From Candidatus Flemingiibacterium sp. (GTDB lineage Bacteria; Bacillota; Clostridia; Oscillospirales; CAG-272): DNA of 64,000 nucleotides. Below, in pieces: positions 1 to 64,000 of the stretch (its first letter is position 1; each line of letters opens with the position of its first letter). The stretch spans positions 4,329 to 68,328 of the forward strand of contig JAZQZL010000018.1 of the NCBI GenBank assembly GCA_045634005.1, given 5' to 3'. The translations under genes and the position numbers were made by a program. A model generated the notes under the pieces. It searched no databases. It had not been told where the DNA came from and saw only the letters and a program-made list of their open reading frames with translations.

Positions 1-1
1 A

Positions 2-712
2 GGTAGACTTACAGCTCCTCTCGTTTTCGCAGGCGCACTTTGCTCGCTTTATCTGAAGGCAAACGGCATCGAGATCGCCGCACACATAAAGAGTATGCTC
101 AATGCTTCTGACGTCATGTTTGATATGAACGTAACCGCCAAAGAGCTTGAAGAGCTCAAGGCAAAGCAGTTTCCCGCCATTGATGAGGATGCGGCTGTGA
201 AGTTTGCAAAAATCATCAACGACGCGCAGGCAAAGGGTGACTCGGTCGGCGCAAAGCTTGAATGTATTGCGATCGGGCTTCCCACGGCGCTCGGTGAGCA
301 TATGTTTGAAAGCGTTGAAGCGGAGATCTCGCAGATGATGTTCGCGATTCCCGGTGTAAAGGGCATCGAATTTGGTGCAGGCTTTGATTTTTCGAAAATG
401 TACGGCTCTCTTGCAAACGACGCTTATGAGTACAGCGGCGATAAGATAGTAACGAAAACTAACAACTGCGGCGGTATTGTCGGAGGTATGACAACGGGTA
501 TGCCGCTTGTATTCTCCGTGGCGGTAAAGCCTACCCCCTCTATATTTACCGAGCAGGATTCGGTCAATATAGAAAGCTGCAAAAACACGAGGTTATCCAT
601 AAAAGGCAGACACGATCCGTGCATCGCAGTCCGTGCGGTACCCGTAATCGAAGCGGGATGCGCTATTGCACTCGCACAGCTTATGCTTAAAGCAGATGGG
701 AGGAAGCTCTGA
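2..712 (+). CDS. aroC: Chorismate synthase (5' end outside window)
   Basis: Frame open from position 2: GRLTAPLVFAGA, GDSVG, IPGVKGIEFG, TNNCGGIVGGMTTG, KPTPSI and GRHDPCIAVRA motifs. Confidence 0.96.
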   Translation, partial: GRLTAPLVFAGALCSLYLKANGIEIAAHIKSMLNASDVMFDMNVTAKELEELKAKQFPAIDEDAAVKFAKIINDAQAKGDSVGAKLECIAIGLPTALGEHMFESVEAEISQMMFAIPGVKGIEFGAGFDFSKMYGSLANDAYEYSGDKIVTKTNNCGGIVGGMTTGMPLVFSVAVKPTPSIFTEQDSVNIESCKNTRLSIKGRHDPCIAVRAVPVIEAGCAIALAQLMLKADGRKL

Positions 713-1671
713 TGGCTTTCAAAAATGATACAAACTCAATAATCGCAGAAAACCTCTCACTTCTCGGAGAGGAAGCGCGTTCCTTTGAAGAGCGCCGCCT
801 GGCACAGTTAAACGAGCGCGCCATCCTTATCGCGCGAAATGACGACATCTTTGACTCGGACAGCCGCACCGACGAGTTTTCCGCGATGTTCGAGCGTCAG
901 GAATGTACCGATGCTATACCCGACTCCAAGGATTATCTCGCGTCGAAATTCAACACGCAGCTCCTTTACGACAAGCTTACCGTGTGTAAGCTTTTGGCAG
1001 GCGAGTACAAAAAACGCCGCATAAACGTCACCGAGCGACTCTTTGGCAACACGCCTATGCCGAAATCCGTTCGCATAGCATATTTCCAGAACGCGTACGC
1101 AGACGCTGCATTCCGTATTTTCTCCGAGGTAATAGACGATATCTCGGCTGTCTACGCATCGGACTTTACTGCTGTATGCGAGGAGGTCTACCACGGCAGA
1201 GCCGACGTTTGTATGCTTCCTCTTGATTCCTCGCGCGATGCAAAGCTCATCAGCTTCTACCGTCTTATCGACAAATACGAGCTTTGTCCCGTATTTTCCT
1301 GCGACGTTACAACCCCCGATGGAAGCATAACAACAAGATACGCGCTTCTCAAAAGGGAGTTCACGCTTCCCTCGCGTGAGCGCCTTAATGCATCGGGACT
1401 TTGCTTCTTTGAATTCAACATAACCCCCGACAACCGCTCACCGCTTTGCGATATCCTCGAGGCGGCAAAGGAATGCGGACTCACGCTTTATAAGGCCGAC
1501 TCTATGCCGCTGTCCTACAGCAGCAGCGAGTTTGCGTACGACGTAATTCTGAAAATAGGAAGCGTAGAGGGACTTGAAGCCTTCCTTTTGTTCCTCACGT
1601 TAGCCGTGCCCGAATACGAGCCGATCGGCATTTATCCCCATATTCACGCAAAGACATTCGCTAACGAATAA
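712..1671 (+). CDS. Divergent prephenate dehydratase-like protein with C-terminal ACT-like domain
   Basis: IAYFQNAYADAA...FTAVCEEVYHGRADVCMLPLDSS resembles PDT subdomain I; TRY in place of TRF; start overlaps aroC stop. Confidence 0.6.
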   Translation: MAFKNDTNSIIAENLSLLGEEARSFEERRLAQLNERAILIARNDDIFDSDSRTDEFSAMFERQECTDAIPDSKDYLASKFNTQLLYDKLTVCKLLAGEYKKRRINVTERLFGNTPMPKSVRIAYFQNAYADAAFRIFSEVIDDISAVYASDFTAVCEEVYHGRADVCMLPLDSSRDAKLISFYRLIDKYELCPVFSCDVTTPDGSITTRYALLKREFTLPSRERLNASGLCFFEFNITPDNRSPLCDILEAAKECGLTLYKADSMPLSYSSSEFAYDVILKIGSVEGLEAFLLFLTLAVPEYEPIGIYPHIHAKTFANE

Positions 1672-1716
1672 TTATTTTTTAAAAGCTTAAAATATTTTGA
1701 AAGGAAAAAGCATAAA

Positions 1717-1974
1717 ATGAAAAAGACGCTTTCTTATAACACCTGCGGCACCTGCTCGCGACAGATTGAAATAGTATGTGACGGCGACACCGTCGAATCC
1801 GTTAAGTTTATCGGCGGCTGCTCGGGCAACACCCAAGGCGTTGCCGCACTCGTTGTCGGTATGAACATCGACGATGCTATTTCAAGAATGAAGGGTATCT
1901 GTTGCGGTCCCAAGCCGACCTCCTGCCCCGATCAGCTGGCGCGTGCGCTTGAGATTATCAAAACGCAGGAATAA
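1717..1974 (+). CDS. TIGR03905-type TSCPD-domain small protein
   Basis: GTCSRQI, GGCSGN, GICCG and TSCPDQLA motifs; 85 aa. Confidence 0.9.
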   Translation: MKKTLSYNTCGTCSRQIEIVCDGDTVESVKFIGGCSGNTQGVAALVVGMNIDDAISRMKGICCGPKPTSCPDQLARALEIIKTQE

Positions 1975-2006
1975 GCATCAGACCAAAATCAAACCAAGGA
2001 GCAACT

Positions 2007-3725
2007 ATGAACTATACCGAAAACTACAAGCGTTGGCTCTCGTCCGATAAGGTGGACGAGGCAACGAAGGAGGAGCTTCGTAAAATCGAAGGCAACGACG
2101 AAGAAATAAAGCTTCGCTTTGTAAAATACCTCGAGTTTGGCACAGCCGGACTGCGCGGAATTATGATGGCGGGAACAAACGCTATGAACGTATACACCGT
2201 AGCGCACGCAACGCAGGGCCTTGCCGACCTCATCAACAAGGAAGGTAAGGCTGACCGCGGCGTGGCTATCGCATACGATTCGCGCAATAACTCCGAGCGC
2301 TTCGCACGTCACGCAGCAAGTGTACTCGCCGCAAACGGCATCAAGGTGTATATTTTCGACTCGCTTCGCCCGACTCCCGTGCTGTCCTTTGCGGTACGCG
2401 AGCTTCACACGATCGCCGGTATCAACATCACCGCATCGCACAATCCGAAGCAGTATAACGGATATAAGGCATATTGGGAGGACGGTGCACAGCTTCCGCC
2501 CGATCACGCGGCAACCGTATCCGAGTTTGTCGCTGCAGCCGATATATTCGATGACGTTAAGGTTATGGATTTCGATGAGGGCTTAAAGAGGGGCATTATT
2601 GAATTTATCCCCGAATCGCTTGACGAAAAATACATGCAAAACGTAATCGGACAGGCAGTAAATCCCGGCGTTATCCGCGAGGTCGCAGACACGCTTGAAA
2701 TCGTTTACACTCCCCTTCACGGCGCAGGATACAAGATGATTCCCGAGGTGCTTCGTCGCGTTGGCATGAAGCATATCGACGTTGTTGACGAGCAAATGGT
2801 GCTCGACGGCAATTTTCCGACCATATCTTATCCTAATCCTGAATTTCCCGAAGCATTTGAGATTGGCATCAAGCTTGCAGAGCGCGTTCACAGTGACCTC
2901 ATTATCGCAACCGACCCCGATGCTGACCGAGTTGGCATAATGTCGCGCGACAAGACAGGCAAGTTTGCACGTCTTACCGGTAATCAGGTCGGAGCACTTT
3001 TGCTTGACTATATCATTACCGCATATGAGCAGACGGGTATGCCAAAGGATCCGTACGCGATCAAGACTATCGTTACCACCGATATCATAACAAGAATATG
3101 CGAAACGCACAACGTGAAGCTTCACAACGTGCTGACGGGATTCAAGTTCATCGGCGAGGTTATAAAGGAGCACGAGGCTTCGGGAATTGGCAGCTACATC
3201 TTCGGCTTCGAGGAAAGCTACGGCTATCTTAAGGGTACGTACGCGCGCGACAAGGACGCTGTGGTTGCGACTATGCTGCTCTGCGAAATGGCGGCATATT
3301 ACAGCACCAAGGGTATGACGCTTTGCGATGCTATGCAGGGCCTCTACGAGCGCTACGGCTACTACGATGAGGGCGTTGCCAACATCTATATGGAGGGCCT
3401 TGACGGACTTGAGCGCATGAAGGCGCTTATGGACCGTCTGCGCAACGATCCGCCGAGCGACCTTGGCGGATACAAGGTAACCGAGCGCCGCGACTATTTA
3501 AACGACACGGTGCTTGACGTCGCTACCGGTAAGATCACCTCGACGGGACTTCCCTCCACGAACGTGCTCTACTACGTCACCGAGGCAGGCGACACAGTGG
3601 TTATCCGTCCGTCCGGCACGGAGCCGAAAATTAAGATCTATATTCTCGCGCACGACGAGAGCCTCGAGGCATTACGCGAAAAGATCGCGAAGTACGCCAA
3701 GGTTACGGACACTTGGGTTAAGTAA
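2007..3725 (+). CDS. pgm: Phosphoglucomutase/phosphomannomutase
   Basis: FGTAGLRG, TASHNP, DPDADR, GFEESYG and RPSGTEPKIK motifs. Confidence 0.93.
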   Translation: MNYTENYKRWLSSDKVDEATKEELRKIEGNDEEIKLRFVKYLEFGTAGLRGIMMAGTNAMNVYTVAHATQGLADLINKEGKADRGVAIAYDSRNNSERFARHAASVLAANGIKVYIFDSLRPTPVLSFAVRELHTIAGINITASHNPKQYNGYKAYWEDGAQLPPDHAATVSEFVAAADIFDDVKVMDFDEGLKRGIIEFIPESLDEKYMQNVIGQAVNPGVIREVADTLEIVYTPLHGAGYKMIPEVLRRVGMKHIDVVDEQMVLDGNFPTISYPNPEFPEAFEIGIKLAERVHSDLIIATDPDADRVGIMSRDKTGKFARLTGNQVGALLLDYIITAYEQTGMPKDPYAIKTIVTTDIITRICETHNVKLHNVLTGFKFIGEVIKEHEASGIGSYIFGFEESYGYLKGTYARDKDAVVATMLLCEMAAYYSTKGMTLCDAMQGLYERYGYYDEGVANIYMEGLDGLERMKALMDRLRNDPPSDLGGYKVTERRDYLNDTVLDVATGKITSTGLPSTNVLYYVTEAGDTVVIRPSGTEPKIKIYILAHDESLEALREKIAKYAKVTDTWVK

Positions 3726-3728
3726 ATA

Positions 3729-3760
3729 GTTAGCCTTGAGGTGAAAACCTCAAGGCTAAC
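3729..3760 (+). terminator. Hairpin after pgm (terminator or stabiliser)
   Basis: gttagccttgaggt-gaaa-acctcaaggctaac perfect stem; poor U tail. Confidence 0.6.
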
Positions 3761-3797
3761 CGCATAAAATCATTTTTGTCAAAAACGGAGGATACAT

Positions 3798-4886
3798 ATG
3801 AAAACATTATTCGTAGGCGATATCTGCCCTACAAGCTACACCGAGGCAGCATACGCCGCTGCCGATATGGGCACGCTTTTTAACAACACCCTTTCTATAT
3901 TTGAAAACCGCGATTTCGTATTCGCAAACCTCGAGTGCGCTATCACCGAGAGCGAAAACAAGATCAAGAAGTTCGGTCCTAATCTTAAGGCGCCGAAAAA
4001 TACCGCAACCGTGCTTAAGAACCTCGGCGTAACCGTAGCGGGCATTTCCAACAACCACGTTTTCGACTTCGGCAAGGAAGGCGCTATCGACACGCTTAAG
4101 GCACTCGGCGAAGCAGGCGTTGACTACACCGGCTTTGGCGAAAACTACGCTGACTCCAAGAAGAACTATGTGTTCGAAAAGGGCAGCGAGAAGATTTGCA
4201 TCATCGCTGTATGCGAGCACGAATACTCCTACGCTCTTGAGGACCGTATGGGCTCGCGTCCCTTCGACGAGTTTGAAACTCTCGAGGACGTAAGAGCGGC
4301 AAAGGCGCAGTACGACCGCGTTATCGTTATCTACCACGGCGGCAAGGAGCAGTGCCACTATCCCTCTCCCAGACTCGTTCGCGCTTGCCGTGCGATGGCA
4401 AGAGCCGGCGCAGACCTCATTCTCGGTCAGCACAGCCATTGCATCGGTGTTTACGAGCTTTATGAGGGCACACACATTCTCTACGGTCAGGGCAACTTCC
4501 AGTTCGTAAGCACCTCCAAGTACGACAACTGGAACACCGGTCTTGCAGTTTCCTACGACACCAAGAGCGGCGAAATCGACTTCATCCCCGTTAAGCAGAA
4601 CGAACAGATGACGGGCGTTTGCCTCGTTGAAGGTGATGAGCGCACCGCGCTTCTCGCAAAGTTCAAGGCGCTTGCTGACTCCATGCAGGACGGCACATGG
4701 AAGGACGGTTGGCACGAATTCTGCCTGTCCGTTGCCGAGGGCTACCTCAACAACATCAACCGCGCGTGCCGCGACGACTCCACCGAGCGCGAAAATGCGA
4801 TCTTCGCACACAACCTCGACTGCGAGGCTCACCACGACGTAATCACCGAGCTCTTCCCCACCTATAACGCGACTAACGAAAAATAA
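3798..4886 (+). CDS. CapA/PgsA-family metallophosphoesterase
   Basis: VGDI, ANLECAI, NNHVFDFG, YHGGKE, GQHSH and YGQGNF motifs. Confidence 0.9.
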   Translation: MKTLFVGDICPTSYTEAAYAAADMGTLFNNTLSIFENRDFVFANLECAITESENKIKKFGPNLKAPKNTATVLKNLGVTVAGISNNHVFDFGKEGAIDTLKALGEAGVDYTGFGENYADSKKNYVFEKGSEKICIIAVCEHEYSYALEDRMGSRPFDEFETLEDVRAAKAQYDRVIVIYHGGKEQCHYPSPRLVRACRAMARAGADLILGQHSHCIGVYELYEGTHILYGQGNFQFVSTSKYDNWNTGLAVSYDTKSGEIDFIPVKQNEQMTGVCLVEGDERTALLAKFKALADSMQDGTWKDGWHEFCLSVAEGYLNNINRACRDDSTERENAIFAHNLDCEAHHDVITELFPTYNATNEK

Positions 4887-4892
4887 TTACAT

Positions 4893-4936
4893 AACAAAAC
4901 CGCCCCTCAAAACAAGGGGCGGTAATTTTATTTATC
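4893..4936. repeat. 44-bp direct repeat, copy 1 (contains bidirectional terminator)
   Basis: aacaaaaccgcccctcaaaacaaggggcggtaattttatttatc, identical to 5721-5764. Confidence 0.95.
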
Positions 4937-5173
4937 AGGAAATAAATCGTCCAGCTCGCATCGCAGTGCCTTTGAAATCGCCAACAAATCTATATCGGTC
5001 ACGAAACGCTTACCCGCCTCGATTCTTTGCACTGCATTTTTATCCACGTCAAGTCCGACAAGTTGAAGTCTGTCTGCCAGCTCACGTTGTGAAATACCTA
5101 TTTGTTTGCGTAGGTGCGCCACATTCGAGCCGCATATATTATTTCGCCCGTCTTTTGTTTTATTTATAAACAT
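4928..5173 (-). CDS. Small XRE-family HTH regulator
   Basis: LRKQIGISQRELADRLQ...VQRIEAGKRFVTD; ATG at 5173 after AAGGGG. Confidence 0.88.
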   Translation of the reverse strand: MFINKTKDGRNNICGSNVAHLRKQIGISQRELADRLQLVGLDVDKNAVQRIEAGKRFVTDIDLLAISKALRCELDDLFPDK

Positions 5174-5286
5174 ATTTATCCCCTTTTGACATTCAGTGCT
5201 TGACAACAAGGATATTATATGTTATAATAATCACACCGATGACATTCTGTGAATGTCAAATTAAAAATTATCCGGAGGGATTCACT

Positions 5287-5718
5287 ATGTCTAATGAAGC
5301 ACAAGCATCAACCAACCCTAACGAATCAGCTATTCATCCCAACACAAAATTCTGCAAATTTTGCGGCGCAAAAATTCCAGAAGATGCAATTATATGCACA
5401 GCTTGCGGTCGACAGGTAGAAGAAATAAAGCAAGGTCAAGCTGCCCAGCCTCAAATCGTTATCAATAATGAAAATCACAATATAAATTCTAATACCAACA
5501 CCAATACGGTTAATGCTGGTACAGTACGAGGTGTTGCTAAAAACAAGTGGGTCGCTCTCATACTTTGCATAGTATTAGGATTTTTCGGTGCCCACAAATT
5601 CTATGAGGGTAGGATAGGATCGGGAATACTTTATTTATTCACCTGCGGACTTTTCGGTATTGGTTGGATTATAGACATTCTTGCTCTCTTAGCTAAGCCT
5701 AACCCTTATTATGTTTAA
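5287..5718 (+). CDS. Zinc-ribbon + TM2 domain membrane protein
   Basis: CKFCG...CTACG ribbon; KNKWVALILCIVLGFFGAHKFYEG TM2 motif; GGAGG RBS. Confidence 0.9.
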   Translation: MSNEAQASTNPNESAIHPNTKFCKFCGAKIPEDAIICTACGRQVEEIKQGQAAQPQIVINNENHNINSNTNTNTVNAGTVRGVAKNKWVALILCIVLGFFGAHKFYEGRIGSGILYLFTCGLFGIGWIIDILALLAKPNPYYV

Positions 5719-5720
5719 TA

Positions 5721-5764
5721 AACAAAACCGCCCCTCAAAACAAGGGGCGGTAATTTTATTTATC
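5721..5764. repeat. 44-bp direct repeat, copy 2
   Basis: Identical to 4893-4936; includes stop codon of the 5756-5962 gene. Confidence 0.95.
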
Positions 5765-5962
5765 TGAAAGCTCGTCGGGTACTATCACTTCAGGTGGTCT
5801 TTTGGGAATACGCTTAAGCGGATCGTATATAAATTTCCGGCAGGAATACTCTTTGTGTACGACGCCGTGATGCTCACAGAGCATATCTTCAGTTGTCTGT
5901 ATCTCGGCCGAGAATCGACAAAGCTCGCAAATACGCGTTATATCGTCAGATTTTCTTTTCAT
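5756..5962 (-). CDS. Small Cys-rich hypothetical protein
   Basis: CELC...C...CRKFIYDPLKRIP; AAGGAG RBS. Confidence 0.7.
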   Translation of the reverse strand: MKRKSDDITRICELCRFSAEIQTTEDMLCEHHGVVHKEYSCRKFIYDPLKRIPKRPPEVIVPDELSDK

Positions 5963-6021
5963 CTTGATACTCCTTTTTAGAGGTTAACTATATTTTATCA
6001 CGGCAAGCGAAAAAAGTCAAG

Positions 6022-6050
6022 AAAAAACTCCCTTAACTAAGGGAGTTTTT
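6022..6050 (-). terminator. Intrinsic terminator after tRNA-Arg/His
   Basis: aaaaactccctta-ac-taagggagttttt. Confidence 0.8.
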
Positions 6051-6054
6051 ATTA

Positions 6055-6132
6055 TGGGGTGAATGAAGGGGGTCGAACCCTCGACCTCCAGGGCCACAAC
6101 CTGGCGCTCTAACCAACTGAGCTACATCCACC
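6055..6132 (-). tRNA. tRNA-His (GUG)
   Basis: Reverse complement folds as a cloverleaf with G-1, anticodon GTG, GGTTCGA T-loop and CCA end. Confidence 0.96.
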
Positions 6133-6212
6133 ATCCGTAAGCAACAAACCGATAGTGAGTGGCACGGTTCGCTGCCGTTATATTAAACCCGTAAGCTTAC
6201 ACTTTCCGGGAT

Positions 6213-6289
6213 TGGCGTACCCGGAGGGACTCGAACCCCCGACCTACTGCTTAGAAGGCAGTTGCTCTATCCAGCTGAGCTACGGGTAC
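6213..6289 (-). tRNA. tRNA-Arg (UCU)
   Basis: GTACCCGTAGCTCAG...CTTCTAA...GTTCGAGTCCC...GCCA. Confidence 0.96.
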
Positions 6290-6316
6290 ATATAGCCGAT
6301 TTCAGTCGACTATAAT

Positions 6317-6345
6317 ATTATACACTATAGTATTTCATTTGTCAA
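6317..6345 (-). promoter_or_regulatory. Sigma-A promoter for tRNA-Arg/His
   Basis: TTGACA-17 nt-TATAAT. Confidence 0.85.
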
Positions 6346-6419
6346 GAGGTTTTTGAAAAAATAAGCGGATATTCGAGATATAATTTTTGCCGCGGCAATA
6401 CGCCGCGGCAAAAGACAGT

Positions 6420-7838
6420 TTATACCTTGATTTTAGTCCATTTTCCGCTCGAAAAACGTTTGGACATAAGTAAAAGTCGCATATATTGGTCGATGACCAT
6501 CGCCATCCATGCGCCAACAACGGCAAATCCAAGCGGATAGCACATAACGTATGTAAGCGACGGACGTATGAACGCTATACAAATAAGACTCACTATCGCA
6601 GCGTATCTCGTATCGCCTGCACCACGCACGCATCCGCTGAAGATAACCTGCGAAATTTGCGCCGGTGTAATTGCGGCAAGTAAGTATAAGAGAATAACAC
6701 CCTTTTCAAGAATGAACGCCGCGTGCTCCTCGCCTTCAGTCATAAACAGATTTATAAGCATCGTTCCTCCGAAGGTAAAGAGCGCCATAAGAAGAATCGC
6801 CACGCAAAGACCGATTCTCTGCGCGCATTTGCCGTAGATTATCGAATGGTCAGGGCGCTTCTTTCCGAGATTCTGTCCCACAAGCGAGGATGCGGCAACA
6901 CCGAGTCCGTCGCCAAAGCAGAAGGAAAGATTTACGATACTCATACATATCGTATGCGTTGCGAAATCAGGTGTACTAAGCTCAGCGATCATTTTTGCAG
7001 TTATAAAGAAGCCAAATCGCATAAACACCTGCTCGATTGCCGCAGAGCTTGATATTTTTGTGATAAGCCCGAGTGTTTTAAGCTTGAATCTGAACATCAT
7101 CGACGACTTCAGACGAAGGAATCGTCCGTTTCGCGACACTGAATATATCGACATTCCGCAGGACACCATTGTTCCGAGGACCGTTGCAATAGCAGCGCCC
7201 GTAACTCCGAGCTTCGGGAAGAAGAAAAGTCCGTTTATAAGAAGTGCATTGAATATGCAGTTTACAATATTCGCCGTCACATTCGTAGTCATCGAGATAC
7301 GCGTGTTTCCCGAGCCGCGCTGTGCCGCGTTTATGGAAAGTCCTACAGAGGTAAAGAGCATTCCGACCATTATTATTCGGAAATACGACGTCGCCATCTC
7401 TAGTGTGTCCTCGTTGGCACCGCTGAATATCAAGAGAGGCTCCGCAAAAATTATCGCTATGCTTACAAGAAATATTCCGAGAATTATACACAGCGATACC
7501 GCCTGTGCGAGCACACGGTTGGCATCCTCCTGATCGTTTTCGCCCTTTCGGCGTGAAACGATCGCAGTAATACCAATACCGAGCGCCATAAACACAGCGT
7601 AGAATAAAAATCTCGGCTGATTGGTAATTCCAACCGCCGCAATTGCGGTAGAGCCCTGTGAGCTTACCATAACAGAGTCAACAAAGCTTACAAAGCCAAG
7701 CAAAAACGATTCCGCAACCGCAGGCCACGCAACCTTGATGAAATTTTTATAAAACTCACCAGTATTATATTTTTCCTGCATTTTCTGCTGTGGCTTCAGC
7801 ATATGATCAGGCGCGTAAAGACGCCGTAAAATCCCCAT
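6420..7838 (-). CDS. MATE-family efflux transporter
   Basis: About 12 TM segments; VDSVMVS..G..AIAAVG, RGSGNT and RGAGDT motifs. Confidence 0.92.
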   Translation of the reverse strand: MGILRRLYAPDHMLKPQQKMQEKYNTGEFYKNFIKVAWPAVAESFLLGFVSFVDSVMVSSQGSTAIAAVGITNQPRFLFYAVFMALGIGITAIVSRRKGENDQEDANRVLAQAVSLCIILGIFLVSIAIIFAEPLLIFSGANEDTLEMATSYFRIIMVGMLFTSVGLSINAAQRGSGNTRISMTTNVTANIVNCIFNALLINGLFFFPKLGVTGAAIATVLGTMVSCGMSIYSVSRNGRFLRLKSSMMFRFKLKTLGLITKISSSAAIEQVFMRFGFFITAKMIAELSTPDFATHTICMSIVNLSFCFGDGLGVAASSLVGQNLGKKRPDHSIIYGKCAQRIGLCVAILLMALFTFGGTMLINLFMTEGEEHAAFILEKGVILLYLLAAITPAQISQVIFSGCVRGAGDTRYAAIVSLICIAFIRPSLTYVMCYPLGFAVVGAWMAMVIDQYMRLLLMSKRFSSGKWTKIKV

Positions 7839-8019
7839 CTGTCGTACCTCCGCGTATATAAGCACGTTCTAGTAGTTATTGTAGCACTTTTTTAGCGCGT
7901 TTGCAAGTGGATTTCAAATATAAATGTTCCATTAAATCAAAAATTTTTTTAGGGTTGAAATATTCATAATTATGTGGTATGATAATAATAGTAACGAACT
8001 TTTATAAGGCGGTGAAGCT

Positions 8020-8397
8020 GTGCGACTTCAGGAATCGGGTGAGATGTACCTTGAAACCATATACATTTTATCGAAAGACACCACCAATGTCCGTTCGATT
8101 GACGTTGGAGAATATATGGGCTACTCCAAGCCGAGCGTCAGCCGCGCTGTGAGTCTTTTAAAAAGCGGCGGATACATCACAATGGCGGCAGACGGAACAT
8201 TAAAGCTCACCGAGCTTGGCGAGGAGATCGCCGAAAAGATATACCAGCGACACACTATACTTACCACCATGCTTATGTCGCTCGGTGTCGACGAGGAAAC
8301 CGCCTCGGACGACGCGTGCAGACTTGAACACGCGATAAGCGACAAGTCGTTTGATGCAATTAAAAATCATCTCGAAAAAGAAGGCAAGATAATGTAA
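8020..8397 (+). CDS. mntR: DtxR/MntR-family metal-dependent regulator
   Basis: EMYLETIY, SKPSVSRAV, RHTILT and DACRLEHAIS motifs. Confidence 0.88.
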   Translation: MRLQESGEMYLETIYILSKDTTNVRSIDVGEYMGYSKPSVSRAVSLLKSGGYITMAADGTLKLTELGEEIAEKIYQRHTILTTMLMSLGVDEETASDDACRLEHAISDKSFDAIKNHLEKEGKIM

Positions 8398-8456
8398 ATA
8401 AAAAACCACCCTTTGGAGTACCTGCGATAAAGCAGATTTATAAGATATATAAAATT

Positions 8457-8492
8457 ACCGCCACGAGTGACCAAACGGTTACTCTCGGCGGT
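8457..8492. terminator. Hairpin inside left end of element A
   Basis: accgcc..gagtgacc-aaac-ggttactc..ggcggt. Confidence 0.6.
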
Positions 8493-8498
8493 TGTTCT

Positions 8499-9326
8499 TT
8501 ATCCTTTAATAAATGGCGTATTTCTGATATGCGATTGTAAACTATATGCTCCCTTATAGCCAATCTGCCTTGCCATAATGAACAGCGCGAGCAGATTATG
8601 GTTAGGACGAGAATAGAACAACATACGTTCCTCTCCGTTGATAGTGAGTTTCTGCATCCATATCACTTTTAACGTTAACAGATCATCCAAGACATTTTCC
8701 AACTGCTCTTTCTGAATCGCACAATCTCTTTCAAGAACTTCTTTTTCAAAAACATAATTCTCTGTCTTGTGATACAAGTAAATCAATGCATTCATCGTGC
8801 TTTCATGAGAAAGGGCGGCAAATATCTCCTGCAAATCCTTCTTATCGTTCAAAAAATATCCGTATCCCTCTGTCGGCTCGGGAAATACAGAAAAGAAAGG
8901 TTCTTTTCCGTTCGATACGATTGTAAATCCATTATCGTCAAGAATATAGGATGCATTTTTCTGATTCTTGATTTCATTAGGATCGTATCTTTTTCCAATC
9001 TCCATACGGCAATTAAACAAACCTCGTTCAATCTGCCAACCGATATCACGCGCGACATTGAATCGTTCCTTTGCCTCGGTATTATGGATTAGCTTTACAA
9101 TTCTTCCCGAAATATCTGCCATAGTAACCGTTTCGTTTCCGAATAGCTCGTCAAGAGACACCTCAAGCTCATTAGCAAGAGGAACAAGAAGCGCGCCGTC
9201 GGGGTACGTTTCGCTTGTTTCCCATTTTGAAACCGCTTGCGCTGATACTCCAAGCTTTGTAGCAAGCTGCTCTTGCGTCAGATTCTTGTCAAGACGCAAT
9301 CTTTTGATATTACCCGATAAACTCAT
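8499..9326 (-). CDS. XRE-family HTH regulator with C-terminal winged-helix-like region
   Basis: LTQEQLATKLGVSAQAVSKWETSETYPD. Confidence 0.88.
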   Translation of the reverse strand: MSLSGNIKRLRLDKNLTQEQLATKLGVSAQAVSKWETSETYPDGALLVPLANELEVSLDELFGNETVTMADISGRIVKLIHNTEAKERFNVARDIGWQIERGLFNCRMEIGKRYDPNEIKNQKNASYILDDNGFTIVSNGKEPFFSVFPEPTEGYGYFLNDKKDLQEIFAALSHESTMNALIYLYHKTENYVFEKEVLERDCAIQKEQLENVLDDLLTLKVIWMQKLTINGEERMLFYSRPNHNLLALFIMARQIGYKGAYSLQSHIRNTPFIKG

Positions 9327-9327
9327 C

Positions 9328-10200
9328 TTATTTACCTCCGATCATCTTGCATCTTCCGTTGAAGTTGTATTCATAGGACTGTCTGCCGCACATTCTTTCA
9401 AATGCCAAGGAAATTAAGGACAGAACAAGACCGTCGCCGTGGCATTCGTACACCTTGACATCTCCTTCGGCAAGATGCGCTGTTACCCAATGGCATGCTC
9501 CTACAGAACAGAATTCATCGAGAATTTCGGAAACTCGTTCTTCTTTTACTCCTGTATTCTTTGCAATATAGTCTGCCGTGAAACTTTCAGAGCAAGCGGT
9601 GGAATGAACATAATAAAGAACGGACAAAGCATCTTCACTCGACAAGAACTTGAAGATTTTAACGATTTCTTTTTTCTTATTCGAATCGTTCATCCATGCA
9701 AAATCAGCTTTGTTGCGGAGCATCATTACCGCCACGTTTACATTTTCGGAGCTTGCTACAAACTCAAAAAACTCATGAAGCGATATGTTAGAACGATAAA
9801 AATGCGATATCTCAGACGGAAAAACGTTTTCCCTATCATAAACATCATCACTATATTTAGAAACCGTTCCATACATAGCCGGAATAAGCGCTTTTACCGC
9901 TTCAAATGCTTTTAGCACAGATTCGCGGCGATCAAGCCCTTCAAACAAAGAGCGGATTTCTTCCGTCGTGCTTTGCTTTTTGTCCTCGGAAAGTCCGAGA
10001 AGCGTGTCGGTGGTGACACCATAATATTTTGCGAGTTCTACCACCATAGGAAGATCAGGCGTTGAAGCCCCATTTTCCCATTTGGGAACCGTTTTATTTG
10101 AAATAGATAGGCTTTGTGCCACATCTTCTTGTGTTACTCCCTTTGAAGTGCGGAGCTCCACCAATTTTTCTGCGATCTTACATTCGTACATATTTTTCAC
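9328..10200 (-). CDS. XRE-family HTH regulator, paralogue-like partner of the adjacent gene
   Basis: VTQEDVAQSLSISNKTVPKWENGASTPDL; stop lies 1 nt before the next start. Confidence 0.88.
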   Translation of the reverse strand: MKNMYECKIAEKLVELRTSKGVTQEDVAQSLSISNKTVPKWENGASTPDLPMVVELAKYYGVTTDTLLGLSEDKKQSTTEEIRSLFEGLDRRESVLKAFEAVKALIPAMYGTVSKYSDDVYDRENVFPSEISHFYRSNISLHEFFEFVASSENVNVAVMMLRNKADFAWMNDSNKKKEIVKIFKFLSSEDALSVLYYVHSTACSESFTADYIAKNTGVKEERVSEILDEFCSVGACHWVTAHLAEGDVKVYECHGDGLVLSLISLAFERMCGRQSYEYNFNGRCKMIGGK

Positions 10201-10401
10201 CTCTCGAAAAATTCAAGTTCCGGAGCTTGTGACTATATTATACACAAAACCAACGGTAGAGTCAACAGAGTGATATTTTATTATTTCTCCATTTCGGAGA
10301 ACAGAATATACAGCAATCAACCAATCGTAGTAAATAGCTTTTGTGTCCACAAAAGCAGTGCTTGTCAGGAAAAGAAGACGGACTGTCGGAACGCACAAAC
10401 C

Positions 10402-10527
10402 AAAGGCTCCCTTGTGCAAAGGGAGCTGTCACCAAAGGTGACTGAGGGATTGTTTTACGGTATAATTTTGCTTTTTACAATCTCTCCGTCTTGCTACGCA
10501 AGCCCCCCCCTTTACACAAGGGAGGCT
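10402..10527. repeat. Gene-less copy of the DUF559-flanking palindromic repeat pair
   Basis: aaaggctcccttgtgcaaagggagctgtc...tgagggattgt / acaatctctccgtc...ccctttacacaagggaggct. Confidence 0.88.
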
Positions 10528-10550
10528 CTTGACCATTACCGCCCGACAGT

Positions 10551-10595
10551 ACACCTAAAAGGTGTAACACATTATACCGTGCGCGCAAGCGTGTG
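10551..10595 (-). other. Putative MobV-type oriT
   Basis: ggtgtaacacattataccgtgcgcgcaagcgtgtg aligns with 52428-52464; minus strand TAATGTGTTA is one mismatch from the pMV158-family nic TAGTGTG/TTA. Confidence 0.7.
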
Positions 10596-10634
10596 AAAAG
10601 GAGTACGAACAAATTTGTTCGTACTCCTTTTGTC

Positions 10635-10710
10635 GTAGGGCGGGGCCTTGCTCCCGCCGGTTTATTAAATTCATGTTGATTGTAACGGCGGCACCAAGGC
10701 ACCGCCCTAC
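10635..10710. repeat. GTAG-type REP doublet (REPIN-like)
   Basis: GTAGGGCGGGGCCTTGCTCCCGCCG ... CGGCGGCACCAAGGCACCGCCCTAC (inverted). Confidence 0.8.
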
Positions 10711-10769
10711 AAGATTTCAGCAGGTAAAACCTGCTTTATGGAAGACACCCCTTCGGGTGGCTTTTTTAA

Positions 10770-11078
10770 TCAAAGAAGCGCCGCGATCTGATCTTTTCTG
10801 ATAAATCCGAGTGACTTATTTGTCATCTCACCGTTTTTGAATACCATTACGGTCGGGATGCTCATAATTCCAAACTGACGCGCCAGATCTTCCTCTTCGT
10901 CGACGTTCACCTTGCCGACCTTTACCTTGCCCTCGTTTTCCTCGGCGAACTTTGCAAGCTCGGGAGCGAGCATACGGCACGGACCGCACCAAGCCGCCCA
11001 GAAATCAACGACTACGGGAAGCTCCGACTTTAATACTTCTTCTTCAAAATTTGCTTTTGTGATAACTATTTCAGCCAT
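10770..11078 (-). CDS. trxA: Thioredoxin
   Basis: DFWAAWCGPC and IMSIPT motifs. Confidence 0.96.
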   Translation of the reverse strand: MAEIVITKANFEEEVLKSELPVVVDFWAAWCGPCRMLAPELAKFAEENEGKVKVGKVNVDEEEDLARQFGIMSIPTVMVFKNGEMTNKSLGFIRKDQIAALL

Positions 11079-11090
11079 TTTGAACCCTCC

Positions 11091-12740
11091 TTATATTTTA
11101 AAATATTGCTTACCAACGTTGTCAGACAAAAGCACCGCATCTACAGTTGCAAATGCAAGTGCGCCGTGTCCTTCCTCGAGGATACCGCTCTTGTCAAACA
11201 CCTTTTTAACAGTATCGTTCATAGCACAGAAAATTATACGTTTTCCGTCCTTGGCAAATTCGTCTGCCATTTCTCCGAGCGTTTCGACGGAGGTTATATC
11301 GATATCGGGAACCTCGCGGAACGATACGATAACCTCATCAAATGCGGAAAGCTCGCCGATCTTTACGGATAACTTACCGATATTGCCGAAGAATACGTCG
11401 CCAGTCACGTAAACTACAACTGCATTTCCGTGGCCCTCACCAAGCTTACCGCGTGCTGCAAGACGCTTCTCATCTACGTCAGACACGGTAACACCGAGAT
11501 GTGCCGCATTCTTTACAAACACCATAAGCGAGAAGATTATTCCGATAACTATCGCTATAGTGAGGTCGAATACAACGGTCGCGATCATAGTAATAAGGAA
11601 CTGAAGGATCGCTCCGACAAACTTCTTTTTAAATATGTACTTGATCGCGTGCCACTCATTCATACGCCACGCGGTAACCATAAGCACGCCTGCAAGTGCG
11701 GGCATAGGTACAAGCGCCATAACGTCGCCGAGAAGGAACATAGCCGCGAGAAGCCACACTGCGTGGAAAATACCGGTAAGACGAGTCTGTGCACCGGACT
11801 TTATAGCAACGCTTGTACGCGCGATAGCCGCAGTAGCAGGTACACCTCCGAAAAAAGGCATAAGCACGTTACCGATACCCTGACCGATAAGCTCGATGTT
11901 AGCGTCAAACGGCTCATTCTTCATTCTCGATGCAGATGCACCGCAAAGAAGGCTCTCGATCATACCGAGTGCCGCAACGGTAATGGCAGGTGAAATAAGC
12001 TTGCTTATCATATCCGTGCTGAATCCGTCAAAGGAAATACGGTCAGCAAGGAAGAGCGTTTTCGGAATCTCACCTACAGTTGCAACCCCGTCAAAACGGA
12101 AGATAACGTATACCACCGTAGCAACGATGATACCGATAAGCGAGGACGGAACCTTCGCATTCCACTTTTTTGGCCAGATTATCATAATTGCAACAACAAT
12201 AAGGCCAAGTAAAACCGACCAGAGATGCGGATTGAAGCCAAGCTCGCCATAAGAGATAAGCTTTGCTATGGCACCCTCACCCTCGGACGTAGTACCGAAG
12301 AAGTTGTCCACCTGACCGAGCGCGATTATGACCGCGATACCCGATGTAAAACCGGTGATAACGGGTCGCGGAATAAGCTTAACAAGACCGCCGAGCTTGA
12401 ATATGCCGCAAAGCAGCAGCAGAGCTCCTGCAATAAGACAAACCCAGAATACGCCGTTAAGACCGACCGTCGATGCAATTCCAATAAGCACCGCACTCAT
12501 AGCACCCGTAGGGCCGGATATCTGGAAGGATGCGCCAGAAAGAGCACTTATAACGATACCTGCGATTATCGCTGTAACAAGCCCCGATGCCGCAGTAGCG
12601 CCGCTCGCGACACCGAATGCAAGCGCAAGCGGAAGTGCAACAGCCGCAACCGTAAGGCCTGCAAGCAGGTCTTTAATAAGCTTCGAGCCGTTATATCCTG
12701 AAAATTCAGAACGAAGCATTTTTGCAAAATTCTTTATCAT
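11091..12740 (-). CDS. SulP-family anion transporter with STAS domain
   Basis: DLLAGLTVAAVALPLALAFG, QISGPTGA, ELIGQGIGN and FFGN motifs. Confidence 0.93.
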   Translation of the reverse strand: MIKNFAKMLRSEFSGYNGSKLIKDLLAGLTVAAVALPLALAFGVASGATAASGLVTAIIAGIVISALSGASFQISGPTGAMSAVLIGIASTVGLNGVFWVCLIAGALLLLCGIFKLGGLVKLIPRPVITGFTSGIAVIIALGQVDNFFGTTSEGEGAIAKLISYGELGFNPHLWSVLLGLIVVAIMIIWPKKWNAKVPSSLIGIIVATVVYVIFRFDGVATVGEIPKTLFLADRISFDGFSTDMISKLISPAITVAALGMIESLLCGASASRMKNEPFDANIELIGQGIGNVLMPFFGGVPATAAIARTSVAIKSGAQTRLTGIFHAVWLLAAMFLLGDVMALVPMPALAGVLMVTAWRMNEWHAIKYIFKKKFVGAILQFLITMIATVVFDLTIAIVIGIIFSLMVFVKNAAHLGVTVSDVDEKRLAARGKLGEGHGNAVVVYVTGDVFFGNIGKLSVKIGELSAFDEVIVSFREVPDIDITSVETLGEMADEFAKDGKRIIFCAMNDTVKKVFDKSGILEEGHGALAFATVDAVLLSDNVGKQYFKI

Positions 12741-12798
12741 TGGTCACACCTCAATTAAACGTTATAATGCGCCGATCTTGCAATCGGCGCATTTTTTA

Positions 12799-13869
12799 TT
12801 AGTCAACTTTAACGGTCCAGCCGAGAGTGTCGGGCTGCTTGCCCCACTGAATGCCGGTAAGGTTATCGTAAAGCTTCTGTGCGATGGTGCCGATCTCATT
12901 GTTATTGATGATCATCTTTTCGCCGCCGTTGTTAAGCTCGCCGATAGGGCTGATTACGGCTGCGGTACCGGTACCGAATGCTTCGTTAAGCTTGCCTGCC
13001 TTGTAAGCGTCTACTACCTCGTCGATGGAAAGACGGCGCTCGGTTACCTTGTAGCCCCAGTTCTTAAGAAGCTCGATGCAGGACATACGGGTAACGCCGG
13101 GAAGGATAGATCCTGCCTCGGTGGTAGGGGTGATTACCTCGCCGTCGATGACGAAGAATACGTTCATCGCGCCAACCTCATCGATGTACTTGTGCTCGAT
13201 ACCGTCAAGCCAGAGAACCTGCGCATAGCCGAGCTGCTCAGCCTTCTTCTGACCGATAAGCGAAGCCGCGTAGTTACCGCCGCACTTGGTGAAGCCCGTA
13301 CCGCCCTTGACAGCGCGAACGTACTCGTTTTCAACGAATATCTTAACGGGATTGATACCTGCAGCATAGTAAGAGCCAACGGGCGAGAGAATAATTGCAA
13401 AGAGATAATTTTTTGCAACGTGTACGCCAAGATGCACGTCAGTTGCGATGATAAACGGACGGATGTAGAGCGAGGTGCCGTCCTTTACGGGTACCCAATC
13501 CTTATCAACGTTGATAAGTGTCTTAAGAGCCTCGATGCAGTCATCAATGTCAACGTGAGGAATGCACATACGGTCGTTGGTACGGTTCATACGCTCAAAG
13601 TTCTTGTCAGGACGGAAGAGCTGAATCTCACCGGTAGGAGTGCGATATGCCTTAAGACCCTCAAAGATTTCCTGTGCATAGTGGAACACCATGGTAGCAG
13701 GGTCAAGTTCAAAGGGAGCATAGGGTACTATGCGAGCATCGTACCAACCCTTACCCTCGGTGTAATTCATCAAAAACATATGATCGGAGAAGAAGTTTCC
13801 GAAGCCAAGCTTGTCCCAATCAGGCTTTGCCTTGGGAGTAGTAGTTCTTTCAATTCTGATATCTATCAT
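12799..13869 (-). CDS. ilvE: Branched-chain amino acid aminotransferase
   Basis: HYAQEIFEGLKAY, YIRP, KCGGNY, ILPGVTR and GTAAVI motifs. Confidence 0.96.
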   Translation of the reverse strand: MIDIRIERTTTPKAKPDWDKLGFGNFFSDHMFLMNYTEGKGWYDARIVPYAPFELDPATMVFHYAQEIFEGLKAYRTPTGEIQLFRPDKNFERMNRTNDRMCIPHVDIDDCIEALKTLINVDKDWVPVKDGTSLYIRPFIIATDVHLGVHVAKNYLFAIILSPVGSYYAAGINPVKIFVENEYVRAVKGGTGFTKCGGNYAASLIGQKKAEQLGYAQVLWLDGIEHKYIDEVGAMNVFFVIDGEVITPTTEAGSILPGVTRMSCIELLKNWGYKVTERRLSIDEVVDAYKAGKLNEAFGTGTAAVISPIGELNNGGEKMIINNNEIGTIAQKLYDNLTGIQWGKQPDTLGWTVKVD

Positions 13870-14055
13870 TGTTATATCCTCCAAAATATATTACATTAAA
13901 AATATTATACACCTATATAACTGCTTTTGCAATATACTAAAGTGAATAAATTTAAAAAATTTTTTCTCTACTTTCGTACAAAATCGCATAAAGGTGCGTC
14001 TATGGGCAAAAATAGGTGCGTAGAACGCCAGACTTTAATTATTTCGGAGGTAAAA

Positions 14056-15348
14056 ATGAATAACAGCAACAATAGAAAAAATTTCGCTCGGATACTGTGT
14101 GCGCTGCTCGGCGCGCTCGTAATCATTGGCATCGCTGTACCCGTCAGCGCAAAAAGCTCACTCTCTCCCGCGCTTGACATTATAGCAGCCGAGTTCACTA
14201 TGGCTAAAAGCGGGCTTGTCGGCACGGGCATTTATTTCGAAAAGGAGGATTTCGCCGCGGCTCTCGGAATTGAGAACGTAGGGAAAATAACTATCGCTTC
14301 CCTTCCGGACGCCAGCCTCGGACGGCTTCAGCTCGGCTCACGGTACGTCGAGGTCGGTCAGACCATCTCCGAGCGCAACCTTGACTCGCTCAAATTCGTA
14401 CAGTACGGAAGCGGAGAGGTTGAAGCCTCGTTTAAATTTACCCGTGGCTCGGACATATACGGCACAGCGTACGAATGCGCGCTTTACACGCTCACAAGCG
14501 TCAACACCGCACCGGTAATTGAAACGGGTGCAAATGCCGCCAAGGGCGCGGCAACAGCCTACACTGGCATAGCTTATCTCGGCGCGCTCAGCGCTACTGA
14601 CCGCGAGGACGATTCACTCACGTTTGAAGTAATAAAAGCGCCCTCGAACGGTACTGTAAAGCTCACGGATAAAGCTCGCGGCTACTATGAATACACCTCA
14701 AACGACAAATTTGTCGGTGGCGACAGCTTCACAGTACGCGTAACCGATAAATACGGCAACCGCTCAACTGACACCAAGATAAGCGTTCGCGTTGAAAAGG
14801 TAAGCGAGAGCGAGGTGTACGCGGATATGAACGGACACTGGGCAAACTCTGCCGTAATTTCCTGTATTAAAGCCGGAGTTATCAGCGCGGCGCAAACGGG
14901 CGACAAGTTCTACCCCGACGCGTATATCAGCCGCGCGGAGTTCCTCGCACTTGCAATGAGTGCGGCAGGATATACGGGCTTTTCGACAAGCAATACAGGC
15001 TTTGAGGACGACGACGAAATACCGACAGATTACAAAGGCTATATAGCCGCCGCAAAGGCATTCGGAATTATCGACGGTATAGAAACCGACACCGGCCTCC
15101 GCTTCTATCCAAGCAACCAGATAACGCGCTGTGAGGCGGCAGTAATACTTTCACGCCTTACGGGTATCACGGGCGGCGCGGTGTCTGTATTCGCAAATGA
15201 AGCGATACCTGCGTGGGCAGAGGGAGCTATGGTCGGCCTCTATAACGCCGGCATACTTCGCGGTATGGGTGACGGCACGCTGGGTGCATACACGCCCATA
15301 ACAAGGGGAGCTGCAGCACAGCTCGTTTCGGGTATAATCGGCAGATAA
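14056..15348 (+). CDS. Secreted S-layer-homology protein with cadherin/Big-like domain
   Basis: Signal peptide; NTAP...ATDREDDSLTF...GGDSFTVRVTD; SLH motifs ISRAEF, ITRCEA, ITRGAA. Confidence 0.88.
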   Translation: MNNSNNRKNFARILCALLGALVIIGIAVPVSAKSSLSPALDIIAAEFTMAKSGLVGTGIYFEKEDFAAALGIENVGKITIASLPDASLGRLQLGSRYVEVGQTISERNLDSLKFVQYGSGEVEASFKFTRGSDIYGTAYECALYTLTSVNTAPVIETGANAAKGAATAYTGIAYLGALSATDREDDSLTFEVIKAPSNGTVKLTDKARGYYEYTSNDKFVGGDSFTVRVTDKYGNRSTDTKISVRVEKVSESEVYADMNGHWANSAVISCIKAGVISAAQTGDKFYPDAYISRAEFLALAMSAAGYTGFSTSNTGFEDDDEIPTDYKGYIAAAKAFGIIDGIETDTGLRFYPSNQITRCEAAVILSRLTGITGGAVSVFANEAIPAWAEGAMVGLYNAGILRGMGDGTLGAYTPITRGAAAQLVSGIIGR

Positions 15349-15355
15349 AAAATTT

Positions 15356-15379
15356 GAGGTGCACCGCTCGGTGCACCTC
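15356..15379. terminator. Bidirectional terminator between convergent genes
   Basis: gaggtgcaccg-ct-cggtgcacctc flanked by A/T tracts. Confidence 0.75.
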
Positions 15380-15386
15380 GTTTGTT

Positions 15387-16490
15387 TTATTTGATTTTTA
15401 TCGGGAGCTCAACTGTAAGTACAGTTTCTTCGCCATCAACATTCATAATAACCGTGGCCACTGCGGTGTATTTTCCGCTTGGTAGTCCGTTCATCTCCGA
15501 AAGTTCAGCAGCGAAGGTATCGGTGTACTTCACAGATTTACCAGCCTCGATAACGGCACTGTCCGAATAGGTAGACAGATTCGGTATAATATTCGCACCG
15601 GCTGCGGCAATCAGATCTATATCGCAGATGTATTCGGCTGTGACGTCAGTTTTGTTTGCGTTTTGAAGTGTAGCCGTAAGCGAAAGCGGCGCCTCAGGAT
15701 TGGCGTCAGCAAGCTTGTACGTACCGCGCTCGGATTTAAGCGTAAGCTTATATCCGTCCTGTGTGACCGACCGAGAGGTAGGCTGGGTTGGGATAAAGAG
15801 CGAATAATATCCTACGACAAGCATCGCAGCTATGATGAAGAATACCACGAGCATCACGATATGCCGTTTCGAAAGTATCGGCTTCACGTTTGTTTTAGGA
15901 ATAAAGCCAAGCTTCATAACGATCGGCACCATAGCGCCCATAAACATCACAAGAAGGAAGGCTTCCGCAGGAAACAGCGCGAGATTTTTCATTACACGCG
16001 GTATGGTCATAAACGCGTAGCTCTTTCCGTAAAAGATGTCGTAATACCACATCATAAGCGTGGGATTGATGATGAGATTGGTTATAGCTACAACCGAGAA
16101 TCGCGACAGTATAACGCGCGTTGCAGTCATATTTGAACGCCACAAAAAGAGCGCGAACAAAAGCGATCCGGATATCTCCTCAAATATGAAGGGAAAGAAA
16201 TACGCACCCTGCGGGAAGATAAGACATCCGAGCGTATCGCTTATCGCCGCCGCCACCATGGCTACCACCGGTCCGAATATCGACGCGCCAAGGGCGTTAA
16301 CAAAAAAGCCGACTGTGATGTTAAGGCTCGGTCCGACTGGAATCTGCACGGATTTCAGTGCAACTCTCACCGCAATAAGTATAGCCGCAATGCAAAGCAT
16401 ACGAATGTCGAAAAGCTGCATTGCAGCATCACGCCAATATGCGCACGAGAATGGATGCTTGTAGATAGGCTCGTTTCGTAAATCCTTCAT
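15387..16490 (-). CDS. folT: Folate ECF transporter S component with C-terminal extension
   Basis: FGPVVAMVAAAISDTLG..FPQGAYFFPF and PRVMKN motifs; THF riboswitch upstream. Confidence 0.85.
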   Translation of the reverse strand: MKDLRNEPIYKHPFSCAYWRDAAMQLFDIRMLCIAAILIAVRVALKSVQIPVGPSLNITVGFFVNALGASIFGPVVAMVAAAISDTLGCLIFPQGAYFFPFIFEEISGSLLFALFLWRSNMTATRVILSRFSVVAITNLIINPTLMMWYYDIFYGKSYAFMTIPRVMKNLALFPAEAFLLVMFMGAMVPIVMKLGFIPKTNVKPILSKRHIVMLVVFFIIAAMLVVGYYSLFIPTQPTSRSVTQDGYKLTLKSERGTYKLADANPEAPLSLTATLQNANKTDVTAEYICDIDLIAAAGANIIPNLSTYSDSAVIEAGKSVKYTDTFAAELSEMNGLPSGKYTAVATVIMNVDGEETVLTVELPIKIK

Positions 16491-16556
16491 AAAATAAAAA
16501 TACCTCCTTATAATGACATTCCGTATTGCCACATATAGGAGATATCTCCGTTATGT

Positions 16557-16655
16557 AACAGCGGGATGCGACCTTAGCACCGCAGATAAACATCTTTCGT
16601 TCCCAAGACAACTCCCCGTTCATGGGACACTTTACGCGCTATGATCTACTCTGTA
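16557..16655 (-). promoter_or_regulatory. THF riboswitch
   Basis: ACAGAGTAGA..GCGTAAAGTG..GAACGGGGAGTTG..AACGAAAG..CTGCGGT..CGCATCCCGCTGT matches the THF aptamer pattern; upstream of folT. Confidence 0.9.
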
Positions 16656-16824
16656 TTTGTTGTACCTCACAGTACAATACTATGATAACACATTATAAGA
16701 CAAAAATCAAGTGGAATTTAAGCAATAATATGAGACAATAACTCGCGCTTTCTGTGCAGTTTAACGCTATTTTAACACCAAAAAGCACCGTCTAAAAAAA
16801 GCAAAATATTTTTTCAAAAACCTA

Positions 16825-16853
16825 TTGACAAACGTGTCTGCTTGTGATATAAT
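16825..16853 (+). promoter_or_regulatory. Sigma-A promoter for tRNA-Met/Glu
   Basis: TTGACA-17 nt-TATAAT with extended TG. Confidence 0.88.
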
Positions 16854-16894
16854 ATTTAGGCATCGTGGTTGTAAAACGTTCACGAATGACATAT

Positions 16895-16971
16895 GGCGGA
16901 GTAGCTCAGTTGGCTAGAGCAACCGGTTCATACCCGGTAGGTCATGGGTTCAAGTCCAATCTCCGCTACCA
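16895..16971 (+). tRNA. tRNA-Met (CAU, elongator type)
   Basis: GGCGGAGTAGCTCAG...TTCATAC...CTCCGCTACCA. Confidence 0.93.
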
Positions 16972-16999
16972 TTTTTTCTCGGCCAATAGGTCGGGATAC

Positions 17000-17074
17000 G
17001 GCCCGTTGGTCAAGCGGTTAAGACACGGCCCTTTCACGGCTGTAACATGGGTTCGATTCCCGTACGGGTCACCA
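17000..17074 (+). tRNA. tRNA-Glu (UUC)
   Basis: GGCCCGTTGGTCAAGCGGTTAAGAC...CTTTCAC...GGGTCACCA. Confidence 0.96.
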
Positions 17075-17213
17075 AATAAAAAATCCACCCTTTATGGGTG
17101 GTTTTTTATTTGCTTATCTGTTTCGCAGAATCGAACCCTTCGAATTGCCGCTAAACAAACGGTTATCCGCCCGAGTATGCAATTCGTGCCGCCGCGAAGC
17201 TGCGGCAGGCGAT

Positions 17214-17239
17214 TTCCCGTACGGGTCACCAAATAAAAA
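17214..17239 (+). repeat. Duplicated 3' end of tRNA-Glu (26 bp)
   Basis: ttcccgtacgggtcaccaaataaaaa identical to 17057-17082. Confidence 0.92.
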
Positions 17240-17392
17240 CCATCCCTTGGCGTACCTGCGATAAAGCAGTATTTTACTTCTTCTTGATGTAAAGTACTGC
17301 TTTATCTTTTCAACAATGAATTGATAATTGTTTTTTGAGAAATGTATGCTATAATATAATTACACCGGTGATAAACTTTTTGGAGGTACAAT

Positions 17393-18499
17393 ATGAACAT
17401 TAAAATAGGTGCGATTATCAAAAAACTTCGCGCAGAAAATAATATTACACAAGACACACTTGCTACTGCCATAGGGGTAACACCTCAAGCGATATCTCGC
17501 TGGGAGTCTGAAGGCGGGTATCCCGATATAGAACTTCTTCCCGCTTTGGCGGACTTTTTCTCGGTCAGCACTGATGAACTTCTCGGATACAAAATATCGG
17601 AAAGAGAACAAGAGCTTGCAAACATCAAAAAAGAATTGCGCCGTTTGGCAGAAGTGGGAACGCATCAAGAAAAGCTTTCTTTCGCCCGAGATGCGTTTGT
17701 TAAATTTCCGAACGATTGCAAAATCAAAGTTTATCTTGCTGCCTGTTTGTCGGACGAATGGAGAATTACACACGAGGAATCACTGATTCATGAATCCGAA
17801 ACCCTCTGTTTATCGGTAATTGATGACTGCCGTGATGAAGATATACGTTATGAAGCAATTTTTACTTTAAGCAGCATATATAACGAATTGGGAGAAATAA
17901 AAAAAGCGAGAAGCACATTAGAATTGCTCTCGCCCATGAAGTACTGCCGTGAAACGGCTCTCGCTTGCGGAATTGGTGATGGAAATACAGAATTCTATAT
18001 TCAAGATGAAATTGATAAACTTACCGACAGCTTGGGATTGTCCATTCACAATCTTGTACTGCATGAAGATTTACCGGGCGATCCCTCTACTTGGGATAAA
18101 AAAATTGAAATGCTTACTATTTCCAATCGTCTTTATGAGACGATATATGGGGACAATCTTATGTTTTATCACACTCGCCTCTCCCGAAATTATTGGTTGA
18201 TCTCTACCTATAAGATTGCACAAACCAAAACGGAAGAAGCCATTGAAATTCTTGAAAAAATGTGTTATCACGCCATTGAATACGATAAAGCGTATATCAA
18301 TGATCATGGCAAATTTTTCACATCAATTCTTGTCGATAAATTGATTTATCCTGAACCAAACAAAGATTTTCACGAGTGCACGGAGCATACGGAATGCTAT
18401 CATATTCTCAAAAAAATGCAGCATCCTCGATATGATTGCATTCGTCAGGATCCTCGTTTCATTTCAATTATTGAAAAATTGAATCAGTATACAAAATAA
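17393..18499 (+). CDS. XRE-family HTH regulator with helical (TPR-like) C-terminus
   Basis: ITQDTLATAIGVTPQAISRWESEGGYPDIELLPALADFF. Confidence 0.88.
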   Translation: MNIKIGAIIKKLRAENNITQDTLATAIGVTPQAISRWESEGGYPDIELLPALADFFSVSTDELLGYKISEREQELANIKKELRRLAEVGTHQEKLSFARDAFVKFPNDCKIKVYLAACLSDEWRITHEESLIHESETLCLSVIDDCRDEDIRYEAIFTLSSIYNELGEIKKARSTLELLSPMKYCRETALACGIGDGNTEFYIQDEIDKLTDSLGLSIHNLVLHEDLPGDPSTWDKKIEMLTISNRLYETIYGDNLMFYHTRLSRNYWLISTYKIAQTKTEEAIEILEKMCYHAIEYDKAYINDHGKFFTSILVDKLIYPEPNKDFHECTEHTECYHILKKMQHPRYDCIRQDPRFISIIEKLNQYTK

Positions 18500-18529
18500 G
18501 TTATTCAGCCCCGCCTTGCGCGGGGCTTT

Positions 18530-18898
18530 GCTTTTGTGCCCACAAAAGCAGTGCTTGTCAGGAAAAATAGATGGGCTTTCGAGATGCACAAAGCAAAGGC
18601 TCCCTTGTGTAAAGGGAACTGTCGCAAAGCGACTGAGGGATTGTTTTACGATGACTTTTTGTTTTTACAATCTCTCCGTCACGGCAAGCCGTGCCACCTC
18701 CCTTTACACAAGGGAGGCTCTTTACTGCCCGACAGTACACCTGTAAGATATAACACACTATACCTTGCAGGGCAAGTAGTGTGAAAAGGAGTACGGACAT
18801 TTGTGCGTACTCCTTTTGTGTAGGGCGGGGATTTATCTCCCGCCGCTTTATTTGATTTAAACCGTTCGTAACGGCGGCACCAAGGCACCGCCCTACAA
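18530..18898. repeat. ~370-bp non-coding module shared with 10337-10712 (palindromic pair 18595-18719; REP doublet 18820-18896)
   Basis: Collinear similarity to the element A module. Confidence 0.92.
18737..18783 (-). other. Putative MobV-type oriT
   Basis: taacacactataccttgc (18751-18768) identical to 52432-52449; minus strand TAGTGTGTTA. Confidence 0.78.
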
Positions 18899-18996
18899 TG
18901 TTTCGGAAAGTCAATCTGCTCTATCGCAGGTACCCCTTGTGGATGGTTTTTTGTTTTGTGTATCTGTTTCGTCGAATCGAACCCCTCGAATTGCCG

Positions 18997-20088
18997 CTAT
19001 TCCCCCATCATCTCGCGCCGTTTCTTCCGTCTTACACGGTTGATATGCCGCTCGAAGTCGCCGCTGTTTATAAGTCGAGCTAAAACGAGCTGTACGTACG
19101 TTGGGACCGTACAGGAGTAAAATCCAAGCTTCTTTTCAAATTCCGCCGTAATACCCTTCGGTAAAACCATATACGCCGTACGAAACGACGTGGAAACAGT
19201 CTTTGAAAAGGTGTTCATATAAATGACGTTATCACTGTCCGTGTGCGTGAACAACGTTTCTTCAGGCTTTTTGGATACCGAAAACTCCGACTCAAAGTCG
19301 TCCTCTATGATATATCTGCCCGATATACTCGCCCAGCGCAGATACTCGTGCCGCTTCGACGCACTTGCCGATACGCCGCTCGGGAAGCTTCTGTACGGCG
19401 ATATATGCAAAACATCGGCATGGGTACTTTGAAGCGCCGAGCTCTCTATGCCGTCGTTGCCGAGCAAAAGCATTTCAAGCGGCACGTCGGCGGCGCGGTA
19501 GACCGCTTCGATCTTCTTATACGACGGCGACTCTATCGCGTACACACACTCACGTCCGAAAAATTCAACTATAAGGCTGTAAAGATACTCCGAGCCAGAG
19601 CCTATGATTATCTGCCCGTGCTCTGCAAAAACGCCGCGGCTTCGCGCAAGATAGTGGCATATCGCCTCGCGAAGCTCATACGCACCAAAGCTCGGCGATC
19701 TATCAAGTATCCCCTCGCCGTAATCGTTCATAACGGCGCGCATAGCCTTTGAGAGCACAGAAAACGGAAACTGCTCTGACTGTACGCCCTCACTTTTTGC
19801 TGTGCGGCGAGTATACTCCACCGCCGACGGGCTTGCAAATCCGTCATCCATCCGAAAGATAACGAAATATCCGCTTCGCTCGCGCGGCTCAATATAGCCC
19901 TCGTCGCAGAGCAGCGCGTACGCGTGCTCTGCCGTAACTACGCTAACGCCCGTTTCCTCGCACAGCATACGCTTCGAGGGGAGCTTCGCACCGTACGGAT
20001 ACATGCCACCAACAATATCCGCACGAAGCTGACGGTATAGCTGCAGATATGCCGCAACGCTTGAATTTTTGTCTATCGAATATTTCAT
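18997..20088 (-). CDS. MocR/GabR-family (GntR wHTH + aminotransferase-like) regulator, likely PdxR-type
   Basis: KLPSKRML..VSVVTAEHAY..L..EGYI; IIEDDFESEF; TFSKT; divergent from pdxK. Confidence 0.88.
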   Translation of the reverse strand: MKYSIDKNSSVAAYLQLYRQLRADIVGGMYPYGAKLPSKRMLCEETGVSVVTAEHAYALLCDEGYIEPRERSGYFVIFRMDDGFASPSAVEYTRRTAKSEGVQSEQFPFSVLSKAMRAVMNDYGEGILDRSPSFGAYELREAICHYLARSRGVFAEHGQIIIGSGSEYLYSLIVEFFGRECVYAIESPSYKKIEAVYRAADVPLEMLLLGNDGIESSALQSTHADVLHISPYRSFPSGVSASASKRHEYLRWASISGRYIIEDDFESEFSVSKKPEETLFTHTDSDNVIYMNTFSKTVSTSFRTAYMVLPKGITAEFEKKLGFYSCTVPTYVQLVLARLINSGDFERHINRVRRKKRREMMGE

Positions 20089-20182
20089 CTGGTTATATAC
20101 AATTCTCCTATTTTGATTATTTTCATATATCCAAATATATTATATAATACTTTTTAGAAAAAATCAATAGAGGGATATAAAT

Positions 20183-21013
20183 ATGCCACACAATCATCAA
20201 AAAAAGATAGCGGTCATAAACGATTTCTGCGGCTTCGGACGTTGCTCGCTCGCCGTGTCGATACCGATAATCTCCGCTATGCAGATACAGTGCTGTCCCC
20301 TGCCGACCTCGATCTTCTCAAATCACACAGGCTTCGATAGCTTCTATTTCACGGATTTCACCGAGCATATGAATGCTTACGCCGCCGAGTGGGAAAAGCT
20401 CGATCTTAAATTCAGCGGTATTCTTACGGGATTTCTCGGCTCACCCGAGCAGATTGAAATAGTAATTCACTTTTTGGAGCGCTTCAAAAAAGACGGCACC
20501 GTTACGGTAATAGATCCCGTAATGGGTGACTACGGCCGTCTTTACCCTACGTATTCACCGCTTCTCGCAAAGAAAATGCGTCAGCTTGCTGCAAAAGCCG
20601 ACATACTCACACCCAATCTCACCGAAGCCTGCATACTCACCGATACAGCGTACCGCACAGATATAAGCGAGCGCGAGCTTGTGGATATTTGCGAAAATCT
20701 CGGCGCGATAGGCCCTGATAAGATCGTAATATCCGGCCTTGAGCGTGGCGATGATCTTGAAAACTTCGTTTGGTCTAAAGGCACCGAGCCGACGGTTATC
20801 CGCGAGCACAAGGTAGGTCCCTGCCGTTCGGGCACGGGCGACGTTTTCTCGTCGATGATAGCCGCCAACGCCGTCAAGGGCGTTGATTTTACGGAGTCAG
20901 TACGCCTCGCATCTGCATTTATAGCAAAGGTACTTCGCCGCACGCTCGAGCTTGATCTTCCCGGCACGGACGGAATTTGCTTTGAAGAATATTTATCTGA
21001 AATAAACGGGTGA
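20183..21013 (+). CDS. pdxK: Pyridoxal/pyridoxamine kinase
   Basis: GFGRCSL, SNHTGF, DPVMGD, TPNLTEA and GTGDVF motifs. Confidence 0.92.
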   Translation: MPHNHQKKIAVINDFCGFGRCSLAVSIPIISAMQIQCCPLPTSIFSNHTGFDSFYFTDFTEHMNAYAAEWEKLDLKFSGILTGFLGSPEQIEIVIHFLERFKKDGTVTVIDPVMGDYGRLYPTYSPLLAKKMRQLAAKADILTPNLTEACILTDTAYRTDISERELVDICENLGAIGPDKIVISGLERGDDLENFVWSKGTEPTVIREHKVGPCRSGTGDVFSSMIAANAVKGVDFTESVRLASAFIAKVLRRTLELDLPGTDGICFEEYLSEING

Positions 21014-21018
21014 CTACC

Positions 21019-21513
21019 ATGAAAAACAAAATTAGGCTTATCTGCATCACGGGAATATTCACCGCGTTGATATTCATATTCACCGCGTACGTTCATATCC
21101 CAAGCCACACGGGATACACACACATCGGCGACGCATTTATATACCTTGCTGCGTGTCTTTTGCCGTATCCTTACGCTATGATCGCTGGATCGGCAGGCGC
21201 ACTTTTCGCCGATCTTTTCACGGGATACGCAATATGGGCACCCGCTTCTGTAATAATCAAGGCGTTGTACGTGCTTTTCTTCTCGCGCCGTCAGAGTATA
21301 CTCTCCGTACGCAGTCTCGTCGCTTTGTTTCCTTCCGCACTTATATGTATCGGTGGATACTATCTCTACGAGGCGATAATTACCGCCAACCTCATCGCAC
21401 CGCTTGCAGGCATTCCCGGGTACGTAATTCAGTCGGCATCAAGCTCTGTTGTCTTTTTAGTCCTCGGTGCAATTTTTGATAAAGCCAAGCTTCGCGAGCG
21501 CATTCTGAAATAA
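21019..21513 (+). CDS. ECF transporter S component (probably vitamin B6-related)
   Basis: HIP..GYTHIGDAFIYL..ADL..GYAIWAP; operonic with pdxK. Confidence 0.85.
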   Translation: MKNKIRLICITGIFTALIFIFTAYVHIPSHTGYTHIGDAFIYLAACLLPYPYAMIAGSAGALFADLFTGYAIWAPASVIIKALYVLFFSRRQSILSVRSLVALFPSALICIGGYYLYEAIITANLIAPLAGIPGYVIQSASSSVVFLVLGAIFDKAKLRERILK

Positions 21514-21549
21514 AAAACGAGCCTTACGAAATCGTAAGGCTCGTTTTTT
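21512..21549. terminator. Bidirectional terminator
   Basis: aaaaaacgagccttacga-aa-tcgtaaggctcgtttttt. Confidence 0.88.
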
Positions 21550-21557
21550 GTTTTAAG

Positions 21558-22673
21558 TTATTCTGCCGCTTCGGTATCAGCGGTGTCCTCAGTTTCGAGG
21601 TTTTCTACTACGTTGCCGTTTTCAGCAATGAATGCGGGAATGATTTCCTGGAAGAGCATATACTGCTTGATATAGGGCTTGCCCATTTCCGCAACGTACT
21701 GTGTGTAACCTGCCTCGTCGATCTGCTCGTCACTTACGGTGAGATTTTCAGCCTCGGCAATAGCCTGAGCCGCAAGATAAAGTCCTGCGTCAGAGGTGTA
21801 GGTTTCCATATTAGCCTCGATGTACGCGTCCTTGCTCTCGTGGCCGTAGTAGGTAGCGAGATAGTCCTCAACGCTCATTCCGTACATGCTTGCATAGTAC
21901 TCAAGGTTGGAGATGTCGAGATCGATAATATAGTTGAGTGCCGCCTCGGGAATCTCGGAAACCTCTGCCTTATCAAGCAGCTCCGTAAAGAAGTAGAAGC
22001 GTGCGCTTGCAACAAGCCATTCTTCAATGTCCGCAACAAGCTCGTCAGAAGTGGTAAAGCCGTAATCAGCCGCGATATCATCGTTGAGCTCTGCCTTTAT
22101 AATGTCACCGTGAATATGGTTAACAGTAATGCTAAAGGTTGCGTCCTTGCCGTTAAGCTCTTCATTGCCGTAATCCTCGGGGAAGGTTACCTCGATGTCA
22201 AACTTTTCGCCCGATGCGTGGCCGATAAGCTGCTCAAGAAAATCGTCAATGTAGTTGGTTACGCCGATAGTTACGTCAGTACCAAGACCGCCGGTGTTGC
22301 CGCCGTCGAACTCAATACCGTCAATGTAGCCAACGTAGTCGATGTTTACGGTATCGCCATCCTTAATAAGAATGGTAGGATCGGTAACTTCAACGTAGGT
22401 GTCGTACTGCGCGAGAACCTCATCAATCTGTGCCTGAACGTCTTTCTCGGAAGCCTCGATCAGGTTTCTCGTAACGTCAATGCCCTTGTACTCGGGAAGG
22501 GTTACAAAGTCGAGTGCGCGTACGCCCTCAAAGTAGCCGTTCTCGTCAAGTCCCTGGCTGTACGAAGAAACATCAGCTTCGTCTCCCGCATTATCATCTT
22601 TACAGGATACGAGAGTTGCTCCGAGCATAGCTCCTGCCAAAAGGAGTGCTAAAATTTTGCTTTTCTTGTTCAT
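21558..22673 (-). CDS. Lipoprotein trigger-factor-like FKBP peptidyl-prolyl isomerase
   Basis: LVSC lipobox; GDTVNIDYVG..FDGG; FPEDY..L.GK.A.F. Confidence 0.85.
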   Translation of the reverse strand: MNKKSKILALLLAGAMLGATLVSCKDDNAGDEADVSSYSQGLDENGYFEGVRALDFVTLPEYKGIDVTRNLIEASEKDVQAQIDEVLAQYDTYVEVTDPTILIKDGDTVNIDYVGYIDGIEFDGGNTGGLGTDVTIGVTNYIDDFLEQLIGHASGEKFDIEVTFPEDYGNEELNGKDATFSITVNHIHGDIIKAELNDDIAADYGFTTSDELVADIEEWLVASARFYFFTELLDKAEVSEIPEAALNYIIDLDISNLEYYASMYGMSVEDYLATYYGHESKDAYIEANMETYTSDAGLYLAAQAIAEAENLTVSDEQIDEAGYTQYVAEMGKPYIKQYMLFQEIIPAFIAENGNVVENLETEDTADTEAAE

Positions 22674-22728
22674 TGGTATTCTCCATTTCTTGCTTTCGCA
22701 ATTTATTTTTATATTTCCCACCTGCATA

Positions 22729-23610
22729 TCAGTTTGCAGGATAATAGGGCTTTGTTAAATGTGCGGTGATTCCTTGTTTTTCAAGAGCGTCTACCGCCAA
22801 AAGTGCCGTTTTTTCATCGGCAAATACACCAAACACAGACGGACCGCTTCCGCTCATCATAGCCTTGAGCGCTCCGGCGCCTGAAAGAGTATCCCGAATA
22901 AGTCGAGCGACTTCGCGCTCGGGCAGAACAACAGATTCAAAAATGTTAGTCATTTCCGATGCTACGGCGGTGATATCACCGCTCTCGATTGCGCTGGCGA
23001 GTTTATCCGAGGACACGTCACGCGTTTCGTAGTCATACATCTCGTCAAGCCGCGCATACGCCCACGGCGTAGATACGCCCTCGCCGGCACACGCCACAAC
23101 GATAAAGCAATCGGGAAGCTTTGCACACGGCGAGCATATTTCGCCGATCCCGCGCGTCACGGCTATTCCCTGCCGCACGCAGAACGGCACGTCTGCACCG
23201 ATGCGTGCGCCAAGCGCGCATATCTCGTCAATATCCAACCCTGTGCCGTAAAGCTCATTCAGCGCGAGCAGAGTAGTCGCCGCATCGGAGCTTCCGCCAC
23301 CAAGCCCTGCCGCCATCGGTATATGCTTTTCGAGGTACACCGTGACATCGGATTCATCTGCTTTCGTATGATCGAAAAACAGCTTCGCCGCGCGGTACAC
23401 AAGATTTTTCTCATCGAGCGGCACCCGAGTGTCGTTACATTCAAGTATTATGCTGCGTCCGTCGCGCACACGCCTTGTAAAGGTGAGCGTGTCAAATAGG
23501 TCAACCGTCTGCATAATGCTTTCGATGTTATGGTATCCGTCGGGACGGCGTGAGGTCACCTCGAGGTATAAGTTTATCTTTGCGGGTGCGTTTAATTGGA
23601 GTTCTGTCAT
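22729..23610 (-). CDS. ispE: 4-diphosphocytidyl-2C-methyl-D-erythritol kinase
   Basis: APAKINLYL, DGYH, IPMAAGLGGGSSDAA, GADVPF and MSGSG motifs. Confidence 0.96.
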   Translation of the reverse strand: MTELQLNAPAKINLYLEVTSRRPDGYHNIESIMQTVDLFDTLTFTRRVRDGRSIILECNDTRVPLDEKNLVYRAAKLFFDHTKADESDVTVYLEKHIPMAAGLGGGSSDAATTLLALNELYGTGLDIDEICALGARIGADVPFCVRQGIAVTRGIGEICSPCAKLPDCFIVVACAGEGVSTPWAYARLDEMYDYETRDVSSDKLASAIESGDITAVASEMTNIFESVVLPEREVARLIRDTLSGAGALKAMMSGSGPSVFGVFADEKTALLAVDALEKQGITAHLTKPYYPAN

Positions 23611-23616
23611 GCTAAA

Positions 23617-24807
23617 TCACCCTCCAATAAGCTTAATAATTGGATTTTTCTTTATCTTTACCGCCTTAAAGGGACAAAGCTCCTGACAACAGTAGCACTT
23701 GATGCAATCACTGTCAATAATAAACGCCTGCTTTTTTCCGTTTGGCGTTTTACGCATCTCAATGGTATGCCTCGGACAGCTTCGCTCGCACTCCGCACAT
23801 CCTACGCACACCTTTTTATTTATCACGGGACGCGGCTGAAGCCACGTGTTAAGCCGTCCGCCGAACATAGTCGGTAGCTTTGCAAGAAGTGAGCTTCCAA
23901 GACGTCCGCCGCCCGTGTCGGGTTTCTTAAAATCGCTTACCGTGAACCCTTCTATCGGCTCGTCGGACACAAGCGTTACGTCCTCAACACGCTGGGCGCC
24001 AAGTCCGCGGCGGCTGCCTTCGTCAAGCATTATTATGCCGTCGGCGCCGATTATCTTCGCACCCACGTTGTCTACCGTGAAGGGATTTATACCCGATATG
24101 AGGCACTCCATTTTTCTTGGATTACCGCCCGTCGGGCCATTGCCCTCCATTGCAAGAATTCCGTCGAGCACGTTAAATGTCGGCTTATTATCGAGATGCA
24201 TCTGACAAAGATCAACGAGCATCGAGCCGAAATCGCTGTAGTTCGGGAAGCGCGCGTGCATCTCAAATTTCGTAACGCCGGGAACCGTGCCGAAATAGTT
24301 TTTGACCGCGCCGCTGTAACCCGTCAGCGCGTGGCTTTTTAGCTTCGCAAGATTTACGATCACGTCCGCGTCGAGTATCGGCGTGATTATCGAGAACATC
24401 TTCGAGGTCTTTCCCTTCGGCGCTTCCACGTCACGTGCGCTAACATCAAAATTCAGGCGCACGCCGTACTTTTCTGCTATCGCTGTTATTCCACAGCCCT
24501 TATACGTAGCCGAAAGCGTCTGCGGTGTATACAAACCGCCGGGGCTTTCCGCAATCACTATATCCTTTGCGCTGTCCTTAAGTATGCGAATTACCGCCTC
24601 AAGCACCGCCGGATGTGTAGTTGCCGCCGCTTCAGGACTTTTCTTCATAACAAGATTCGGCTTTATCGCAACTATCTTATTTTCAAACATATGAGCTATG
24701 CCAAGCCGCGAAATTTGCAAGCGGAGCACGCTCTCGATAAGCTCCACGTCGTACGAGCCTACGCGGTCAAGTGCGACGGGTGTGGTTTTGTCTATATTAA
24801 ATTCCAT
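23617..24807 (-). CDS. DUF362 protein with C-terminal 2x[4Fe-4S] domain
   Basis: IKPNLV..TTHP, KLKSH, MEGNGP, CVGCAECERSCP and CIKCYCCQELCP motifs. Confidence 0.9.
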   Translation of the reverse strand: MEFNIDKTTPVALDRVGSYDVELIESVLRLQISRLGIAHMFENKIVAIKPNLVMKKSPEAAATTHPAVLEAVIRILKDSAKDIVIAESPGGLYTPQTLSATYKGCGITAIAEKYGVRLNFDVSARDVEAPKGKTSKMFSIITPILDADVIVNLAKLKSHALTGYSGAVKNYFGTVPGVTKFEMHARFPNYSDFGSMLVDLCQMHLDNKPTFNVLDGILAMEGNGPTGGNPRKMECLISGINPFTVDNVGAKIIGADGIIMLDEGSRRGLGAQRVEDVTLVSDEPIEGFTVSDFKKPDTGGGRLGSSLLAKLPTMFGGRLNTWLQPRPVINKKVCVGCAECERSCPRHTIEMRKTPNGKKQAFIIDSDCIKCYCCQELCPFKAVKIKKNPIIKLIGG

Positions 24808-24828
24808 TTCCGCCGCTCCTTTTGCCTT

Positions 24829-26088
24829 TTATCCTTTTGTAACAGCCTCAAAATCCCGTACGAATTCGGGGTAAGATTTATTTATACAGCTCATATCGTC
24901 AACAAAAACGTCACCCGTACAGCCTGCCGATGCCGCAGCCGCAGCCATTGCGATACGGTGGTCGTTGCACGCGCACACTCTACCGCCCGTAAGCTTTTGC
25001 TTGCCGACGATTACAAGTCCGTCCTCACTCTCGTGAGCCTCGCCGCCGAGCGCGTTTATCATCGCTGCAGTTGATGCGATTCGATCGCTTTCCTTAATAC
25101 GAAGTCGGCCTGCGTTGTAAATACGAGTAGTACCGCTTGCGAATGCCGCCATAACGGCAAGTGCAGGCACCAGGTCGGGAATATCCTTTGCATCTATATC
25201 GTGTGCAACAAGCCCCTCCCCCTTCGCTACTGTAACGTCGTCGCCGTTCCACGAAACGTCCGCACCAAAGCGGCTTACTATATCAAACAGCGCGAAATCG
25301 CCCTGCTTTGTGTCGCGGTTTATACCGCTCATTGTAACCCTGCCTCCGATTGCCGCCGCAACCGCGAAAAACGCCGCCTGCGAGCAGTCGCCCTCGACGT
25401 CAATATCATTCGGAGTAAGCATACAGCCGACAACGGTGTAACCGTCGGACTCCTCTGTGATATTCGCGCCGAAGCGGCGCAGAGTTTGCAGCGTGAGATC
25501 AACATACGGCTTGCTCTCGAGCGTTGTCGTGATCTTTATTTTGCTTACGCCTTCAAGTGAAGTCGCCGCGCAGATAAGCCCTGTAACGAACTGCGAGGAG
25601 ATATCGCCGCAAAGCTGATACTCGCCCGCCGTAAGAGCTCCGTCGATAAGAAGCGGCAAAAATTCGCCGTTTTCGGGGTAAGTAAGCCTTGCGCCGCGAG
25701 CCTCAAGCAACTGCCTATATATGTCAGTAGGACGGTTTGGGAGCCTTCCCTCCCCCATGAACGTAACTCGTGCGCCAAGCGATGCGGCTATAGGAATTAA
25801 AAAACGCAAGGTAGACGCCGACTCGCCGCAGTTTATCGTAGCACTTGCACCGCGTCCACACGGCGCGCCTATGTAAAACGTCCGTGTATTAGAGTCGTAC
25901 GTGATAGATGCACCGAGCGCTGAAAGGGCGCTCGCCGTAGCGGTAATATCGTTTGAAACGTCAACTCCGCGTACCACCGAGTGACCTGCAAGCGCCGCAC
26001 CTATAAGCGCGCGATGCGATTGGCTCTTCGACGAGGGTATGCGAACTGTGCCGTCTATTTTAGTGGGAGCAAATTTCATATTTTTCAT
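24829..26088 (-). CDS. aroA: EPSP synthase
   Basis: SKSQSHR, ESASTLR, SSQF, RIKESDR and DHRIAM motifs. Confidence 0.96.
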   Translation of the reverse strand: MKNMKFAPTKIDGTVRIPSSKSQSHRALIGAALAGHSVVRGVDVSNDITATASALSALGASITYDSNTRTFYIGAPCGRGASATINCGESASTLRFLIPIAASLGARVTFMGEGRLPNRPTDIYRQLLEARGARLTYPENGEFLPLLIDGALTAGEYQLCGDISSQFVTGLICAATSLEGVSKIKITTTLESKPYVDLTLQTLRRFGANITEESDGYTVVGCMLTPNDIDVEGDCSQAAFFAVAAAIGGRVTMSGINRDTKQGDFALFDIVSRFGADVSWNGDDVTVAKGEGLVAHDIDAKDIPDLVPALAVMAAFASGTTRIYNAGRLRIKESDRIASTAAMINALGGEAHESEDGLVIVGKQKLTGGRVCACNDHRIAMAAAAASAGCTGDVFVDDMSCINKSYPEFVRDFEAVTKG

Positions 26089-27125
26089 ATCGAGTCACCA
26101 ATCAGCGAAATCGGAAGTTTTTTAATGATTGGCGTCCCGATTTTATCAATAAGTATAAACTTGACTTCGTCGCCGACGCGCTTTTTATCCGAAGCAATTA
26201 CCGAAAGAAGCGCATCTGTAGGATAGTCCATATCCGTCGGAAGTGACCACGCACAAAGCACGTCACGTATCTCTGCCTCGAGTGCCTTATCACATCCGAG
26301 CGCCGCGCCGACACGCGCCGCGTACAGCATACCGATTCCAACAGCTTCTCCGTGCGAGAATCGCTCGAATTTGCCGAGCTTTTCCACGGCGTGACCAACT
26401 GTGTGACCGTAATTTAGGATAGCGCGAATACCGCACTCAAACTCGTCCTCCTCGACCACGCGCGCTTTTATCTTCATACAGCGGTATATCAACTCGGTAC
26501 GGGATATGCTCCTGTCCGCAATCGAGTAAAACAGCTCCTTATCCGCGATACAGCCGTACTTGATAGCCTCGCCCATTCCATCGTCCATATAACGCTTCGG
26601 GAGCGTGTCGAGGAATTTACTGTCCGCTATAACCGCGATAGGCTGGTGGAACGCACCGACGAGATTTTTGCCAATCGAAAGGTCAACGCCCGTCTTGCCG
26701 CCGATAGACGAATCTATCTGCGAGAGCAGCGTGGTCGGCACCTGAAGCACGTCGATACCGCGAAGGTACGTCGCCGCCGCAAATCCCGTCATATCTCCGC
26801 ACACACCACCGCCAAGCGCAATTATCAGCGACTTTCGCGTAAGCGCTGCCGCGGCAAACGACGCGTACATTTCGGTAACGGTTTCAATACACTTACTCGT
26901 TTCGCCCGCCAAAAAGATGTGCTCGCCCGCGAGTATGATACCGCACATTGCAAGTCGCGCCTTAAAATACTCGCCCCACAGAGAAAAAACATTGCTGTCG
27001 GACACAAGAAAAACGCGGTCGTATTCTCGCCCGGACAGAGCGCTCTCGAGCGCCTCTGCAAGTATATCCGCACCGACGTAAATCGTATATTCACCATGCG
27101 AATGCACAACGTTTATCTTTTCCAT
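26085..27125 (-). CDS. aroB: 3-dehydroquinate synthase
   Basis: GGGVCGD, PTTLLSQIDSSIGGK, LNYGHT and HGEAV motifs. Confidence 0.96.
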   Translation of the reverse strand: MEKINVVHSHGEYTIYVGADILAEALESALSGREYDRVFLVSDSNVFSLWGEYFKARLAMCGIILAGEHIFLAGETSKCIETVTEMYASFAAAALTRKSLIIALGGGVCGDMTGFAAATYLRGIDVLQVPTTLLSQIDSSIGGKTGVDLSIGKNLVGAFHQPIAVIADSKFLDTLPKRYMDDGMGEAIKYGCIADKELFYSIADRSISRTELIYRCMKIKARVVEEDEFECGIRAILNYGHTVGHAVEKLGKFERFSHGEAVGIGMLYAARVGAALGCDKALEAEIRDVLCAWSLPTDMDYPTDALLSVIASDKKRVGDEVKFILIDKIGTPIIKKLPISLIGDSI

Positions 27126-27399
27126 AGCCGTTCTCACTACCTTTGCATAATTTGCAATTTAAAAGCGTAATTTCATACATCATAATATACCACAAATACT
27201 ACTATACCACAAATCGCGTCATTTTGCAATAACACGGGCAACAAATTTATATTTTTTTCAAAAAATTCGCGAAGCCGTCACATACCCAACAGAATAAACG
27301 CAAAAAACGCCCCACAATAGGCTAATTTCTAAAATGACTTGACAATTATAGGATTTTTGCGGTATAATTAGACTGTGTAATAATATATTTTCCGGAGGT

Positions 27400-28845
27400 A
27401 TGTCATTGAAACTCGATTGGAACCGTAAATATACGACCATCGCAGCGTACGTAGTGCTCACCGCACTGATTCTAATGGTGCTTTGCACGGTGTTCGTTAA
27501 TTTTACAGGCGTGAAAAACTTTATATCAACCTTCAACGCGATAATGGCGCCGTTCTACATCGGTCTTATTATTGCGTACATCGCAAATCCGATAATGAAG
27601 CTGACGGAAAAATATATATTCCGTTTTAAAGTTACTACGGCAAGACGATTCAAGCTAAAGCGCGGTCTTTCCATATTCATAGCACTTACGGTGCTTCTCA
27701 TCGCCGTTACAATACTCTTTTTGCTCATTATCCCGCAGGTCGTTCTGAGTATAACAGACCTCGTTTCAAAGATGGAGGGTTATATCAAAAATACGGTATC
27801 GTGGCTCGATGAGTTTTTACCCGATACTATATTTAACGCCGCAGACCTAACTCTTGAAAATTTCTATCACTCCATACTCAATTATTTTTCCGCCTCTGAA
27901 ATTGGTGAAGAAATCTACGATATTTCCGAACAGCTCGACGTTATTTCAAATAATCTCGACACGCTGATACACAACTCAATCACTATCCTGAAGGACTACG
28001 TACCCGTAGTGATCGGCGCGTTTGCCGGTGTTGCAAACGGTGTACTCAATCTCATCCTTGGCGTATTCTTCTCCATATACATTCTTGCATCAAAGGAAAA
28101 GCTTGCGGCACAGGCAAAGAAAACGATCCGCGCTTTTTCAAATGAGCGCGGTTACAACAGCATACTCGAATTTGGAAATTATGCAGATAAAACCTTCGGC
28201 GCCTATCTTTTCGGTAAGGTTATCGACTCGCTTGTTGTAGGCGTGGTTATCTTTATTGTATTCCTTATTTTCAAGATCCCGTATGCACCGCTTTTGAGCG
28301 TACTCATCGCGATAACGAATATAATTCCGGTTATCGGTCCGTTTATCGGCGCGATCCCGGGTGTGCTCATTATATTCATCGTTGATCCCTCAAAGGTTCT
28401 TTGGTTTATCATCATCAATATAATCGTTCAGCAGATAGACGGCAATATCATCGTTCCAAAGATACTCGGCGAAACGACCGGACTTTCTTCACTTTGGGTG
28501 CTTTTCTCCATAACCGTTATGGGCGGCCTTTGGGGACTTATGGGAATGTTCGTCAGCGTTCCGATATTCGCACTGCTCTATATGCTCTTTAAGCTGTTCG
28601 TTGAAGGACGTCTCCGCAACGATAATCTTCCATGCGAAACAGAGGAATATTACGCCGAAGCGGAAATTCGCAATTTCACCGAGAACGATGCTAATAAGAA
28701 TTCTTTTGCAACGCTTATCAAACGCACAAGCGAGGATACCTCCACAAAAACGCTCGGTGGAAAGCTGAAGGGCAAGATGAAGAAAAAAGGAAAAGCTTCA
28801 CCCGACACCTCCGAAAATGAAAACACCGCGGATAAAGACAACTAA
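27400..28845 (+). CDS. AI-2E (UPF0118) family transporter
   Basis: NIIPVIGPFIG, QQIDGNII.PKI and GG.WG..GM motifs. Confidence 0.9.
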   Translation: MSLKLDWNRKYTTIAAYVVLTALILMVLCTVFVNFTGVKNFISTFNAIMAPFYIGLIIAYIANPIMKLTEKYIFRFKVTTARRFKLKRGLSIFIALTVLLIAVTILFLLIIPQVVLSITDLVSKMEGYIKNTVSWLDEFLPDTIFNAADLTLENFYHSILNYFSASEIGEEIYDISEQLDVISNNLDTLIHNSITILKDYVPVVIGAFAGVANGVLNLILGVFFSIYILASKEKLAAQAKKTIRAFSNERGYNSILEFGNYADKTFGAYLFGKVIDSLVVGVVIFIVFLIFKIPYAPLLSVLIAITNIIPVIGPFIGAIPGVLIIFIVDPSKVLWFIIINIIVQQIDGNIIVPKILGETTGLSSLWVLFSITVMGGLWGLMGMFVSVPIFALLYMLFKLFVEGRLRNDNLPCETEEYYAEAEIRNFTENDANKNSFATLIKRTSEDTSTKTLGGKLKGKMKKKGKASPDTSENENTADKDN

Positions 28846-28933
28846 AAGCCGTGCGAGCCGTCAATTCTGACGGCTCGCTTTTAGTATACAAAAGGGGCGT
28901 CGCTATGCGACGCCCCTTAATTTTGGCCTTTAT

Positions 28934-30046
28934 TTATCTGTTTCTGTTGTTGCGGAGCATATCCATGATCTCTTTGAGCTGGTCGTCCTCAACGGTTTCT
29001 TCGGTGCACTCGGTTACAATATCATCTTCAACCTTCTCCGCAACAGCCGCCTTTGCCGCAGTTTTTTCTACAGTGGGCTGCATGCTCTTGGGAGCGCTGT
29101 CGAAGCCGGTTGCGATAACGGTTACGCGGATCTCGTCCTGAAGATCGGGGTCGATTGCAAGACCGAAGATAACGTTTGCATCGGGATGAGCCTCGTCGCG
29201 AACCATACTACCTGCAACGTCAACCTCTTCGAGGCCGATGTCTGCGGATGCGGTGATGCTGAGAATGATGCCGCGAGCGCCTGCGATAGAGGTCTCGAGA
29301 AGCGGGCTGGAGATAGCAGCCTTTGCAGCGAGAGCAGCCTTGTCCTTACCGGTAGCGCTGCCAACGCCCATATGAGCGTAGCCTGCGTCAAGCATAATAG
29401 AGGTAACGTCAGCAAAGTCGAGATTGATGAGAGCGTCCTGAGTGATAAGCTCTGCCACGCTCTGTACACCCTGACGGAGTACGTCGTCTGCAACTTCAAA
29501 TGCGTTAAGAAGAGTGATTCTGGTGTCGGAAACTTCCTTGAGTCTTTCGTTGGGAACTACGATAAGAGAGTCAACAACATCGATAAGGTTCTTGATGCCC
29601 TCTTCAGCCTGCTGCATACGAACCTTGCCCTCGAAAGCAAAAGGCTTGGTTACAACGCCAACAGTAAGGATACCCATATCCTTTGCAACCTTAGCAACGA
29701 TAGGAGCAGCACCTGTACCGGTACCACCACCCATACCTGCGGTAACGAATACCATCTGGGTGCCCTCAAGCACCTTCTTGATTTCCTCAAGCGATTCCTC
29801 GGCAGCTCTTGCACCAACCTCAGGATTAGCACCCGCGCCGCGACCCTTGGTAACCTTTTCACCGATATCGATCTTGGTAACAGCGTTAGATCTTGCAAGT
29901 GCCTGTCTGTCGGTATTTACAGCTACAAACTCAACTCCGCGAACGTTAGCCGCGATCATACGGTTGATAGCGTTGTTACCGCCGCCGCCGATACCGATTA
30001 CCTTTATATTTACATCTCCGAAGTTATTGTCAATTTCAAATGCCAT
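28934..30046 (-). CDS. ftsZ: Cell division protein FtsZ
   Basis: GGGGNNA, GMGGGTGTG and NLDFADV motifs. Confidence 0.98.
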   Translation of the reverse strand: MAFEIDNNFGDVNIKVIGIGGGGNNAINRMIAANVRGVEFVAVNTDRQALARSNAVTKIDIGEKVTKGRGAGANPEVGARAAEESLEEIKKVLEGTQMVFVTAGMGGGTGTGAAPIVAKVAKDMGILTVGVVTKPFAFEGKVRMQQAEEGIKNLIDVVDSLIVVPNERLKEVSDTRITLLNAFEVADDVLRQGVQSVAELITQDALINLDFADVTSIMLDAGYAHMGVGSATGKDKAALAAKAAISSPLLETSIAGARGIILSITASADIGLEEVDVAGSMVRDEAHPDANVIFGLAIDPDLQDEIRVTVIATGFDSAPKSMQPTVEKTAAKAAVAEKVEDDIVTECTEETVEDDQLKEIMDMLRNNRNR

Positions 30047-30200
30047 GACCAAAAGCCCTCCTAAAATTTTTTATATCCGATTATCGAAACCCTCGATAAA
30101 ATTTGTTCCTAATAACAATATAATAATATGATTTGCAAACTTTTTCAAGAGATTTTGAAAAAGTTTAATATTTTTTTACGATTGATGCATATTTTTCGCC

Positions 30201-31073
30201 CTAATCGTCAAATTCTATCACAAGATCCGGATTTTTGATAACCGGGCACTGTGACGGATCAGTTGCATCAATTGTTGCAGGCACACCATCCGCAAAGGCC
30301 GCGTGCGCAAGCATTCCTGCAACAGCCGTGAGCTTTGTAGCAAGCTCGTCACCGTTTCCAAGGTTAACCAGGTACTTATCGCTCACTATCAGTGCAAGAT
30401 TGAAGCGGTCGCGCAGGTCAAACGCCGCCGTTTTTGTATAAAGCGGGCTCGTTTCAAGCGCACCGAGATATGCCCTTACGTATTTTTCCGAAACACTTTT
30501 GGAGAACTCAATATTCTCTCCGATTATCGCCGAATCTATTTCAGGGAACACAAGCTCGATAATATCCTGTGCCTCGAGTGACTCCCTATCGTCGACTCTC
30601 TCAAGCAGCCGAAGCTCACGCGACAAGACGAAATGCTCACCGTAAAGTGTCGCAAAATACTGCGGCGCATCCTCGTTTACGGTAACAATGATCGTATCCG
30701 GTAATTTCCTTGTAATGCTAACAGCATTTATGTACGGAAGATGATCTATCGCACTGTTGAAATCAGACGCTGTAACCGTAAAAAGACTCATTCCCTTTTC
30801 AACGTCGGCGTACTGAAGCAGTTGATCAGTCGTATATCTCGACGAGCCGACAACCTCAATCTCGTTCACCCTGAAAAACATATTGAGGCAAATGAGAATA
30901 AAGACGAGCACGATAGCCGCAAATACAACGGAAAGCGCGACGCGCGTTGCACGCTTACGGCTCCGCCAACGCTTTGCAAATCGCTGAAACGTCTGCTTTT
31001 TTCTTATTTCATTCAGCTCTTTTTCATCACCGGAAAAAAATCTGCTGTTCCGGCGGTTTTTCGAATTGTTCAT
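30201..31073 (-). CDS. ftsQ: FtsQ/DivIB-type POTRA cell division protein
   Basis: Single TM segment then FRVNEIEVVG...LPYI...RKLPDTI.V.V.E; position in dcw cluster. Confidence 0.82.
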   Translation of the reverse strand: MNNSKNRRNSRFFSGDEKELNEIRKKQTFQRFAKRWRSRKRATRVALSVVFAAIVLVFILICLNMFFRVNEIEVVGSSRYTTDQLLQYADVEKGMSLFTVTASDFNSAIDHLPYINAVSITRKLPDTIIVTVNEDAPQYFATLYGEHFVLSRELRLLERVDDRESLEAQDIIELVFPEIDSAIIGENIEFSKSVSEKYVRAYLGALETSPLYTKTAAFDLRDRFNLALIVSDKYLVNLGNGDELATKLTAVAGMLAHAAFADGVPATIDATDPSQCPVIKNPDLVIEFDD

Positions 31074-31238
31074 CTTGTTCCCGCGAAAGCGCTGATCCTT
31101 TCCAAAATAAGTGATGCGAACAACGTTCAGCCTGCACGGCAAAACACTGCTCTTAAGTAATTATATCATAGCTATATGTGAAAAGTCAAGTAATTTGCGC
31201 CGATTTATATGCGCGTTTTGAGGTTTTTTCACACACTT

Positions 31239-32387
31239 TTACTGTTTTTTTGCTTTGTTTGTCTTGGCAAGCTCGCAAACGTCGAAATATATGCTCCGAT
31301 TGGCATCGGCAAGCGCAAACGCCTTTATATTCTCACACATTTCCGCCTGCTTTTTGCCGTCTGCAATAAGCCCGGAAAGGGTCTCTGTCAGCACGTTCCC
31401 GACAAGCTCCTTCTCCTCGAAAACAATCGCCGCGCCCTTATCGGCAAGGACCTTCGCGTTTTTGTATTGGTGATTATCTGCAACGTGCGGCGACGGAATA
31501 AGCACACAGCACTTTTCAAGTGCCGCAAGCTCGGAAAGCGTCATCGCACCCGCGCGGCTGACGACTACGTCTGCCGCCGCCATAAGCTCGGGCATATTGT
31601 AAATATACTCGCATATGCGAATATTTTCGCAGTCTGTGAGTCCGTATTCCTTCGCTTTTTCACTCGCTGCCTCGCGCTCGATAGCGCCCGTTGCGTGTAT
31701 ATGTAAAAGTTCCGGATGATGCTTTGTGTAATCACGCATAAAGGCAAGCATCTCGTCGTTAACCTTCTCTGCACCCATACTTCCACCGTATGACAGAAGC
31801 AGGCGCTTATATTTGTCGCCAACACCAAGCTCCTTCTTCACAGAGTCCGCATCTATTGAAGCAAACTCTGGCTTTATCGGATTTCCAACCTTTACGACCT
31901 TGTCGCTGTAAGCTTCGCCGAGCGCATTTGCAGTTGCATCAAAGTTCACGTAAATACGGTCGACGTACCGCGCGAGCATCTTAACTGCAACTCCGGGAAT
32001 AGCATTGGATTCGTGCACAGCCGTAGGGACTCCCATCCCTGCCGCCGCCTTGAGAAGCGGCCAGCACACGTATCCGCCCGTGCCGATAACAATATCGGGA
32101 GCGAATTCACGTATCAGCTTCTTCGCCTTTATTGGTGAAGTAAAGGCAAGCCAAGCCGATTTTATATTGTACGGTGTCAGCTTACGCTTGAAGCCCTGAA
32201 CCTCAACGTGATGAAGCTTATAGCCCGCCTTTGGAACAAGCTTGTTTTCAATACCGCGCGACGTACCGACGAACTCTATTTCAGCGTCCGCCTGATTTGC
32301 GCGTATAACGTCAGCTATAGCGATTGCGGGGTTTACGTGTCCGCCCGTGCCGCCGCCTGTCATCAATACTCTCACTTTTATTACCAT
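31239..32387 (-). CDS. murG: Lipid II GlcNAc transferase
   Basis: GGGTGGH, HESN, GNP, GGSMG, RAGA and HQYKNA motifs. Confidence 0.96.
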   Translation of the reverse strand: MVIKVRVLMTGGGTGGHVNPAIAIADVIRANQADAEIEFVGTSRGIENKLVPKAGYKLHHVEVQGFKRKLTPYNIKSAWLAFTSPIKAKKLIREFAPDIVIGTGGYVCWPLLKAAAGMGVPTAVHESNAIPGVAVKMLARYVDRIYVNFDATANALGEAYSDKVVKVGNPIKPEFASIDADSVKKELGVGDKYKRLLLSYGGSMGAEKVNDEMLAFMRDYTKHHPELLHIHATGAIEREAASEKAKEYGLTDCENIRICEYIYNMPELMAAADVVVSRAGAMTLSELAALEKCCVLIPSPHVADNHQYKNAKVLADKGAAIVFEEKELVGNVLTETLSGLIADGKKQAEMCENIKAFALADANRSIYFDVCELAKTNKAKKQ

Positions 32388-32420
32388 AGCTTTCTTTAGC
32401 GAAAGCTTCCTTCAACTGTA

Positions 32421-33956
32421 CTATTTTTTATGCTTTGAATATCTGGAAATCGAAAGAACGATACCCATTTCAGCAAGAAGAACGATAAGCGATGAGCCGC
32501 CGTATGAGAAGAACGGCAGCGATATTCCCGTATTAGGAACGCTGTTGGTTACAACGGCCATATTAAGAACGGACTGGATCGCTATCTTTCCGACGATACC
32601 CATAACGAGAAGCTGTGAATACACGTCGGGCGCATTCATCGCAACGACAAGTCCGCGCCACACGAGCAGAGCAAACAGAATTATCACCGCCACAGCGCCG
32701 ATAAATCCAAGCTCCTCGCAAACTATAACGAATATAAAGTCGTTCTGCGGCTGGGAAACGTACATATGCTTCTGATAGCTGTTTCCGAGTCCCTCACCGA
32801 AAAGTCCGCCTGAGCCTATCGCAAAAAGTCCCTGCAGGGTCTGGTATCCAGCATTTTGCGGATCAAGCCACGGATCGAGCCACACCTGAAAACGCTTTCT
32901 TGCGTGAGGAAGGATAGCAATAAGCAAGCCAACGATGCCAAGTCCTGCGCCCATGCCGGGTAACATCCAAAGGCTTGGCGCGCCACTTGAAAAGATGATA
33001 ATGATACCGATAAGCGCCATAATTATCGTACCGGACAGATGCTTTTCTATAAGTACGAGTACGCACACCATACCGGTAATAAAGAGAGGCGTAATAACAC
33101 CGTACCAACGGCGCACGTTGATCTTTGCAGGCTCTACTATGCGCTCGTAGTATCTGTCAAAATACCACGCAAGCATCATTGCAAGGCCGAGCTTCATAAA
33201 CTCCGACGGCTGAATTTCGATAAAGCCAAGGTTAATCCAGCGTCTTGCACCGTTATGTGACATAGTGAAGCCGGGAATCGGGATAGGCACGATGCAAAGC
33301 ATCAGAAAGCATCCGATAAATACGAACGGGGACACCTTACGCAAAAACTCCGGCGGTATCCTTGACGTAATAAACATAAACAAAAGACCGATAGCAACAA
33401 ACACAAACTGCCTTGTGATTATGTAATAGCTGTTATCGTACATCGTTTTTGAGTATGCATAGCTCGCAGAATATACCATTACCGTACCAAATGCGAGCAG
33501 TAAAAGCACAAGAACGAAGAAAACGTAGTCTATACTTCCCTTTTCGCGCACAAGGCTTAATCTGATGGCGTTGCGCTCCTCAATGGCATTCTTATCAACC
33601 TTATATGTCTTCTGTAACCACTTTTTCGCACGGGAAACCGTACTTTCAGCATTGGGCACGCCAATGCTTCTCGGATCTCTGAGCGCAGTTTTCTGCGTGC
33701 GCACCTGTCCTGTTTGCTGTTGGTTCTGTGCGGTGCGTATACCGGTTTGCGTAGAGCGAAGCTCTTGTGTATTACCCTGACTGTTTCTGATTGCACGCAT
33801 ACCGTTTTGAGTGTTCTGCGTGGGAGTATTTGTCTGCGTATGAGTTATATTGTGTCCCTTTGTACCGCCCGGTGCATTATTTGCACGCTGAGCGCTCTGG
33901 GCTGTTTTGTAACGGTATCCTTTTTTGTCGTCGTGCAAATTCTCCACCTCCTGCAC
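32421..33956 (-). CDS. ftsW: SEDS protein FtsW/SpoVE with long N-terminal extension
   Basis: GARRWI, QPSEFMK, GYQ, DFIF..EELG, GISLPFFSYGGSS motifs. Confidence 0.9.
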   Translation of the reverse strand: MQEVENLHDDKKGYRYKTAQSAQRANNAPGGTKGHNITHTQTNTPTQNTQNGMRAIRNSQGNTQELRSTQTGIRTAQNQQQTGQVRTQKTALRDPRSIGVPNAESTVSRAKKWLQKTYKVDKNAIEERNAIRLSLVREKGSIDYVFFVLVLLLLAFGTVMVYSASYAYSKTMYDNSYYIITRQFVFVAIGLLFMFITSRIPPEFLRKVSPFVFIGCFLMLCIVPIPIPGFTMSHNGARRWINLGFIEIQPSEFMKLGLAMMLAWYFDRYYERIVEPAKINVRRWYGVITPLFITGMVCVLVLIEKHLSGTIIMALIGIIIIFSSGAPSLWMLPGMGAGLGIVGLLIAILPHARKRFQVWLDPWLDPQNAGYQTLQGLFAIGSGGLFGEGLGNSYQKHMYVSQPQNDFIFVIVCEELGFIGAVAVIILFALLVWRGLVVAMNAPDVYSQLLVMGIVGKIAIQSVLNMAVVTNSVPNTGISLPFFSYGGSSLIVLLAEMGIVLSISRYSKHKK

Positions 33957-34946
33957 TTAAATTCCGAAGTATGCAAGCACACCCGCAATAACGGTGACAA
34001 GCGAAAATACGCCAACCACCTTAAGCTCCGACCAACCGCATTTTTCAAAATGATGATGGATCGGCGCCATCTTGAAAATTCTTTTTTTAGTAAGCTTATA
34101 AAATCCTACCTGAAGTATTACGGACACAGCCTCACAGATATACACGATACCTACGATAACAATAATAAGTGGATTATTTATCATAAACGCCATACCAACG
34201 GCAAGACCTCCGAGGAACAGCGAGCCTGTGTCGCCCATAAATACGCGCGCCGGATAGAAATTGTAGACCAAAAAGCCAAGACACGCACCCATTGTGATCG
34301 CCGAAACAACTGCTGTGGGAATGCTTGCGAGCGTAAACGCCGCAACTGCAAAAAACGCGCCGAGCGCAAGCGTAACGCCGCTTGCAAGACCGTCGATTCC
34401 GTCGGTCAGATTAACAGCATTGACGATACCTGTTATAAGCAGTATCGAGAAAATGTAGTAGAATATGCCAAGCTCGACCGAAATGCCGAAATACGGGATA
34501 TAAAGCTCGGTCGAAAGGTTGCCCGTAAGCTTAAGCACGGCAAGAAAAAGACCTGCGGCAATAAGCTGAAGCAAATATTTCTGCGTTGCAGTGAGCCCCT
34601 CGTTGCGGTGATTTTTGAATTTTGTAAGGTCGTCAACTACTCCTATTGCACCGTTAGCAAGCGCAAATGCTATGACGGTCATCGCAGGAAGAAGTCCGTC
34701 GGCGACGTCAGTCGCTATCATAAGAACCACCGACAGCGCAAACGTTATGACTGATGCGATAATAAAGCTGATGCCACCCATCGTGGGCGTGCCCTCTTTA
34801 CTCTTGTGCCAACGCGGACCTATATCGAGTATCTGCTGACCAAGCTTCATACTCTTTAACTTCGGTATGAGTATGCGCGCCGAAATAGCAGTTATAGCAA
34901 AGGTCAGTACAAGCGCGACAAGGAAATACAGTATCATATGCTTCAC
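33957..34946 (-). CDS. mraY: Phospho-MurNAc-pentapeptide transferase
   Basis: KEGTPTMGG, NAVNLTDGIDG, FMGDTGS and MAPIHHHFE motifs. Confidence 0.97.
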   Translation of the reverse strand: MKHMILYFLVALVLTFAITAISARILIPKLKSMKLGQQILDIGPRWHKSKEGTPTMGGISFIIASVITFALSVVLMIATDVADGLLPAMTVIAFALANGAIGVVDDLTKFKNHRNEGLTATQKYLLQLIAAGLFLAVLKLTGNLSTELYIPYFGISVELGIFYYIFSILLITGIVNAVNLTDGIDGLASGVTLALGAFFAVAAFTLASIPTAVVSAITMGACLGFLVYNFYPARVFMGDTGSLFLGGLAVGMAFMINNPLIIVIVGIVYICEAVSVILQVGFYKLTKKRIFKMAPIHHHFEKCGWSELKVVGVFSLVTVIAGVLAYFGI

Positions 34947-34953
34947 CTCGATG

Positions 34954-36387
34954 TCAGGAATTTATATTGTTATCTATAAGCGCTTTGAGCCCTTCGATAA
35001 CGCGCTCGAGCCTTACCGCACGGCTCGCCTTGAAAAGCACGGCATCACCCGGACGAAGCATACCGTATGCGGCTCTTGCCGTATCATCGGCATTTTCGGT
35101 GTTGGTGTTCACGCTGATATTTTCGGTGCTGAAGGCGTGATTTATCGCGCCGAGAGCAATATTCTCCGCCTCCTGTCCGAACGTCACAAGATGCGAGATA
35201 TGACGCGATGCAACGAGTGTTCCGATCTCCATATGAAGCTGCTTTGAATAATCGCCAAGCTCGCGCATATCGCCAAGCACCGCAACCGTTCGGCAGCCAT
35301 TTTTATCGCCAAGCTTTGAGAGCACCTCAACAGCCGCCTTCATCGACTCGGGACCCGCATTGTAGCAGTCCTCGATGATAGTAACTCCGCCGTATTCGTA
35401 TATGTTCTGACGCATTCCCGTGTTGTGGAACGCCATAAGTCCGCGTTTTATCTCCTCATCGCTCATACCGAGAAGCACGCCCACCGCAAAGGCATACGTT
35501 GCATCGTAGACGTTGTGAGTGCCGATAGTCGGTATCTTTATGTTTGTAACGACACGGTTGCCTGCAACAAGGTCGAACTCTGTGCTGTCCTCATACTCGC
35601 GTATGTTGAGTGCACGGTAATCCGCAAGCGGATTTTGAAGTGACACGAACAGCATATTCTGTGTAAGCTTACCCTTCTGCTCAAACAGCATCGGCTCGTC
35701 TGCGTTGAGTATCACCCAACCGTCCGTCGGTACGCCCTCGACTATTTCGAGCTTCGCCTTGCATATATTCTCGCGCGAGCCAAGACACTCGATGTGAGAG
35801 TTGCCGATGTTCGTGATTATAGCGATATCCGGCTTTGCAACAGCCGTCATATGCGAAATCTCACCAAGCCCACTCATTCCCATTTCAAGCACGCAAACCT
35901 GCGTCATCTCGGGCATATCGAGCACCGACAGCGGCATACCTATCTCGTTATTAAAATTGCCGGCCGTCTTATGGGAGATAAATTTACTGTTTGCCACAGA
36001 GAATACGAATTCCTTGGTTGTGGTCTTGCCGACGCTTCCCGTCACCGCAACGGTTTTGGGATTGATGCGCGCTTTATACGCCCGTGCAACCTTACCAAGA
36101 GCCTCAAGCGAGCTGGGCGTCACCATAACACGTCTTGCTTCATCCGCCTCAAGACCATCGGGAACACGTTCACCTATAACGGCTACAGCGCCTCTCTGAA
36201 GCGCCTGCCCTATATAATCGTGTCCGTCGAAGCGCTCGCCCACAAGAGCAATAAAAAGTGAGCCAGACTCCGCCTCACGCGAGTCGGTCACAATAGAAGT
36301 TATATCCTCACAAAGAGATGTTTCAAGCGACAGTATCGCCGCAAGCTGTTTTGTATCAAACACAGCCTTTTTATATCTAATGCTCAT
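34954..36387 (-). CDS. murF: UDP-MurNAc-tripeptide-D-Ala-D-Ala ligase
   Basis: TGSVGKTTTK, NNEIG, DCYNA, GDMRELG and KASR motifs. Confidence 0.96.
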   Translation of the reverse strand: MSIRYKKAVFDTKQLAAILSLETSLCEDITSIVTDSREAESGSLFIALVGERFDGHDYIGQALQRGAVAVIGERVPDGLEADEARRVMVTPSSLEALGKVARAYKARINPKTVAVTGSVGKTTTKEFVFSVANSKFISHKTAGNFNNEIGMPLSVLDMPEMTQVCVLEMGMSGLGEISHMTAVAKPDIAIITNIGNSHIECLGSRENICKAKLEIVEGVPTDGWVILNADEPMLFEQKGKLTQNMLFVSLQNPLADYRALNIREYEDSTEFDLVAGNRVVTNIKIPTIGTHNVYDATYAFAVGVLLGMSDEEIKRGLMAFHNTGMRQNIYEYGGVTIIEDCYNAGPESMKAAVEVLSKLGDKNGCRTVAVLGDMRELGDYSKQLHMEIGTLVASRHISHLVTFGQEAENIALGAINHAFSTENISVNTNTENADDTARAAYGMLRPGDAVLFKASRAVRLERVIEGLKALIDNNINS

Positions 36388-36414
36388 ATTTCCAAGTCCT
36401 TTCGCTATCGTCGT

Positions 36415-37923
36415 CTAATTTTCAAAGCCGCATACACTTTGCAGTATTATATCCTTTTCCGAAAACGGCCGTTTGCCGTCCGCATCAATTTCATAGTCCT
36501 CATGACCTTTGCCCGCGAGCAGGATTATATCGTCAGGCCGGTGATTTTCTATAACCCAGCGTATCGCACGCTCACGCCGTTCTATAACCTTACAGTCAGC
36601 GCCCTCTGCCGCTCCGCGCAGTATGTCGCAAATTATCGCGCGCGGATTCTCGCTACGACTGTTGTCACCCGTAATCACGGTGAGGCTTGCAAGCGTTGTC
36701 GCCACCCTACCCATTATCGGGCGCTTCGTTTTATCTCTGTCACCGCCGCACCCAAACACCGCAATAAGCCGCCCGTTTGGCTTCTTCATCGCAAGCAGTG
36801 AGCGAAGCACACGCTCCAGCGCATCCGGAGTATGCGCGTAATCAATAAACACGTCAAAATCACAGCCGTCCGGCAGTAAAACGCGCTCCATCCGTCCGGG
36901 TATTTGCAAGGCGTGTGCAAGCGCTGCCGAGATAACCTCTTTTTTTATACCGAAAAGCCTTGCAACGCTCGCCGCTGCAAGAGTGTTAGTTACCGTAAAT
37001 TGCCCTGATATCGGACACGAAACATCCTCGGAGCCATATCTGTCGCAAAATGTATACGACACACCGCGTGCAGATCCTGCGCGCGCATCGCACGCCATAA
37101 AATCTGCGCATCTGCCCTCGGCCGAATACGTAACCGACGGGGTAATTATCTCATCGCAAAGTCGCCTTGAATAGACACCGTCAGCATTTATGACAGCTGT
37201 ACCGCACAGTGAAAACAGTCTGCGCTTGGCAAGATAATAATCCTCCATCGAGCCGTGGTAATCGAGATGGTCCTGCGTAAGACCTGTGAACACGCCCACG
37301 ATAAACCTTAACGGATCAAGTCTGTAGTGTGACAGAGAATGTGAGGACGCTTCCATAAGCACGATCTCAATGCCCGCATCAGCCATACGCTCAAGCATCG
37401 GATAAAGGTGCTCGGGCGAAGGTGTCGTCATAAAATTCACGCTTGATAAATCACTGTCTGAAAGCACCGCCTCGTTTTCACCTATAAGGCACTTCACGGT
37501 TCCAATCACACCCGTGGTGTATCCTGCGCGCTTAAATATCTCGCGTAAAAAGTACGTTGTCGACGTTTTGCCGTTCGTACCCGTGACGGCAACAAGCAAA
37601 AGCCGCTCACCCGGACGTCCGCAGTACTCATTATACATATGAGCCGTCGCAAGACGCGTATTTTCAACCGCAACGTATTTGATCTCGGGGTGCTCCGCGA
37701 GCCACTCCGTAATTCTTTCGCACACGATCACAGAAGCACCGCGCTGAACGGCGGTACAGATAAAGTCGTGCCCGTCGAGCCTCTCGCCCGTAATACATAT
37801 GAATACGTCACCCTCGCTGCATTTCAGCGAGTTCACACAAAGCCCCGTGCATTCGGTTTCGAATGTATCAAGGTTTGTTTTTGTAACGGTTACTTTTTTT
37901 AAAAGAGCGTTTAATGTTGCCAT
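36415..37923 (-). CDS. murE: UDP-MurNAc-dipeptide diamino-acid ligase
   Basis: TGTNGKTS, MEASSH, DHLDYH, DYAHTPD, GCGGDRD and GKGHE motifs. Confidence 0.95.
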   Translation of the reverse strand: MATLNALLKKVTVTKTNLDTFETECTGLCVNSLKCSEGDVFICITGERLDGHDFICTAVQRGASVIVCERITEWLAEHPEIKYVAVENTRLATAHMYNEYCGRPGERLLLVAVTGTNGKTSTTYFLREIFKRAGYTTGVIGTVKCLIGENEAVLSDSDLSSVNFMTTPSPEHLYPMLERMADAGIEIVLMEASSHSLSHYRLDPLRFIVGVFTGLTQDHLDYHGSMEDYYLAKRRLFSLCGTAVINADGVYSRRLCDEIITPSVTYSAEGRCADFMACDARAGSARGVSYTFCDRYGSEDVSCPISGQFTVTNTLAAASVARLFGIKKEVISAALAHALQIPGRMERVLLPDGCDFDVFIDYAHTPDALERVLRSLLAMKKPNGRLIAVFGCGGDRDKTKRPIMGRVATTLASLTVITGDNSRSENPRAIICDILRGAAEGADCKVIERRERAIRWVIENHRPDDIILLAGKGHEDYEIDADGKRPFSEKDIILQSVCGFEN

Positions 37924-37988
37924 ATCGTATCCCCCTGCGCAATATTTTATACTAAAATATTTACGCTGTGGGGTACGCTATTATGACA

Positions 37989-40325
37989 TCAGTCCGTTCC
38001 GTCGAGGTAGCGGAATTCAACCGTTACTATAGTGCCGGGTGCTACCACCGTGCCTGCCGCAGGCGACTGGGATATAACCTGCGCGCCCGTGCCGACATTA
38101 TAGTTCGTCGCACCGACTATCTTTATGTTAAGCTTTGAGTTTACGATCGTCTTATTGCAAACTGATGCCATCTGCCCTACGACGTCGGGAACGGTAACCG
38201 TATCCGACGGTAAAGCATCTCCCGTATACAAATATATAACGCCGCTGTCAGTAGAAAGGCGCGTTCCACCCTCGGGAGTCTGTGCAACAACCGTGGTTCC
38301 GTTGCCTATTCTCTTGAAGGAAAGCTTTTTGTTGGTAATGTTGAGAAGCGCGTCCTCAACCTCCATGCCAACGTAGTTTGCAACACCGACGTCGATGCTT
38401 GCAAGCTCCTTTGCGGTATACTGCGGCTCATATCCGAGATACGGCATAGCAACCGAAAGGAAATTCGAAATATACGGTGCCGCAACGATGCTTCCGAACG
38501 AACCGCCCGAAAGATCAGGCTCGTCAACAATTATAATAACAGCGATCTGCGGATCGTCTGCAGGCGCATACGCAACAGTAGAGCCTATGCGGTAAGGGCG
38601 GTCAGAGGTGACCCACTCATCTTCAAAGCTTACCATATTGCCGGCCTCATCGTAATAAACGTATTTATCCTGCTTCTGTGAGGTTCCCGTTTTTGCGGCT
38701 ACGCTGTAGCCCTTGGTGTACGCGTTCTTTGCACCGCCGTCGGTAGCAACGCCCTCGGCAAGTATCTGCGTTATCGTATTGCAGGTCTCCTCGGAGAATA
38801 TCTGCACCTTCTGCTCGGTTTCATAGGAATAGATAACGTTTCCGTCATCGTCAACCATTTCCTTCATAACGTGCGGTGTTACAAGATAGCCGCCGTTCGC
38901 TACGGTACAAATAGCCGTAAGCTGCTGGAGAGGAGTTGCCTTAAAGGTCTGTCCGAACGAATATACCGCCATCTCAACTGCGTGCATATCGTTCTCTTTA
39001 TGATAGCTTCCGTAAGCCTCACCCGTAAGGTCTACACCCGTTTTAGTGGTGTATCCGAGTGCCTCGAAATACTTGTAAAACGTTTCTTTGCCTATCTTTT
39101 CGATAGTGTTCATCATAAGAGGGTTGCAGGACTGCTGAAGTCCGCGTGCAAACGTGACCTGACCGTGTCCCCACGTACGGTGGCAGGAGATGCGCTGACC
39201 GTAGCCCTCAACGTAGTAGCTGCCCGCGCAGTAGAACTGATCGTCCACGCTGACAACGCCCTCCTCGAGTGCGATCGCCGAGGTGATGATCTTGAACGTA
39301 GAGCCCGGCTCATACGGCTCGCTGACTATTTTATTGTTCCACATCTCGTAAATAAGATTGGTGCGAAGCGCGTTGTATTCGTCGGAGTCCTCCTCGTATC
39401 CGCTGCTCTGAAGCTTCTGAAGGTGCTCCTCGTCAAGCGCATAGGGATCGTTGCAGTCGTAGTTCGGGTATACAGCGCCCGCGAGTATACCGCCCGTATT
39501 TACGTCCATAACTATTCCGCAAACACGGTTGGTTGCCTGTGCTGACTCATATGCCGCCATAATCTGATTTTCAAGCTCGTGCTGAAGGCGCATATCAATG
39601 GTGCTTACTAAATTAGCACCGTTTTCTGCACCGACGTAGCTTTCGTATTTAAACGGCATATCCTGCTGAAGGGCGTTGCGCGCGGTAATATACTTACCCG
39701 ACGTGCCCTGAAGATAGTCGTTATAGGTTGCCTCAATTCCGTATACACCGTCGCCCTCGGAATTGGTAAATCCGATAAGGTGGCTGGCAAGACTTCCGTA
39801 CGGATAATAGCGCTTTGACGTCGCGCTGATGTTTATCATACCCGTGAATCCGTTCTCTTTGACAAACTCACGAATAATATTCGCCGTTTCCGGATCAACG
39901 TTCTTCTTTATAGTTTCGTCCTGACGGTTAGTCTTGGCATATTTGTCAAGTATCATCTGACGGTCAACCTCAAGCACCTCAACGAGCTTGTCGGCGATCA
40001 TCACCTTTGCCTGCTCCTTAGTCGGCGCATCATCGTCATTCTTTGCGGGCTCGTAGTTGTTTATAGCATAGGGAGATATAAATATGCGGTACGTCGTGGT
40101 ATTGGTTGCAAGCAGCTTCATATTGCAGTCAAATATCTTACCGCGCTCCGCATCCGTCGTATATTCCTTTGTAAGCTGATCTATAACGATCGCCTGATAC
40201 TTATCGTTATCGACTATCTGCAATAAAAACAGTCTGCCTATCAAAAACACCCAAGCAACTATAAGTATCAGCGCAAAGATAAGCGTGCGCTTAAACGTTG
40301 CTGCGCGCTGTGAACGAAACGGCAT
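37989..40325 (-). CDS. Class B penicillin-binding protein (FtsI/SpoVD-type) with PASTA domains
   Basis: RGKIFD, EPGSTFK, SCN and KTGT motifs; two PASTA repeats. Confidence 0.93.
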   Translation of the reverse strand: MPFRSQRAATFKRTLIFALILIVAWVFLIGRLFLLQIVDNDKYQAIVIDQLTKEYTTDAERGKIFDCNMKLLATNTTTYRIFISPYAINNYEPAKNDDDAPTKEQAKVMIADKLVEVLEVDRQMILDKYAKTNRQDETIKKNVDPETANIIREFVKENGFTGMINISATSKRYYPYGSLASHLIGFTNSEGDGVYGIEATYNDYLQGTSGKYITARNALQQDMPFKYESYVGAENGANLVSTIDMRLQHELENQIMAAYESAQATNRVCGIVMDVNTGGILAGAVYPNYDCNDPYALDEEHLQKLQSSGYEEDSDEYNALRTNLIYEMWNNKIVSEPYEPGSTFKIITSAIALEEGVVSVDDQFYCAGSYYVEGYGQRISCHRTWGHGQVTFARGLQQSCNPLMMNTIEKIGKETFYKYFEALGYTTKTGVDLTGEAYGSYHKENDMHAVEMAVYSFGQTFKATPLQQLTAICTVANGGYLVTPHVMKEMVDDDGNVIYSYETEQKVQIFSEETCNTITQILAEGVATDGGAKNAYTKGYSVAAKTGTSQKQDKYVYYDEAGNMVSFEDEWVTSDRPYRIGSTVAYAPADDPQIAVIIIVDEPDLSGGSFGSIVAAPYISNFLSVAMPYLGYEPQYTAKELASIDVGVANYVGMEVEDALLNITNKKLSFKRIGNGTTVVAQTPEGGTRLSTDSGVIYLYTGDALPSDTVTVPDVVGQMASVCNKTIVNSKLNIKIVGATNYNVGTGAQVISQSPAAGTVVAPGTIVTVEFRYLDGTD

Positions 40326-40452
40326 ATATACCTCCAAAATGCTATTATAACGGGAAATTTCGGAGAGTAAGCGACCACAAAAAGATGCCTACTCTCCGAA
40401 GCTTGTTCTCATACTATAGATACTGTTTGATACTCGGTTTGATGACTGTACC

Positions 40453-41220
40453 TTATATACCGAAGGAACTGAGTATTCTGTCGATAAAGGAATCGGCAAA
40501 GCTCTTAAGCCCATCGATAAATGACGTCTTCTCCTGTTCAACCGTTTCAATTATCTCTATCTTGTCTTCTTTATGTACCGTCAGGTAATATCTGTCAACC
40601 TGATCCTTCTTGACCATACCGAGCTCTTCCTTGGCTATCTCCTCCACTACGCGAAGATCGTCGCGCGTTTCAAGCAGCAGACCAAGCTCGTCGCTCTGCT
40701 TAACAAGCTCGTTGTACTTCGTCTTAAGCTCGGAATTCTCCGCCGTTATATCGTTGATCTGAACTCCCGTGGTTATTATAGAAAGCACAAGCACGGTAGC
40801 GCAAGCGGCAGTGAGGATTATGGACAGAGGGAAAGCGCGTCGCTCGGATCTGTCTACCTCTATAGTAAGGTTTTCAACAGTAGTCTTTACTCTTGCAGCA
40901 GCTTTTTCAGCTTTGGAAACAGCTCTCGTTTTCGACTTTGTGCCCGTTTTAGCTCCTGTACCTACACGCGGAGTCTGCGCGGTAGTGGAACGCGGATCAG
41001 CCGCTACTCTGCCAATTGAAGCTGTGTTACTGCCGACAGCTGCTCTGCCTCTTACCGCTGCTGTTGAATTTACAGTCTGACCAAGCGCGTTTTTCTGAGC
41101 AACAGGGCGTCCTTCGGCAATTGATTCGAAGGTATACTCTTTGTATGCGGGACTAGTGGAGATGCGGTTATCGGAAGTTTGCTTTTTGTTTTTCTTGGAT
41201 TTAAACTTTGCTTCGGTCAC
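40453..41220 (-). CDS. FtsL-like protein with long N-terminal extension
   Basis: TM segment + coiled coil + DLRVVEEIAKEELGM; lies between rsmH and the PBP. Confidence 0.75.
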   Translation of the reverse strand: MTEAKFKSKKNKKQTSDNRISTSPAYKEYTFESIAEGRPVAQKNALGQTVNSTAAVRGRAAVGSNTASIGRVAADPRSTTAQTPRVGTGAKTGTKSKTRAVSKAEKAAARVKTTVENLTIEVDRSERRAFPLSIILTAACATVLVLSIITTGVQINDITAENSELKTKYNELVKQSDELGLLLETRDDLRVVEEIAKEELGMVKKDQVDRYYLTVHKEDKIEIIETVEQEKTSFIDGLKSFADSFIDRILSSFGI

Positions 41221-41239
41221 GACCGTTTCTCCTTTCGGC

Positions 41240-42196
41240 TTAAAGTTTTTCTGCTATACGAAGCTTTGCGCTGTGAGAGCGCGAATTTTCGTCAAGCTCT
41301 TTTTCTGATGGAAGTATAGGCTTATGTGTGAGAACCTTTACCTTCGGCTTGTTGCCGCATACGCATATCGGAAGGTCCTTCGGGCAGGTGCATCCGCTCG
41401 CCGCCTTCGCAAACGTCTGCTTTACTATTCTGTCTTCAAGCGAGTGGAAGGTTATAACCGAGAGCCTGCCACCCTCGCCAAGCGCGTATATAAGCGCATC
41501 AAGCGTAGGCTCTATTATGGAAAGCTCGGAATTAACCTCAATGCGAATCGCCTGAAACGCTCGCTTCGCTGGATGTGAACCGCACTCGCGAGCCTTCGCG
41601 GGGATTGCTGATTTTATAATGTCCACGAGCTCAAACGTGCTTTCTATCGGTTTTACCTCACGCGCGGCACATATCTTCGCCGCGATACGCGGTGCAAAGC
41701 GCTCCTCGCTGAAGTCGTATATGATCTTTTTAAGTTTGTCCTCTGAATAAGTGTTAACAACGTCGTATGCCGAAAGCGGTGCATCGGGATCCATACGCAT
41801 ATCGAGCGGCGCATCGTGCATATACGAAAATCCGCGCTCGGGTGTGTCAAGCTGATAGGACGATACACCAAGGTCGATAACGGCGCCGTCTATTTTATCA
41901 ATACCGAGCCGCGCGAGAACGTCGCCGACGTTTCTGAAGTTGTCGCGCACAAACTCTATTCGCTCGGAGTATTTCTCGAGTCTTTTCTTTGATGCCGCGA
42001 TAGCCGCGCTGTCCTGGTCGATCGCTATAAGCTTACCGCCGCCCGTCAATCGGGATGCGATAGCCTCGGAGTGACCGCCTCCTCCAAGTGTACAGTCAAC
42101 GTATATGCCGTCGGGCTTTATATTAAGTCCGTCAACCGACTCGGCAAGCAGTACCGAGTAGTGCGAAAATACAGGTGCGTTGTCCTTGTCCATCAA
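41240..42196 (-). CDS. rsmH: 16S rRNA m4C1402 methyltransferase
   Basis: DCTLGGGGHS, DLGVSSYQLD, FQAIRIEVN and FHSLEDR motifs. Confidence 0.97.
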   Translation of the reverse strand: MMDKDNAPVFSHYSVLLAESVDGLNIKPDGIYVDCTLGGGGHSEAIASRLTGGGKLIAIDQDSAAIAASKKRLEKYSERIEFVRDNFRNVGDVLARLGIDKIDGAVIDLGVSSYQLDTPERGFSYMHDAPLDMRMDPDAPLSAYDVVNTYSEDKLKKIIYDFSEERFAPRIAAKICAAREVKPIESTFELVDIIKSAIPAKARECGSHPAKRAFQAIRIEVNSELSIIEPTLDALIYALGEGGRLSVITFHSLEDRIVKQTFAKAASGCTCPKDLPICVCGNKPKVKVLTHKPILPSEKELDENSRSHSAKLRIAEKL

Positions 42197-42612
42197 AGTC
42201 CAAGCTCCTTCATCTGCTGTTCTATCGCCGCGATATTATCGCCGCTCTTCATAGAGTTCCAACGTTCAGCATCCCAAAGCTCTGCACGGTTGCCAAGTCC
42301 GAGAAACACAGCCTCGCGGTCAAGGTTCGCAAATTCGCGAAGAACCTGCGGAAGCGTTATACGTCCGTGTGAATCGGGGCTGACCTCGAATGCGAAGGCG
42401 AAAATAAAGCGCTTTATCTCTCTTGTCTGCGAGTCGGGAAGCATTTCAATTCTTGCACAGAGCTTGCCCCACTCCTCGGCACTGTAAAGTGACAGACATC
42501 CGTCAATATTTTTTGCAATGGTAAAGGTGTCGCCAAGTCCGTCGCGCAGTTTAGCAGGCACGAAAACTCGCGCCTTTGCGTCGATCGTATGAAGGTATTC
42601 ACCCATCAGCAT
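42193..42612 (-). CDS. mraZ: Transcriptional regulator MraZ
   Basis: IDAKARVFVP and DSHGRITLP repeats. Confidence 0.95.
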   Translation of the reverse strand: MLMGEYLHTIDAKARVFVPAKLRDGLGDTFTIAKNIDGCLSLYSAEEWGKLCARIEMLPDSQTREIKRFIFAFAFEVSPDSHGRITLPQVLREFANLDREAVFLGLGNRAELWDAERWNSMKSGDNIAAIEQQMKELGL

Positions 42613-42653
42613 CCGTGCCTCACCCCTTTAAACCAAATTATGGGGAAATTTCA

Positions 42654-42677
42654 CCATTTTGAACCTATTTCTCCCAC
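42654..42677 (-). promoter_or_regulatory. Putative MraZ operator boxes
   Basis: GTGG/TAGG/ATGG at 10-bp spacing upstream of mraZ. Confidence 0.55.
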
Positions 42678-42832
42678 CCTAAAAATATTATACCGCATAA
42701 TGCGGATAATTTCAATAGTTTTCGCAAGATTTTTTTCGGTAAAATGCAAATTTTTTTGCACTTTTCACGGAAATTTCGTCCACAATTTAGTGCGGTATAT
42801 CAATATTTGGTAATTATGTAATTATAATGATG

Positions 42833-43321
42833 TTAATTTTTTTTGAACGCCTCAATAAGCTCGGCTACGCCAGCCGGAACACACTTCGAATAATCGCATC
42901 CGTAGCGTATCAGCTCACGCACCATAGTGGAGCTTATGTGCATATACTCCGCCTTGGTCGGAATGATGATCGTATCAAGTTCGGAAACAATCGAGCGGTT
43001 GATAAGAGCAAGCGACATTTCGTAGTCAAAATCAGTCGCAGAGCGTGCTCCCTTTACGATAGTTCCGATGCCGTGCTCTACAGCATAATCCGCAAGCAGG
43101 CCGCCCCAAATATCAACGTGCACGTTGGGTATCTTGTCGAACGCCGCGTGAAGCATCTGAAGACGCTCATCGGAGCTGAAAAACGTAGTTTTTGAGGAGT
43201 TTATAAACTCGGTGACGTACACCTCGTCGAATATTTTAGCCGCGCGTGCAACGAGGTCGTAGTGACCGACCGTCGGCGGATCAAAGCTTCCGGAAATAAG
43301 CGCTATTTTAGGATTTAACAT
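42833..43321 (-). CDS. coaD: Phosphopantetheine adenylyltransferase
   Basis: GSFDPPTVGH, DFDYE and ISST motifs. Confidence 0.95.
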   Translation of the reverse strand: MLNPKIALISGSFDPPTVGHYDLVARAAKIFDEVYVTEFINSSKTTFFSSDERLQMLHAAFDKIPNVHVDIWGGLLADYAVEHGIGTIVKGARSATDFDYEMSLALINRSIVSELDTIIIPTKAEYMHISSTMVRELIRYGCDYSKCVPAGVAELIEAFKKN

Positions 43322-43338
43322 ACTGTTCCCTCCTGTTT

Positions 43339-43893
43339 TTATTTTCTGCTCAAAACGGTGATATAAACGCGTCCGTAGCGGTTCTGCTTTTCGACGGCAT
43401 ATTTGTCGGCAAGAGCCTCGTCACCACCGAAAATATCGTCGGTTTCATCCTCACAGAATATCCACGCACCGTCAGCAAGAAGGTCGGAATCCGCAAGCTT
43501 TTCAAGCGCAGATCTCAGCATGCCGCTCCCGTACGGGGGATCGAGAAAAATAAAATCGAACTTCTCGCCCTTTGTGCCGCGGATATAGTCCGCGTAGTCC
43601 ATTGTAACGACGCGGCAACGCTCCCAAAGGCGCGTCTTCTGCGCGTTCTGCTTGATGATAGCCGTAGCATCGGCAGAACGGTCTACGAGGTGAGCCTTCT
43701 CAGCTCCGCGTGAGAGCGCCTCAAGTCCGAGCTGACCGCTTCCCGCGAAAAGATCGAGCACTCTCGCGTCGGGCAGATCGAACTGTATCATACTGAATAT
43801 TGCTTCCTTAACGCGCTCCGCGGTCGGGCGTGTTGCCTCTCCTTCGAGGGTTACAAGCTTTATTCCGCGCGCGCTTCCTGTAATTATTCTCAT
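43339..43893 (-). CDS. rsmD: 16S rRNA m2G966 methyltransferase
   Basis: MRIITG, TRPT, LDLFAGSG..GLEALSRGA and DPPY motifs. Confidence 0.95.
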   Translation of the reverse strand: MRIITGSARGIKLVTLEGEATRPTAERVKEAIFSMIQFDLPDARVLDLFAGSGQLGLEALSRGAEKAHLVDRSADATAIIKQNAQKTRLWERCRVVTMDYADYIRGTKGEKFDFIFLDPPYGSGMLRSALEKLADSDLLADGAWIFCEDETDDIFGGDEALADKYAVEKQNRYGRVYITVLSRK

Positions 43894-45752
43894 TTTTTCG
43901 ACTCCTGATTTTTATAAAATTCTATTATGGCATCGGCATTTGCACCGCTGATACCGGGCACTCTGACAAGCTCGCTTTTGTCTGCCCTTTTGATCGCCGC
44001 AATACTGCGAAAATGCGCGAGTAGGCTCTTTGCTTTCACCGTGCCGATACCGTCTATTTTTTCAAGCGTAGAATGCTTGAGTGTCTTTGATTTTGCCTTC
44101 TCCATTCGGCCCACTGTGTAGCGGTGAACCTCCTCTTGGAGCTTGTATATGAACTGAAATACCGCCTGCTCTCGAGCTATGCTAATCTCGCCCGTATCAT
44201 CGGTTAAAGCACGAGTTTTGTGGAACTCGTCCTTGACCATACCGAAAACGGGAATCTCGCATCCAAGCTCTTCCATAAGCTCGCGCACAACGGACACGTG
44301 TCCCTTGCCGCCGTCGAGCAAAATAAGGTCGGGCGCAGCTCCGAACGAGTCGTCGGACAGATGCGAAAGTCTGCGTGATAATGCCTCGCGCATCGCGCCG
44401 TAGTCATCGATGCCGTCGGTTGTTTTAATTTTGAACGTGCGGTAGTCGGATTTGTTGAATTTCGTGCCGTCGGTGACAACCATTCCGGCGGTTATATTAT
44501 CCTTGCCGAAGTTTGATATGTCATACGCCTCAATGCGCTCGGGTACGACCTCGAGAGCCAACATCGAAGCAAGCTTGACGAGCATCTTGTTGTCCTTCTC
44601 CGACTGCGCCTTGTAGAGCATCGCCTGCTGCTTTGCGTTGTCATACACCATCTCACAAAGCCGTCTGCGGTCACCGCGCTCGGGTGTGCGTATATCAGGC
44701 TTATATCCAACGCGTGCGCGTATCGTTTCGGTAAGCGCCTCGAGCTCCGTATCGGGAAGTGTGAAATCGAGGATTATCTCGCGCGGCACGTACTCACGGA
44801 TATTGTAAAGCTCCGAGAGAAACGCGGACATATTCTCCTCATCAATGATCTTTTCTGCAGGGAACGTAAAATGCTCGCTGTCGGTTATACTGCCGCCACG
44901 AATATAGAATACGGATATGCACGAGCAGACCTCGTCCGAGTAAAGCGCAATAACGTCCTGCTCCTCGTCGGGTGCGCCAACTACCTTCTGACGCTGCCAA
45001 AGCTTTGAGAGCGCATCTATGCGGTCGCGGTAACGCGCCGCCGCCTCAAACATTAAATTTTCCGAGGCATACTCCATCTTCTCGCGAAGCGAGTCCTCAC
45101 ACTCGCGGAATGAGCCACGCAAAAATGCGGTTATTTCCTTAAATATTGCCCGATATTCCTCACTTGATACCTGACCCGTGCAGGGAGCGACGCAAAGTCC
45201 GATGTGACGGTTAAGGCACGGTCTTTCCTTGCCGATGTCACGTGGGAACTCGCGGTTACACGATGCTATGCCGAAGGTTTTCTGCACCGTTCCTGCGATA
45301 CTGTAAATCGCAGAAATGCTCGAATACGGACCAAAATATTTCGCTCCGTCGGCAAGACGTTTTCTTGTAACGGTAAGCTTCGGGAACTCGTCATTCAGAG
45401 TTAATTTAATATACGGATAGGACTTTGCATCCTTGAGTCTTATGTTATATTTGGGAGCGTGTTGCTTGATAAGGCTGTTTTCGAGCGAGAGTGCTTCAAT
45501 TTCCGTATCGGTCAGGATATAGTCGAAGCTATCAACGCTCATCACCATTCGGCGAGTTTTCTCGTTATGGTGCGCCGACTCGTGGAAATACTGAGATACG
45601 CGGTTTTTAAGTGAGCGCGACTTGCCAACGTAGATAACCTTGCCTGCCCTGTCGCGCATAATATAAACGCCCGGACGAAGCGGAAGTGAATTTGCTTTTT
45701 CAAGCAGCTGTGCGCGCTTTTCCTGTGCCTTTTGTGATGTCTGCACGTCCAT
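43890..45752 (-). CDS. uvrC: Excinuclease ABC subunit C
   Basis: PGVY..YVGK GIY-YIG, FEAAARYRD, RIEAYDISN, DGGKG and HhH motifs. Confidence 0.97.
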   Translation of the reverse strand: MDVQTSQKAQEKRAQLLEKANSLPLRPGVYIMRDRAGKVIYVGKSRSLKNRVSQYFHESAHHNEKTRRMVMSVDSFDYILTDTEIEALSLENSLIKQHAPKYNIRLKDAKSYPYIKLTLNDEFPKLTVTRKRLADGAKYFGPYSSISAIYSIAGTVQKTFGIASCNREFPRDIGKERPCLNRHIGLCVAPCTGQVSSEEYRAIFKEITAFLRGSFRECEDSLREKMEYASENLMFEAAARYRDRIDALSKLWQRQKVVGAPDEEQDVIALYSDEVCSCISVFYIRGGSITDSEHFTFPAEKIIDEENMSAFLSELYNIREYVPREIILDFTLPDTELEALTETIRARVGYKPDIRTPERGDRRRLCEMVYDNAKQQAMLYKAQSEKDNKMLVKLASMLALEVVPERIEAYDISNFGKDNITAGMVVTDGTKFNKSDYRTFKIKTTDGIDDYGAMREALSRRLSHLSDDSFGAAPDLILLDGGKGHVSVVRELMEELGCEIPVFGMVKDEFHKTRALTDDTGEISIAREQAVFQFIYKLQEEVHRYTVGRMEKAKSKTLKHSTLEKIDGIGTVKAKSLLAHFRSIAAIKRADKSELVRVPGISGANADAIIEFYKNQESKK

Positions 45753-45876
45753 TAAAATCCACCTGCCTCCTAATGCGTTTTAAAGAAAAGGCGGACCGAT
45801 GCCGAAAATGCACTGCGGTCCGTCAAAACTATTAAATCTACCGCGCCAATACGCGACTCAACACCTATAGTCGAAA

Positions 45877-46140
45877 TTATTCGCCAAAGCCGGTGTCGAT
45901 AAGCTCGCACAGACCGTCGAGTGCTGCATTCTCATCGCTGCCGTCAGCAATAAGAGTGATAGTCATACCCTTGGTAATACCGAGGGAGAGTACGCCGAGA
46001 AGGCTCTTTGCGTTTACACGTCTGTCTTCCTTCTCAACCCAAAGAGAGCTCTGGAAGGAATTTGCCTTCTGGATAAAGAACGTAGCAGGTCTTGCGTGAA
46101 GACCAACGTTATTCTGAATAGTGACATTACGGGATATCAT
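45877..46140 (-). CDS. ptsH: Phosphocarrier protein HPr
   Basis: GLHARPA and NAKSLLGVLSLG motifs. Confidence 0.95.
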   Translation of the reverse strand: MISRNVTIQNNVGLHARPATFFIQKANSFQSSLWVEKEDRRVNAKSLLGVLSLGITKGMTITLIADGSDENAALDGLCELIDTGFGE

Positions 46141-46462
46141 AGTTATACGCTCCTAACATAAGAATGAAGATTATTTGTAAGGTAAGATTTCGCAATTATA
46201 AGTGTTACCGACAACATATAAGTATCGGTAAAAAGTCAATGTGTAATCAATACACCGATTATAGTATATCATTTTTGAAAAATAAAATCAATTGCCTTTT
46301 TGCATATAAATTATCGCGACAAAGTACATTTTATCTGTGTTTTGCAGAACTTTTACACAGTTTTGCGTGTTTTTATGGAAATTTTTAGCACACGCCCATT
46401 GACATCGCATTTGCGGTATGATATAATGTTGTAACAAATCATGCCGCAAAGGAGCTGCGTAA

Positions 46463-47440
46463 ATGGATAAGGTTAAAATAGCAATACTCGGTTCAGGCTC
46501 CATAGCTCACGCAATGGCAAGAGCTATGCTGTGTGTACCAAATGCCAAAATACATTCGGTGGCATCGCGCAGCTTCGATAATGCAACTGCCTTCGCAAAG
46601 GAATTTGACGTACCGAACGTATACACCTTCGATGAGTCGATTGCCGACACAGCACCCGACCTCTACTATATTGCCCTTCCGCACCCCCAACATTACGACT
46701 ATGCGAAAAAATGCTTACTCGCAGGCAAAAACGTACTTTGCGAAAAGCCACTTTGCATAAACGCAAAATTAGCGGAGGAGCTTTTCCTTATTGCCAAAGA
46801 AAAAGGCGTATTCTTCGCGGACAATATGTGGACGAGATTTTTACCCGCTGTGGGCATAGTCAAAAAGCTTATAGCCGACGGTGCTATTGGCGAGGTCAAG
46901 CACGTATCCGCGGCAATTTCGGAAAATTGCCTTGGTAGCCGTATGATGACAGACCCCATGATGGCAGGCGGAATGTTACTCGACTGCGGCATATACGTAC
47001 TCACCTGCATTGACCTTTTGCTTGGGCGTGATATTTCCGACGTGCAGACCTCCGCGCGTCTGTCAGATGAGGGCGTTGATCTGCACAGCGTTACAACTCT
47101 TACCTTTGCCGACAAAAGGACCGCGTCGCTGTATATCTCCATGGATTCATTCTTCCCGAATAAGATCTCCGTCGCAGGAGAAACCGGATATCTTGAATTC
47201 ACCTGTGCTTACAATTGGAGAAACATCGGAATATACAGAAATACGGATAAGCTTATCAGAGCCGTGGAAATTCCCGAGCAAAAAGCGGGTGGCTATGAAT
47301 ACATCGTATCCGCCGTGTGCGATGCTGTTATCGCAGGCAAGACCTGCTGCGAAGAAAGCACCCCCGAGGACACGCTTTACATTCTTCGTCAAATGGACGC
47401 CCTTCGCGAAGCGTGGGGACTTAAATATCCTATGGAATAA
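46463..47440 (+). CDS. Gfo/Idh/MocA oxidoreductase, paralogue 1
   Basis: GSGSIA, VLCEKP, MWTRFLP and GGMLLDCGIY motifs. Confidence 0.92.
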   Translation: MDKVKIAILGSGSIAHAMARAMLCVPNAKIHSVASRSFDNATAFAKEFDVPNVYTFDESIADTAPDLYYIALPHPQHYDYAKKCLLAGKNVLCEKPLCINAKLAEELFLIAKEKGVFFADNMWTRFLPAVGIVKKLIADGAIGEVKHVSAAISENCLGSRMMTDPMMAGGMLLDCGIYVLTCIDLLLGRDISDVQTSARLSDEGVDLHSVTTLTFADKRTASLYISMDSFFPNKISVAGETGYLEFTCAYNWRNIGIYRNTDKLIRAVEIPEQKAGGYEYIVSAVCDAVIAGKTCCEESTPEDTLYILRQMDALREAWGLKYPME

Positions 47441-47513
47441 GCACCAAAGGCTATGCGCTTTATGCGTATAGCCTTTTCTGTTTGCTGTATATTTATGTGA
47501 TATTTATGTTAGT

Positions 47514-47587
47514 TTGATGTTATATTAGCATTATTTTGACATTATTTTAGTGTTATATTGACATCCAACTTAACATTATGGTAAAAT
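47514..47587 (+). promoter_or_regulatory. 11-bp-phased repeat array overlapping promoter of paralogue 2
   Basis: ttgatgttata|ttagcattatt|ttgacattatt|ttagtgttata|ttgacatccaa then ttaacat; TTGACA at 47558 and TGnTAAAAT. Confidence 0.6.
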
Positions 47588-47646
47588 TATGTTGTAGCTG
47601 TGCACTGTATACTGCGCAGAAATAGTAACCCTCAGGAGTATTTATT

Positions 47647-48624
47647 ATGGACAAGGTAAAAGTAGCGATTTTCGGTACGGGCGGTGTCGCCCACTCTATG
47701 GCAAAGGCTATGATGTGTGTAGAGGATGCAACGCTTTACGCTGTTGCGTCTATCGATGATAATGAATCAAAAAAATTCGCCGAGGAGTTCGGCATTCCTA
47801 ATGCACTCACGTATGATGAAGCAATGGCAGATTCAAATATAGATCTTTGCTATATCGCTCTGCCGAATATATTTCATTTTGATTATTCAAAAAGATGCCT
47901 TCTCGCAGGCAAGAACGTTCTCTGTGAAAAGCCTCTTTGCGTAAATGCGCGCCAGGCGGAGGAGCTTTACGCTATTGCCAAAGAAAAAGGACTTTTCTTC
48001 TCCGATAATATGTGGACGAGATTTTTGCCGTCTGTTAAAATAGTTAAACAGCTTATCGACGAGGGCGCGATCGGCGAAGTACATAATTTCTTCGCTTCGA
48101 TGGCGGGCGATTATACAAAGGGCAAAAAAATGCCCGATCCCAATCAGGCAGGCGGAATATTACTCGACTGCGGAATCTACGTGCTCACCTCTATGGACAT
48201 TCTTCTCGGACGCGAGATCGAAAAGCTCGAAACGTCCGCACTTCTCTCCGAGCGCGGCGTAGACCTTCGCAGCACGACGACCTTCAGCTATCCGAACGGC
48301 GTAAATGCGACACTCTTCCTTTCAATGGACACCATAAGTCCGTGCAGAATCACCGTTGGCGGCTCGAAGGGATACCTTGATTTCGCGTGCCCGTACAGTT
48401 GGCAGGATATCAACTATTTCAACCGCGAAACAGGCGAGCGCAAAAAGATCGAATTCCCCAAATACGAGGCAGGCGGATACGAATATATCGCCGGGGCAAT
48501 TTGCAAAGCGATCAAGGAGGGGAAAACCTACTGCGAGGAATGCAAGCCCGAAGACACGCTTTACATTATGCATCAGATGGACACCCTTCGCGAAAAATGG
48601 GGACTCAAATACCCTATGGAATAA
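47647..48624 (+). CDS. Gfo/Idh/MocA oxidoreductase, paralogue 2
   Basis: Same motifs and same 325-aa length as paralogue 1. Confidence 0.92.
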   Translation: MDKVKVAIFGTGGVAHSMAKAMMCVEDATLYAVASIDDNESKKFAEEFGIPNALTYDEAMADSNIDLCYIALPNIFHFDYSKRCLLAGKNVLCEKPLCVNARQAEELYAIAKEKGLFFSDNMWTRFLPSVKIVKQLIDEGAIGEVHNFFASMAGDYTKGKKMPDPNQAGGILLDCGIYVLTSMDILLGREIEKLETSALLSERGVDLRSTTTFSYPNGVNATLFLSMDTISPCRITVGGSKGYLDFACPYSWQDINYFNRETGERKKIEFPKYEAGGYEYIAGAICKAIKEGKTYCEECKPEDTLYIMHQMDTLREKWGLKYPME

Positions 48625-48725
48625 ACAAAAATCACCTGCGTCATAGAGTCGTACTCTAAAGGACAGTTTTCAAAAATACGGTATATCTCGAAAAAGGTAT
48701 GCCGTATTTTGCATTTGGGGACACA

Positions 48726-48775
48726 AATGCAGTGCTTCGTATGCCTTAATTAAAGACATACGAAGCACTGCATTA
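48726..48775. terminator. Long hairpin downstream of recombinase gene
   Basis: aatgcagtgcttcgtatg...catacgaagcactgcatt. Confidence 0.7.
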
Positions 48776-48788
48776 TTTTTATATTCAG

Positions 48789-50405
48789 TTAAAATTCGAT
48801 TTTGCCTATGAAGCGGTAGAAAATTTCAACCTCTTGGTCTTTGAAGCCGTCGGGGCTTGTAACACCTTGATGGATAACGACCTTCTCAATTAGCTCGTGA
48901 AGCAGCGGGGCGGTCAGCTCCGAGATTACTGTGTATTTCTGTATCAGAGCAATCCACCGTTCTGCGTTACGCTGCGTTTCCACGCTTTCGGCAAGTCTTG
49001 CATTTAAGGCGGCGATCTTTTCGTCCAAACCTCTTTGCTCGTCTTGATAGCGTTCCCGAAGCATATCGTAGTTACGCTCGTCAATCCTTCCCATCGCGTG
49101 ATCCTCGTACAGCTTCGCAAACATCGTATCAAGCTCCTTTTGCCGCTTGACCGCTTTGGCGAGTTCCTTTTTGGAAATGCTCGTTTCCGCGTCACGTTGC
49201 TTTTGTCCGTTTTTCAATAGGCGATCTAAAAGTTCTTTTTCGTCCTTGTGCGCCAATGCTACCCACTGCTGCAATCGTATCAGCACCAAATTGTACAGCG
49301 TTTTGTAATTGATGAGGTGATTCGTACATCGTTCCTTGCCGTATTGACCGTAAGTAGAACACTCAAACGAGCGATAAACGCTGTCCTTATATTTTGTCTC
49401 CTTCAATCTCATACCGCTTTTGCAATCGGCGCATCGAAGCAATCCCGCAAAGATCTGAATCCGTCCGCTTTTCCCTGAGCGTTTCCTTTGCGAAACGTGA
49501 GCCTGCACCTGTTCCCACAGATCCATTGAGATCAACGGCTCGTGTGTATTCTCCACGCGATACCAATCGTTCTCGTCCACCAAAACTTGTTTCTTGTTCT
49601 TAAAGGAAACGTATTTTCTTCGGTAGTGAATACTGTGTCCGATATAGGTTTCATCCTTTAGAATAAAGCCTATTTGCGGATTGGTCCAAAGATACTTTTG
49701 ATTTTCGGGTTTGCCCTCAAACAGATGGGAAAAGAACCCGAATCTTTCATATTGTCGCCAAGATGGCGAAGGGATCTTTTCGCTTTCCAAGGCTCTGCGA
49801 ATTTTGTTTGGTCCCAATCCCGTAGCGGCAAGTGTGAATATCTTTCTGACTACCCAAGCGGTTTCCTCGTCGGGAACGATCTTACCCTTGATGCTTTCGT
49901 GCTTCAAATATCCGTATGGTGCGCAATATCCCGACCTTGCTCCGTTCTCAAATCTCACCTTCATTGCCGCCTTGACCTTTTTACTCGTTTGTCTTGCGTG
50001 CATCTCGTTAAGGATATTAAGGAACGGCGCAATCTCACTCTCGCCCTTTTCACTGTCAACGCCATCGCTGACCGCGATATAGCGAACGTTCTTGGACGGA
50101 AAGTAGATCTCGGTGTACTGTCCCGTAAGGATATAATTTCTTCCGAGTCGGGATAGGTCTTTGGTAACGACACAGTTGATCTTGCCGTTTTCTATATCGT
50201 CAAGCATACGTTGAAAGCTCGGTCTATCGAAATTCGTTCCCGAATAGCCGTCATCCACGTATTCATCGACGAGCCTCAGCCCGTGTTCTCGGCAGTATTG
50301 AGTAAGCATTTGTCTTTGGTTGGATATGCTGACGCTTTCACCGTGAACGTCATCGTCACAGCTAAGTCTTAAATAAATTCCCGTATTGTAGATTTGTTGT
50401 TTCAA
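48789..50405 (-). CDS. Large serine recombinase (TnpX/TndX-like)
   Basis: YLRLS, DDGYSGTNFDRP, KDLSRLGR, APYGY, THEPLI and CADC..C zinc ribbon, coiled coil; TTG start after AAGGAGG. Confidence 0.95.
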   Translation of the reverse strand: MKQQIYNTGIYLRLSCDDDVHGESVSISNQRQMLTQYCREHGLRLVDEYVDDGYSGTNFDRPSFQRMLDDIENGKINCVVTKDLSRLGRNYILTGQYTEIYFPSKNVRYIAVSDGVDSEKGESEIAPFLNILNEMHARQTSKKVKAAMKVRFENGARSGYCAPYGYLKHESIKGKIVPDEETAWVVRKIFTLAATGLGPNKIRRALESEKIPSPSWRQYERFGFFSHLFEGKPENQKYLWTNPQIGFILKDETYIGHSIHYRRKYVSFKNKKQVLVDENDWYRVENTHEPLISMDLWEQVQAHVSQRKRSGKSGRIQIFAGLLRCADCKSGMRLKETKYKDSVYRSFECSTYGQYGKERCTNHLINYKTLYNLVLIRLQQWVALAHKDEKELLDRLLKNGQKQRDAETSISKKELAKAVKRQKELDTMFAKLYEDHAMGRIDERNYDMLRERYQDEQRGLDEKIAALNARLAESVETQRNAERWIALIQKYTVISELTAPLLHELIEKVVIHQGVTSPDGFKDQEVEIFYRFIGKIEF

Positions 50406-50508
50406 ATGAGTTCCTCCTTCGTGACTCGAAACAATCCAATGGTACAATACTTGCTTACACTCGTATTATACCATAGATTGCTCTCGGATTCCATAACTTT
50501 TTGTAAAT

Positions 50509-50757
50509 TTATGATGCGCTTTCATTCTTACCGACAGGGGTAACAGCCGCCTCGTTCTGTATCACGTTCTGAACAAGCTTATTCAATTGCCGTCCGTCAT
50601 CTATAAAATGCTCGGTGATTTTAATACGTGTTTTGCCCTCGGTGTAATACAATTCGCCCTTGTAGTTACGGCTCATATCTCCCTCATCATCCTTACAATC
50701 TACAAAATGGAGCTTGTCTTTTCCAATGTTCAAAATTCTTATTCTTTTTCTACCCAT
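50509..50757 (-). CDS. TnpW-like small protein (start may be 50676)
   Basis: GKTRIKITEHF..G..L..L..NVI pattern; directly upstream of the LSR. Confidence 0.55.
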   Translation of the reverse strand: MGRKRIRILNIGKDKLHFVDCKDDEGDMSRNYKGELYYTEGKTRIKITEHFIDDGRQLNKLVQNVIQNEAAVTPVGKNESAS

Positions 50758-50760
50758 CCA

Positions 50761-51048
50761 TTATCCCCCTTGTTTGTTGATCTCGTTCATCTTGGCTCTT
50801 GCCATTGCCTTGCGTTCTTCGGTATAGGGATCGGTGATGCGATAGGCAAACCTTTTCTTATCGATCTCAAAGGAAAGGCATCCAAGCTCGTCATCATCGG
50901 TCAGCCGACAGAGGTCAGGGAACTTCTCGGCAAAGGCAAGCAGCCGTTTTTTCAATGCTGTGTTGTGCGTCCGTATGACTACGGGCGCGGGTGTTTCATC
51001 AAAATAGATTTCGGTTGTCTTTTGGCTTTTGGTTTTATTCGTTATCAT
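50761..51048 (-). CDS. Element-associated hypothetical protein
   Basis: TEIYFDE..IRTHNTALKKRL..FEIDKKR; GGAG RBS. Confidence 0.7.
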   Translation of the reverse strand: MITNKTKSQKTTEIYFDETPAPVVIRTHNTALKKRLLAFAEKFPDLCRLTDDDELGCLSFEIDKKRFAYRITDPYTEERKAMARAKMNEINKQGG

Positions 51049-51231
51049 TGTTTTTTCTCCTATTTTCATAAAGCTTTTGAAGCAAGGCGTTTTTTGCTCA
51101 AAAAGGCTCGGTCAAGAGCGTTGGAAAATGCGAATTTTCCAATAGAAAGTGCCTTTTTGATGTGGGATACGATTTAAGGCGTCAGAAACAGAAAAATCTG
51201 TTTTTTCACGGTCAAGACCGTATCCCCGGTT

Positions 51232-52233
51232 TTACTTATCCTCGCGGGCATCGCGGCTCTTGCTGCCCTTGATCTGTGCCATTATCTCGGGCGGTATCTT
51301 GTCCACAAGCCGCTTGTAGCGTTCAACCTGCTTTTCAAGAAGATATACGTCGGTCTTGTATTCCTCGATCTCTCGGTTCGCCCGATGGTTTTCAAGTTTT
51401 AGATCGAACACCTTTGAACTCTCTCGGTCAACCTTTGCGGAAAGGCTCTCAACCTCTTTTTCAAGCCCCTCAATGTGCTTGGTGGTTTCCTTGACTTTTG
51501 ATGAGAAATACTCTCCCTCCTTCGCCCACTCTCGTAGAAGTGTTAGAGCTTCTTCCGACTTGCCCTTGGCATTAAACATACCGATATTGGAGAGGATGGT
51601 TTCGACCTCGGAATACATCTTGTCAAGATGCTCGGCTTTCTTGTAGAGCCAAACGGGAATGTGCTTGCGGTGAGTGATCTTAGCAGACTCCCCGCGTTCA
51701 ATGACCTCATACTTTTCGTGCATATGCTCGTAGAAGCCGTCCTGCCAAAACTCCGATAGCCGCGCTTGGTTGCCGACGATCTCCTTTGCGGTCAATCGGT
51801 TATCCTCAGATAGTGGCACAAAGCAAAGGTGCATATGAGGTGTTTTCTCGTCAAGGTGGATAACGGCGGATATGATGTTTTGCTCTCCCACTCGTTCCGC
51901 CATAAAATCATAGGCGCGTTTCATATAGGCGAGCATTTCATCGTGGCTCATCGGTTGGAGCAAATCGGGCGATCCAGTGATGAGCGTTTCCACAAGAAGT
52001 ATACTATTCTTCTTGATGACCGTCTTACATTCGCTCTCGGCTATGCGCACCTTTACTATCTTGCGATAGCTTTTCTGTGCGGGTGTTTTCAGATGGATAT
52101 TGTCCTTGCTCTTTTCAAGGTCAATATCGGGGTTGGACTTGTAGGATTCTTTCTCTCGTTCGTTGTGTTTCTGCGCACTGAGTATCGTGCCGCCCTTGTG
52201 TTTCTTAAATCTTAAAATTGCGTGTACTGCTAT
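51232..52233 (-). CDS. MobV/Pre-family relaxase (TnpZ-like), probable ATA start
   Basis: Frame extends upstream of the annotated ORF: HAILRFKKHK..HNERE..SNPDID..; HLDEKTPHMH HUH motif; AGGAGG RBS before ATA at 52233. Confidence 0.9.
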   Translation of the reverse strand: MAVHAILRFKKHKGGTILSAQKHNEREKESYKSNPDIDLEKSKDNIHLKTPAQKSYRKIVKVRIAESECKTVIKKNSILLVETLITGSPDLLQPMSHDEMLAYMKRAYDFMAERVGEQNIISAVIHLDEKTPHMHLCFVPLSEDNRLTAKEIVGNQARLSEFWQDGFYEHMHEKYEVIERGESAKITHRKHIPVWLYKKAEHLDKMYSEVETILSNIGMFNAKGKSEEALTLLREWAKEGEYFSSKVKETTKHIEGLEKEVESLSAKVDRESSKVFDLKLENHRANREIEEYKTDVYLLEKQVERYKRLVDKIPPEIMAQIKGSKSRDAREDK

Positions 52234-52427
52234 AAGCGTTTCCTCCTGTTAGTCGTAATTTTGATGGATGCTTGTGAGGAAGCGAGGAGACGCGGGTACA
52301 CCGCACAAACGCGGCGGCGCTGTCACGCCTTATGCTTTCGTCGAAGTTCTGCCGCCATTAAGTGAGGCGGCAGAACTTCACCGAAGCGGAGCAAATTTGC
52401 CTGTGCAAATTTACTCTGTGTTTATAC

Positions 52428-52464
52428 GGTGTAACACACTATACCTTGCGATGCAAGGCGTGTG
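52428..52464 (-). other. oriT of element C (MobV type)
   Basis: Minus strand TAGTGTGTTA (52432-52441) with adjacent ccttgc-gat-gcaagg hairpin, ~200 bp upstream of the relaxase. Confidence 0.82.
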
Positions 52465-52837
52465 CCATCCGTTCCCTCTGGACTCCCTAAAAGGCTGCGG
52501 CGGAGCAGAAGCAATCCAACCCCATTGCCTCTGCATCCTTGCAACCTTACGGCTCATTTCGGCACAAGCACACCCGCAGCTTGTCCCTTATTTGCCGTAT
52601 CGAAGTAGACAACATTCTCACCGTTGGCTCGAATGTTTCCCTCCGCAACGGACGAGTATATCCGTTGCTACCGCCTCCGCGACCTCCTTTCTCTCGTCGG
52701 CGGTTATGTATTTGTGGGGGCAGTTATCATATATCCGACGATACTGCCGCCGTGTTTTTCGGGTGGTAACTTCTCACTTCGGCTCACTCTGAGCCGAGGT
52801 TAACCTCGCGCCAAGATGGCACGAAGCGCGGAAGAAA

Positions 52838-53104
52838 ACAAAAAAGACCCGTACTTTTACATACAGGTTACGGAGAGAAACACCAAAAAGCGAACAGCAC
52901 TTGTTCGCTTAAAAAGGTGATCTCCGTGCCCTTTATGTATGTAAAAGCACGAGTCTAAAACCTCGTGGACGCTGTGCTTTGCGTATAGAAAAACGGGACT
53001 TACTCAATTGCCCGCGGCACTTATAATCATATTTTGTTTGTATAAGATTAAGCCAAACAGGCTATACTCATAATGGAGTAGTCTGCCCAACTTACATCTT
53101 AGGG
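52838..53104 (-). ncRNA. Candidate structured RNA/leader upstream of the oriT-mob region
   Basis: Promoter TTGACA-16-TATACT (53111-53138); long imperfect hairpin 52845-52956 followed by U tract; no convincing ORF. Confidence 0.5.
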
Positions 53105-53188
53105 AGCATTAGTATATCATATGATGTTAACTTGTCAAGGAGAAATTTGTAGGTATAAGCAAAATTTGCAAAATATTCATTTATGAAA

Positions 53189-53217
53189 ATAGGCGTTGCC
53201 GTGAATGCAACGCCTAT
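53189..53217 (-). terminator. Hairpin after DUF262 gene
   Basis: ataggcgttgc-cgtgaat-gcaacgcctat. Confidence 0.65.
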
Positions 53218-53259
53218 AACTATAAATAATTTGGAGTTTTTATTTGGATAATAGAATGT

Positions 53260-54324
53260 TTAGCAAATATTTAACTTTTGTTTTATGAAGTTAATAATGC
53301 TGTTATAACGTTCCATTCTGCTATTGACACTTGCTACTGCATCTTGAGAATACAACAGATAGTTTCTAACGAATTCATTGCTATAATCGTTTGCAAAATA
53401 CATTTGATAGAATTCACAAATAACATTTATAACATCTTCTTTTTTTGCTTGATAATAGTTTTCTGCTTTAAGCGCATATGACACTACAAACAAAGTATAC
53501 AAGTGAGTTATTTTTGTTATTTGATTGATGATTTTAGGATCAAGGTTTTCTATTACTTGTTTCATCTCGTCTAACATCAAAATAACCGTTTCTTTATCTT
53601 CTTTGTATTCACTATAACTTTCATTGTATAAGTCATACATCTTATTTACTGTACTCTGACTTGTAGCAATTTTCATTCCTTTTCTAAGGAATATGAGTAA
53701 GTGACTGACAAACTCGACATCTTTCATTCTACGAACATCGGCGCTTGAGAACACTTTGTATTCATTCCAAAAATCTAATTCAGCAAGTTCTATTGACAAT
53801 TGTATGAATTTTCCATTAAATTGAGCATTTCTCAACTCTTGGGGATTTAATACCTTATTAGTAATGTTCAGACGCAAAAACATTGTTGTTATTTCTTCGG
53901 GTGTAATTTCATTATTTAAATCATTAATGTTTATTGCGTAAGACCAAATATCTTTTTTATTTTCGTCCGGCAAATCACAAAACTTTTTATTATCCCAAGG
54001 TGCATCGTTAGTTGATAGTAAGTGCTTTTTTGTTAGCGGGAATTCGTTGTTAAGATAACTAATTATTGCACCAACACGCTGTTGTCCATCAACAATGCTG
54101 TATCGGATTTTACCAGTTTTGGGATCTGGTTCTTGTTGCCACAAGTATATTGCCGGAATATCATATCCCAATAATATAGTTTCAATGAGACCTATTTTAT
54201 GTTTTTCTTCCCACACATATCTTCTTTGATAAGAGTTATCAATAAATATTTCTTCATTATCAAACATCGATTTTAATTGAAACACCGTTCTTGTAGTTGG
54301 GGTTATATTCTTTATAATTTTCAT
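53260..54324 (-). CDS. DUF262 (ParB/GmrS-like) domain protein
   Basis: YQRRYVW, LIETILLGYDIP, IVDGQQR, FLRLN and LNPQELRNA motifs; AT-rich. Confidence 0.92.
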   Translation of the reverse strand: MKIIKNITPTTRTVFQLKSMFDNEEIFIDNSYQRRYVWEEKHKIGLIETILLGYDIPAIYLWQQEPDPKTGKIRYSIVDGQQRVGAIISYLNNEFPLTKKHLLSTNDAPWDNKKFCDLPDENKKDIWSYAININDLNNEITPEEITTMFLRLNITNKVLNPQELRNAQFNGKFIQLSIELAELDFWNEYKVFSSADVRRMKDVEFVSHLLIFLRKGMKIATSQSTVNKMYDLYNESYSEYKEDKETVILMLDEMKQVIENLDPKIINQITKITHLYTLFVVSYALKAENYYQAKKEDVINVICEFYQMYFANDYSNEFVRNYLLYSQDAVASVNSRMERYNSIINFIKQKLNIC

Positions 54325-54325
54325 A

Positions 54326-54937
54326 TCATTCTCCTTCTTTCGTATATGGATTCTTTATATCGTATATTGTTTTAATTAGATTTTGTTTGTAATCATCATA
54401 AGAGCTATAAATTCGATAGCTGATTTTCTCGGGGAAATTAAATTTTATCTGCAAATCCTTTATGTACCCCGATGTCTTCTTCTCCCACTCTTTATACAAA
54501 GCAAGATTTGATGTGTAATTATAATGAAAATCGATAAAATGCTTAAAAATATTTTTTGCTGTTCGAGTATATGCTATGCCGGTCAAATCAGAAAAAACAT
54601 AGTCTTCAAAAAATTGTTTCCAATAAGATTCGAAAAGTCTCTTTTTTATAATAACAATATCGATATCTGATTCCTCATTGAAATCCGAAAAATCATTTTC
54701 AGGAGACAAACTGAATCCCAAAAGTGCACTTCCACATATGAACACATCGGTTGGAGGAATATCAAAAACCCCAGCCATATACGTTTTGAACTCTTGATAC
54801 TTTGATATTGCACTATTGGGAAACTCATTCGTAAAAAACCAAGGTATAGGAGTAGCCATAATCTCGTTTACAATATCATTGATATCGTTTTTAGATTGCG
54901 CTTCTTTTATTCTTTTGCTTAGTTCATCTTTATTCAT
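54326..54937 (-). CDS. Putative Pol-beta-superfamily nucleotidyltransferase
   Basis: hGS...SDIDhhh motif (ICGSALLGFSLSP...ESDIDIVII). Confidence 0.65.
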   Translation of the reverse strand: MNKDELSKRIKEAQSKNDINDIVNEIMATPIPWFFTNEFPNSAISKYQEFKTYMAGVFDIPPTDVFICGSALLGFSLSPENDFSDFNEESDIDIVIIKKRLFESYWKQFFEDYVFSDLTGIAYTRTAKNIFKHFIDFHYNYTSNLALYKEWEKKTSGYIKDLQIKFNFPEKISYRIYSSYDDYKQNLIKTIYDIKNPYTKEGE

Positions 54938-54945
54938 AATGTCTT

Positions 54946-56229
54946 TTATTTACCAATCGTATAAAAAATTCCTTTTCCATTGCCGTGGCGTTCAATCTTG
55001 CCTTCCTGCTCCAACTGCAATAGAATATTTCGTGTTTTTGTCAGCTTGAAGCCCAATTCTTCTTGCACCTCGGCGCGAGTGGCTCTGCCGCATTTAGCAA
55101 TAAAATCATAGACAAGCTCTTTATCGGTACGGATTTTCTTGGATTCTTCCATATACGTCTTGTTAGGCAAAACCAAAAGGAAGCCGTTATCCGCCACTTC
55201 AAAGCGCGGTTCAAGTCCCGTATGCTCATAATCGCCTTGTATTTTTTCAATGCCGGTGCCGTATGCTTCAACGTATTTGAGCTTGAAGAACACGTTAGCA
55301 AGTCTTTCGTTTCTTGAACGCGAGACTCCGAGCATCATATCCTCATAAGTCATTCCTGATACCAAACCACCTATGGACACGTATTCGATACGGTTTTTAT
55401 AAATACTAATAAGGATGCTGCCGTTAAGCGAGTAATCTCTATGAATGATAGCGTTGAGAAGTCCTTCGCGCAGAACAAGCTGATTGTATTCCGTCTTGTC
55501 CTCTCGGAGCAATCCGTTATATTCACCGCGGGTTTTATTATTCAAATTAAGGTACTCATAAACCTCGTCGGCTTGACGAATGAGAGAACCTTCGAACTCT
55601 TTGCGATCTAAAAATCTACTCTTGTCGTCACTATCAAAAACCGCAGCTTTGATAGAGAAAGGACATTGATCTGACAAAAGTAAGGCAAGATTGGTATAAC
55701 TTCCGTTTGCGTCTATCAATCCAAGCGTTTTTTGTTTCAGTTCGATTTTTGCACGTTTGAAAACGCTTTCAAGATAATCAAAAGTCAGATCTTGTTCGAC
55801 ACTTGGCAAAGACTCAAACGACTTATCCTCGCTCGCGATAATCATTTGCTTGATAGCGTACTCGGATGCTTGCTGCGAGGTATTATTGATACGGAGATAT
55901 ACACCACTTGGCTTCAATCCTTTTTCGTAAATGTAATATGGTTTTTTCACACCTCTGCCAATAGCAACCTTGACAATGGATTTACCATCTTCTTCGTATT
56001 CTCCCGCGCTGCAAATTAAAGAAGCATCGGGCTTGATTGCTTCGTGTATCATAAGGGAAATACGTTCTATAATATCTTTTGCGTTATCTACACCAATAAC
56101 CTTACCGTCATCGTCAACGCCAATAATCAAAGTGCCACCGTCACTGTTCAAAAAAGCAACGATTTCTTTTTTGATTTCGGTTGTATATTGTAACTTTAAT
56201 TCTAACTTTTCAGACTCAATATATGCCAT
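54946..56229 (-). CDS. Schlafen/AlbA_2 + HATPase_c_4 + HTH protein
   Basis: ESEKLELK..IVAFLNSDGGTLIIGVDDDG; REGLLNAIIHRDY; RNERLANVF..VEAYGTG; C-terminal wHTH. Confidence 0.9.
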   Translation of the reverse strand: MAYIESEKLELKLQYTTEIKKEIVAFLNSDGGTLIIGVDDDGKVIGVDNAKDIIERISLMIHEAIKPDASLICSAGEYEEDGKSIVKVAIGRGVKKPYYIYEKGLKPSGVYLRINNTSQQASEYAIKQMIIASEDKSFESLPSVEQDLTFDYLESVFKRAKIELKQKTLGLIDANGSYTNLALLLSDQCPFSIKAAVFDSDDKSRFLDRKEFEGSLIRQADEVYEYLNLNNKTRGEYNGLLREDKTEYNQLVLREGLLNAIIHRDYSLNGSILISIYKNRIEYVSIGGLVSGMTYEDMMLGVSRSRNERLANVFFKLKYVEAYGTGIEKIQGDYEHTGLEPRFEVADNGFLLVLPNKTYMEESKKIRTDKELVYDFIAKCGRATRAEVQEELGFKLTKTRNILLQLEQEGKIERHGNGKGIFYTIGK

Positions 56230-56270
56230 ATCATCATCCTTTCTATTACAATGCTATTTCTTTCTATTAC

Positions 56271-56299
56271 ATTCTATCACAATCTATTTGCTTTGTCAA
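56271..56299 (-). promoter_or_regulatory. Sigma-A promoter for the three-gene operon
   Basis: TTGACA-17-TAGAAT with extended TG. Confidence 0.75.
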
Positions 56300-56386
56300 T
56301 AGCAAATCAGTAAGTTAATTTAATTACTTGAAAAGAAAAGCCGCTATCGCGGCGTGATAATCACGCTTTGATAGCAGCTTCATCAT

Positions 56387-57679
56387 TTAATACCAAACGG
56401 ATTCGCAGGTCATAGTATAAGTTCCCGGTTCACCCGTATATGTAAGAGTCTTCTCATAGAGAGTATCTAAATGCGCACCCGTTACCAAAACCTCTCCCGT
56501 TTTAACTGCAACACCATCTCGGTATAACGTGTAGCGGAATTTAATATTTGACATTGATGTATTGCCTTGATGCGTCTTTTTGAGCATAAAGTTAATTTTC
56601 AATGTTATTCGTTCCGCAGACGATGCAGTCACACTATAATCGACACTTTCTATTTTACATTTCGTGTATAAGGTCATACTTGAAATGTAGGAGTATTCCT
56701 GTGATAAATTATTGGTTAGCGAAAATGTTACCGATTCAGCTATCGAAGAATAATCTTTAGGGGTTGTCGATTGCGCAATTATAACTTTTCCACAATCAGA
56801 ACAATGTTTGCCTTCGGTTAAACCAGTAGATGTTGGAGTCGCAGGAACAGCAGGATCAATAACTTCGGTATGTCCTTTAGCTGGTGTTTGATCAGCGTTA
56901 TAGGAATATCCGCAAGCGCAAGAATATGTAGTATATCCTCCAACTAAACACTGAGGCTCGACCACAGTTTTAGTATAAGAGTGGGAATGTTCAGAAATTG
57001 ATACATCTATCGTTATCTTAATGTCGGGATCTTCTTCCACATAAATCGTTACAAATGTACTGCCTGAAGATATTGGGTAAATTGTAATAGATGTAGTCAT
57101 GTCATCCCAATCACCCCACCTACAACTAATAATGCTTTCATCATCAATTTCGTAAACAAGCGTAACTTCATCTAAATTTTCAACCGTGATGTAACAGGTG
57201 TGTGAAGAACTTTCAAGTTGCAAATCATATGCAGTAGAGGTAAGCTCGGGCTTTGGAATTGGTTCGCCGATTTCTAATCCACACCACAAACAATGGGTTG
57301 CCCATTCATATGTTGCATATACCCAATTGTGAGCATCGTCATCTGTACTTTTCTCAATAATTTTTTGCTCTACAAGAATGGCGTTGCAAACCGAACAGTG
57401 TTTACCCTCGGTAAGTCCTGTTGCTGAGCAGGTAGCGTCAACCAAAGCATCAATAACCTCAGTATGACCTAAAGCTGAGATGGTTTGAGTTTGCATTTCA
57501 CCGCAAGAGCAATATCTAACTTTAGTGCCATCTTCGGTGCAAGTTGCTTTTTGGGTTGTTTGCCATTCTTCAAAATGATGCGTATGATCTTGATTGTTGT
57601 CATTAGGTGTATCGTTATCACACGCTGCAAGTGAAATAATCATTATTGCGACGAATATAAGTGCAATAATCTTTTTCAT
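56387..57679 (-). CDS. Lipoprotein with Cys/His-rich repeats and Ig-like regions
   Basis: LAAC lipobox; two GHTEVID..V.AT...TGLTEGKHCS.C repeats. Confidence 0.85.
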   Translation of the reverse strand: MKKIIALIFVAIMIISLAACDNDTPNDNNQDHTHHFEEWQTTQKATCTEDGTKVRYCSCGEMQTQTISALGHTEVIDALVDATCSATGLTEGKHCSVCNAILVEQKIIEKSTDDDAHNWVYATYEWATHCLWCGLEIGEPIPKPELTSTAYDLQLESSSHTCYITVENLDEVTLVYEIDDESIISCRWGDWDDMTTSITIYPISSGSTFVTIYVEEDPDIKITIDVSISEHSHSYTKTVVEPQCLVGGYTTYSCACGYSYNADQTPAKGHTEVIDPAVPATPTSTGLTEGKHCSDCGKVIIAQSTTPKDYSSIAESVTFSLTNNLSQEYSYISSMTLYTKCKIESVDYSVTASSAERITLKINFMLKKTHQGNTSMSNIKFRYTLYRDGVAVKTGEVLVTGAHLDTLYEKTLTYTGEPGTYTMTCESVWY

Positions 57680-57699
57680 AGTCATACCTCCAAGTATAT

Positions 57700-57903
57700 A
57701 AAAAGGTGCGCAACCGAAGCTACGCACCGAAAAACGCAAACTCCGATAGCTGCGAAACTAACCTTATTGAAAAAAGCATATTCTTGCTTCCCACTAAGTT
57801 AGAATTTGCGTTTTTACCAAATTCATACGCGGGAAGCATAAAAAAGGGTATAGTACCCCCTTTGAAAGCAAAATGCGTTTTTTCAATATTCAGTTAGTTT
57901 CGC
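57700..57903 (-). promoter_or_regulatory. Structured 5' leader with terminator (attenuator-like)
   Basis: Promoter at 57910-57938; nested stems; ggtgcgtagc-ttcg-gttgcgcacc-ttttt just before the RBS. Confidence 0.6.
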
Positions 57904-58051
57904 GTATTTATTATACCACATTTTCGAAAATTTGTCAATCCGTTTTATACTATAATAAAGTCTAACATTTGTTGACTGTTTGGCAAAAATATGGTATAAT
58001 AGAGATAATAAATCTTCTATTGCAATATGAAAACAAACGGAGGCGATTTAT

Positions 58052-58798
58052 ATGAGCAAAAAATACCAAGTTTTTGTTAGTTCGACTTATAAAGATTTAA
58101 AAGAAGAAAGACTTGCTGTAACACAGCATCTTTTAAAAATGGGATTTATACCTGTAGGAATGGAACAATTTCCTGCAAGCAATATGAGCCAAATGGAATA
58201 CATAAAAATGATGTTAGATGACTGCGATTATTACCTGTTAATCCTTGCAGGTAAATATGGCTCTGTTGCCGAAGATGGAGTTGGTTTTACTGAAAAAGAG
58301 TACGATTACGCCATTGCCAATGATATTCCGGTTATGAGTATACTAATAAGGGATATTGGAGAATTGCCAAGTAAAAAATGCGAGGACACAGATGAAAAGC
58401 GCACGCTTTTGAATAATTTTAGAGATAAAGTTTCCGCAGGTAAAATGGTAGATTTTTATACTGATATTGGAACACTTACTTCAGCGGTGGGGGCGGCAGT
58501 ACATCGTTGCGTTCGGGATTATCCTGCAAAGGGTTGGATAAGAGGCGAATCTTTAGGAGGTGCAGAAGATATTGAAGCTAAAATTGAAGAATATATGAGT
58601 AAGCACACTGTTTCAAAGGAAGACATAGAAGCTCTTTTTAAAGGGGAAACTGTTGTTCTAAATGGCGGCAATGCGAGTTCTCATACAGCAGGAGCAAAGC
58701 CGAAATCAGAATCAAATACAATTTCTTTATCAGGAGCACGGACATTAGTGGAAGAAATGGCGAAGAATCTTCCCAAAGTAGAATGGGAAAATATATAA
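58052..58798 (+). CDS. DUF4062 domain protein
   Basis: YQVFVSSTYKDLKEER, GMEQFPA, GKYGS and TEKEYDYA motifs. Confidence 0.9.
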   Translation: MSKKYQVFVSSTYKDLKEERLAVTQHLLKMGFIPVGMEQFPASNMSQMEYIKMMLDDCDYYLLILAGKYGSVAEDGVGFTEKEYDYAIANDIPVMSILIRDIGELPSKKCEDTDEKRTLLNNFRDKVSAGKMVDFYTDIGTLTSAVGAAVHRCVRDYPAKGWIRGESLGGAEDIEAKIEEYMSKHTVSKEDIEALFKGETVVLNGGNASSHTAGAKPKSESNTISLSGARTLVEEMAKNLPKVEWENI

Positions 58799-58842
58799 CT
58801 ATAGGGTTGGCGGCGAGGATTATTATCCCCGCCGCCATAAGT

Positions 58843-59109
58843 TTATTCAGTTAGTGCTTCAATGGCAATTTGCATACCAAGTTTGAAAGCATACTCAAAG
58901 ATAGCAGCCTCCGCCAAACTCATATACTCACTCCAACAATCGTGGAACTTTTCAAAGATTTCTTTCTGTTCGTCGGTCATCGTTTTGAGCAGATCGTCGT
59001 GATGCCGAGCCATATATTCCATAAGCTCTTTCATTTTGGGAGAGTTGTTGCGGCTGTCCTCTTGCGGTACGATGTTGCCGTGCCAAAGTTCATTGATGAT
59101 AGATTTCAT
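58843..59109 (-). CDS. DUF6809-like small protein
   Basis: IINELWHGNIVP...FEYAFKLG; start overlaps TnpV stop. Confidence 0.75.
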   Translation of the reverse strand: MKSIINELWHGNIVPQEDSRNNSPKMKELMEYMARHHDDLLKTMTDEQKEIFEKFHDCWSEYMSLAEAAIFEYAFKLGMQIAIEALTE

Positions 59110-59495
59110 ACCAACACCACCTCCTGCATAACAATTTCTTCCGCGCTCGCCTTGATATTGTTCATCTCGGCTACCCAACGGAGCATATCGCGAGCTTTCA
59201 AATTCTCGTCAATGTTTCTTTCGGCAGCGAGGCGGGGGATAATGGTTTCAAGCATTTCGTTTGCTTCAAGGTCTATCTCGTGCAACCGAGCGTTCAACTT
59301 ACCTTCGGTCAAGAGCGTGGTATACCTTCCGCGACGGTGATTCTTGATGTAATCAAGGTGCATCCGTCCATACTTGCCGATATGATATTCGGTCTGTTCG
59401 AGAAGTGCAATATCGGGTATAAGGTGTCCGTTTTCCTCGCGGTATGTACCACCGAGCTTTTCATAAAGATTATCAAAGTTCTTTTTCATTTTCAT
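59106..59495 (-). CDS. tnpV: TnpV-family protein
   Basis: GGTY....LIP..IGKYGRMH..Y.....Y..LL..GKL..WV..MNNI...AEE. Confidence 0.85.
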   Translation of the reverse strand: MKMKKNFDNLYEKLGGTYREENGHLIPDIALLEQTEYHIGKYGRMHLDYIKNHRRGRYTTLLTEGKLNARLHEIDLEANEMLETIIPRLAAERNIDENLKARDMLRWVAEMNNIKASAEEIVMQEVVLV

Positions 59496-59602
59496 TCTCC
59501 ATTACATTTAATTTTTATAAGCAAGTATTGTAATGGATTGCCTTTGTGTCTTTAATTAAGTCAGTGGTTGTCAGGAAAATTGACAAGGCATAGGTGAACA
59601 AA

Positions 59603-59654
59603 AAAGGCTCCCTTGTGTAATGGGAGCTGTCAGCGAAGCTGAGTGAGGGATTGT
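59603..59654. repeat. Palindromic repeat flanking DUF559 gene (left)
   Basis: aaaggctcccttgtgtaatgggagctgtcagcgaagctgagtgagggattgt. Confidence 0.88.
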
Positions 59655-59998
59655 TCTACGAGGTGATCAATATATTCACAGACACCTCGAAAGTTTTTAT
59701 ATATTTCCGTATTCGGTATTCTGATAACTGTCAAACCGTATTCTGCAAGAAAAGCGGTTCTTTCTTCATCGTATTGCTTTCCTTCTTCCGTATAATGTCC
59801 CGAGCCGTCAAGCTCTATGACGAGCTTTGCCTCTGCACAGTAAAAATCCGCAATATATTTGCCAAGAACCTTTTGTGGTGAAAAGCGTACGGGATAGGTG
59901 CGCAAAAAATCATACCAAAGATGCTTTTCTTCTTTTGTCATGTTTTTTCGTAGCATTCTTGCGGTAGGAACGATATCTTTTTTGTGTTTTCGCTGCAT
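59630..59998 (-). CDS. DUF559 (Vsr-like PD-(D/E)xK) endonuclease
   Basis: ARMLRKNMTKEE..LW, YIADFYC, IELDGSGH, DEERT..L..G..VIR motifs. Confidence 0.92.
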   Translation of the reverse strand: MQRKHKKDIVPTARMLRKNMTKEEKHLWYDFLRTYPVRFSPQKVLGKYIADFYCAEAKLVIELDGSGHYTEEGKQYDEERTAFLAEYGLTVIRIPNTEIYKNFRGVCEYIDHLVEQSLTQLR

Positions 59999-59999
59999 T

Positions 60000-60053
60000 A
60001 CAATCCCTCCGTCACGCTCCGCGTGCCACCTCCCTTTACACAAGGGAGGCTTT
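60000..60053. repeat. Palindromic repeat flanking DUF559 gene (right, inverted)
   Basis: acaatccctccgtcacgctccgcgtgccacctccctttacacaagggaggcttt. Confidence 0.88.
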
Positions 60054-60641
60054 TGTGCTGACCATTACGTATGCGTGGTCTGTTTCAAATTCATTTACAA
60101 TTTTAAGCTTTGTTATTGATAGATAACTACGTATATCGTTAGGGTTATCGGGATAAATTTTTATTTTTCTATCTCCCATATCGATATACTCATCCTTATT
60201 TTTATCGATTGATAGAACGAAAAGTCCGTTGTTTGTCAGCAAAGTAGCAATTTTTTGTATAGCTGATAATTTATCTTGTATATGCATAAAGGTTAATGAC
60301 GAGTATATTACATCGAACTGTGATTCAAATTCACAAGACATAAAATCACCGCAAATAAGCTTTATATTTCGATACGTTGATAGATTTTCAGCCGCTCTAC
60401 CAATTGTCTTTTCGGAAATATCTATTCCATACAAGCTTTTACAATTTGGTGCAATTTTTATGGCAAGTCGCCCTGTTCCGATTCCTATTTCCAAAGCGGA
60501 TTTGCTTTTATCAAGCCGCATACTCTCGATAAACTTCTCTCCGTCCCACTTATCCATATAATCTCTCAAAGGTTTAGGATCACGAGTAGGGTCATTGTTT
60601 TCGTCAATTAGCTTGTTATAATGTTCAATCACATCTCTCAT
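60036..60641 (-). CDS. Class I SAM-dependent methyltransferase
   Basis: LEIGIGTG, GIDIS, GDF and FDVIYS motifs. Confidence 0.88.
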   Translation of the reverse strand: MRDVIEHYNKLIDENNDPTRDPKPLRDYMDKWDGEKFIESMRLDKSKSALEIGIGTGRLAIKIAPNCKSLYGIDISEKTIGRAAENLSTYRNIKLICGDFMSCEFESQFDVIYSSLTFMHIQDKLSAIQKIATLLTNNGLFVLSIDKNKDEYIDMGDRKIKIYPDNPNDIRSYLSITKLKIVNEFETDHAYVMVSTKASLV

Positions 60642-60793
60642 ATATGTACCGTCCTTTTATCAAGGTTTTAGCAAATGTCCGTACTCTATTATATCACAAA
60701 AACTCCAGAAAATCAATCTGAGGTTTCTGTTTTTCTGTCGGCAGATAAAACTGTCCTTTAGGGTACAGCCCTATTGGCGCAGGTGTTTTAATT

Positions 60794-61315
60794 TTACTGT
60801 GCTGTATCGGAAACCTTTTCGATATCCATCACCGTAAGATTTACCGTTACGCTTGCGCTTTTAACAGTCACGGGACTGTTTGGCGCGATGTAATTCGAGC
60901 CTGCGAGGAAGAAGCCGTCCTCGGTAAATATGCCCGTGCAAAGCATCGTTCCGCGCACGTCGATCTTGTCACCGCTCACAGTCGTTTTCTCAAGCACGCC
61001 GTACTCGTCAGCAAGGTAGATCTCCGCAGGCATCGTCCAGAACTGCTCAAGCGTTCCGAAGCTGCACTTGTGCGTTTCGCTGTAAAACGCATCTCCGTTA
61101 TCAAAGTATCCACCTGTACTTTCGCTTACGCTGCTTATCAGGAAAGTTACACGCGCCGTTTCAAGATTGCTGTTTACAGTTACCTGCTCAACTATACCCG
61201 ATCTGACCGTAATACCTATTATGGCGGCAATCACAGCTATAATTATTATAAAGTCGATGATATTCGGCTTTATTTTTTTCGTCTTCTTTGCCTTTGCAGT
61301 TACAATCTCGCTCAT
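60794..61315 (-). CDS. DUF4330-like membrane-anchored protein
   Basis: KPNIIDFIII N-terminal anchor; beta-rich body. Confidence 0.65.
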   Translation of the reverse strand: MSEIVTAKAKKTKKIKPNIIDFIIIIAVIAAIIGITVRSGIVEQVTVNSNLETARVTFLISSVSESTGGYFDNGDAFYSETHKCSFGTLEQFWTMPAEIYLADEYGVLEKTTVSGDKIDVRGTMLCTGIFTEDGFFLAGSNYIAPNSPVTVKSASVTVNLTVMDIEKVSDTAQ

Positions 61316-61830
61316 TGTGCCCCTCCTTCACTCGCTCTTATCTCGGTGCAGTAGCCGTATCCGATGTAGTTCGGCGTGCGAACGTAAATAAGCTTTCCGA
61401 CCGCGATATCGTATCCGCCGCCTACAACGTATCTGCCAAGCGCGTCCACAGTTGCGTCAGCACTTACCGTGAGCTGAACGTCCGAATATTCGGGATAATC
61501 GCTCGAAACGGACTCGCCCGTAACGAAATTGACACCCGTATATACAGCGTCGGTTACGTCTATGGCAACGATGTTTCCTATGCGGTAAAGCTCCGATGCA
61601 TCTATAACACCGTCGCCCTCGGTAAAGTTGTCCGCGAATTCGTCGCGTATCGCGCGAAGCTCAACCGCGTACTCGATCTTCACCGTCTGCGCAGTAAGGT
61701 CCTCACCTTCGTCCCTTGAAAACAGGAAGAATGCCGCCGCACCTATTATAGCAGCTATCAGAATAATGACAGCCGCATCAATGGCGTTGAATTTATGCTT
61801 TTTCTGTGTGGATTTCATTGTATCAATCAC
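61312..61830 (-). CDS. DUF4330-like membrane-anchored protein
   Basis: KFNAIDAAVII; GGYDIAVG. Confidence 0.7.
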   Translation of the reverse strand: MIDTMKSTQKKHKFNAIDAAVIILIAAIIGAAAFFLFSRDEGEDLTAQTVKIEYAVELRAIRDEFADNFTEGDGVIDASELYRIGNIVAIDVTDAVYTGVNFVTGESVSSDYPEYSDVQLTVSADATVDALGRYVVGGGYDIAVGKLIYVRTPNYIGYGYCTEIRASEGGAQ

Positions 61831-61867
61831 CGTAGTCCTCGCTGTACGAGGATTTCCTTTCCAAAGC

Positions 61868-63769
61868 TCATATTATTTCCTCAGGCGCCGTCATATCAAG
61901 CGTCTTGCGAATTGCGCTACCAAGTCCAACAAGTAGCCAGAACATAAGGAAGACGCGGTAGTTATACCATATATAATCCGTCATTCCCTGAATAAGCACC
62001 GCTACTATGCCGCAGAAAATTGCGTTTGAATAAAGCTTCTCCAAGCGGCGCTCGCTCACATGGAAGGTAAACGTGCTTTGCGCCCAGATAAATATAACCG
62101 CCGCAAACGCGATAAACCCGACTATACCAAGCTCAATCAGTATCTGCATATAAAGGCTGTGCGAATGAGCAGCGCCTTCAATTCCCGAGAAGGCGTACAG
62201 TCGGTATATTTTTGTGAAGGCTTCCTCACCGATACCGATTCCGCTCCGCCAATAATCCTTGATCATTTCGACAGCCGCACTCCACACGCCGCTTCTATAG
62301 ACAGTCGAGCCGTCGCTCATATTGCCGATGCTCGCAAAGCGCGATACAATGCTTTGCGGAAGCACGTGCGGCAAAGCGGGAACGGTGAACGCGCCGAGGA
62401 AAAGCACCACGAGCGTGTTCTTATTTTGCATAAGCATAAAGAATATGATGCCTATCAAAAATCCGAGCCATGCTCCGCGCGACCACGTACAGATAAGACA
62501 TCCGATTGCCGCAACAAGCGAACAAACAAGTGACATTCTGTGCTTTGGAGCCTTATATAGCATACTCACCGCAAGAATTATCGGAATACACATAATAAGA
62601 TACTCGGAGAGTACGTTGGGATTTTCAAACGTTGAAACGACACGTCCCGAAATATCCTCAAAGAGCTGTGTGTCGTGCCATATAGTATCTGCATAGCCGA
62701 AAAAGTACTGGAACAGTCCGTAAAGCGCCACTACCGTACACGAGGCGGTAACGCCGAGAACACATCTTAATATCCACTCGCGTGAGCGTATCAGATTTAC
62801 GACAAGGAAATATCCGAGCATAAATACACAGTATACCAGCGCAGGACGGATACTGCCGTCCGCGCAGGACACGATACCGCCCATAGCTACAAGCACAAGA
62901 AAGATCAGCACCGACGCGTCAATAAGGTCAAATTTAACCGAGCGCTTTCCTCGCGCGACCTTGATAAAGAAGCATACAAGCGTGTAAATAACCGCCGCAA
63001 CAAGCAGCATTGTAGACGCAAATGGCAAGCACGCTATTATAAGAAGCACGCCAAATTCCGGCTTTATGAGCACAAGATAAGCGACAATTGCTACAAGAAT
63101 AAGCGAAAGCAACGCTATCGGTCTTACAGCAATAGAAGCAATACCGAATACCAAGCCCGCTATGAAAGGAATATCAAACCTGTCCTTCCTTGGGGCTCTA
63201 CCCTCAAGCGCCTCGCGGCGTATACCAACCACCTTCAGAAGTATAAAGCTTGCCGAAGGGCTTGTGAGAAGTGCACTCGCAAGCGTCTGACGCGATGCTA
63301 TCATAAGGACCGACGAGATGAGCATCACGATAAGCGTAAGAATGTGTGAGGCACTAACCTCGGCTGAACCGAAGTAGAATATACGGAAAACGTAAACTAT
63401 CGCACTGTAAAGTGCCGCCGAGAACACGAATATTCCGTACGACTTCATCGAGCTTGAGATCAGCCAGTCGAGTATCTGCCGCAGAAAATCCAGCACTGCG
63501 CTGTTTTCCACAGCGCGCGCAACCGTACGCTTTACGGGCGTGTATACACGCTCGGACATTCTTATGCGCTTGTAGATATCGTGCGACGCGCTTGATTTTG
63601 CCGCCGCATTTTCCTTGCTGTACGATGTGAAGATTCCGCCAAGCAGACTTGTCTCAAGCTTTCGGTATATAAAGGCAGACGCCTTCTTAAGTGCACCGAT
63701 TATGACCGACGAGGAAAAACTGTTTTTTACTCGCCGCGATTTCGGTGCGCTCTCTTGAGTTTTGTTCAA
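61868..63769 (-). CDS. O-antigen ligase/polymerase (Wzy_C) family protein
   Basis: RVVSTFENPN, TWSRGAW, GIGIG and HSHSLYMQILIELGIVG motifs. Confidence 0.9.
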   Translation of the reverse strand: MNKTQESAPKSRRVKNSFSSSVIIGALKKASAFIYRKLETSLLGGIFTSYSKENAAAKSSASHDIYKRIRMSERVYTPVKRTVARAVENSAVLDFLRQILDWLISSSMKSYGIFVFSAALYSAIVYVFRIFYFGSAEVSASHILTLIVMLISSVLMIASRQTLASALLTSPSASFILLKVVGIRREALEGRAPRKDRFDIPFIAGLVFGIASIAVRPIALLSLILVAIVAYLVLIKPEFGVLLIIACLPFASTMLLVAAVIYTLVCFFIKVARGKRSVKFDLIDASVLIFLVLVAMGGIVSCADGSIRPALVYCVFMLGYFLVVNLIRSREWILRCVLGVTASCTVVALYGLFQYFFGYADTIWHDTQLFEDISGRVVSTFENPNVLSEYLIMCIPIILAVSMLYKAPKHRMSLVCSLVAAIGCLICTWSRGAWLGFLIGIIFFMLMQNKNTLVVLFLGAFTVPALPHVLPQSIVSRFASIGNMSDGSTVYRSGVWSAAVEMIKDYWRSGIGIGEEAFTKIYRLYAFSGIEGAAHSHSLYMQILIELGIVGFIAFAAVIFIWAQSTFTFHVSERRLEKLYSNAIFCGIVAVLIQGMTDYIWYNYRVFLMFWLLVGLGSAIRKTLDMTAPEEII

Positions 63770-63782
63770 GCGATCTCCTCCT

Positions 63783-64000
63783 TCAGTTAAATTTTATCCG
63801 AGCAAGCCTTGCGTATATGAGATACACAAGCGCCGCCGGAGCGAATATTGCCACAGAATGCCATACATTCATCGCAAGCGAAGACGTATATGGATCAGCC
63901 GCAAGCAAATTTGAGAGCACGGCGCATATCGCGAACACGGTAATGCCGCCGAGTGCAATTTTTATTATTTTGAGCACTGTGCTTTTATCAAACAAACCCT
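63783..64000 (-). CDS. C-terminus of a membrane protein, possibly a MurJ-like flippase (5' end outside window)
   Basis: Two TM segments; context upstream of the O-antigen ligase gene. Confidence 0.4.
   Translation of the reverse strand, partial: GLFDKSTVLKIIKIALGGITVFAICAVLSNLLAADPYTSSLAMNVWHSVAIFAPAALVYLIYARLARIKFN

What the first reader, a model, noticed from the sequence alone, without database searches (positions are those of the whole stretch)
8413..18938. Two minimal att + oriT satellite cassettes (8413-10753 and 17247-18938) with no recombinase and no relaxase
Seen: the two segments share an identical 18-bp left arm (gtacctgcgataaagcag) and have inverted right arms. In both, the arms lie exactly 3 nt from a duplicated TT, so the predicted circle junctions are arm-ccc-TT-gga-arm and arm-ccc-TT-ggc-arm. 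Both carry the same ~370-bp non-coding right-end module with a sequence matching the oriT next to the MobV relaxase at 52432. Their only genes are different XRE regulators. Known: symmetric arms around a 2-bp crossover are the hallmark of large serine recombinase sites (Tn4451/TnpX), and TAGTGTG/TTA is the pMV158-family MobV nic. Inference: these are a family of 1.7-2.3-kb non-autonomous elements with an exchangeable cargo slot. They would borrow the recombinase, the relaxase and the mating pore in trans, i.e. satellites of elements that are themselves only mobilizable. Gene-based mobile-element finders would miss them.
Basis: partly seen in the sequence, partly recalled or inferred. Interest (0 to 1): 0.88.

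Follow-up and report, generated by a model that had tools for sequence, protein, structure and literature searches.

The report
Tiny hitchhiker elements in terminator loops
These two segments belong to a large, apparently undescribed family of very small mobile DNA elements in gut Clostridia that carry no mobility genes of their own, sit in the loops of transcription terminators, and appear built to borrow a recombinase and a transfer enzyme from other elements.

Summary
El1 (8413-10753) and El2 (17247-18938) are bounded by about 22-bp inverted arms next to a TT. They share a right-end module with a MobV-type oriT-like site. They encode only XRE regulators.

New findings:
- Both elements split the loop of a bidirectional intrinsic terminator, and congeneric genomes hold the intact, empty terminators.
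- The exact 18-mer arm occurs in at least 120 stretches of Clostridia gut MAGs. The 42 complete elements measure 359-3029 bp and carry varied cargo, mostly HTH regulators. None encodes a recombinase or relaxase.
- One 1560-bp member is 99.2-99.4% identical in three species, at three different terminators.
- A 21/22-matching arm lies about 190 nt from the stop of a DUF4368-type large serine recombinase gene in genome G156. Relatives of that recombinase carry like arms followed by TT and a T-run.
- A 12.1-kb LSR+MobV element in the window (48643-60774) has the same build but different arms.

Best reading: these are non-autonomous elements moved in trans by a serine recombinase, with a borrowed oriT. 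No cognate recombinase was found in this MAG. No circles were seen, and no function has been shown. This is a new variant of a known kind (CIME, pseudo-SCC, oriT-only IME).

The parts
8413..10753 (+). El1, a non-autonomous element including both flanking TT (about 2.34 kb)
   Evidence: The site is empty in G016 and G024. An 86% identical copy sits in another terminator in G027, a genome of a different family.
8400..8412 (.). Left half of the split host terminator (AAAAAACCACCCT); its partner lies at 10754-10767
   Evidence: The reconstructed site folds as a hairpin with the TT at the loop centre. An intact homologous hairpin is present in G016 and G024.
8415..8436 (+). El1 left arm (GGA + 18-mer + A)
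   Evidence: exact 18-mer.
8499..9326 (-). Cargo: XRE-family regulator, 275 aa
   Evidence: HTH_3, E 3.8e-15.
9328..10200 (-). Cargo: XRE-family regulator, 290 aa
   Evidence: HTH_3, E 3.1e-12. The same two-gene cargo occurs without arms in G036.
10337..10753 (+). El1 right-end module (composite)
   Evidence: 88% column identity to 18530-18938. A shorter version without the nested repeats is in G027.
10402..10530 (.). Nested palindromic repeat of about 125 bp, an independent repeat family
   Evidence: solo copies on C82, C87, C12, C59, C31, C79, C66, C14 and C36. The same IRs flank a DUF559 ORF at 59593-60063.
10536..10597 (-). oriT-like site. The 15-mer core is at 10564-10578 with 1 mismatch. 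The nick is predicted on the minus strand between 10568 and 10567.
   Evidence: The nick position is inferred from pMV158 5'-TGTG/TTATAC-3' (PMC5863519).
10596..10631 (.). Hairpin with A and T runs (terminator-like), conserved in the family
   Evidence: Read.
10730..10753 (+). El1 right arm CCTGCTTTATGGAAGACACCCC + TT
   Evidence: This is the common right-arm type of the family.
17247..18938 (+). El2, a non-autonomous element including both TT (1.69 kb)
   Evidence: The site is empty in G024. An 85% identical copy lies elsewhere in G016.
17249..17270 (+). El2 left arm
17393..18499 (+). Cargo: XRE HTH regulator with a helical, TPR-like C-terminal part, 368 aa
   Evidence: HTH_3, E 3.5e-14. The TPR-like nature is a lead only.
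18530..18938 (+). El2 right-end module
18722..18783 (-). oriT-like site. The core is at 18750-18764 with 1 mismatch. The nick is predicted between 18754 and 18753 on the minus strand.
18915..18938 (+). El2 right arm (inverted copy of the left-arm type) + TT
   Evidence: 17 of 18.
48643..60774 (.). 12.1-kb integrative mobilizable element ('type B') of the same build with other arms (AGAGTCGTACTCTAAAGGACAGTTTT). Not part of the finding, but the in-window analogue.
   Evidence: IR of 28 nt, 86% complementary. The terminator is empty in G024 and G008.
48789..50447 (-). Large serine recombinase, 552 aa
   Evidence: Resolvase + Recombinase + Zn_ribbon_recom + DUF4368.
51232..52245 (-). MobV relaxase (open frame of 338 aa)
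   Evidence: Mob_Pre, E 2.8e-48, profile positions 4-196.
52425..52464 (-). oriT of the resident MobV element; the 15-mer core is at 52431-52445
   Evidence: The same motif lies within 400 nt upstream of mob in 34 of 80 metagenome loci.

Best explanation
El1 and El2 are members of a widespread family of miniature, non-autonomous integrative elements, here called type A.

Build of an element:
- about 22-bp imperfect inverted arms that abut a TT crossover dinucleotide;
- a cargo slot, usually holding one HTH regulator;
- a right-end module with a MobV-type origin of transfer.

Shown by comparison:
- The elements insert precisely at the dyad centre of bidirectional intrinsic terminators.
- They are absent from the same sites in relatives.
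- They have moved recently between species.

Inferred:
- Insertion and excision are done in trans by a DUF4368-type ('multi-targeting', TnpX/TndX-like) large serine recombinase. It would read the arms as attP half-sites and the A-run/stem/TT/stem/T-run terminator as attB.
- The excised circle would be nicked at the oriT by a MobV relaxase supplied by an element like the 12.1-kb one in the window.
- It would then be exported through a third party's mating pore.

In this MAG no cognate recombinase was found, so these two copies may at present be stranded.
For: Sites:
- Reconstructed empty sites were built for 41 elements. In 33 of them the TT centre lies within 1.5 nt of the loop centre of an A-run/T-run hairpin.
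- Of 121 exact-arm occurrences, 90 have TT at the fixed offset plus an upstream A-run.
- Orthologous intact terminators are found for El1 in G016 and G024, and for El2 in G024.

Mobility:
- A 1560-bp member is 99.2-99.4% identical in three different species' genomes at three different terminators.
- An El1-like copy is 86% identical in another family.
- Distribution is patchy: 12 of 32 genus genomes, and 23 of 401 order genomes in 8 of 30 families.

Non-autonomy:
- None of 38 complete elements has an ORF resembling a recombinase or relaxase.
- tblastn with 3 LSRs and the MobV protein against all 120 loci gave no hit.

LSR link:
- Across the complete elements only C-TT is shared between the two junctions (El3). 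That fits a 2-bp crossover.
- In G156:C3 the arm GGCGCACCTGCGATAAAGCAGG (21/22) lies about 190 nt beyond the stop of a 590-aa protein with Resolvase, Recombinase, Zn_ribbon and DUF4368 domains.
- Of 20 homologue loci read, 3 have CTGCT[CT]TATCGCAGGTG arms. A further 7 have CTGT[TC]TTAT..CCC arms like the family's right arm. These arms are mostly followed by TT and a T-run (compared by eye).
- The window's own LSR element has 26-28-nt inverted arms, a 2-bp core and a terminator-loop target, and its empty site was verified.
- Small XRE-carrying elements with type-B arms also exist in this genome, for example C87:1263-2970.
- Literature: DUF4368 LSRs form a multi-targeting clade, and one example has a TT core with A/T-enriched flanks (PMC10083194, passages read). 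In Tn4451, TnpX recombines at 2-bp identities without an RDF (PMC5704250, passages read).

oriT:
- The 15-mer is exact in 22 of 42 elements and within 1 mismatch in 33 of 42. It sits at fixed distances from the right end.
- The same motif lies upstream of mob in 34 of 80 loci.
- It reads TGTG/TTA(C/T)AC with an inverted repeat just upstream, as at pMV158 (PMC5863519).
Against: - No circle junction or tandem was found in the 319 loci plus the genome.
- None was found in one metagenome scan with a junction pattern.
- None was seen in Logan contigs of 4 runs. Those were contigs only, with shares of 0.19 or less, so they are uninformative.
- In G000 the best homologue of the G156 LSR is 42% identical.
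- In the genus, none of the 17 type-A arms found outside G000 shares a contig with an LSR. In G000 the arms on C18 share a contig only with the type-B LSR, 30-40 kb away.
- Of 22 arm-bearing order genomes, only G156 shows arm and LSR side by side.
- G050, with 12 arm-like sites, has no homologue at E<=1e-100.
- The other end of the G156 element was not found, because the contig ends. It is therefore not proven to be a bounded element.
- The G156 locus has no MobV gene and no oriT, so no single known element supplies both functions.
- No TraG-D_C coupling protein was found in G000.
- The right-hand TT was part of my search pattern, so its constancy holds partly by construction.
Confidence: 0.7

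Rival explanations
1. They are MITE-like derivatives of a DDE transposon (for example IS30- or IS630-like). Such a transposon would have about 22-bp terminal inverted repeats, make a 2-bp target duplication and prefer palindromic targets.
For: The elements have terminal inverted repeats (16-17 of 22) and a flanking duplicated dinucleotide. From my own recall, not checked in a paper here, IS30-family elements make 2-3-bp duplications and favour palindromic hot spots.
Against: No element with these termini carries a transposase. No rve-domain gene is in G000 (the MAG is 88% complete). The same arm sits next to an LSR gene in G156, and like arms sit next to its homologues. The termini are GG...CC rather than the TG...CA common in DDE elements, which is also from recall.
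Confidence: 0.07
2. They move as single strands by an HUH enzyme (an IS200/IS605-type TnpA, or the relaxase itself). The enzyme would recognise the terminal hairpins and cut TT in the single-stranded loop of terminator hairpins.
For: The left end folds as GGCGTACCTGC-GATAAA-GCAGGTGCGCC, and the right end has a subterminal hairpin GCAGGT-AAA-ACCTGC. The target TT lies in a hairpin loop. A relaxase-type site is on board.
Against: The two ends are inverted copies of each other, which is not the same-strand arrangement of IS200/IS605 ends. The TT is at the dyad centre rather than at a fixed side of the loop. No Y1_Tnp gene is in G000. The LSR lies adjacent to the arm. The oriT lies about 100-180 nt inside the element, not at the junction.
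Confidence: 0.05
3. The two copies in this genome are dead relics. They would be deletion remnants of former LSR+MobV elements that no longer move, and that persist or spread only by descent or homologous recombination.
For: No cognate LSR was found in this MAG. El1's right arm is degenerate. Decayed copies exist, for example C80:27318-28640. No circles were found. A 29-nt hairpin motif at the start of the module resembles the sequence beside the LSR gene of the resident element, which hints at descent by deletion.
Against: The family as a whole has moved recently, with 99.2-99.4% identical copies in three species at different sites. The arms and the oriT core are strongly conserved across divergent cargo. 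El2 has near-perfect arms. The MAG is 88% complete and breaks at repeats, so a helper may simply be unassembled.
Confidence: 0.15

Closest known systems
Tn4451/Tn4453-type integrative mobilizable elements (TnpX large serine recombinase + TnpZ MobV relaxase + RS_A/oriT)
   Same: Inverted arms flank a 2-bp crossover. The oriT is of MobV type. Target specificity is low. A single LSR suffices for both integration and excision (PMC5704250, passages read). The window's 12.1-kb element at 48643-60774 is of this kind.
   Different: El1 and El2 have neither the recombinase nor the relaxase. They are 0.36-3 kb. The core is TT rather than GA (GA is from recall). The targets are terminator loops.
CIMEs (cis-mobilizable elements): att-flanked remnants of ICEs or IMEs
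   Same: They keep attL and attR and have lost the integration and transfer genes (PMC5704250, passage read).
   Different: CIMEs are described as single decayed copies at one specific site, moved in cis after accretion with an incoming element. Here the family is multi-copy and multi-site, spans families, has conserved ends and oriT, and no tandems were found.
Relaxase-less oriT-only islands ('iOriT', bioRxiv 10.64898/2026.01.13.699239) and MTnSag1/tISCpe8 (1.7-2.0 kb)
   Same: They carry an oriT but no relaxase or pore genes and hitch on helpers. MTnSag1 is of similar size (PMC5704250, passage read).
   Different: Those elements keep their own integrase or DDE transposase. The preprint says integrative elements are always over 4 kb with one 2-kb exception, that an integrase lies near 92% of them, and that serine recombinases are under 1% (passages read). 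Type A lacks the recombinase too.
ccr-less SCC-like elements (pseudo-SCC, ACME) of staphylococci
   Same: They are att-bounded elements without a recombinase, moved by a large serine recombinase (CcrAB) supplied in trans. This is recalled and was not checked in a paper here.
   Different: They use a single chromosomal site (orfX/rlmH), are tens of kb long, have no oriT, and are not a miniature multi-copy family.
Multi-targeting DUF4368 LSRs (Durrant et al. 2022, PMC10083194)
   Same: The candidate helper has the DUF4368 architecture. The paper reports a multi-targeting LSR with a TT core and A/T-enriched flanks.
   Different: In the passages I read, the paper does not mention terminators (the word occurs 0 times) or recombinase-less passengers. 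I could not see its supplementary target motifs.

Membership tests
Large-serine-recombinase att sites | Imperfect inverted half-sites of about 20-25 bp around a 2-bp crossover that is identical at both junctions | tested here: met
   Arms match at 16-17 of 22. The left dinucleotide is TT in 39 of 41 complete elements. The right TT was required by my pattern. The shared junction identity is as short as CTT.
Large-serine-recombinase att sites | A cognate LSR encoded by an element that bears the same arm | tested here: inconclusive
   In G156:C3 a 21/22 arm lies about 190 nt from the stop of an LSR. Homologues in G174 and G036 carry the same arm type. The second end of these elements was not found, and only 1 of 22 arm-bearing genomes shows the pairing.
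Large-serine-recombinase att sites | Excision to a circle with an arm-core-arm junction | tested here: inconclusive
   No junction was found. These searches were of low power.
MOBV (pMV158-type) oriT | Nick region 5'-TGTG/TTATAC-3' with an inverted repeat ending about 8 nt upstream | tested here: met
   The minus strand reads GCAAGG-TATAGTGTG/TTA(C/T)AC. The 15-mer is within 1 mismatch in 33 of 42 elements. The comparison is with passages of PMC5863519.
MOBV (pMV158-type) oriT | Lies just upstream of a mobV gene in autonomous relatives | tested here: met
   True at window 52431-52445. Also true for 34 of 80 metagenome MobV loci, of which 68 have at least 300 nt upstream.
MOBV (pMV158-type) oriT | Nicked and transferred by the relaxase | not testable with these tools
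   Needs a nicking or mobilization assay.
CIME | Flanked by att sites, with no recombination or transfer genes | tested here: met
CIME | Moves in cis after accretion with an incoming element at one specific site | tested here: not met
   No tandem or accretion was found in 319 loci plus G000. There are many different target terminators.
MITE of a DDE transposon | A parent IS with the same terminal repeats that encodes a DDE transposase | tested here: not met
   None was found among the 120 loci. No rve hit in G000.
IS200/IS605-derived PATE | Same-strand subterminal hairpins, no terminal inverted repeats, a Y1 transposase as partner | tested here: not met
   The ends are inverted repeats. No Y1_Tnp in G000.
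iOriT / relaxase-less IME | oriT present; relaxase and pore genes absent; own integrase present | tested here: not met
   The first two features are met. No integrase is present.

The most novel reading that the evidence does not exclude
Type A is a distinct class of mobile element, an 'att + oriT only' mini-element that parasitises three separate helpers: a multi-targeting serine recombinase, a MobV relaxase and a mating pore. It uses terminator loops as a genome-wide set of safe harbours. Its terminal hairpins would rebuild terminators for the flanking genes, making insertion nearly neutral. On this reading the over-represented XRE/TPR-type regulators are not passive cargo. They would be the element's active payload, for example sensors or repressors that manipulate the helpers or the host. 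The family would then be a vehicle for horizontal spread of single transcription factors among gut Clostridia.
Probability: 0.25. Interest if true: 0.85.

Novelty: new variant of a known kind. Interest (0 to 1): 0.68.

Why it matters
If the reading holds, integrative elements can be stripped to two cis sites plus one gene and still spread between species. That is smaller than the lower size limit reported for integrative hitchers (the preprint says they are always over 4 kb with one 2-kb exception). Such elements are invisible to finders that look for integrase or relaxase genes.

The family would also give DUF4368 multi-targeting serine recombinases a simple structural target rule: the TT at the dyad centre of A-run/T-run terminators. 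That rule is directly testable and relevant to their use as genome-insertion tools.

It would further show that single transcription regulators are traded horizontally in gut Clostridia on dedicated mini-vehicles. More than 120 genomic occurrences give ample material for tests.

Tried and rejected
Helper next door: the window's LSR element (48643-60774) has other arms, and no type-A arm within 4 mismatches lies nearby. I rejected it as the obvious cognate helper, although the distal arm motif TAAAG..CAG..TTTT is shared (by eye).

Other LSRs in G000: C23, C85 and C57 have no type-A arm. C85 has type-B arms.

LSR loci in the genus: none of the 30 loci read holds type-A or type-B arms.

Other collections: viral contigs, PLSDB plasmids and INPHARED phages gave no match to the arm or the module.

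Metagenome MobV loci: the 80 loci hold no type-A arms. The LSRs there are about 40% identical to the window's and have other ends.

Circle or tandem junction: none in the sequences held and none in the metagenome scan.

Sequencing runs: only small shares (0.19 or less) were found, held as Logan contigs. Laying 4 runs showed no excision or circle joint. One joint, 17269->18530 with 11 other letters between, looks like a cargo-less relative. This has no evidential weight either way.

Longer cargo: L117, L097 and L070 have longer cargo behind a left arm, but no right end was found in their genomes. They may be decayed or larger members and remain unresolved.

Arm-like terminators: C48:15742, L041 and L106 are arm-like hairpins that serve as plain terminators, not elements.

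Cargo as a hidden recombinase: rejected. The cargo varies (XRE, AraC, MerR, LytTR, a TIM-barrel enzyme, unknowns) and has no catalytic recombinase domain.

G156 element: its right end was not found.

Literature: searches turned up no description of this family. I read passages only of PMC5704250, PMC12084326, PMC12904643, PMC10083194 and PMC5863519, and the abstract plus passages of 10.64898/2026.01.13.699239. Supplements are closed. The supplementary target motifs of PMC10083194 and the element tables of the Faecalibacterium and IME_Rho_tet papers could bear on the novelty claim.

Full report
WHAT IS THERE

The window is contig C18:4329-68328 of a 2.18-Mb, 89-contig, 88%-complete MAG.

The 18-mer GTACCTGCGATAAAGCAG is exact at 8418 and 17252. 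It is inverted with one mismatch at 18916-18933. That is 3 matches against 0.03 expected, and 0 of 100 shuffles reached 3. El1's right arm (10730-10751) is a degenerate inverted copy, 14 of 18. Each arm lies 3 nt from a TT.

The right-end modules align at 88% column identity. The only ORFs of note are three XRE-family regulators, which hit HTH_3 only.

The flanks are housekeeping genes:
- El1 lies between a DtxR-type repressor and thioredoxin.
- El2 lies between tRNA-Met/tRNA-Glu and a GntR-aminotransferase gene.

THE TARGET IS A TERMINATOR LOOP

The flanks of each element are the two halves of a hairpin with an A-run and a T-run:
- El1: AAAAAACCACCC-TT[El1]TT-CGGGTGGCTTTTTT
- El2: AAAAACCATCCC-TT[El2]TT-GTGGATGGTTTTTT

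Same-genus genomes carry the intact hairpins with no insert:
- G016 and G024 for El1. G008 has another terminator there, also uninterrupted.
- G024 for El2.

I reconstructed sites for 41 complete family members. In 33 of them the TT centre lies within 1.5 nt of the hairpin's loop centre. The 8 others have flanks that do not pair.

IT IS A LARGE FAMILY

G000 holds at least three more copies:
- C39:1605-3215;
- C55 plus C80, split over contig ends;
- C51:31438 to the contig end.

It also holds decayed copies.

Almost all records are Clostridia, Oscillospiraceae or Eubacteriales gut MAGs. Of 121 arm occurrences, 98 have TT at the fixed offset, and 90 also have an upstream A-run.

The 42 complete elements measure 359-3029 bp. 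Cargo among 38 of them:
- 20 fall in one BLAST cluster of 200-380-aa proteins. Its representative hits HTH_3.
- Further XRE-like N-termini were seen by eye.
- The rest are AraC, MerR, LytTR plus a membrane protein, a xylose-isomerase-like TIM barrel, and unknowns.

None is a recombinase or relaxase. tblastn with three LSRs and the MobV protein found nothing in the 120 loci.

IT HAS MOVED RECENTLY

A 1560-bp member is 99.2-99.4% identical in three genomes that each represent a different species, and it sits in three different terminators. El1 has an 86% identical copy in a genome of another family, G027, in yet another terminator.

The arm occurs in 12 of 32 genus genomes. In the order it occurs in 23 of 401 genomes, in 8 of 30 families and 17 of 178 genera.

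THE MODULE

The module is composite. It contains:
- A 125-bp palindromic repeat. This repeat also occurs alone at many places, often at contig ends. Its full form flanks a DUF559 ORF at 59593-60063.
- A second repeat of about 75 bp. The G027 copy lacks both nested repeats.

The constant core of the module holds:
- a small hairpin;
- the oriT-like stretch;
- a hairpin with A and T runs;
- the right arm.

The 15-mer GTAACACACTATACC is exact in 22 of 42 elements and within one mismatch in 33 of 42. It lies about 96-98 nt from the right end, or about 156-178 nt where the second repeat is present.

On the minus strand the stretch reads inverted repeat, then TATAGTGTG/TTA(C/T)AC. At pMV158 the nick region is 5'-TGTG/TTATAC-3', with IR1 ending 8 nt upstream of the nick (PMC5863519, passages read).

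The same 15-mer lies upstream of the window's MobV gene, at 52431-52445. It also lies within 400 nt upstream of mob in 34 of 80 metagenome loci of MobV relatives. By my own arithmetic, about 1.4 chance matches are expected in that much sequence.

WHICH ENZYME

The two junctions share as little as CTT (El3). That excludes a 6-8-bp tyrosine-recombinase overlap and fits a 2-bp crossover.

The window contains a verified analogue, a 12.1-kb element at 48643-60774:
- It has 26-28-nt inverted arms.
- Its LSR has Resolvase, Recombinase, Zn_ribbon and DUF4368 domains.
- It has a MobV gene, an oriT and defence-like cargo.
- It also splits a terminator, and that terminator is intact in G024 and G008.

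Its arms differ from type A. By eye they share the distal motif TAAAG..CAG..TTTT. This genome also has small XRE-carrying elements bounded by type-B arms, at C87:1263-2970, C82 and C25.

No type-A arm lies near any LSR in G000 or in the genus. Among 22 arm-bearing genomes of the order, one shows the pairing. In G156:C3 the arm GGCGCACCTGCGATAAAGCAGG (21 of 22) lies about 190 nt beyond the stop of a 590-aa DUF4368 LSR. That LSR is 35% identical to the window's.

I read the ends downstream of 20 homologues of this LSR (42-68% identity), all by eye:
- 3 loci (G156, G174, G036) have CCTGCT[CT]TATCGCAGGTG arms. These abut TT, TT and GA respectively, plus a T-run.
- 7 loci have CTGT[TC]TTAT..GC.CCC arms that resemble the family's right arm CCTGCTTTATGGAAGGCACCCC. 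Most are followed by TT and a T-run.
- 4 loci have another terminal hairpin.
- 6 loci have something else.

The far end of the G156 element lies beyond the contig.

Published work fits this picture:
- It places DUF4368 LSRs in a multi-targeting clade, with an example of a TT core and A/T-enriched flanks (PMC10083194).
- It describes 21-bp TIRs as typical of LSR elements in gut Clostridia (PMC12904643).
- It states that TnpX acts at 2-bp identities without an RDF (PMC5704250).

WHAT IS NOT SHOWN

- No circle junction or tandem was found.
- G000 has no close homologue of the G156 LSR; the best is 42% identical.
- G000 has no TraG-D_C coupling protein.
- G000 has no Y1 or rve transposase. The MAG is incomplete, so absence is not proven.
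- G050 carries 12 arm-like sites but no LSR homologue at E<=1e-100.

Excision, nicking and transfer all remain inferences.

VERDICT

The mobile, non-autonomous nature of the elements and their terminator-loop targeting are well supported by comparison. Dependence on a serine recombinase in trans is likely, at roughly 0.7-0.8. The oriT is convincing by sequence and synteny but untested.

The closest known kinds are CIMEs, ccr-less SCC elements, relaxase-less IMEs (iOriT, MTnSag1) and Tn4451. This family differs from all of them by lacking both enzymes while being miniature, multi-copy and multi-site. I rate it a new variant of a known kind.

My four literature searches found no description of it. 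Supplements could not be read.

Noticed in passing
window 48643-60774: A 12.1-kb LSR + MobV integrative mobilizable element inserted in a terminator loop. It carries GmrSD-like (53260-54324), Schlafen/AlbA_2 + HATPase_c_4 (54946-56229), DUF4062 (58052-58798), a methyltransferase (60036-60641) and several unknown genes in a low-GC stretch. The site is empty in G024 and G008.
   Followed up: yes
window 59593-60063; also 10402-10530 and 18595-18722; G000 C82, C87, C12, C59, C31, C79, C66, C14, C36: A palindromic repeat of about 125 bp is common in this genome and often sits at contig ends. At 59593-60063 its two inverted ends flank a 137-aa DUF559 ORF, so the short form looks like a deletion derivative of a small DUF559 unit.
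   Followed up: partly
G000 C87:1263-2970; C82 about 2700-4090; C25:8812 onward: Small elements bounded by the other (type-B, LSR-element) arms. Those on C87 and C82 carry XRE regulators and the one on C25 a DeoR-like gene. The C87 copy splits a terminator at a TA.
   Followed up: partly
window 17056-17108 vs 17213-17247 and 18939-18999: The 3' end of tRNA-Glu, its terminator and about 50 nt are partly duplicated. The first terminator (17075-17108) is intact and the second holds El2. G024 has the same duplication without El2. It may be the scar of an older tRNA-targeting element.
   Followed up: partly
window 10636-10712 and 18820-18897: A second nested repeat of about 75 bp (TAGGGCGG...CCGCCCTA) inside the module. 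It is absent from the G027 copy, and pieces of it match G000 C5 and C52.
   Followed up: partly
window 51232-52245: The MobV frame is open for 338 aa and matches Mob_Pre positions 4-196. The first ATG/GTG/TTG gives only 272 aa (start at 52050), so the true start codon is unclear.
   Followed up: no
window 4893-4941 and 5721-5769: Two 96% identical 49-nt hairpin-containing repeats lie 828 nt apart. They flank a 172-aa ORF (5200-5718) in a low-GC patch next to tRNA-His and tRNA-Arg.
   Followed up: no
window 16557-16655 (-): A THF riboswitch (87 bits) lies upstream of an ECF-type S-component gene (15387-16532). This is ordinary.
   Followed up: no
window 46463-47440 and 47647-48624: Two tandem paralogous 325-aa genes whose repeated segments (89-177 nt) are 72-80% identical at the DNA level.
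   Followed up: no
L286 (G036:C44), downstream of the LSR stop: Beside an LSR 68% identical to the G156 one, the terminal hairpin GGTGTACCTGC-TCTATC-GCAGGTGCACC is itself bracketed by complementary GC-rich stretches (ACGCCC ... GGGCGT + T-run). The dinucleotide there is GA, not TT.
   Followed up: no

Follow-up and report, generated by a model that had tools for sequence, protein, structure and literature searches.

Insertions in terminator loops point to a relaxed class of landing sites for a group of serine recombinases

Why should three mobile elements on one contig each interrupt a terminator hairpin between convergent genes? The question is raised by a 64,000-nt stretch of the gut bacterium Candidatus Flemingiibacterium sp. 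(GTDB lineage Bacteria; Bacillota; Clostridia; Oscillospirales; CAG-272), taken from the forward strand of assembly GCA_045634005.1 (contig JAZQZL010000018.1, 4,329-68,328). This whole stretch is called the window here, and all coordinates are window positions, counted from its first letter. Read from the sequence, its junctions delimit element A (8415-10751), element B (17249-18936) and element C (48646-60771), each of which splits one hairpin bordered by an A-run and a T-run. A preliminary description had placed these three insertions in terminator loops between convergent units, with two arm families that differ in their core. The junctions bear this out to the base, as do uninterrupted hairpins in sister genomes, the Pfam matches of the flanking genes and the core dinucleotides, TT for A and B and TA for C.

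Element A lies between a gene for an mntR-like iron-dependent repressor (8020-8397, + strand; Pfam Fe_dep_repr_C 4.2e-16, Fe_dep_repress 2.3e-10) and a thioredoxin gene (10770-11078, - strand; Thioredoxin 7.1e-32). Its attL (8400-8414, +) consists of an A-run, the half-stem CCACCC(T) and the core TT (8413-8414), after which the left arm begins (GGAGTACCTGCGATAAAGCAG; 8415-8435, +), a TT-family arm shared by 56 distinct flanks. The right arm, located by arm alignment (10731-10751), is followed by attR (10752-10767, +), with the core TT (10752-10753), the half-stem CGGGTGGC and a T-run. The site is empty in the same-genus genomes G016 and G024, in which the same two genes flank an intact CCACCC/GGGTGG hairpin. 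Element B separates a tRNA-Glu repeat from a convergent MocR-type gene encoding GntR and aminotransferase domains (18997-20088, -; GntR 5e-12, Aminotran_1_2 1.2e-7). Its attL (17235-17248, +) comprises an A-run, the half-stem CCATCCC and the core TT (17247-17248), its arms span 17249-17269 (+) and 18916-18936, and its attR (18937-18952, +) comprises the core TT (18937-18938), the half-stem GTGGATGG and a T-run; G016 holds exactly the predicted empty site, aaaaaccatcccttgtggatggtttttt. Element C is flanked by a GFO/IDH/MocA oxidoreductase gene (47647-48624, +; Pfam 1.2e-25) and a DUF4330 gene (60794-61315, -; Pfam 1.3e-7). Here, attL (48626-48645, +) contains an A-run, the half-stem CACCTGCGTCA and the core TA (48644-48645), and attR (60772-60789, +) the core TA (60772-60773), the half-stem TTGGCGCAGGTG and a T-run. 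The recombinase-proximal arm (GAGTCGTAC + TCTAAAGGACAGTTTT; 48646-48670, +) recurs at 78 non-redundant ends, and the distal arm occupies 60747-60771 (+). In G016, G024 and G008, the hairpin at this position is uninterrupted. When each element was deleted in silico and the joined flanks were folded with RNAfold, the rebuilt hairpins reached -14.5 (A), -17.3 (B) and -19.4 kcal/mol (C), and in all three the core lay in the loop.

The elements also bring hairpins of their own. The replacement hairpins described earlier just inside the left ends of A and C are real: one in A (8457-8492; -23.9 kcal/mol, z -5.6) and a strong pair in the stretch of C that separates the arm from the stop codon of the recombinase gene (48673-48774), at 48673-48710 (-19.3 kcal/mol, z -6.8) and 48726-48774 (-31.7 kcal/mol, z -8.8). 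The pair in C is conserved beside recombinase homologues. At the right end of A, a terminator scan detected a hybrid hairpin with a T-run (10746-10759; -11.4 kcal/mol). Such end hairpins would keep termination in place on both sides of an inserted element.

Only one of the three elements encodes a candidate enzyme. C belongs to the Tn4451-like mobilizable elements and carries a large serine recombinase (LSR) gene (48789-50447, -; Resolvase 2.2e-22, Recombinase 1.1e-20, Zn_ribbon_recom 8.3e-11, DUF4368 1.2e-19), a Mob_Pre relaxase gene (51232-52050, -; 4e-32) and a homolog of TnpV, a Tn4451-family accessory protein (59106-59495, -; 5e-39). The LSR probably starts at 50405, judging from the alignment to its homolog in genome G352, which begins at residue 15; the translated relaxase frame continues upstream for some 60 more codons, in which no canonical start codon occurs. 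Between relaxase and TnpV lies cargo of low G+C content (53260-58798), encoding GmrSD_N, a Schlafen/AlbA_2 ATPase, a putative lipoprotein and DUF4062. The 15 scanned ORFs of C gave no match to any other recombinase or transposase family. A Pfam scan of A and B found no recombinase gene, and HTH_3 proteins only. The earlier proposal speaks of recombinases for all three elements; C encodes one, and A and B encode none.

A carries two such genes on the - strand, encoding an XRE-type protein of 275 aa (8499-9326; HTH_3 3.8e-15) and one of 290 aa (9328-10200; HTH_3 3.1e-12); a two-gene counterpart occurs in genome G039, which belongs to the same taxonomic order but a different family. The single cargo gene of B (17393-18499, +; HTH_3 3.5e-14) encodes a 368-aa protein with a helical repeat domain. 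Its structure model (pLDDT 82.5) has PlcR, ComR, PrgX and Rgg2 as best Foldseek matches (E 1.3e-5 to 3e-3), and the predicted fold, an N-terminal HTH_3 followed by helical repeats, resembles that of the RNPP receptors. The TM-scores are low, however (0.19-0.37), no sequence family was matched beyond the HTH, and no peptide gene was identified, unlike in RNPP peptide-pheromone systems. Both elements end in a conserved non-coding right part (A, 10337-10751, +; B, 18530-18936, +) that is 80% identical between them by blastn and contains a nested palindromic repeat, of about 130 nt in A (10403-10527; B, 18596-18719).

An autonomous relative with ends of the A/B type does exist. A 20.8-kb TT-type element in G352 (contig C49, about 82,135-102,935) has A/B-type arms and complementary flanks, and encodes an HTH protein, a DUF4368 recombinase 83% identical to that of C, ParB_N and a MobA relaxase. 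A and B derive from this element type as miniatures that lack a recombinase. Their right end and the distal end of C have TAAAG..CAG..TTTTACCT(A/G)CCGA in common, and in autonomous forms, the arm always adjoins the 3' end of the serine recombinase gene. Arm type does not simply track recombinase similarity, since the C85 recombinase carries the same outer arm as C at only 34% identity, while the G352 enzyme carries TT arms at 83%. In the present genome (88% complete), no recombinase with A/B-type ends was found, and its two DUF4368 recombinases both adjoin TA-type ends. We infer that A and B must be moved in trans, and that they are still mobile; no mobilisation has been demonstrated. Cassettes without a recombinase that are moved in trans are familiar from SCC elements lacking ccr, mobile insertion cassettes and MITEs. 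A, B and the TA-type elements of 0.3-3 kb likewise keep both ends without an enzyme and occur in several copies, but these miniatures retain a gene, usually for an HTH-plus-helical-repeat regulator.

The preliminary description proposed testing integration sites of homologues for enrichment in terminator loops, and such enrichment is seen in both arm families. In both, the sites were gathered by exact arm words, so that only close arm relatives were sampled, and some sites are mutually related. The TT set comprised 24 complete, non-redundant elements (1.1-2.3 kb) and 32 further left ends. In silico removal rebuilt a hairpin of at most -14.5 kcal/mol with the core in the loop in 19 of the 24. 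At least 4 G-C pairs surrounded the core in 18 of 24 (75%), compared with 54 of 358 A4-N-TT-N-T4 sites in the genome, 37 of 178 (21%) intergenic sites of that pattern (Fisher p 2.4e-7) and 2.4% of 21,493 intergenic TT. When left flanks were joined to right flanks of other sites, the mean fell from 5.0 to 2.44 +/- 0.17 G-C pairs, and none of 2000 shuffles reached the observed value. Within the taxonomic family, the TA arm 15-mer is present in 63 of 301 genomes and 37 of 97 genera, while the reversed pattern, used as a control, gave 1 match. Among 21 non-redundant complete TA elements, 18 rebuild a hairpin of at most -13.8 kcal/mol, and shuffled partners again fell short (1.56 +/- 0.17 against 4.24; 0 of 2000). 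These controls rule out chance as the source of the pattern. The stems are unrelated between sites and complementary within each, which, with the 24 and 21 elements and the exact empty sites of sister genomes, supports the earlier suggestion that palindromic terminators act as relaxed attB sites. That excision would restore the terminator is likewise consistent with the rebuilt hairpins and empty sites, although no circular junction or excision product was seen, in contigs that were too short for this and consisted largely of repeats.

Relaxed does not mean free of sequence. In the TT profile (56 left and 24 right flanks), A reaches 93% at -12 and -11, T 100% at +11, C 73% at -3 (G 18%) and G 75% at +3, and the A-run lies about 8 nt from the core (range 6-12 nt). 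The C-rich left arm and G-rich right arm of these targets are strand-specific, and the TT target also looks like the right arm of the element itself (GGAAGGCACCCC ahead of TT). The TA profile has A at 87-94% at -27 to -24 from the arm, a core T of 73% and A of 74%, never G or C at the single base ahead of the core, and an A-run about 12 nt away. The idea that no fixed sequence is read survives for the stems; the set distance of the A-run and the C at -3 show that recognition is not sequence-free. Neither is a hairpin strictly required, as it is weak or absent at 5 of 24 TT and 3 of 21 TA sites, including L124 (TT) and L162 (TA), which have A/T runs and no hairpin. The habit is specific to the clade of the C recombinase, since an LSR clade about 60% identical behaves differently. 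Two terminators proposed earlier as unoccupied test targets, at 15356 and 21512, do not qualify, as neither loop contains TT or TA and the matching core dinucleotide is missing. A bidirectional terminator after tRNA-Glu (17078-17107; -17.9 kcal/mol, z -5.4) is unoccupied and a candidate free TT-family target: its loop contains TT, and the spacing to the A-run is the usual one.

We favour, with a probability of roughly 0.6, the reading that LSRs of the DUF4368 clade placed A, B and C at a degenerate, dyad-symmetric attB of terminator type. These TnpX/TndX-like, "multi-targeting" enzymes would recombine attP, formed by the joined element ends, with the chromosomal site, crossing over at the 2-bp core (TT in the A/B family, TA in the C family). 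In such an attB, the core would be framed by two mirrored G+C-rich spacers whose length is set, at about 8 nt in the TT family and about 12 nt in the TA family, with an A-run on the left and a T-run on the right. Almost the only source of this pattern in these genomes would be bidirectional intrinsic terminators, with the core in the loop, so that insertion would break no gene, and excision would rebuild the terminator. C would be autonomous for integration, with its own recombinase, TnpV and relaxase, while A and B would be miniatures left by internal deletion, with the two ends and one or two of the regulator genes preserved, and would need a related recombinase to act on them in trans. The role of the recombinase as the acting enzyme is inferred; no recombination was observed. 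A model in which attP and attB differ by a 5-bp shift, as given in the accessible part of PMC3783163, fits the TT family loosely and the TA family not at all.

That the recombinase reads duplex DNA is also an inference, undecidable from sequence. It could instead read structure, cutting the loop of a cruciform, or of a single-stranded hairpin formed for example at replication or transfer, with the sequence of the stem irrelevant. We consider this unlikely, though it deserves to be kept in mind: unrelated stems that pair within each site are what it predicts, the hairpin excess survives conditioning on A/T runs and intergenic location, and IS1397 and IS110-family elements are known to target hairpin loops in REP sequences (PMC1525189, in the part available). 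A pure structure reader, however, needs neither the C/G strand bias nor the resemblance of TT sites to the element's right arm, nor an A-run at a set distance, and would not be expected at L124 and L162. Moreover, as far as the accessible text of PMC3783163 goes, the serine integrases studied use duplex sites without supercoiling or special topology.

Very improbable, in our view, is that insertion has low specificity, at any AT-rich or TT/TA site, and that the link to terminators reflects selective loss of harmful insertions. Low integration specificity has been described for Tn4451-type elements (available part of PMC5704250), and every site here is a survivor in a natural genome. Host selection would not, however, produce an A-run-to-core distance that differs between families, nor does low specificity account for the core falling within a loop of a few bases or for stems far commoner at insertions than at either intergenic control. 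Finally, a DDE transposase moving inverted-repeat transposons with a 2-bp duplication (IS630/mariner-like for TA), with the recombinase as passenger, is barely credible: inverted repeats with an identical end dinucleotide cannot be told by sequence from a 2-bp target duplication, but no transposase family was matched in A, B, C or nine scanned ORFs of the G352 element, the arm in autonomous forms always adjoins the recombinase gene, and a TT core conflicts with the TA target rule of IS630/mariner elements.

The clostridial elements Tn4451/Tn4453 (TnpX) and Tn5397 (TndX) share with those described here an LSR that is extended at its C terminus, imperfect inverted ends and a 2-bp crossover that is found at either end as well as in the empty site. 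Their core is GA, however, whereas it is TA or TT here, where the targets form a definable class, terminator loops, and recombinase-less miniatures are abundant. C further resembles Tn4451-type elements in encoding TnpV and a Mob relaxase, and the likeness extends to a relaxed choice of targets and the presence of several copies in one genome, as far as the accessible parts of PMC5704250 and PMC3158075 show; for the TnpX relative Tn6104, the latter also reports the 2-bp repeat in the circle and the empty site. In the available text of Durrant et al. (2022, PMC10083194), DUF4368 marks a multi-targeting LSR clade, and the 21 attB sites of one member have TT as their core and are enriched in T/A at their ends. 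The architecture is the same as here, and that profile matches our TT family. The authors read the pattern as relaxed specificity, whereas in our sites the A/T ends are formed by terminator-hairpin tails, with stems complementary within each site. The terms "terminator", "hairpin" and "palindrom-" do not occur in their main text, supplements excluded, and a terminator link was not found stated in the accessible portions of the literature on TnpX/TndX or DUF4368 LSRs. Extragenic palindromes also serve as a gene-sparing niche for IS1397 and ISKpn1 (palindromic units) and the IS110-family ISPpu9/10 (REP), according to the parts of PMC1525189 and PMC8450116 available. Those elements differ in using DDE or DEDD transposases, some of them RNA-guided, and in targeting one repeated sequence family rather than unrelated terminators.

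With dozens of related elements in terminator loops, at many unrelated hairpins, it appears that terminators in general serve a group of serine recombinases as places where an element can land without harm. Terminator loops acting as relaxed attB sites would then form a gene-sparing landing class beyond this window.

The three mobile elements A (8415-10751), B (17249-18936), and C (48646-60771) are each bounded by a 2-bp core that is identical at both ends, with no longer direct repeat. Read directly from the sequence, these cores are TT at 8413-8414 and 10752-10753 for A, TT at 17247-17248 and 18937-18938 for B, and TA at 48644-48645 and 60772-60773 for C. The outer left flank of each element consists of an A-run and a G+C-rich half-stem, and the right flank of the complementary half-stem and a T-run; as half-stems, A has CCACCC/GGGTGG, B has CCATCC/GGATGG, and C has CACCTGCG/CGCAGGTG. 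Inside, the ends read as imperfect inverted arms of about 25 bp, which would form an attP if joined, and which are kept in 78 non-redundant ends of the TA family (C-type arms and TA core) and 56 of the TT family (A/B-type arms and TT core). When the flanks were rejoined in silico and folded, hairpins of -14.5 (A), -17.3 (B), and -19.4 kcal/mol (C) were obtained, with the core in the loop in all three cases.

Genomes of the same genus were used to find empty sites. The site of A is empty in G016 and G024, where one hairpin that shares the CCACCC/GGGTGG stem with the site of A, but not its loop, lies between the mntR-like and thioredoxin genes; in G008, a different hairpin occupies this position. 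The site of B is empty in G016 and reads exactly aaaaaccatcccttgtggatggtttttt with a single TT, which is the string predicted from deleting B and one copy of TT. For C, unbroken hairpins were found before the DUF4330 gene in G016, G024, and G008, with the oxidoreductase gene directly upstream in the latter 2 genomes. A, B, and C are thus insertions into terminator-type hairpins that were already present. The preliminary description had placed the three insertions in hairpin loops between convergent genes. Junctions, folds, and empty sites bear out the position in the loop to the single base, and Pfam annotation agrees that the neighbors are convergent.

Judged by sequence and fold, without termination data, the targets meet the criteria for intrinsic terminators: a G+C-rich stem, a loop of 3 to 8 nt, a T-run, and, for bidirectional ones, an A-run. 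Excision at the core would rebuild these hairpins in all three elements. Just within their left ends, A and C do carry strong replacement hairpins, as had been noted (-23.9, -19.3, and -31.7 kcal/mol; z -5.6 to -8.8). At the right junction of A, the last arm bases CACCCC pair with the flank and a hairpin with a T-run remains (-11.4 kcal/mol); the fold at the right junction of B was not better than shuffles (z -0.5). Of the unoccupied terminators proposed earlier as free targets, at 15356 and 21512, neither has a TT or TA in its loop, but a hairpin at 17078-17107 does carry a TT there.

Several other features were found in and around these elements. The 3′ end of tRNA-Glu, a terminator, and about 60 nt are present at 17060-17155 and again at 17215-17246 plus 18939-19000, and in G016 the 3′ end of a recombinase-like gene (recognized by eye, unscanned) stops just before the B-site terminator. 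This repeat and gene end suggest that the target of B belongs to the att repeat of an earlier element integrated at tRNA-Glu. A palindromic repeat of about 130 nt, ending in GGCTCCCTTGTGTAAAGGGA and its inverse, is nested in A (10403-10527) and B (18596-18719), and at 59606-60050 in C its halves flank an ORF (59630-60043) for a 137-aa protein of the DUF559 (Vsr-like endonuclease) family. The genome has about 15 further copies, of which four are located at contig ends, and in gut metagenome contigs the repeat is >100x as deep as its flanks. It thus resembles a small mobile element in its own right, with miniatures that lack the ORF. Public sequencing runs matched at most 0.20 of the sampled words. 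Assembly of four of these runs gave short contigs, with joints traced to the nested repeat and the tRNA, and yielded no circle or excision joint that could be used; in one X4 contig, the trailer of tRNA-Glu runs into the right flank of B at <95% likeness, from which no inference was made. Unrelated to the main finding, the gene at 15387-16532 is preceded by a THF riboswitch (16557-16655, reverse strand, 87.4 bits).

The habit of inserting into terminators, which had been proposed for the window, is systematic and extends beyond it. An 18-nt left arm of the TT family was detected in 10 of 61 related genomes, including that of the window, with 0 matches for the reversed control, and on 74 metagenome stretches, about 20 of which were judged by eye to be unrelated coding matches without the TT-GG context. 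After duplicates were removed by flank, 24 complete elements (1.1-2.3 kb) and 32 further left ends remained. A recombinase-sized gene was found in none of the 24. In 19 cases, removal in silico rebuilt a hairpin that holds the core in its loop and folds at -14.5 kcal/mol or better; at the other five sites (L064, L069, L078, L121, and L124), the hairpin was weak, offset, or absent. The stems at these sites are unrelated to each other (e.g., GCATCC, GCCCTCC, TCCCCGC, GGAGCC, GACCTCCG, and GCAGGC). At least 4 G-C pairs enclose the core at 18 of the 24 insertion sites (75%), compared with 54 of all 358 A4-N-TT-N-T4 sites in the genome (15%) and 37 of the 178 that fall outside ORFs of at least 120 codons (21%; Fisher p 2.4e-7). 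The proportion was 2.4% both for 20,000 randomly sampled TT dinucleotides and for the 21,493 intergenic ones. When flanks were re-paired between sites, a mean of 2.44 ± 0.17 G-C pairs was obtained against the 5.0 observed, a value reached by none of 2,000 shuffles. The genome of the window contains at least five insertions of this type: A, B, one on contig C39, one split over C55 and C80, whose cargo appears by eye to be an AraC-type protein (no family-library scan was made), and a left end on C51.

Within the same taxonomic family, 63 of 301 genomes and 37 of 97 genera carry a 15-mer of the TA-family arm, in up to 11 copies per genome, with 1 match for the reversed control. Loci were taken from 30 of the matches and from 20 regions picked for paired arms or multi-copy genomes, and in addition to the 78 ends, 21 complete elements of 0.34-12 kb were collected. 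A hairpin of -13.8 kcal/mol or better is rebuilt by 18 of these, the exceptions being L148, L162, and L164, and shuffled partners gave 1.56 ± 0.17 G-C pairs against 4.24 observed (0 of 2,000 shuffles reached this value). Again, at least five insertions are present in the genome of the window: C, those on contigs C82 and C87, one on C85 that carries a recombinase and whose partner end may lie on C31, and a left end on C25. A single 2.2-Mb genome thus carries at least ten such insertions of the two families. The search of the family genomes also returned many TA-type arm pairs only 0.7-3 kb apart. The small elements C82:2471-4080 and C87:1276-2971 contain no recombinase and encode one HTH-plus-helical-repeat protein each (374 and 371 aa), a cargo of the same kind as in the TT-type miniatures.

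Element C, with a length of 12.1 kb, encodes a recombinase (48789-50447, reverse strand) with four Pfam matches, Resolvase, Recombinase, zinc ribbon, and DUF4368, which place it in the DUF4368 (TnpX/TndX-like) clade of large serine recombinases (LSRs). Along with a TnpV homolog (Pfam, 5e-39) and a Mob_Pre relaxase (Pfam, 4e-32), whose first ~60 codons lack a canonical start, this identifies C as an integrative mobilizable element of the Tn4451 kind. Tn4451-type elements share with A, B, and C the presence of a 2-bp core at both ends and once in the empty site, and with C the combination of TnpV and a Mob relaxase. They use a GA core, however, which is the core dinucleotide of TnpX/TndX and differs from the TT and TA found here. 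The cargo of C is low in G+C and includes GmrSD_N, a Schlafen/AlbA_2 ATPase, DUF4062, and a methyltransferase, which look like defense genes. At 53000-55000, over the GmrSD_N gene and its 203-aa neighbor, the G+C content is 30-32%, against about 47% around it, and the composition suggests that this part of the cargo came from a different source.

A (2.3 kb) and B (1.7 kb) are of another kind, encoding two and one HTH_3 proteins, respectively. The preliminary description saw in all three elements the work of recombinases that use palindromic terminators as attB sites; the terminator as target stands, but A and B have no recombinase gene in the Pfam annotation, which shows HTH_3 only. They share the left arm and a non-coding right end of about 420 nt with 80% identity, and a scan of the whole window against Rfam, which returned only tRNAs and the THF riboswitch, gave no match for these conserved right parts. 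NCBIfam and PDB sequence searches recognized the HTH domain alone in the cargo proteins. A model of the 368-aa protein of B (pLDDT 82.5) has PlcR, ComR, PrgX, and Rgg2 as its nearest folds, at low TM-scores of 0.19-0.37; beyond this RNPP-like fold, no cognate peptide gene was identified, in the absence of a systematic peptide-gene search.

To which element family these miniatures belong is indicated by relatives in other genomes. The genome of the window has three serine recombinase genes in all, none beside TT-type arms. The one on contig C23 was rejected as the enzyme that moves A and B: it has 22% identity with that of C, lacks DUF4368, and is adjoined by phage-type repressor genes, with no TT-type arm adjacent. 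Among loci encoding relatives of the C recombinase, however, six (L026, L027, L048, L050, L038, and L052) carry a TT-type left arm 0.3-1.35 kb past the recombinase stop codon, each followed by TT and a flank with an A-run and stem. In the genome of L026 (G352, contig C49), a second element end lies 20.8 kb from the first, and the flanks, GAGTTGTCC before TT and GGACAACTC after, are complementary and carry an A-run and a T-run. This element, whose arms are the same as those of A and B, encodes an HTH protein beside the left arm, a DUF4368 recombinase, ParB_N, a MobA/VirD2 relaxase, and a tyrosine recombinase. Overall, the LSRs of this element and of C are 83% identical; the identity declines from 97% for the catalytic domain and 88% for the recombinase domain to 75-79% for the zinc ribbon and coiled coil and 67% for DUF4368. 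In addition, the right end of A and B is homologous to the distal end of C, with TAAAG..CAG..TTTTACCT(A/G)CCGA in both. Based on these arms, the LSR, and the shared end, A and B are miniatures that arose by internal deletion within a sister family of the LSR elements to which C belongs. We infer that they move only in trans; mobilization by the enzyme of C is not established. An IS200/IS605 (TnpB) identity for B was discarded, since its only long ORF encodes the HTH_3 protein and its ends are inverted repeats. The HTH proteins were also rejected as the transposase, as they match only HTH_3, the cargo varies, and the autonomous relative has an LSR.

When C85:11-1667 is compared with 48646-50447 of the window, the DUF4368 recombinases of C85 and C are only 34% identical, yet the outer arm and neighboring hairpin beside them are almost alike, whereas the 83%-identical LSR has the other arm type. 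These comparisons suggest that ends and enzymes are shuffled as modules.

Not all relatives appear to share the same target. Of 24 loci with recombinase 3′ ends, the junction was undefined at eight (L028, L031, L033, L036, L040, L045, L046, and L049). For recombinases 58-61% identical to that of C, the flank of the proximal end at five of nine loci (L032, L034, L035, L037, and L039), just past the recombinase stop codon, reads as the latter half of an HTH_3 domain from its conserved W-E-N-G codons onward (W-E-N-G..P-D...D-E-L). These elements therefore sit within XRE-type genes, and their subclade seems, from the flanks, to target a conserved coding motif rather than terminators. The class of target is therefore a trait of the subclade.

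What the terminator-targeting enzymes recognize can be approached through the site profiles. In 56 left flanks of the TT family, A is present at 77-93% at positions -13 to -9, and C at 55%, 73%, and 61% at -4, -3, and -2; in 24 right flanks, G reaches 54% and 75% at +2 and +3, and T 83-100% at +10 to +13. An A-run is present in 52 flanks, and in 32 of these its end lies at a distance of 7 or 8 nt from the core. In the 78 TA ends, A is present at 87-94% at -27 to -24 from the arm, at a distance of 12 nt to the core; C reaches 63% at -14, and the base preceding the core is only A or T. The two families therefore differ in the arm length of the terminators that they select. The proposal of a relaxed attB thus holds in that no fixed sequence is required, but it needs to be supplemented with measurable preferences for sequence and spacing. 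The left half of the TT site resembles the element's own right arm, GGAAGGCACCCC before TT, which fits the likeness of TnpX targets to the circle joint. The model of a 5-bp shift between attP and attB (PMC3783163) fits the TT family loosely, as the distance of an A/T-only pentamer to the core is 13-17 nt in the arm and 8-12 nt in the target; it does not fit the TA family.

We favor a relaxed, dyad-symmetric duplex attB that is satisfied by terminators, with a probability of roughly 60%. The strand-specific C/G bias and the set distance of the A-run argue that the protein reads features of the duplex. At the same time, the complementarity within sites goes beyond any profile, and this shows the sites to be real hairpins. 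An enzyme that reads the extruded hairpin directly ranks second; the same bias and spacing speak against it and we think it unlikely, but sequence alone cannot separate it from duplex reading. Selection alone, with insertions surviving mainly at terminators, would leave the base-precise position in the loop and the family-specific spacing unexplained, and is very improbable. A TA-duplicating transposon of the IS630/Tc1-mariner type was rejected, as no DDE transposase was matched by Pfam in the scanned ORFs of A, B, C, and the G352 element.

Multi-targeting LSR elements as such are already known. The DUF4368 multi-targeting clade was defined by Durrant et al. 2022 (PMC10083194), who describe one LSR whose 21 attB sites have a TT core and ends enriched in T/A, and who read this as relaxed specificity. 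The words terminator, hairpin, and palindrom- are absent from its main text; its supplementary attB tables may bear on the question. Nor does a link to terminators occur in the parts seen of a review of integrative mobilizable elements (PMC5704250), a C. difficile survey (PMC3158075), or PMC13137831, and the literature searched, supplementary files not included, held no statement that serine-recombinase elements target terminators. Hairpin loops are targeted by some insertion sequences in REP elements (PMC1525189, seen in part), but these involve other enzymes and one repeated target family. Terminator loops as a target class, and widespread recombinase-less regulator cassettes, thus appear to be undescribed.

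Taken together, we propose, tentatively and at slightly less than even odds, that one clade of DUF4368 recombinases has come to treat the generic layout of bidirectional terminators (A-run, stem, loop, stem, T-run) as a genome-wide family of attachment sites, with members choosing a core-to-A-run distance of ~8 or 12 nt. The clade would have spawned many recombinase-less miniature cassettes, each with a peptide-receptor-like regulator, which spread through the terminator loops of gut Clostridia without disturbing neighboring genes. This would turn the vague "relaxed specificity" of multi-targeting LSRs into a testable rule, which calls for a bidirectional terminator of given arm length with a matching core in its loop, and aid in predicting or designing gene-sparing integration sites in bacteria. 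Closely related recombinase pairs with unlike arm types and spacing (83% identical, 97% in the catalytic domain) provide material for studying the evolution of attachment sites. The insertions also point to one origin of split terminators and of assembly breaks in gut metagenomes. If the proposal is true, the recombinase-less cassettes would be the serine-recombinase counterpart of MITEs, with a payload, and insertion into terminator loops would explain how mobilizable defense islands and small regulator cassettes build up at low cost.
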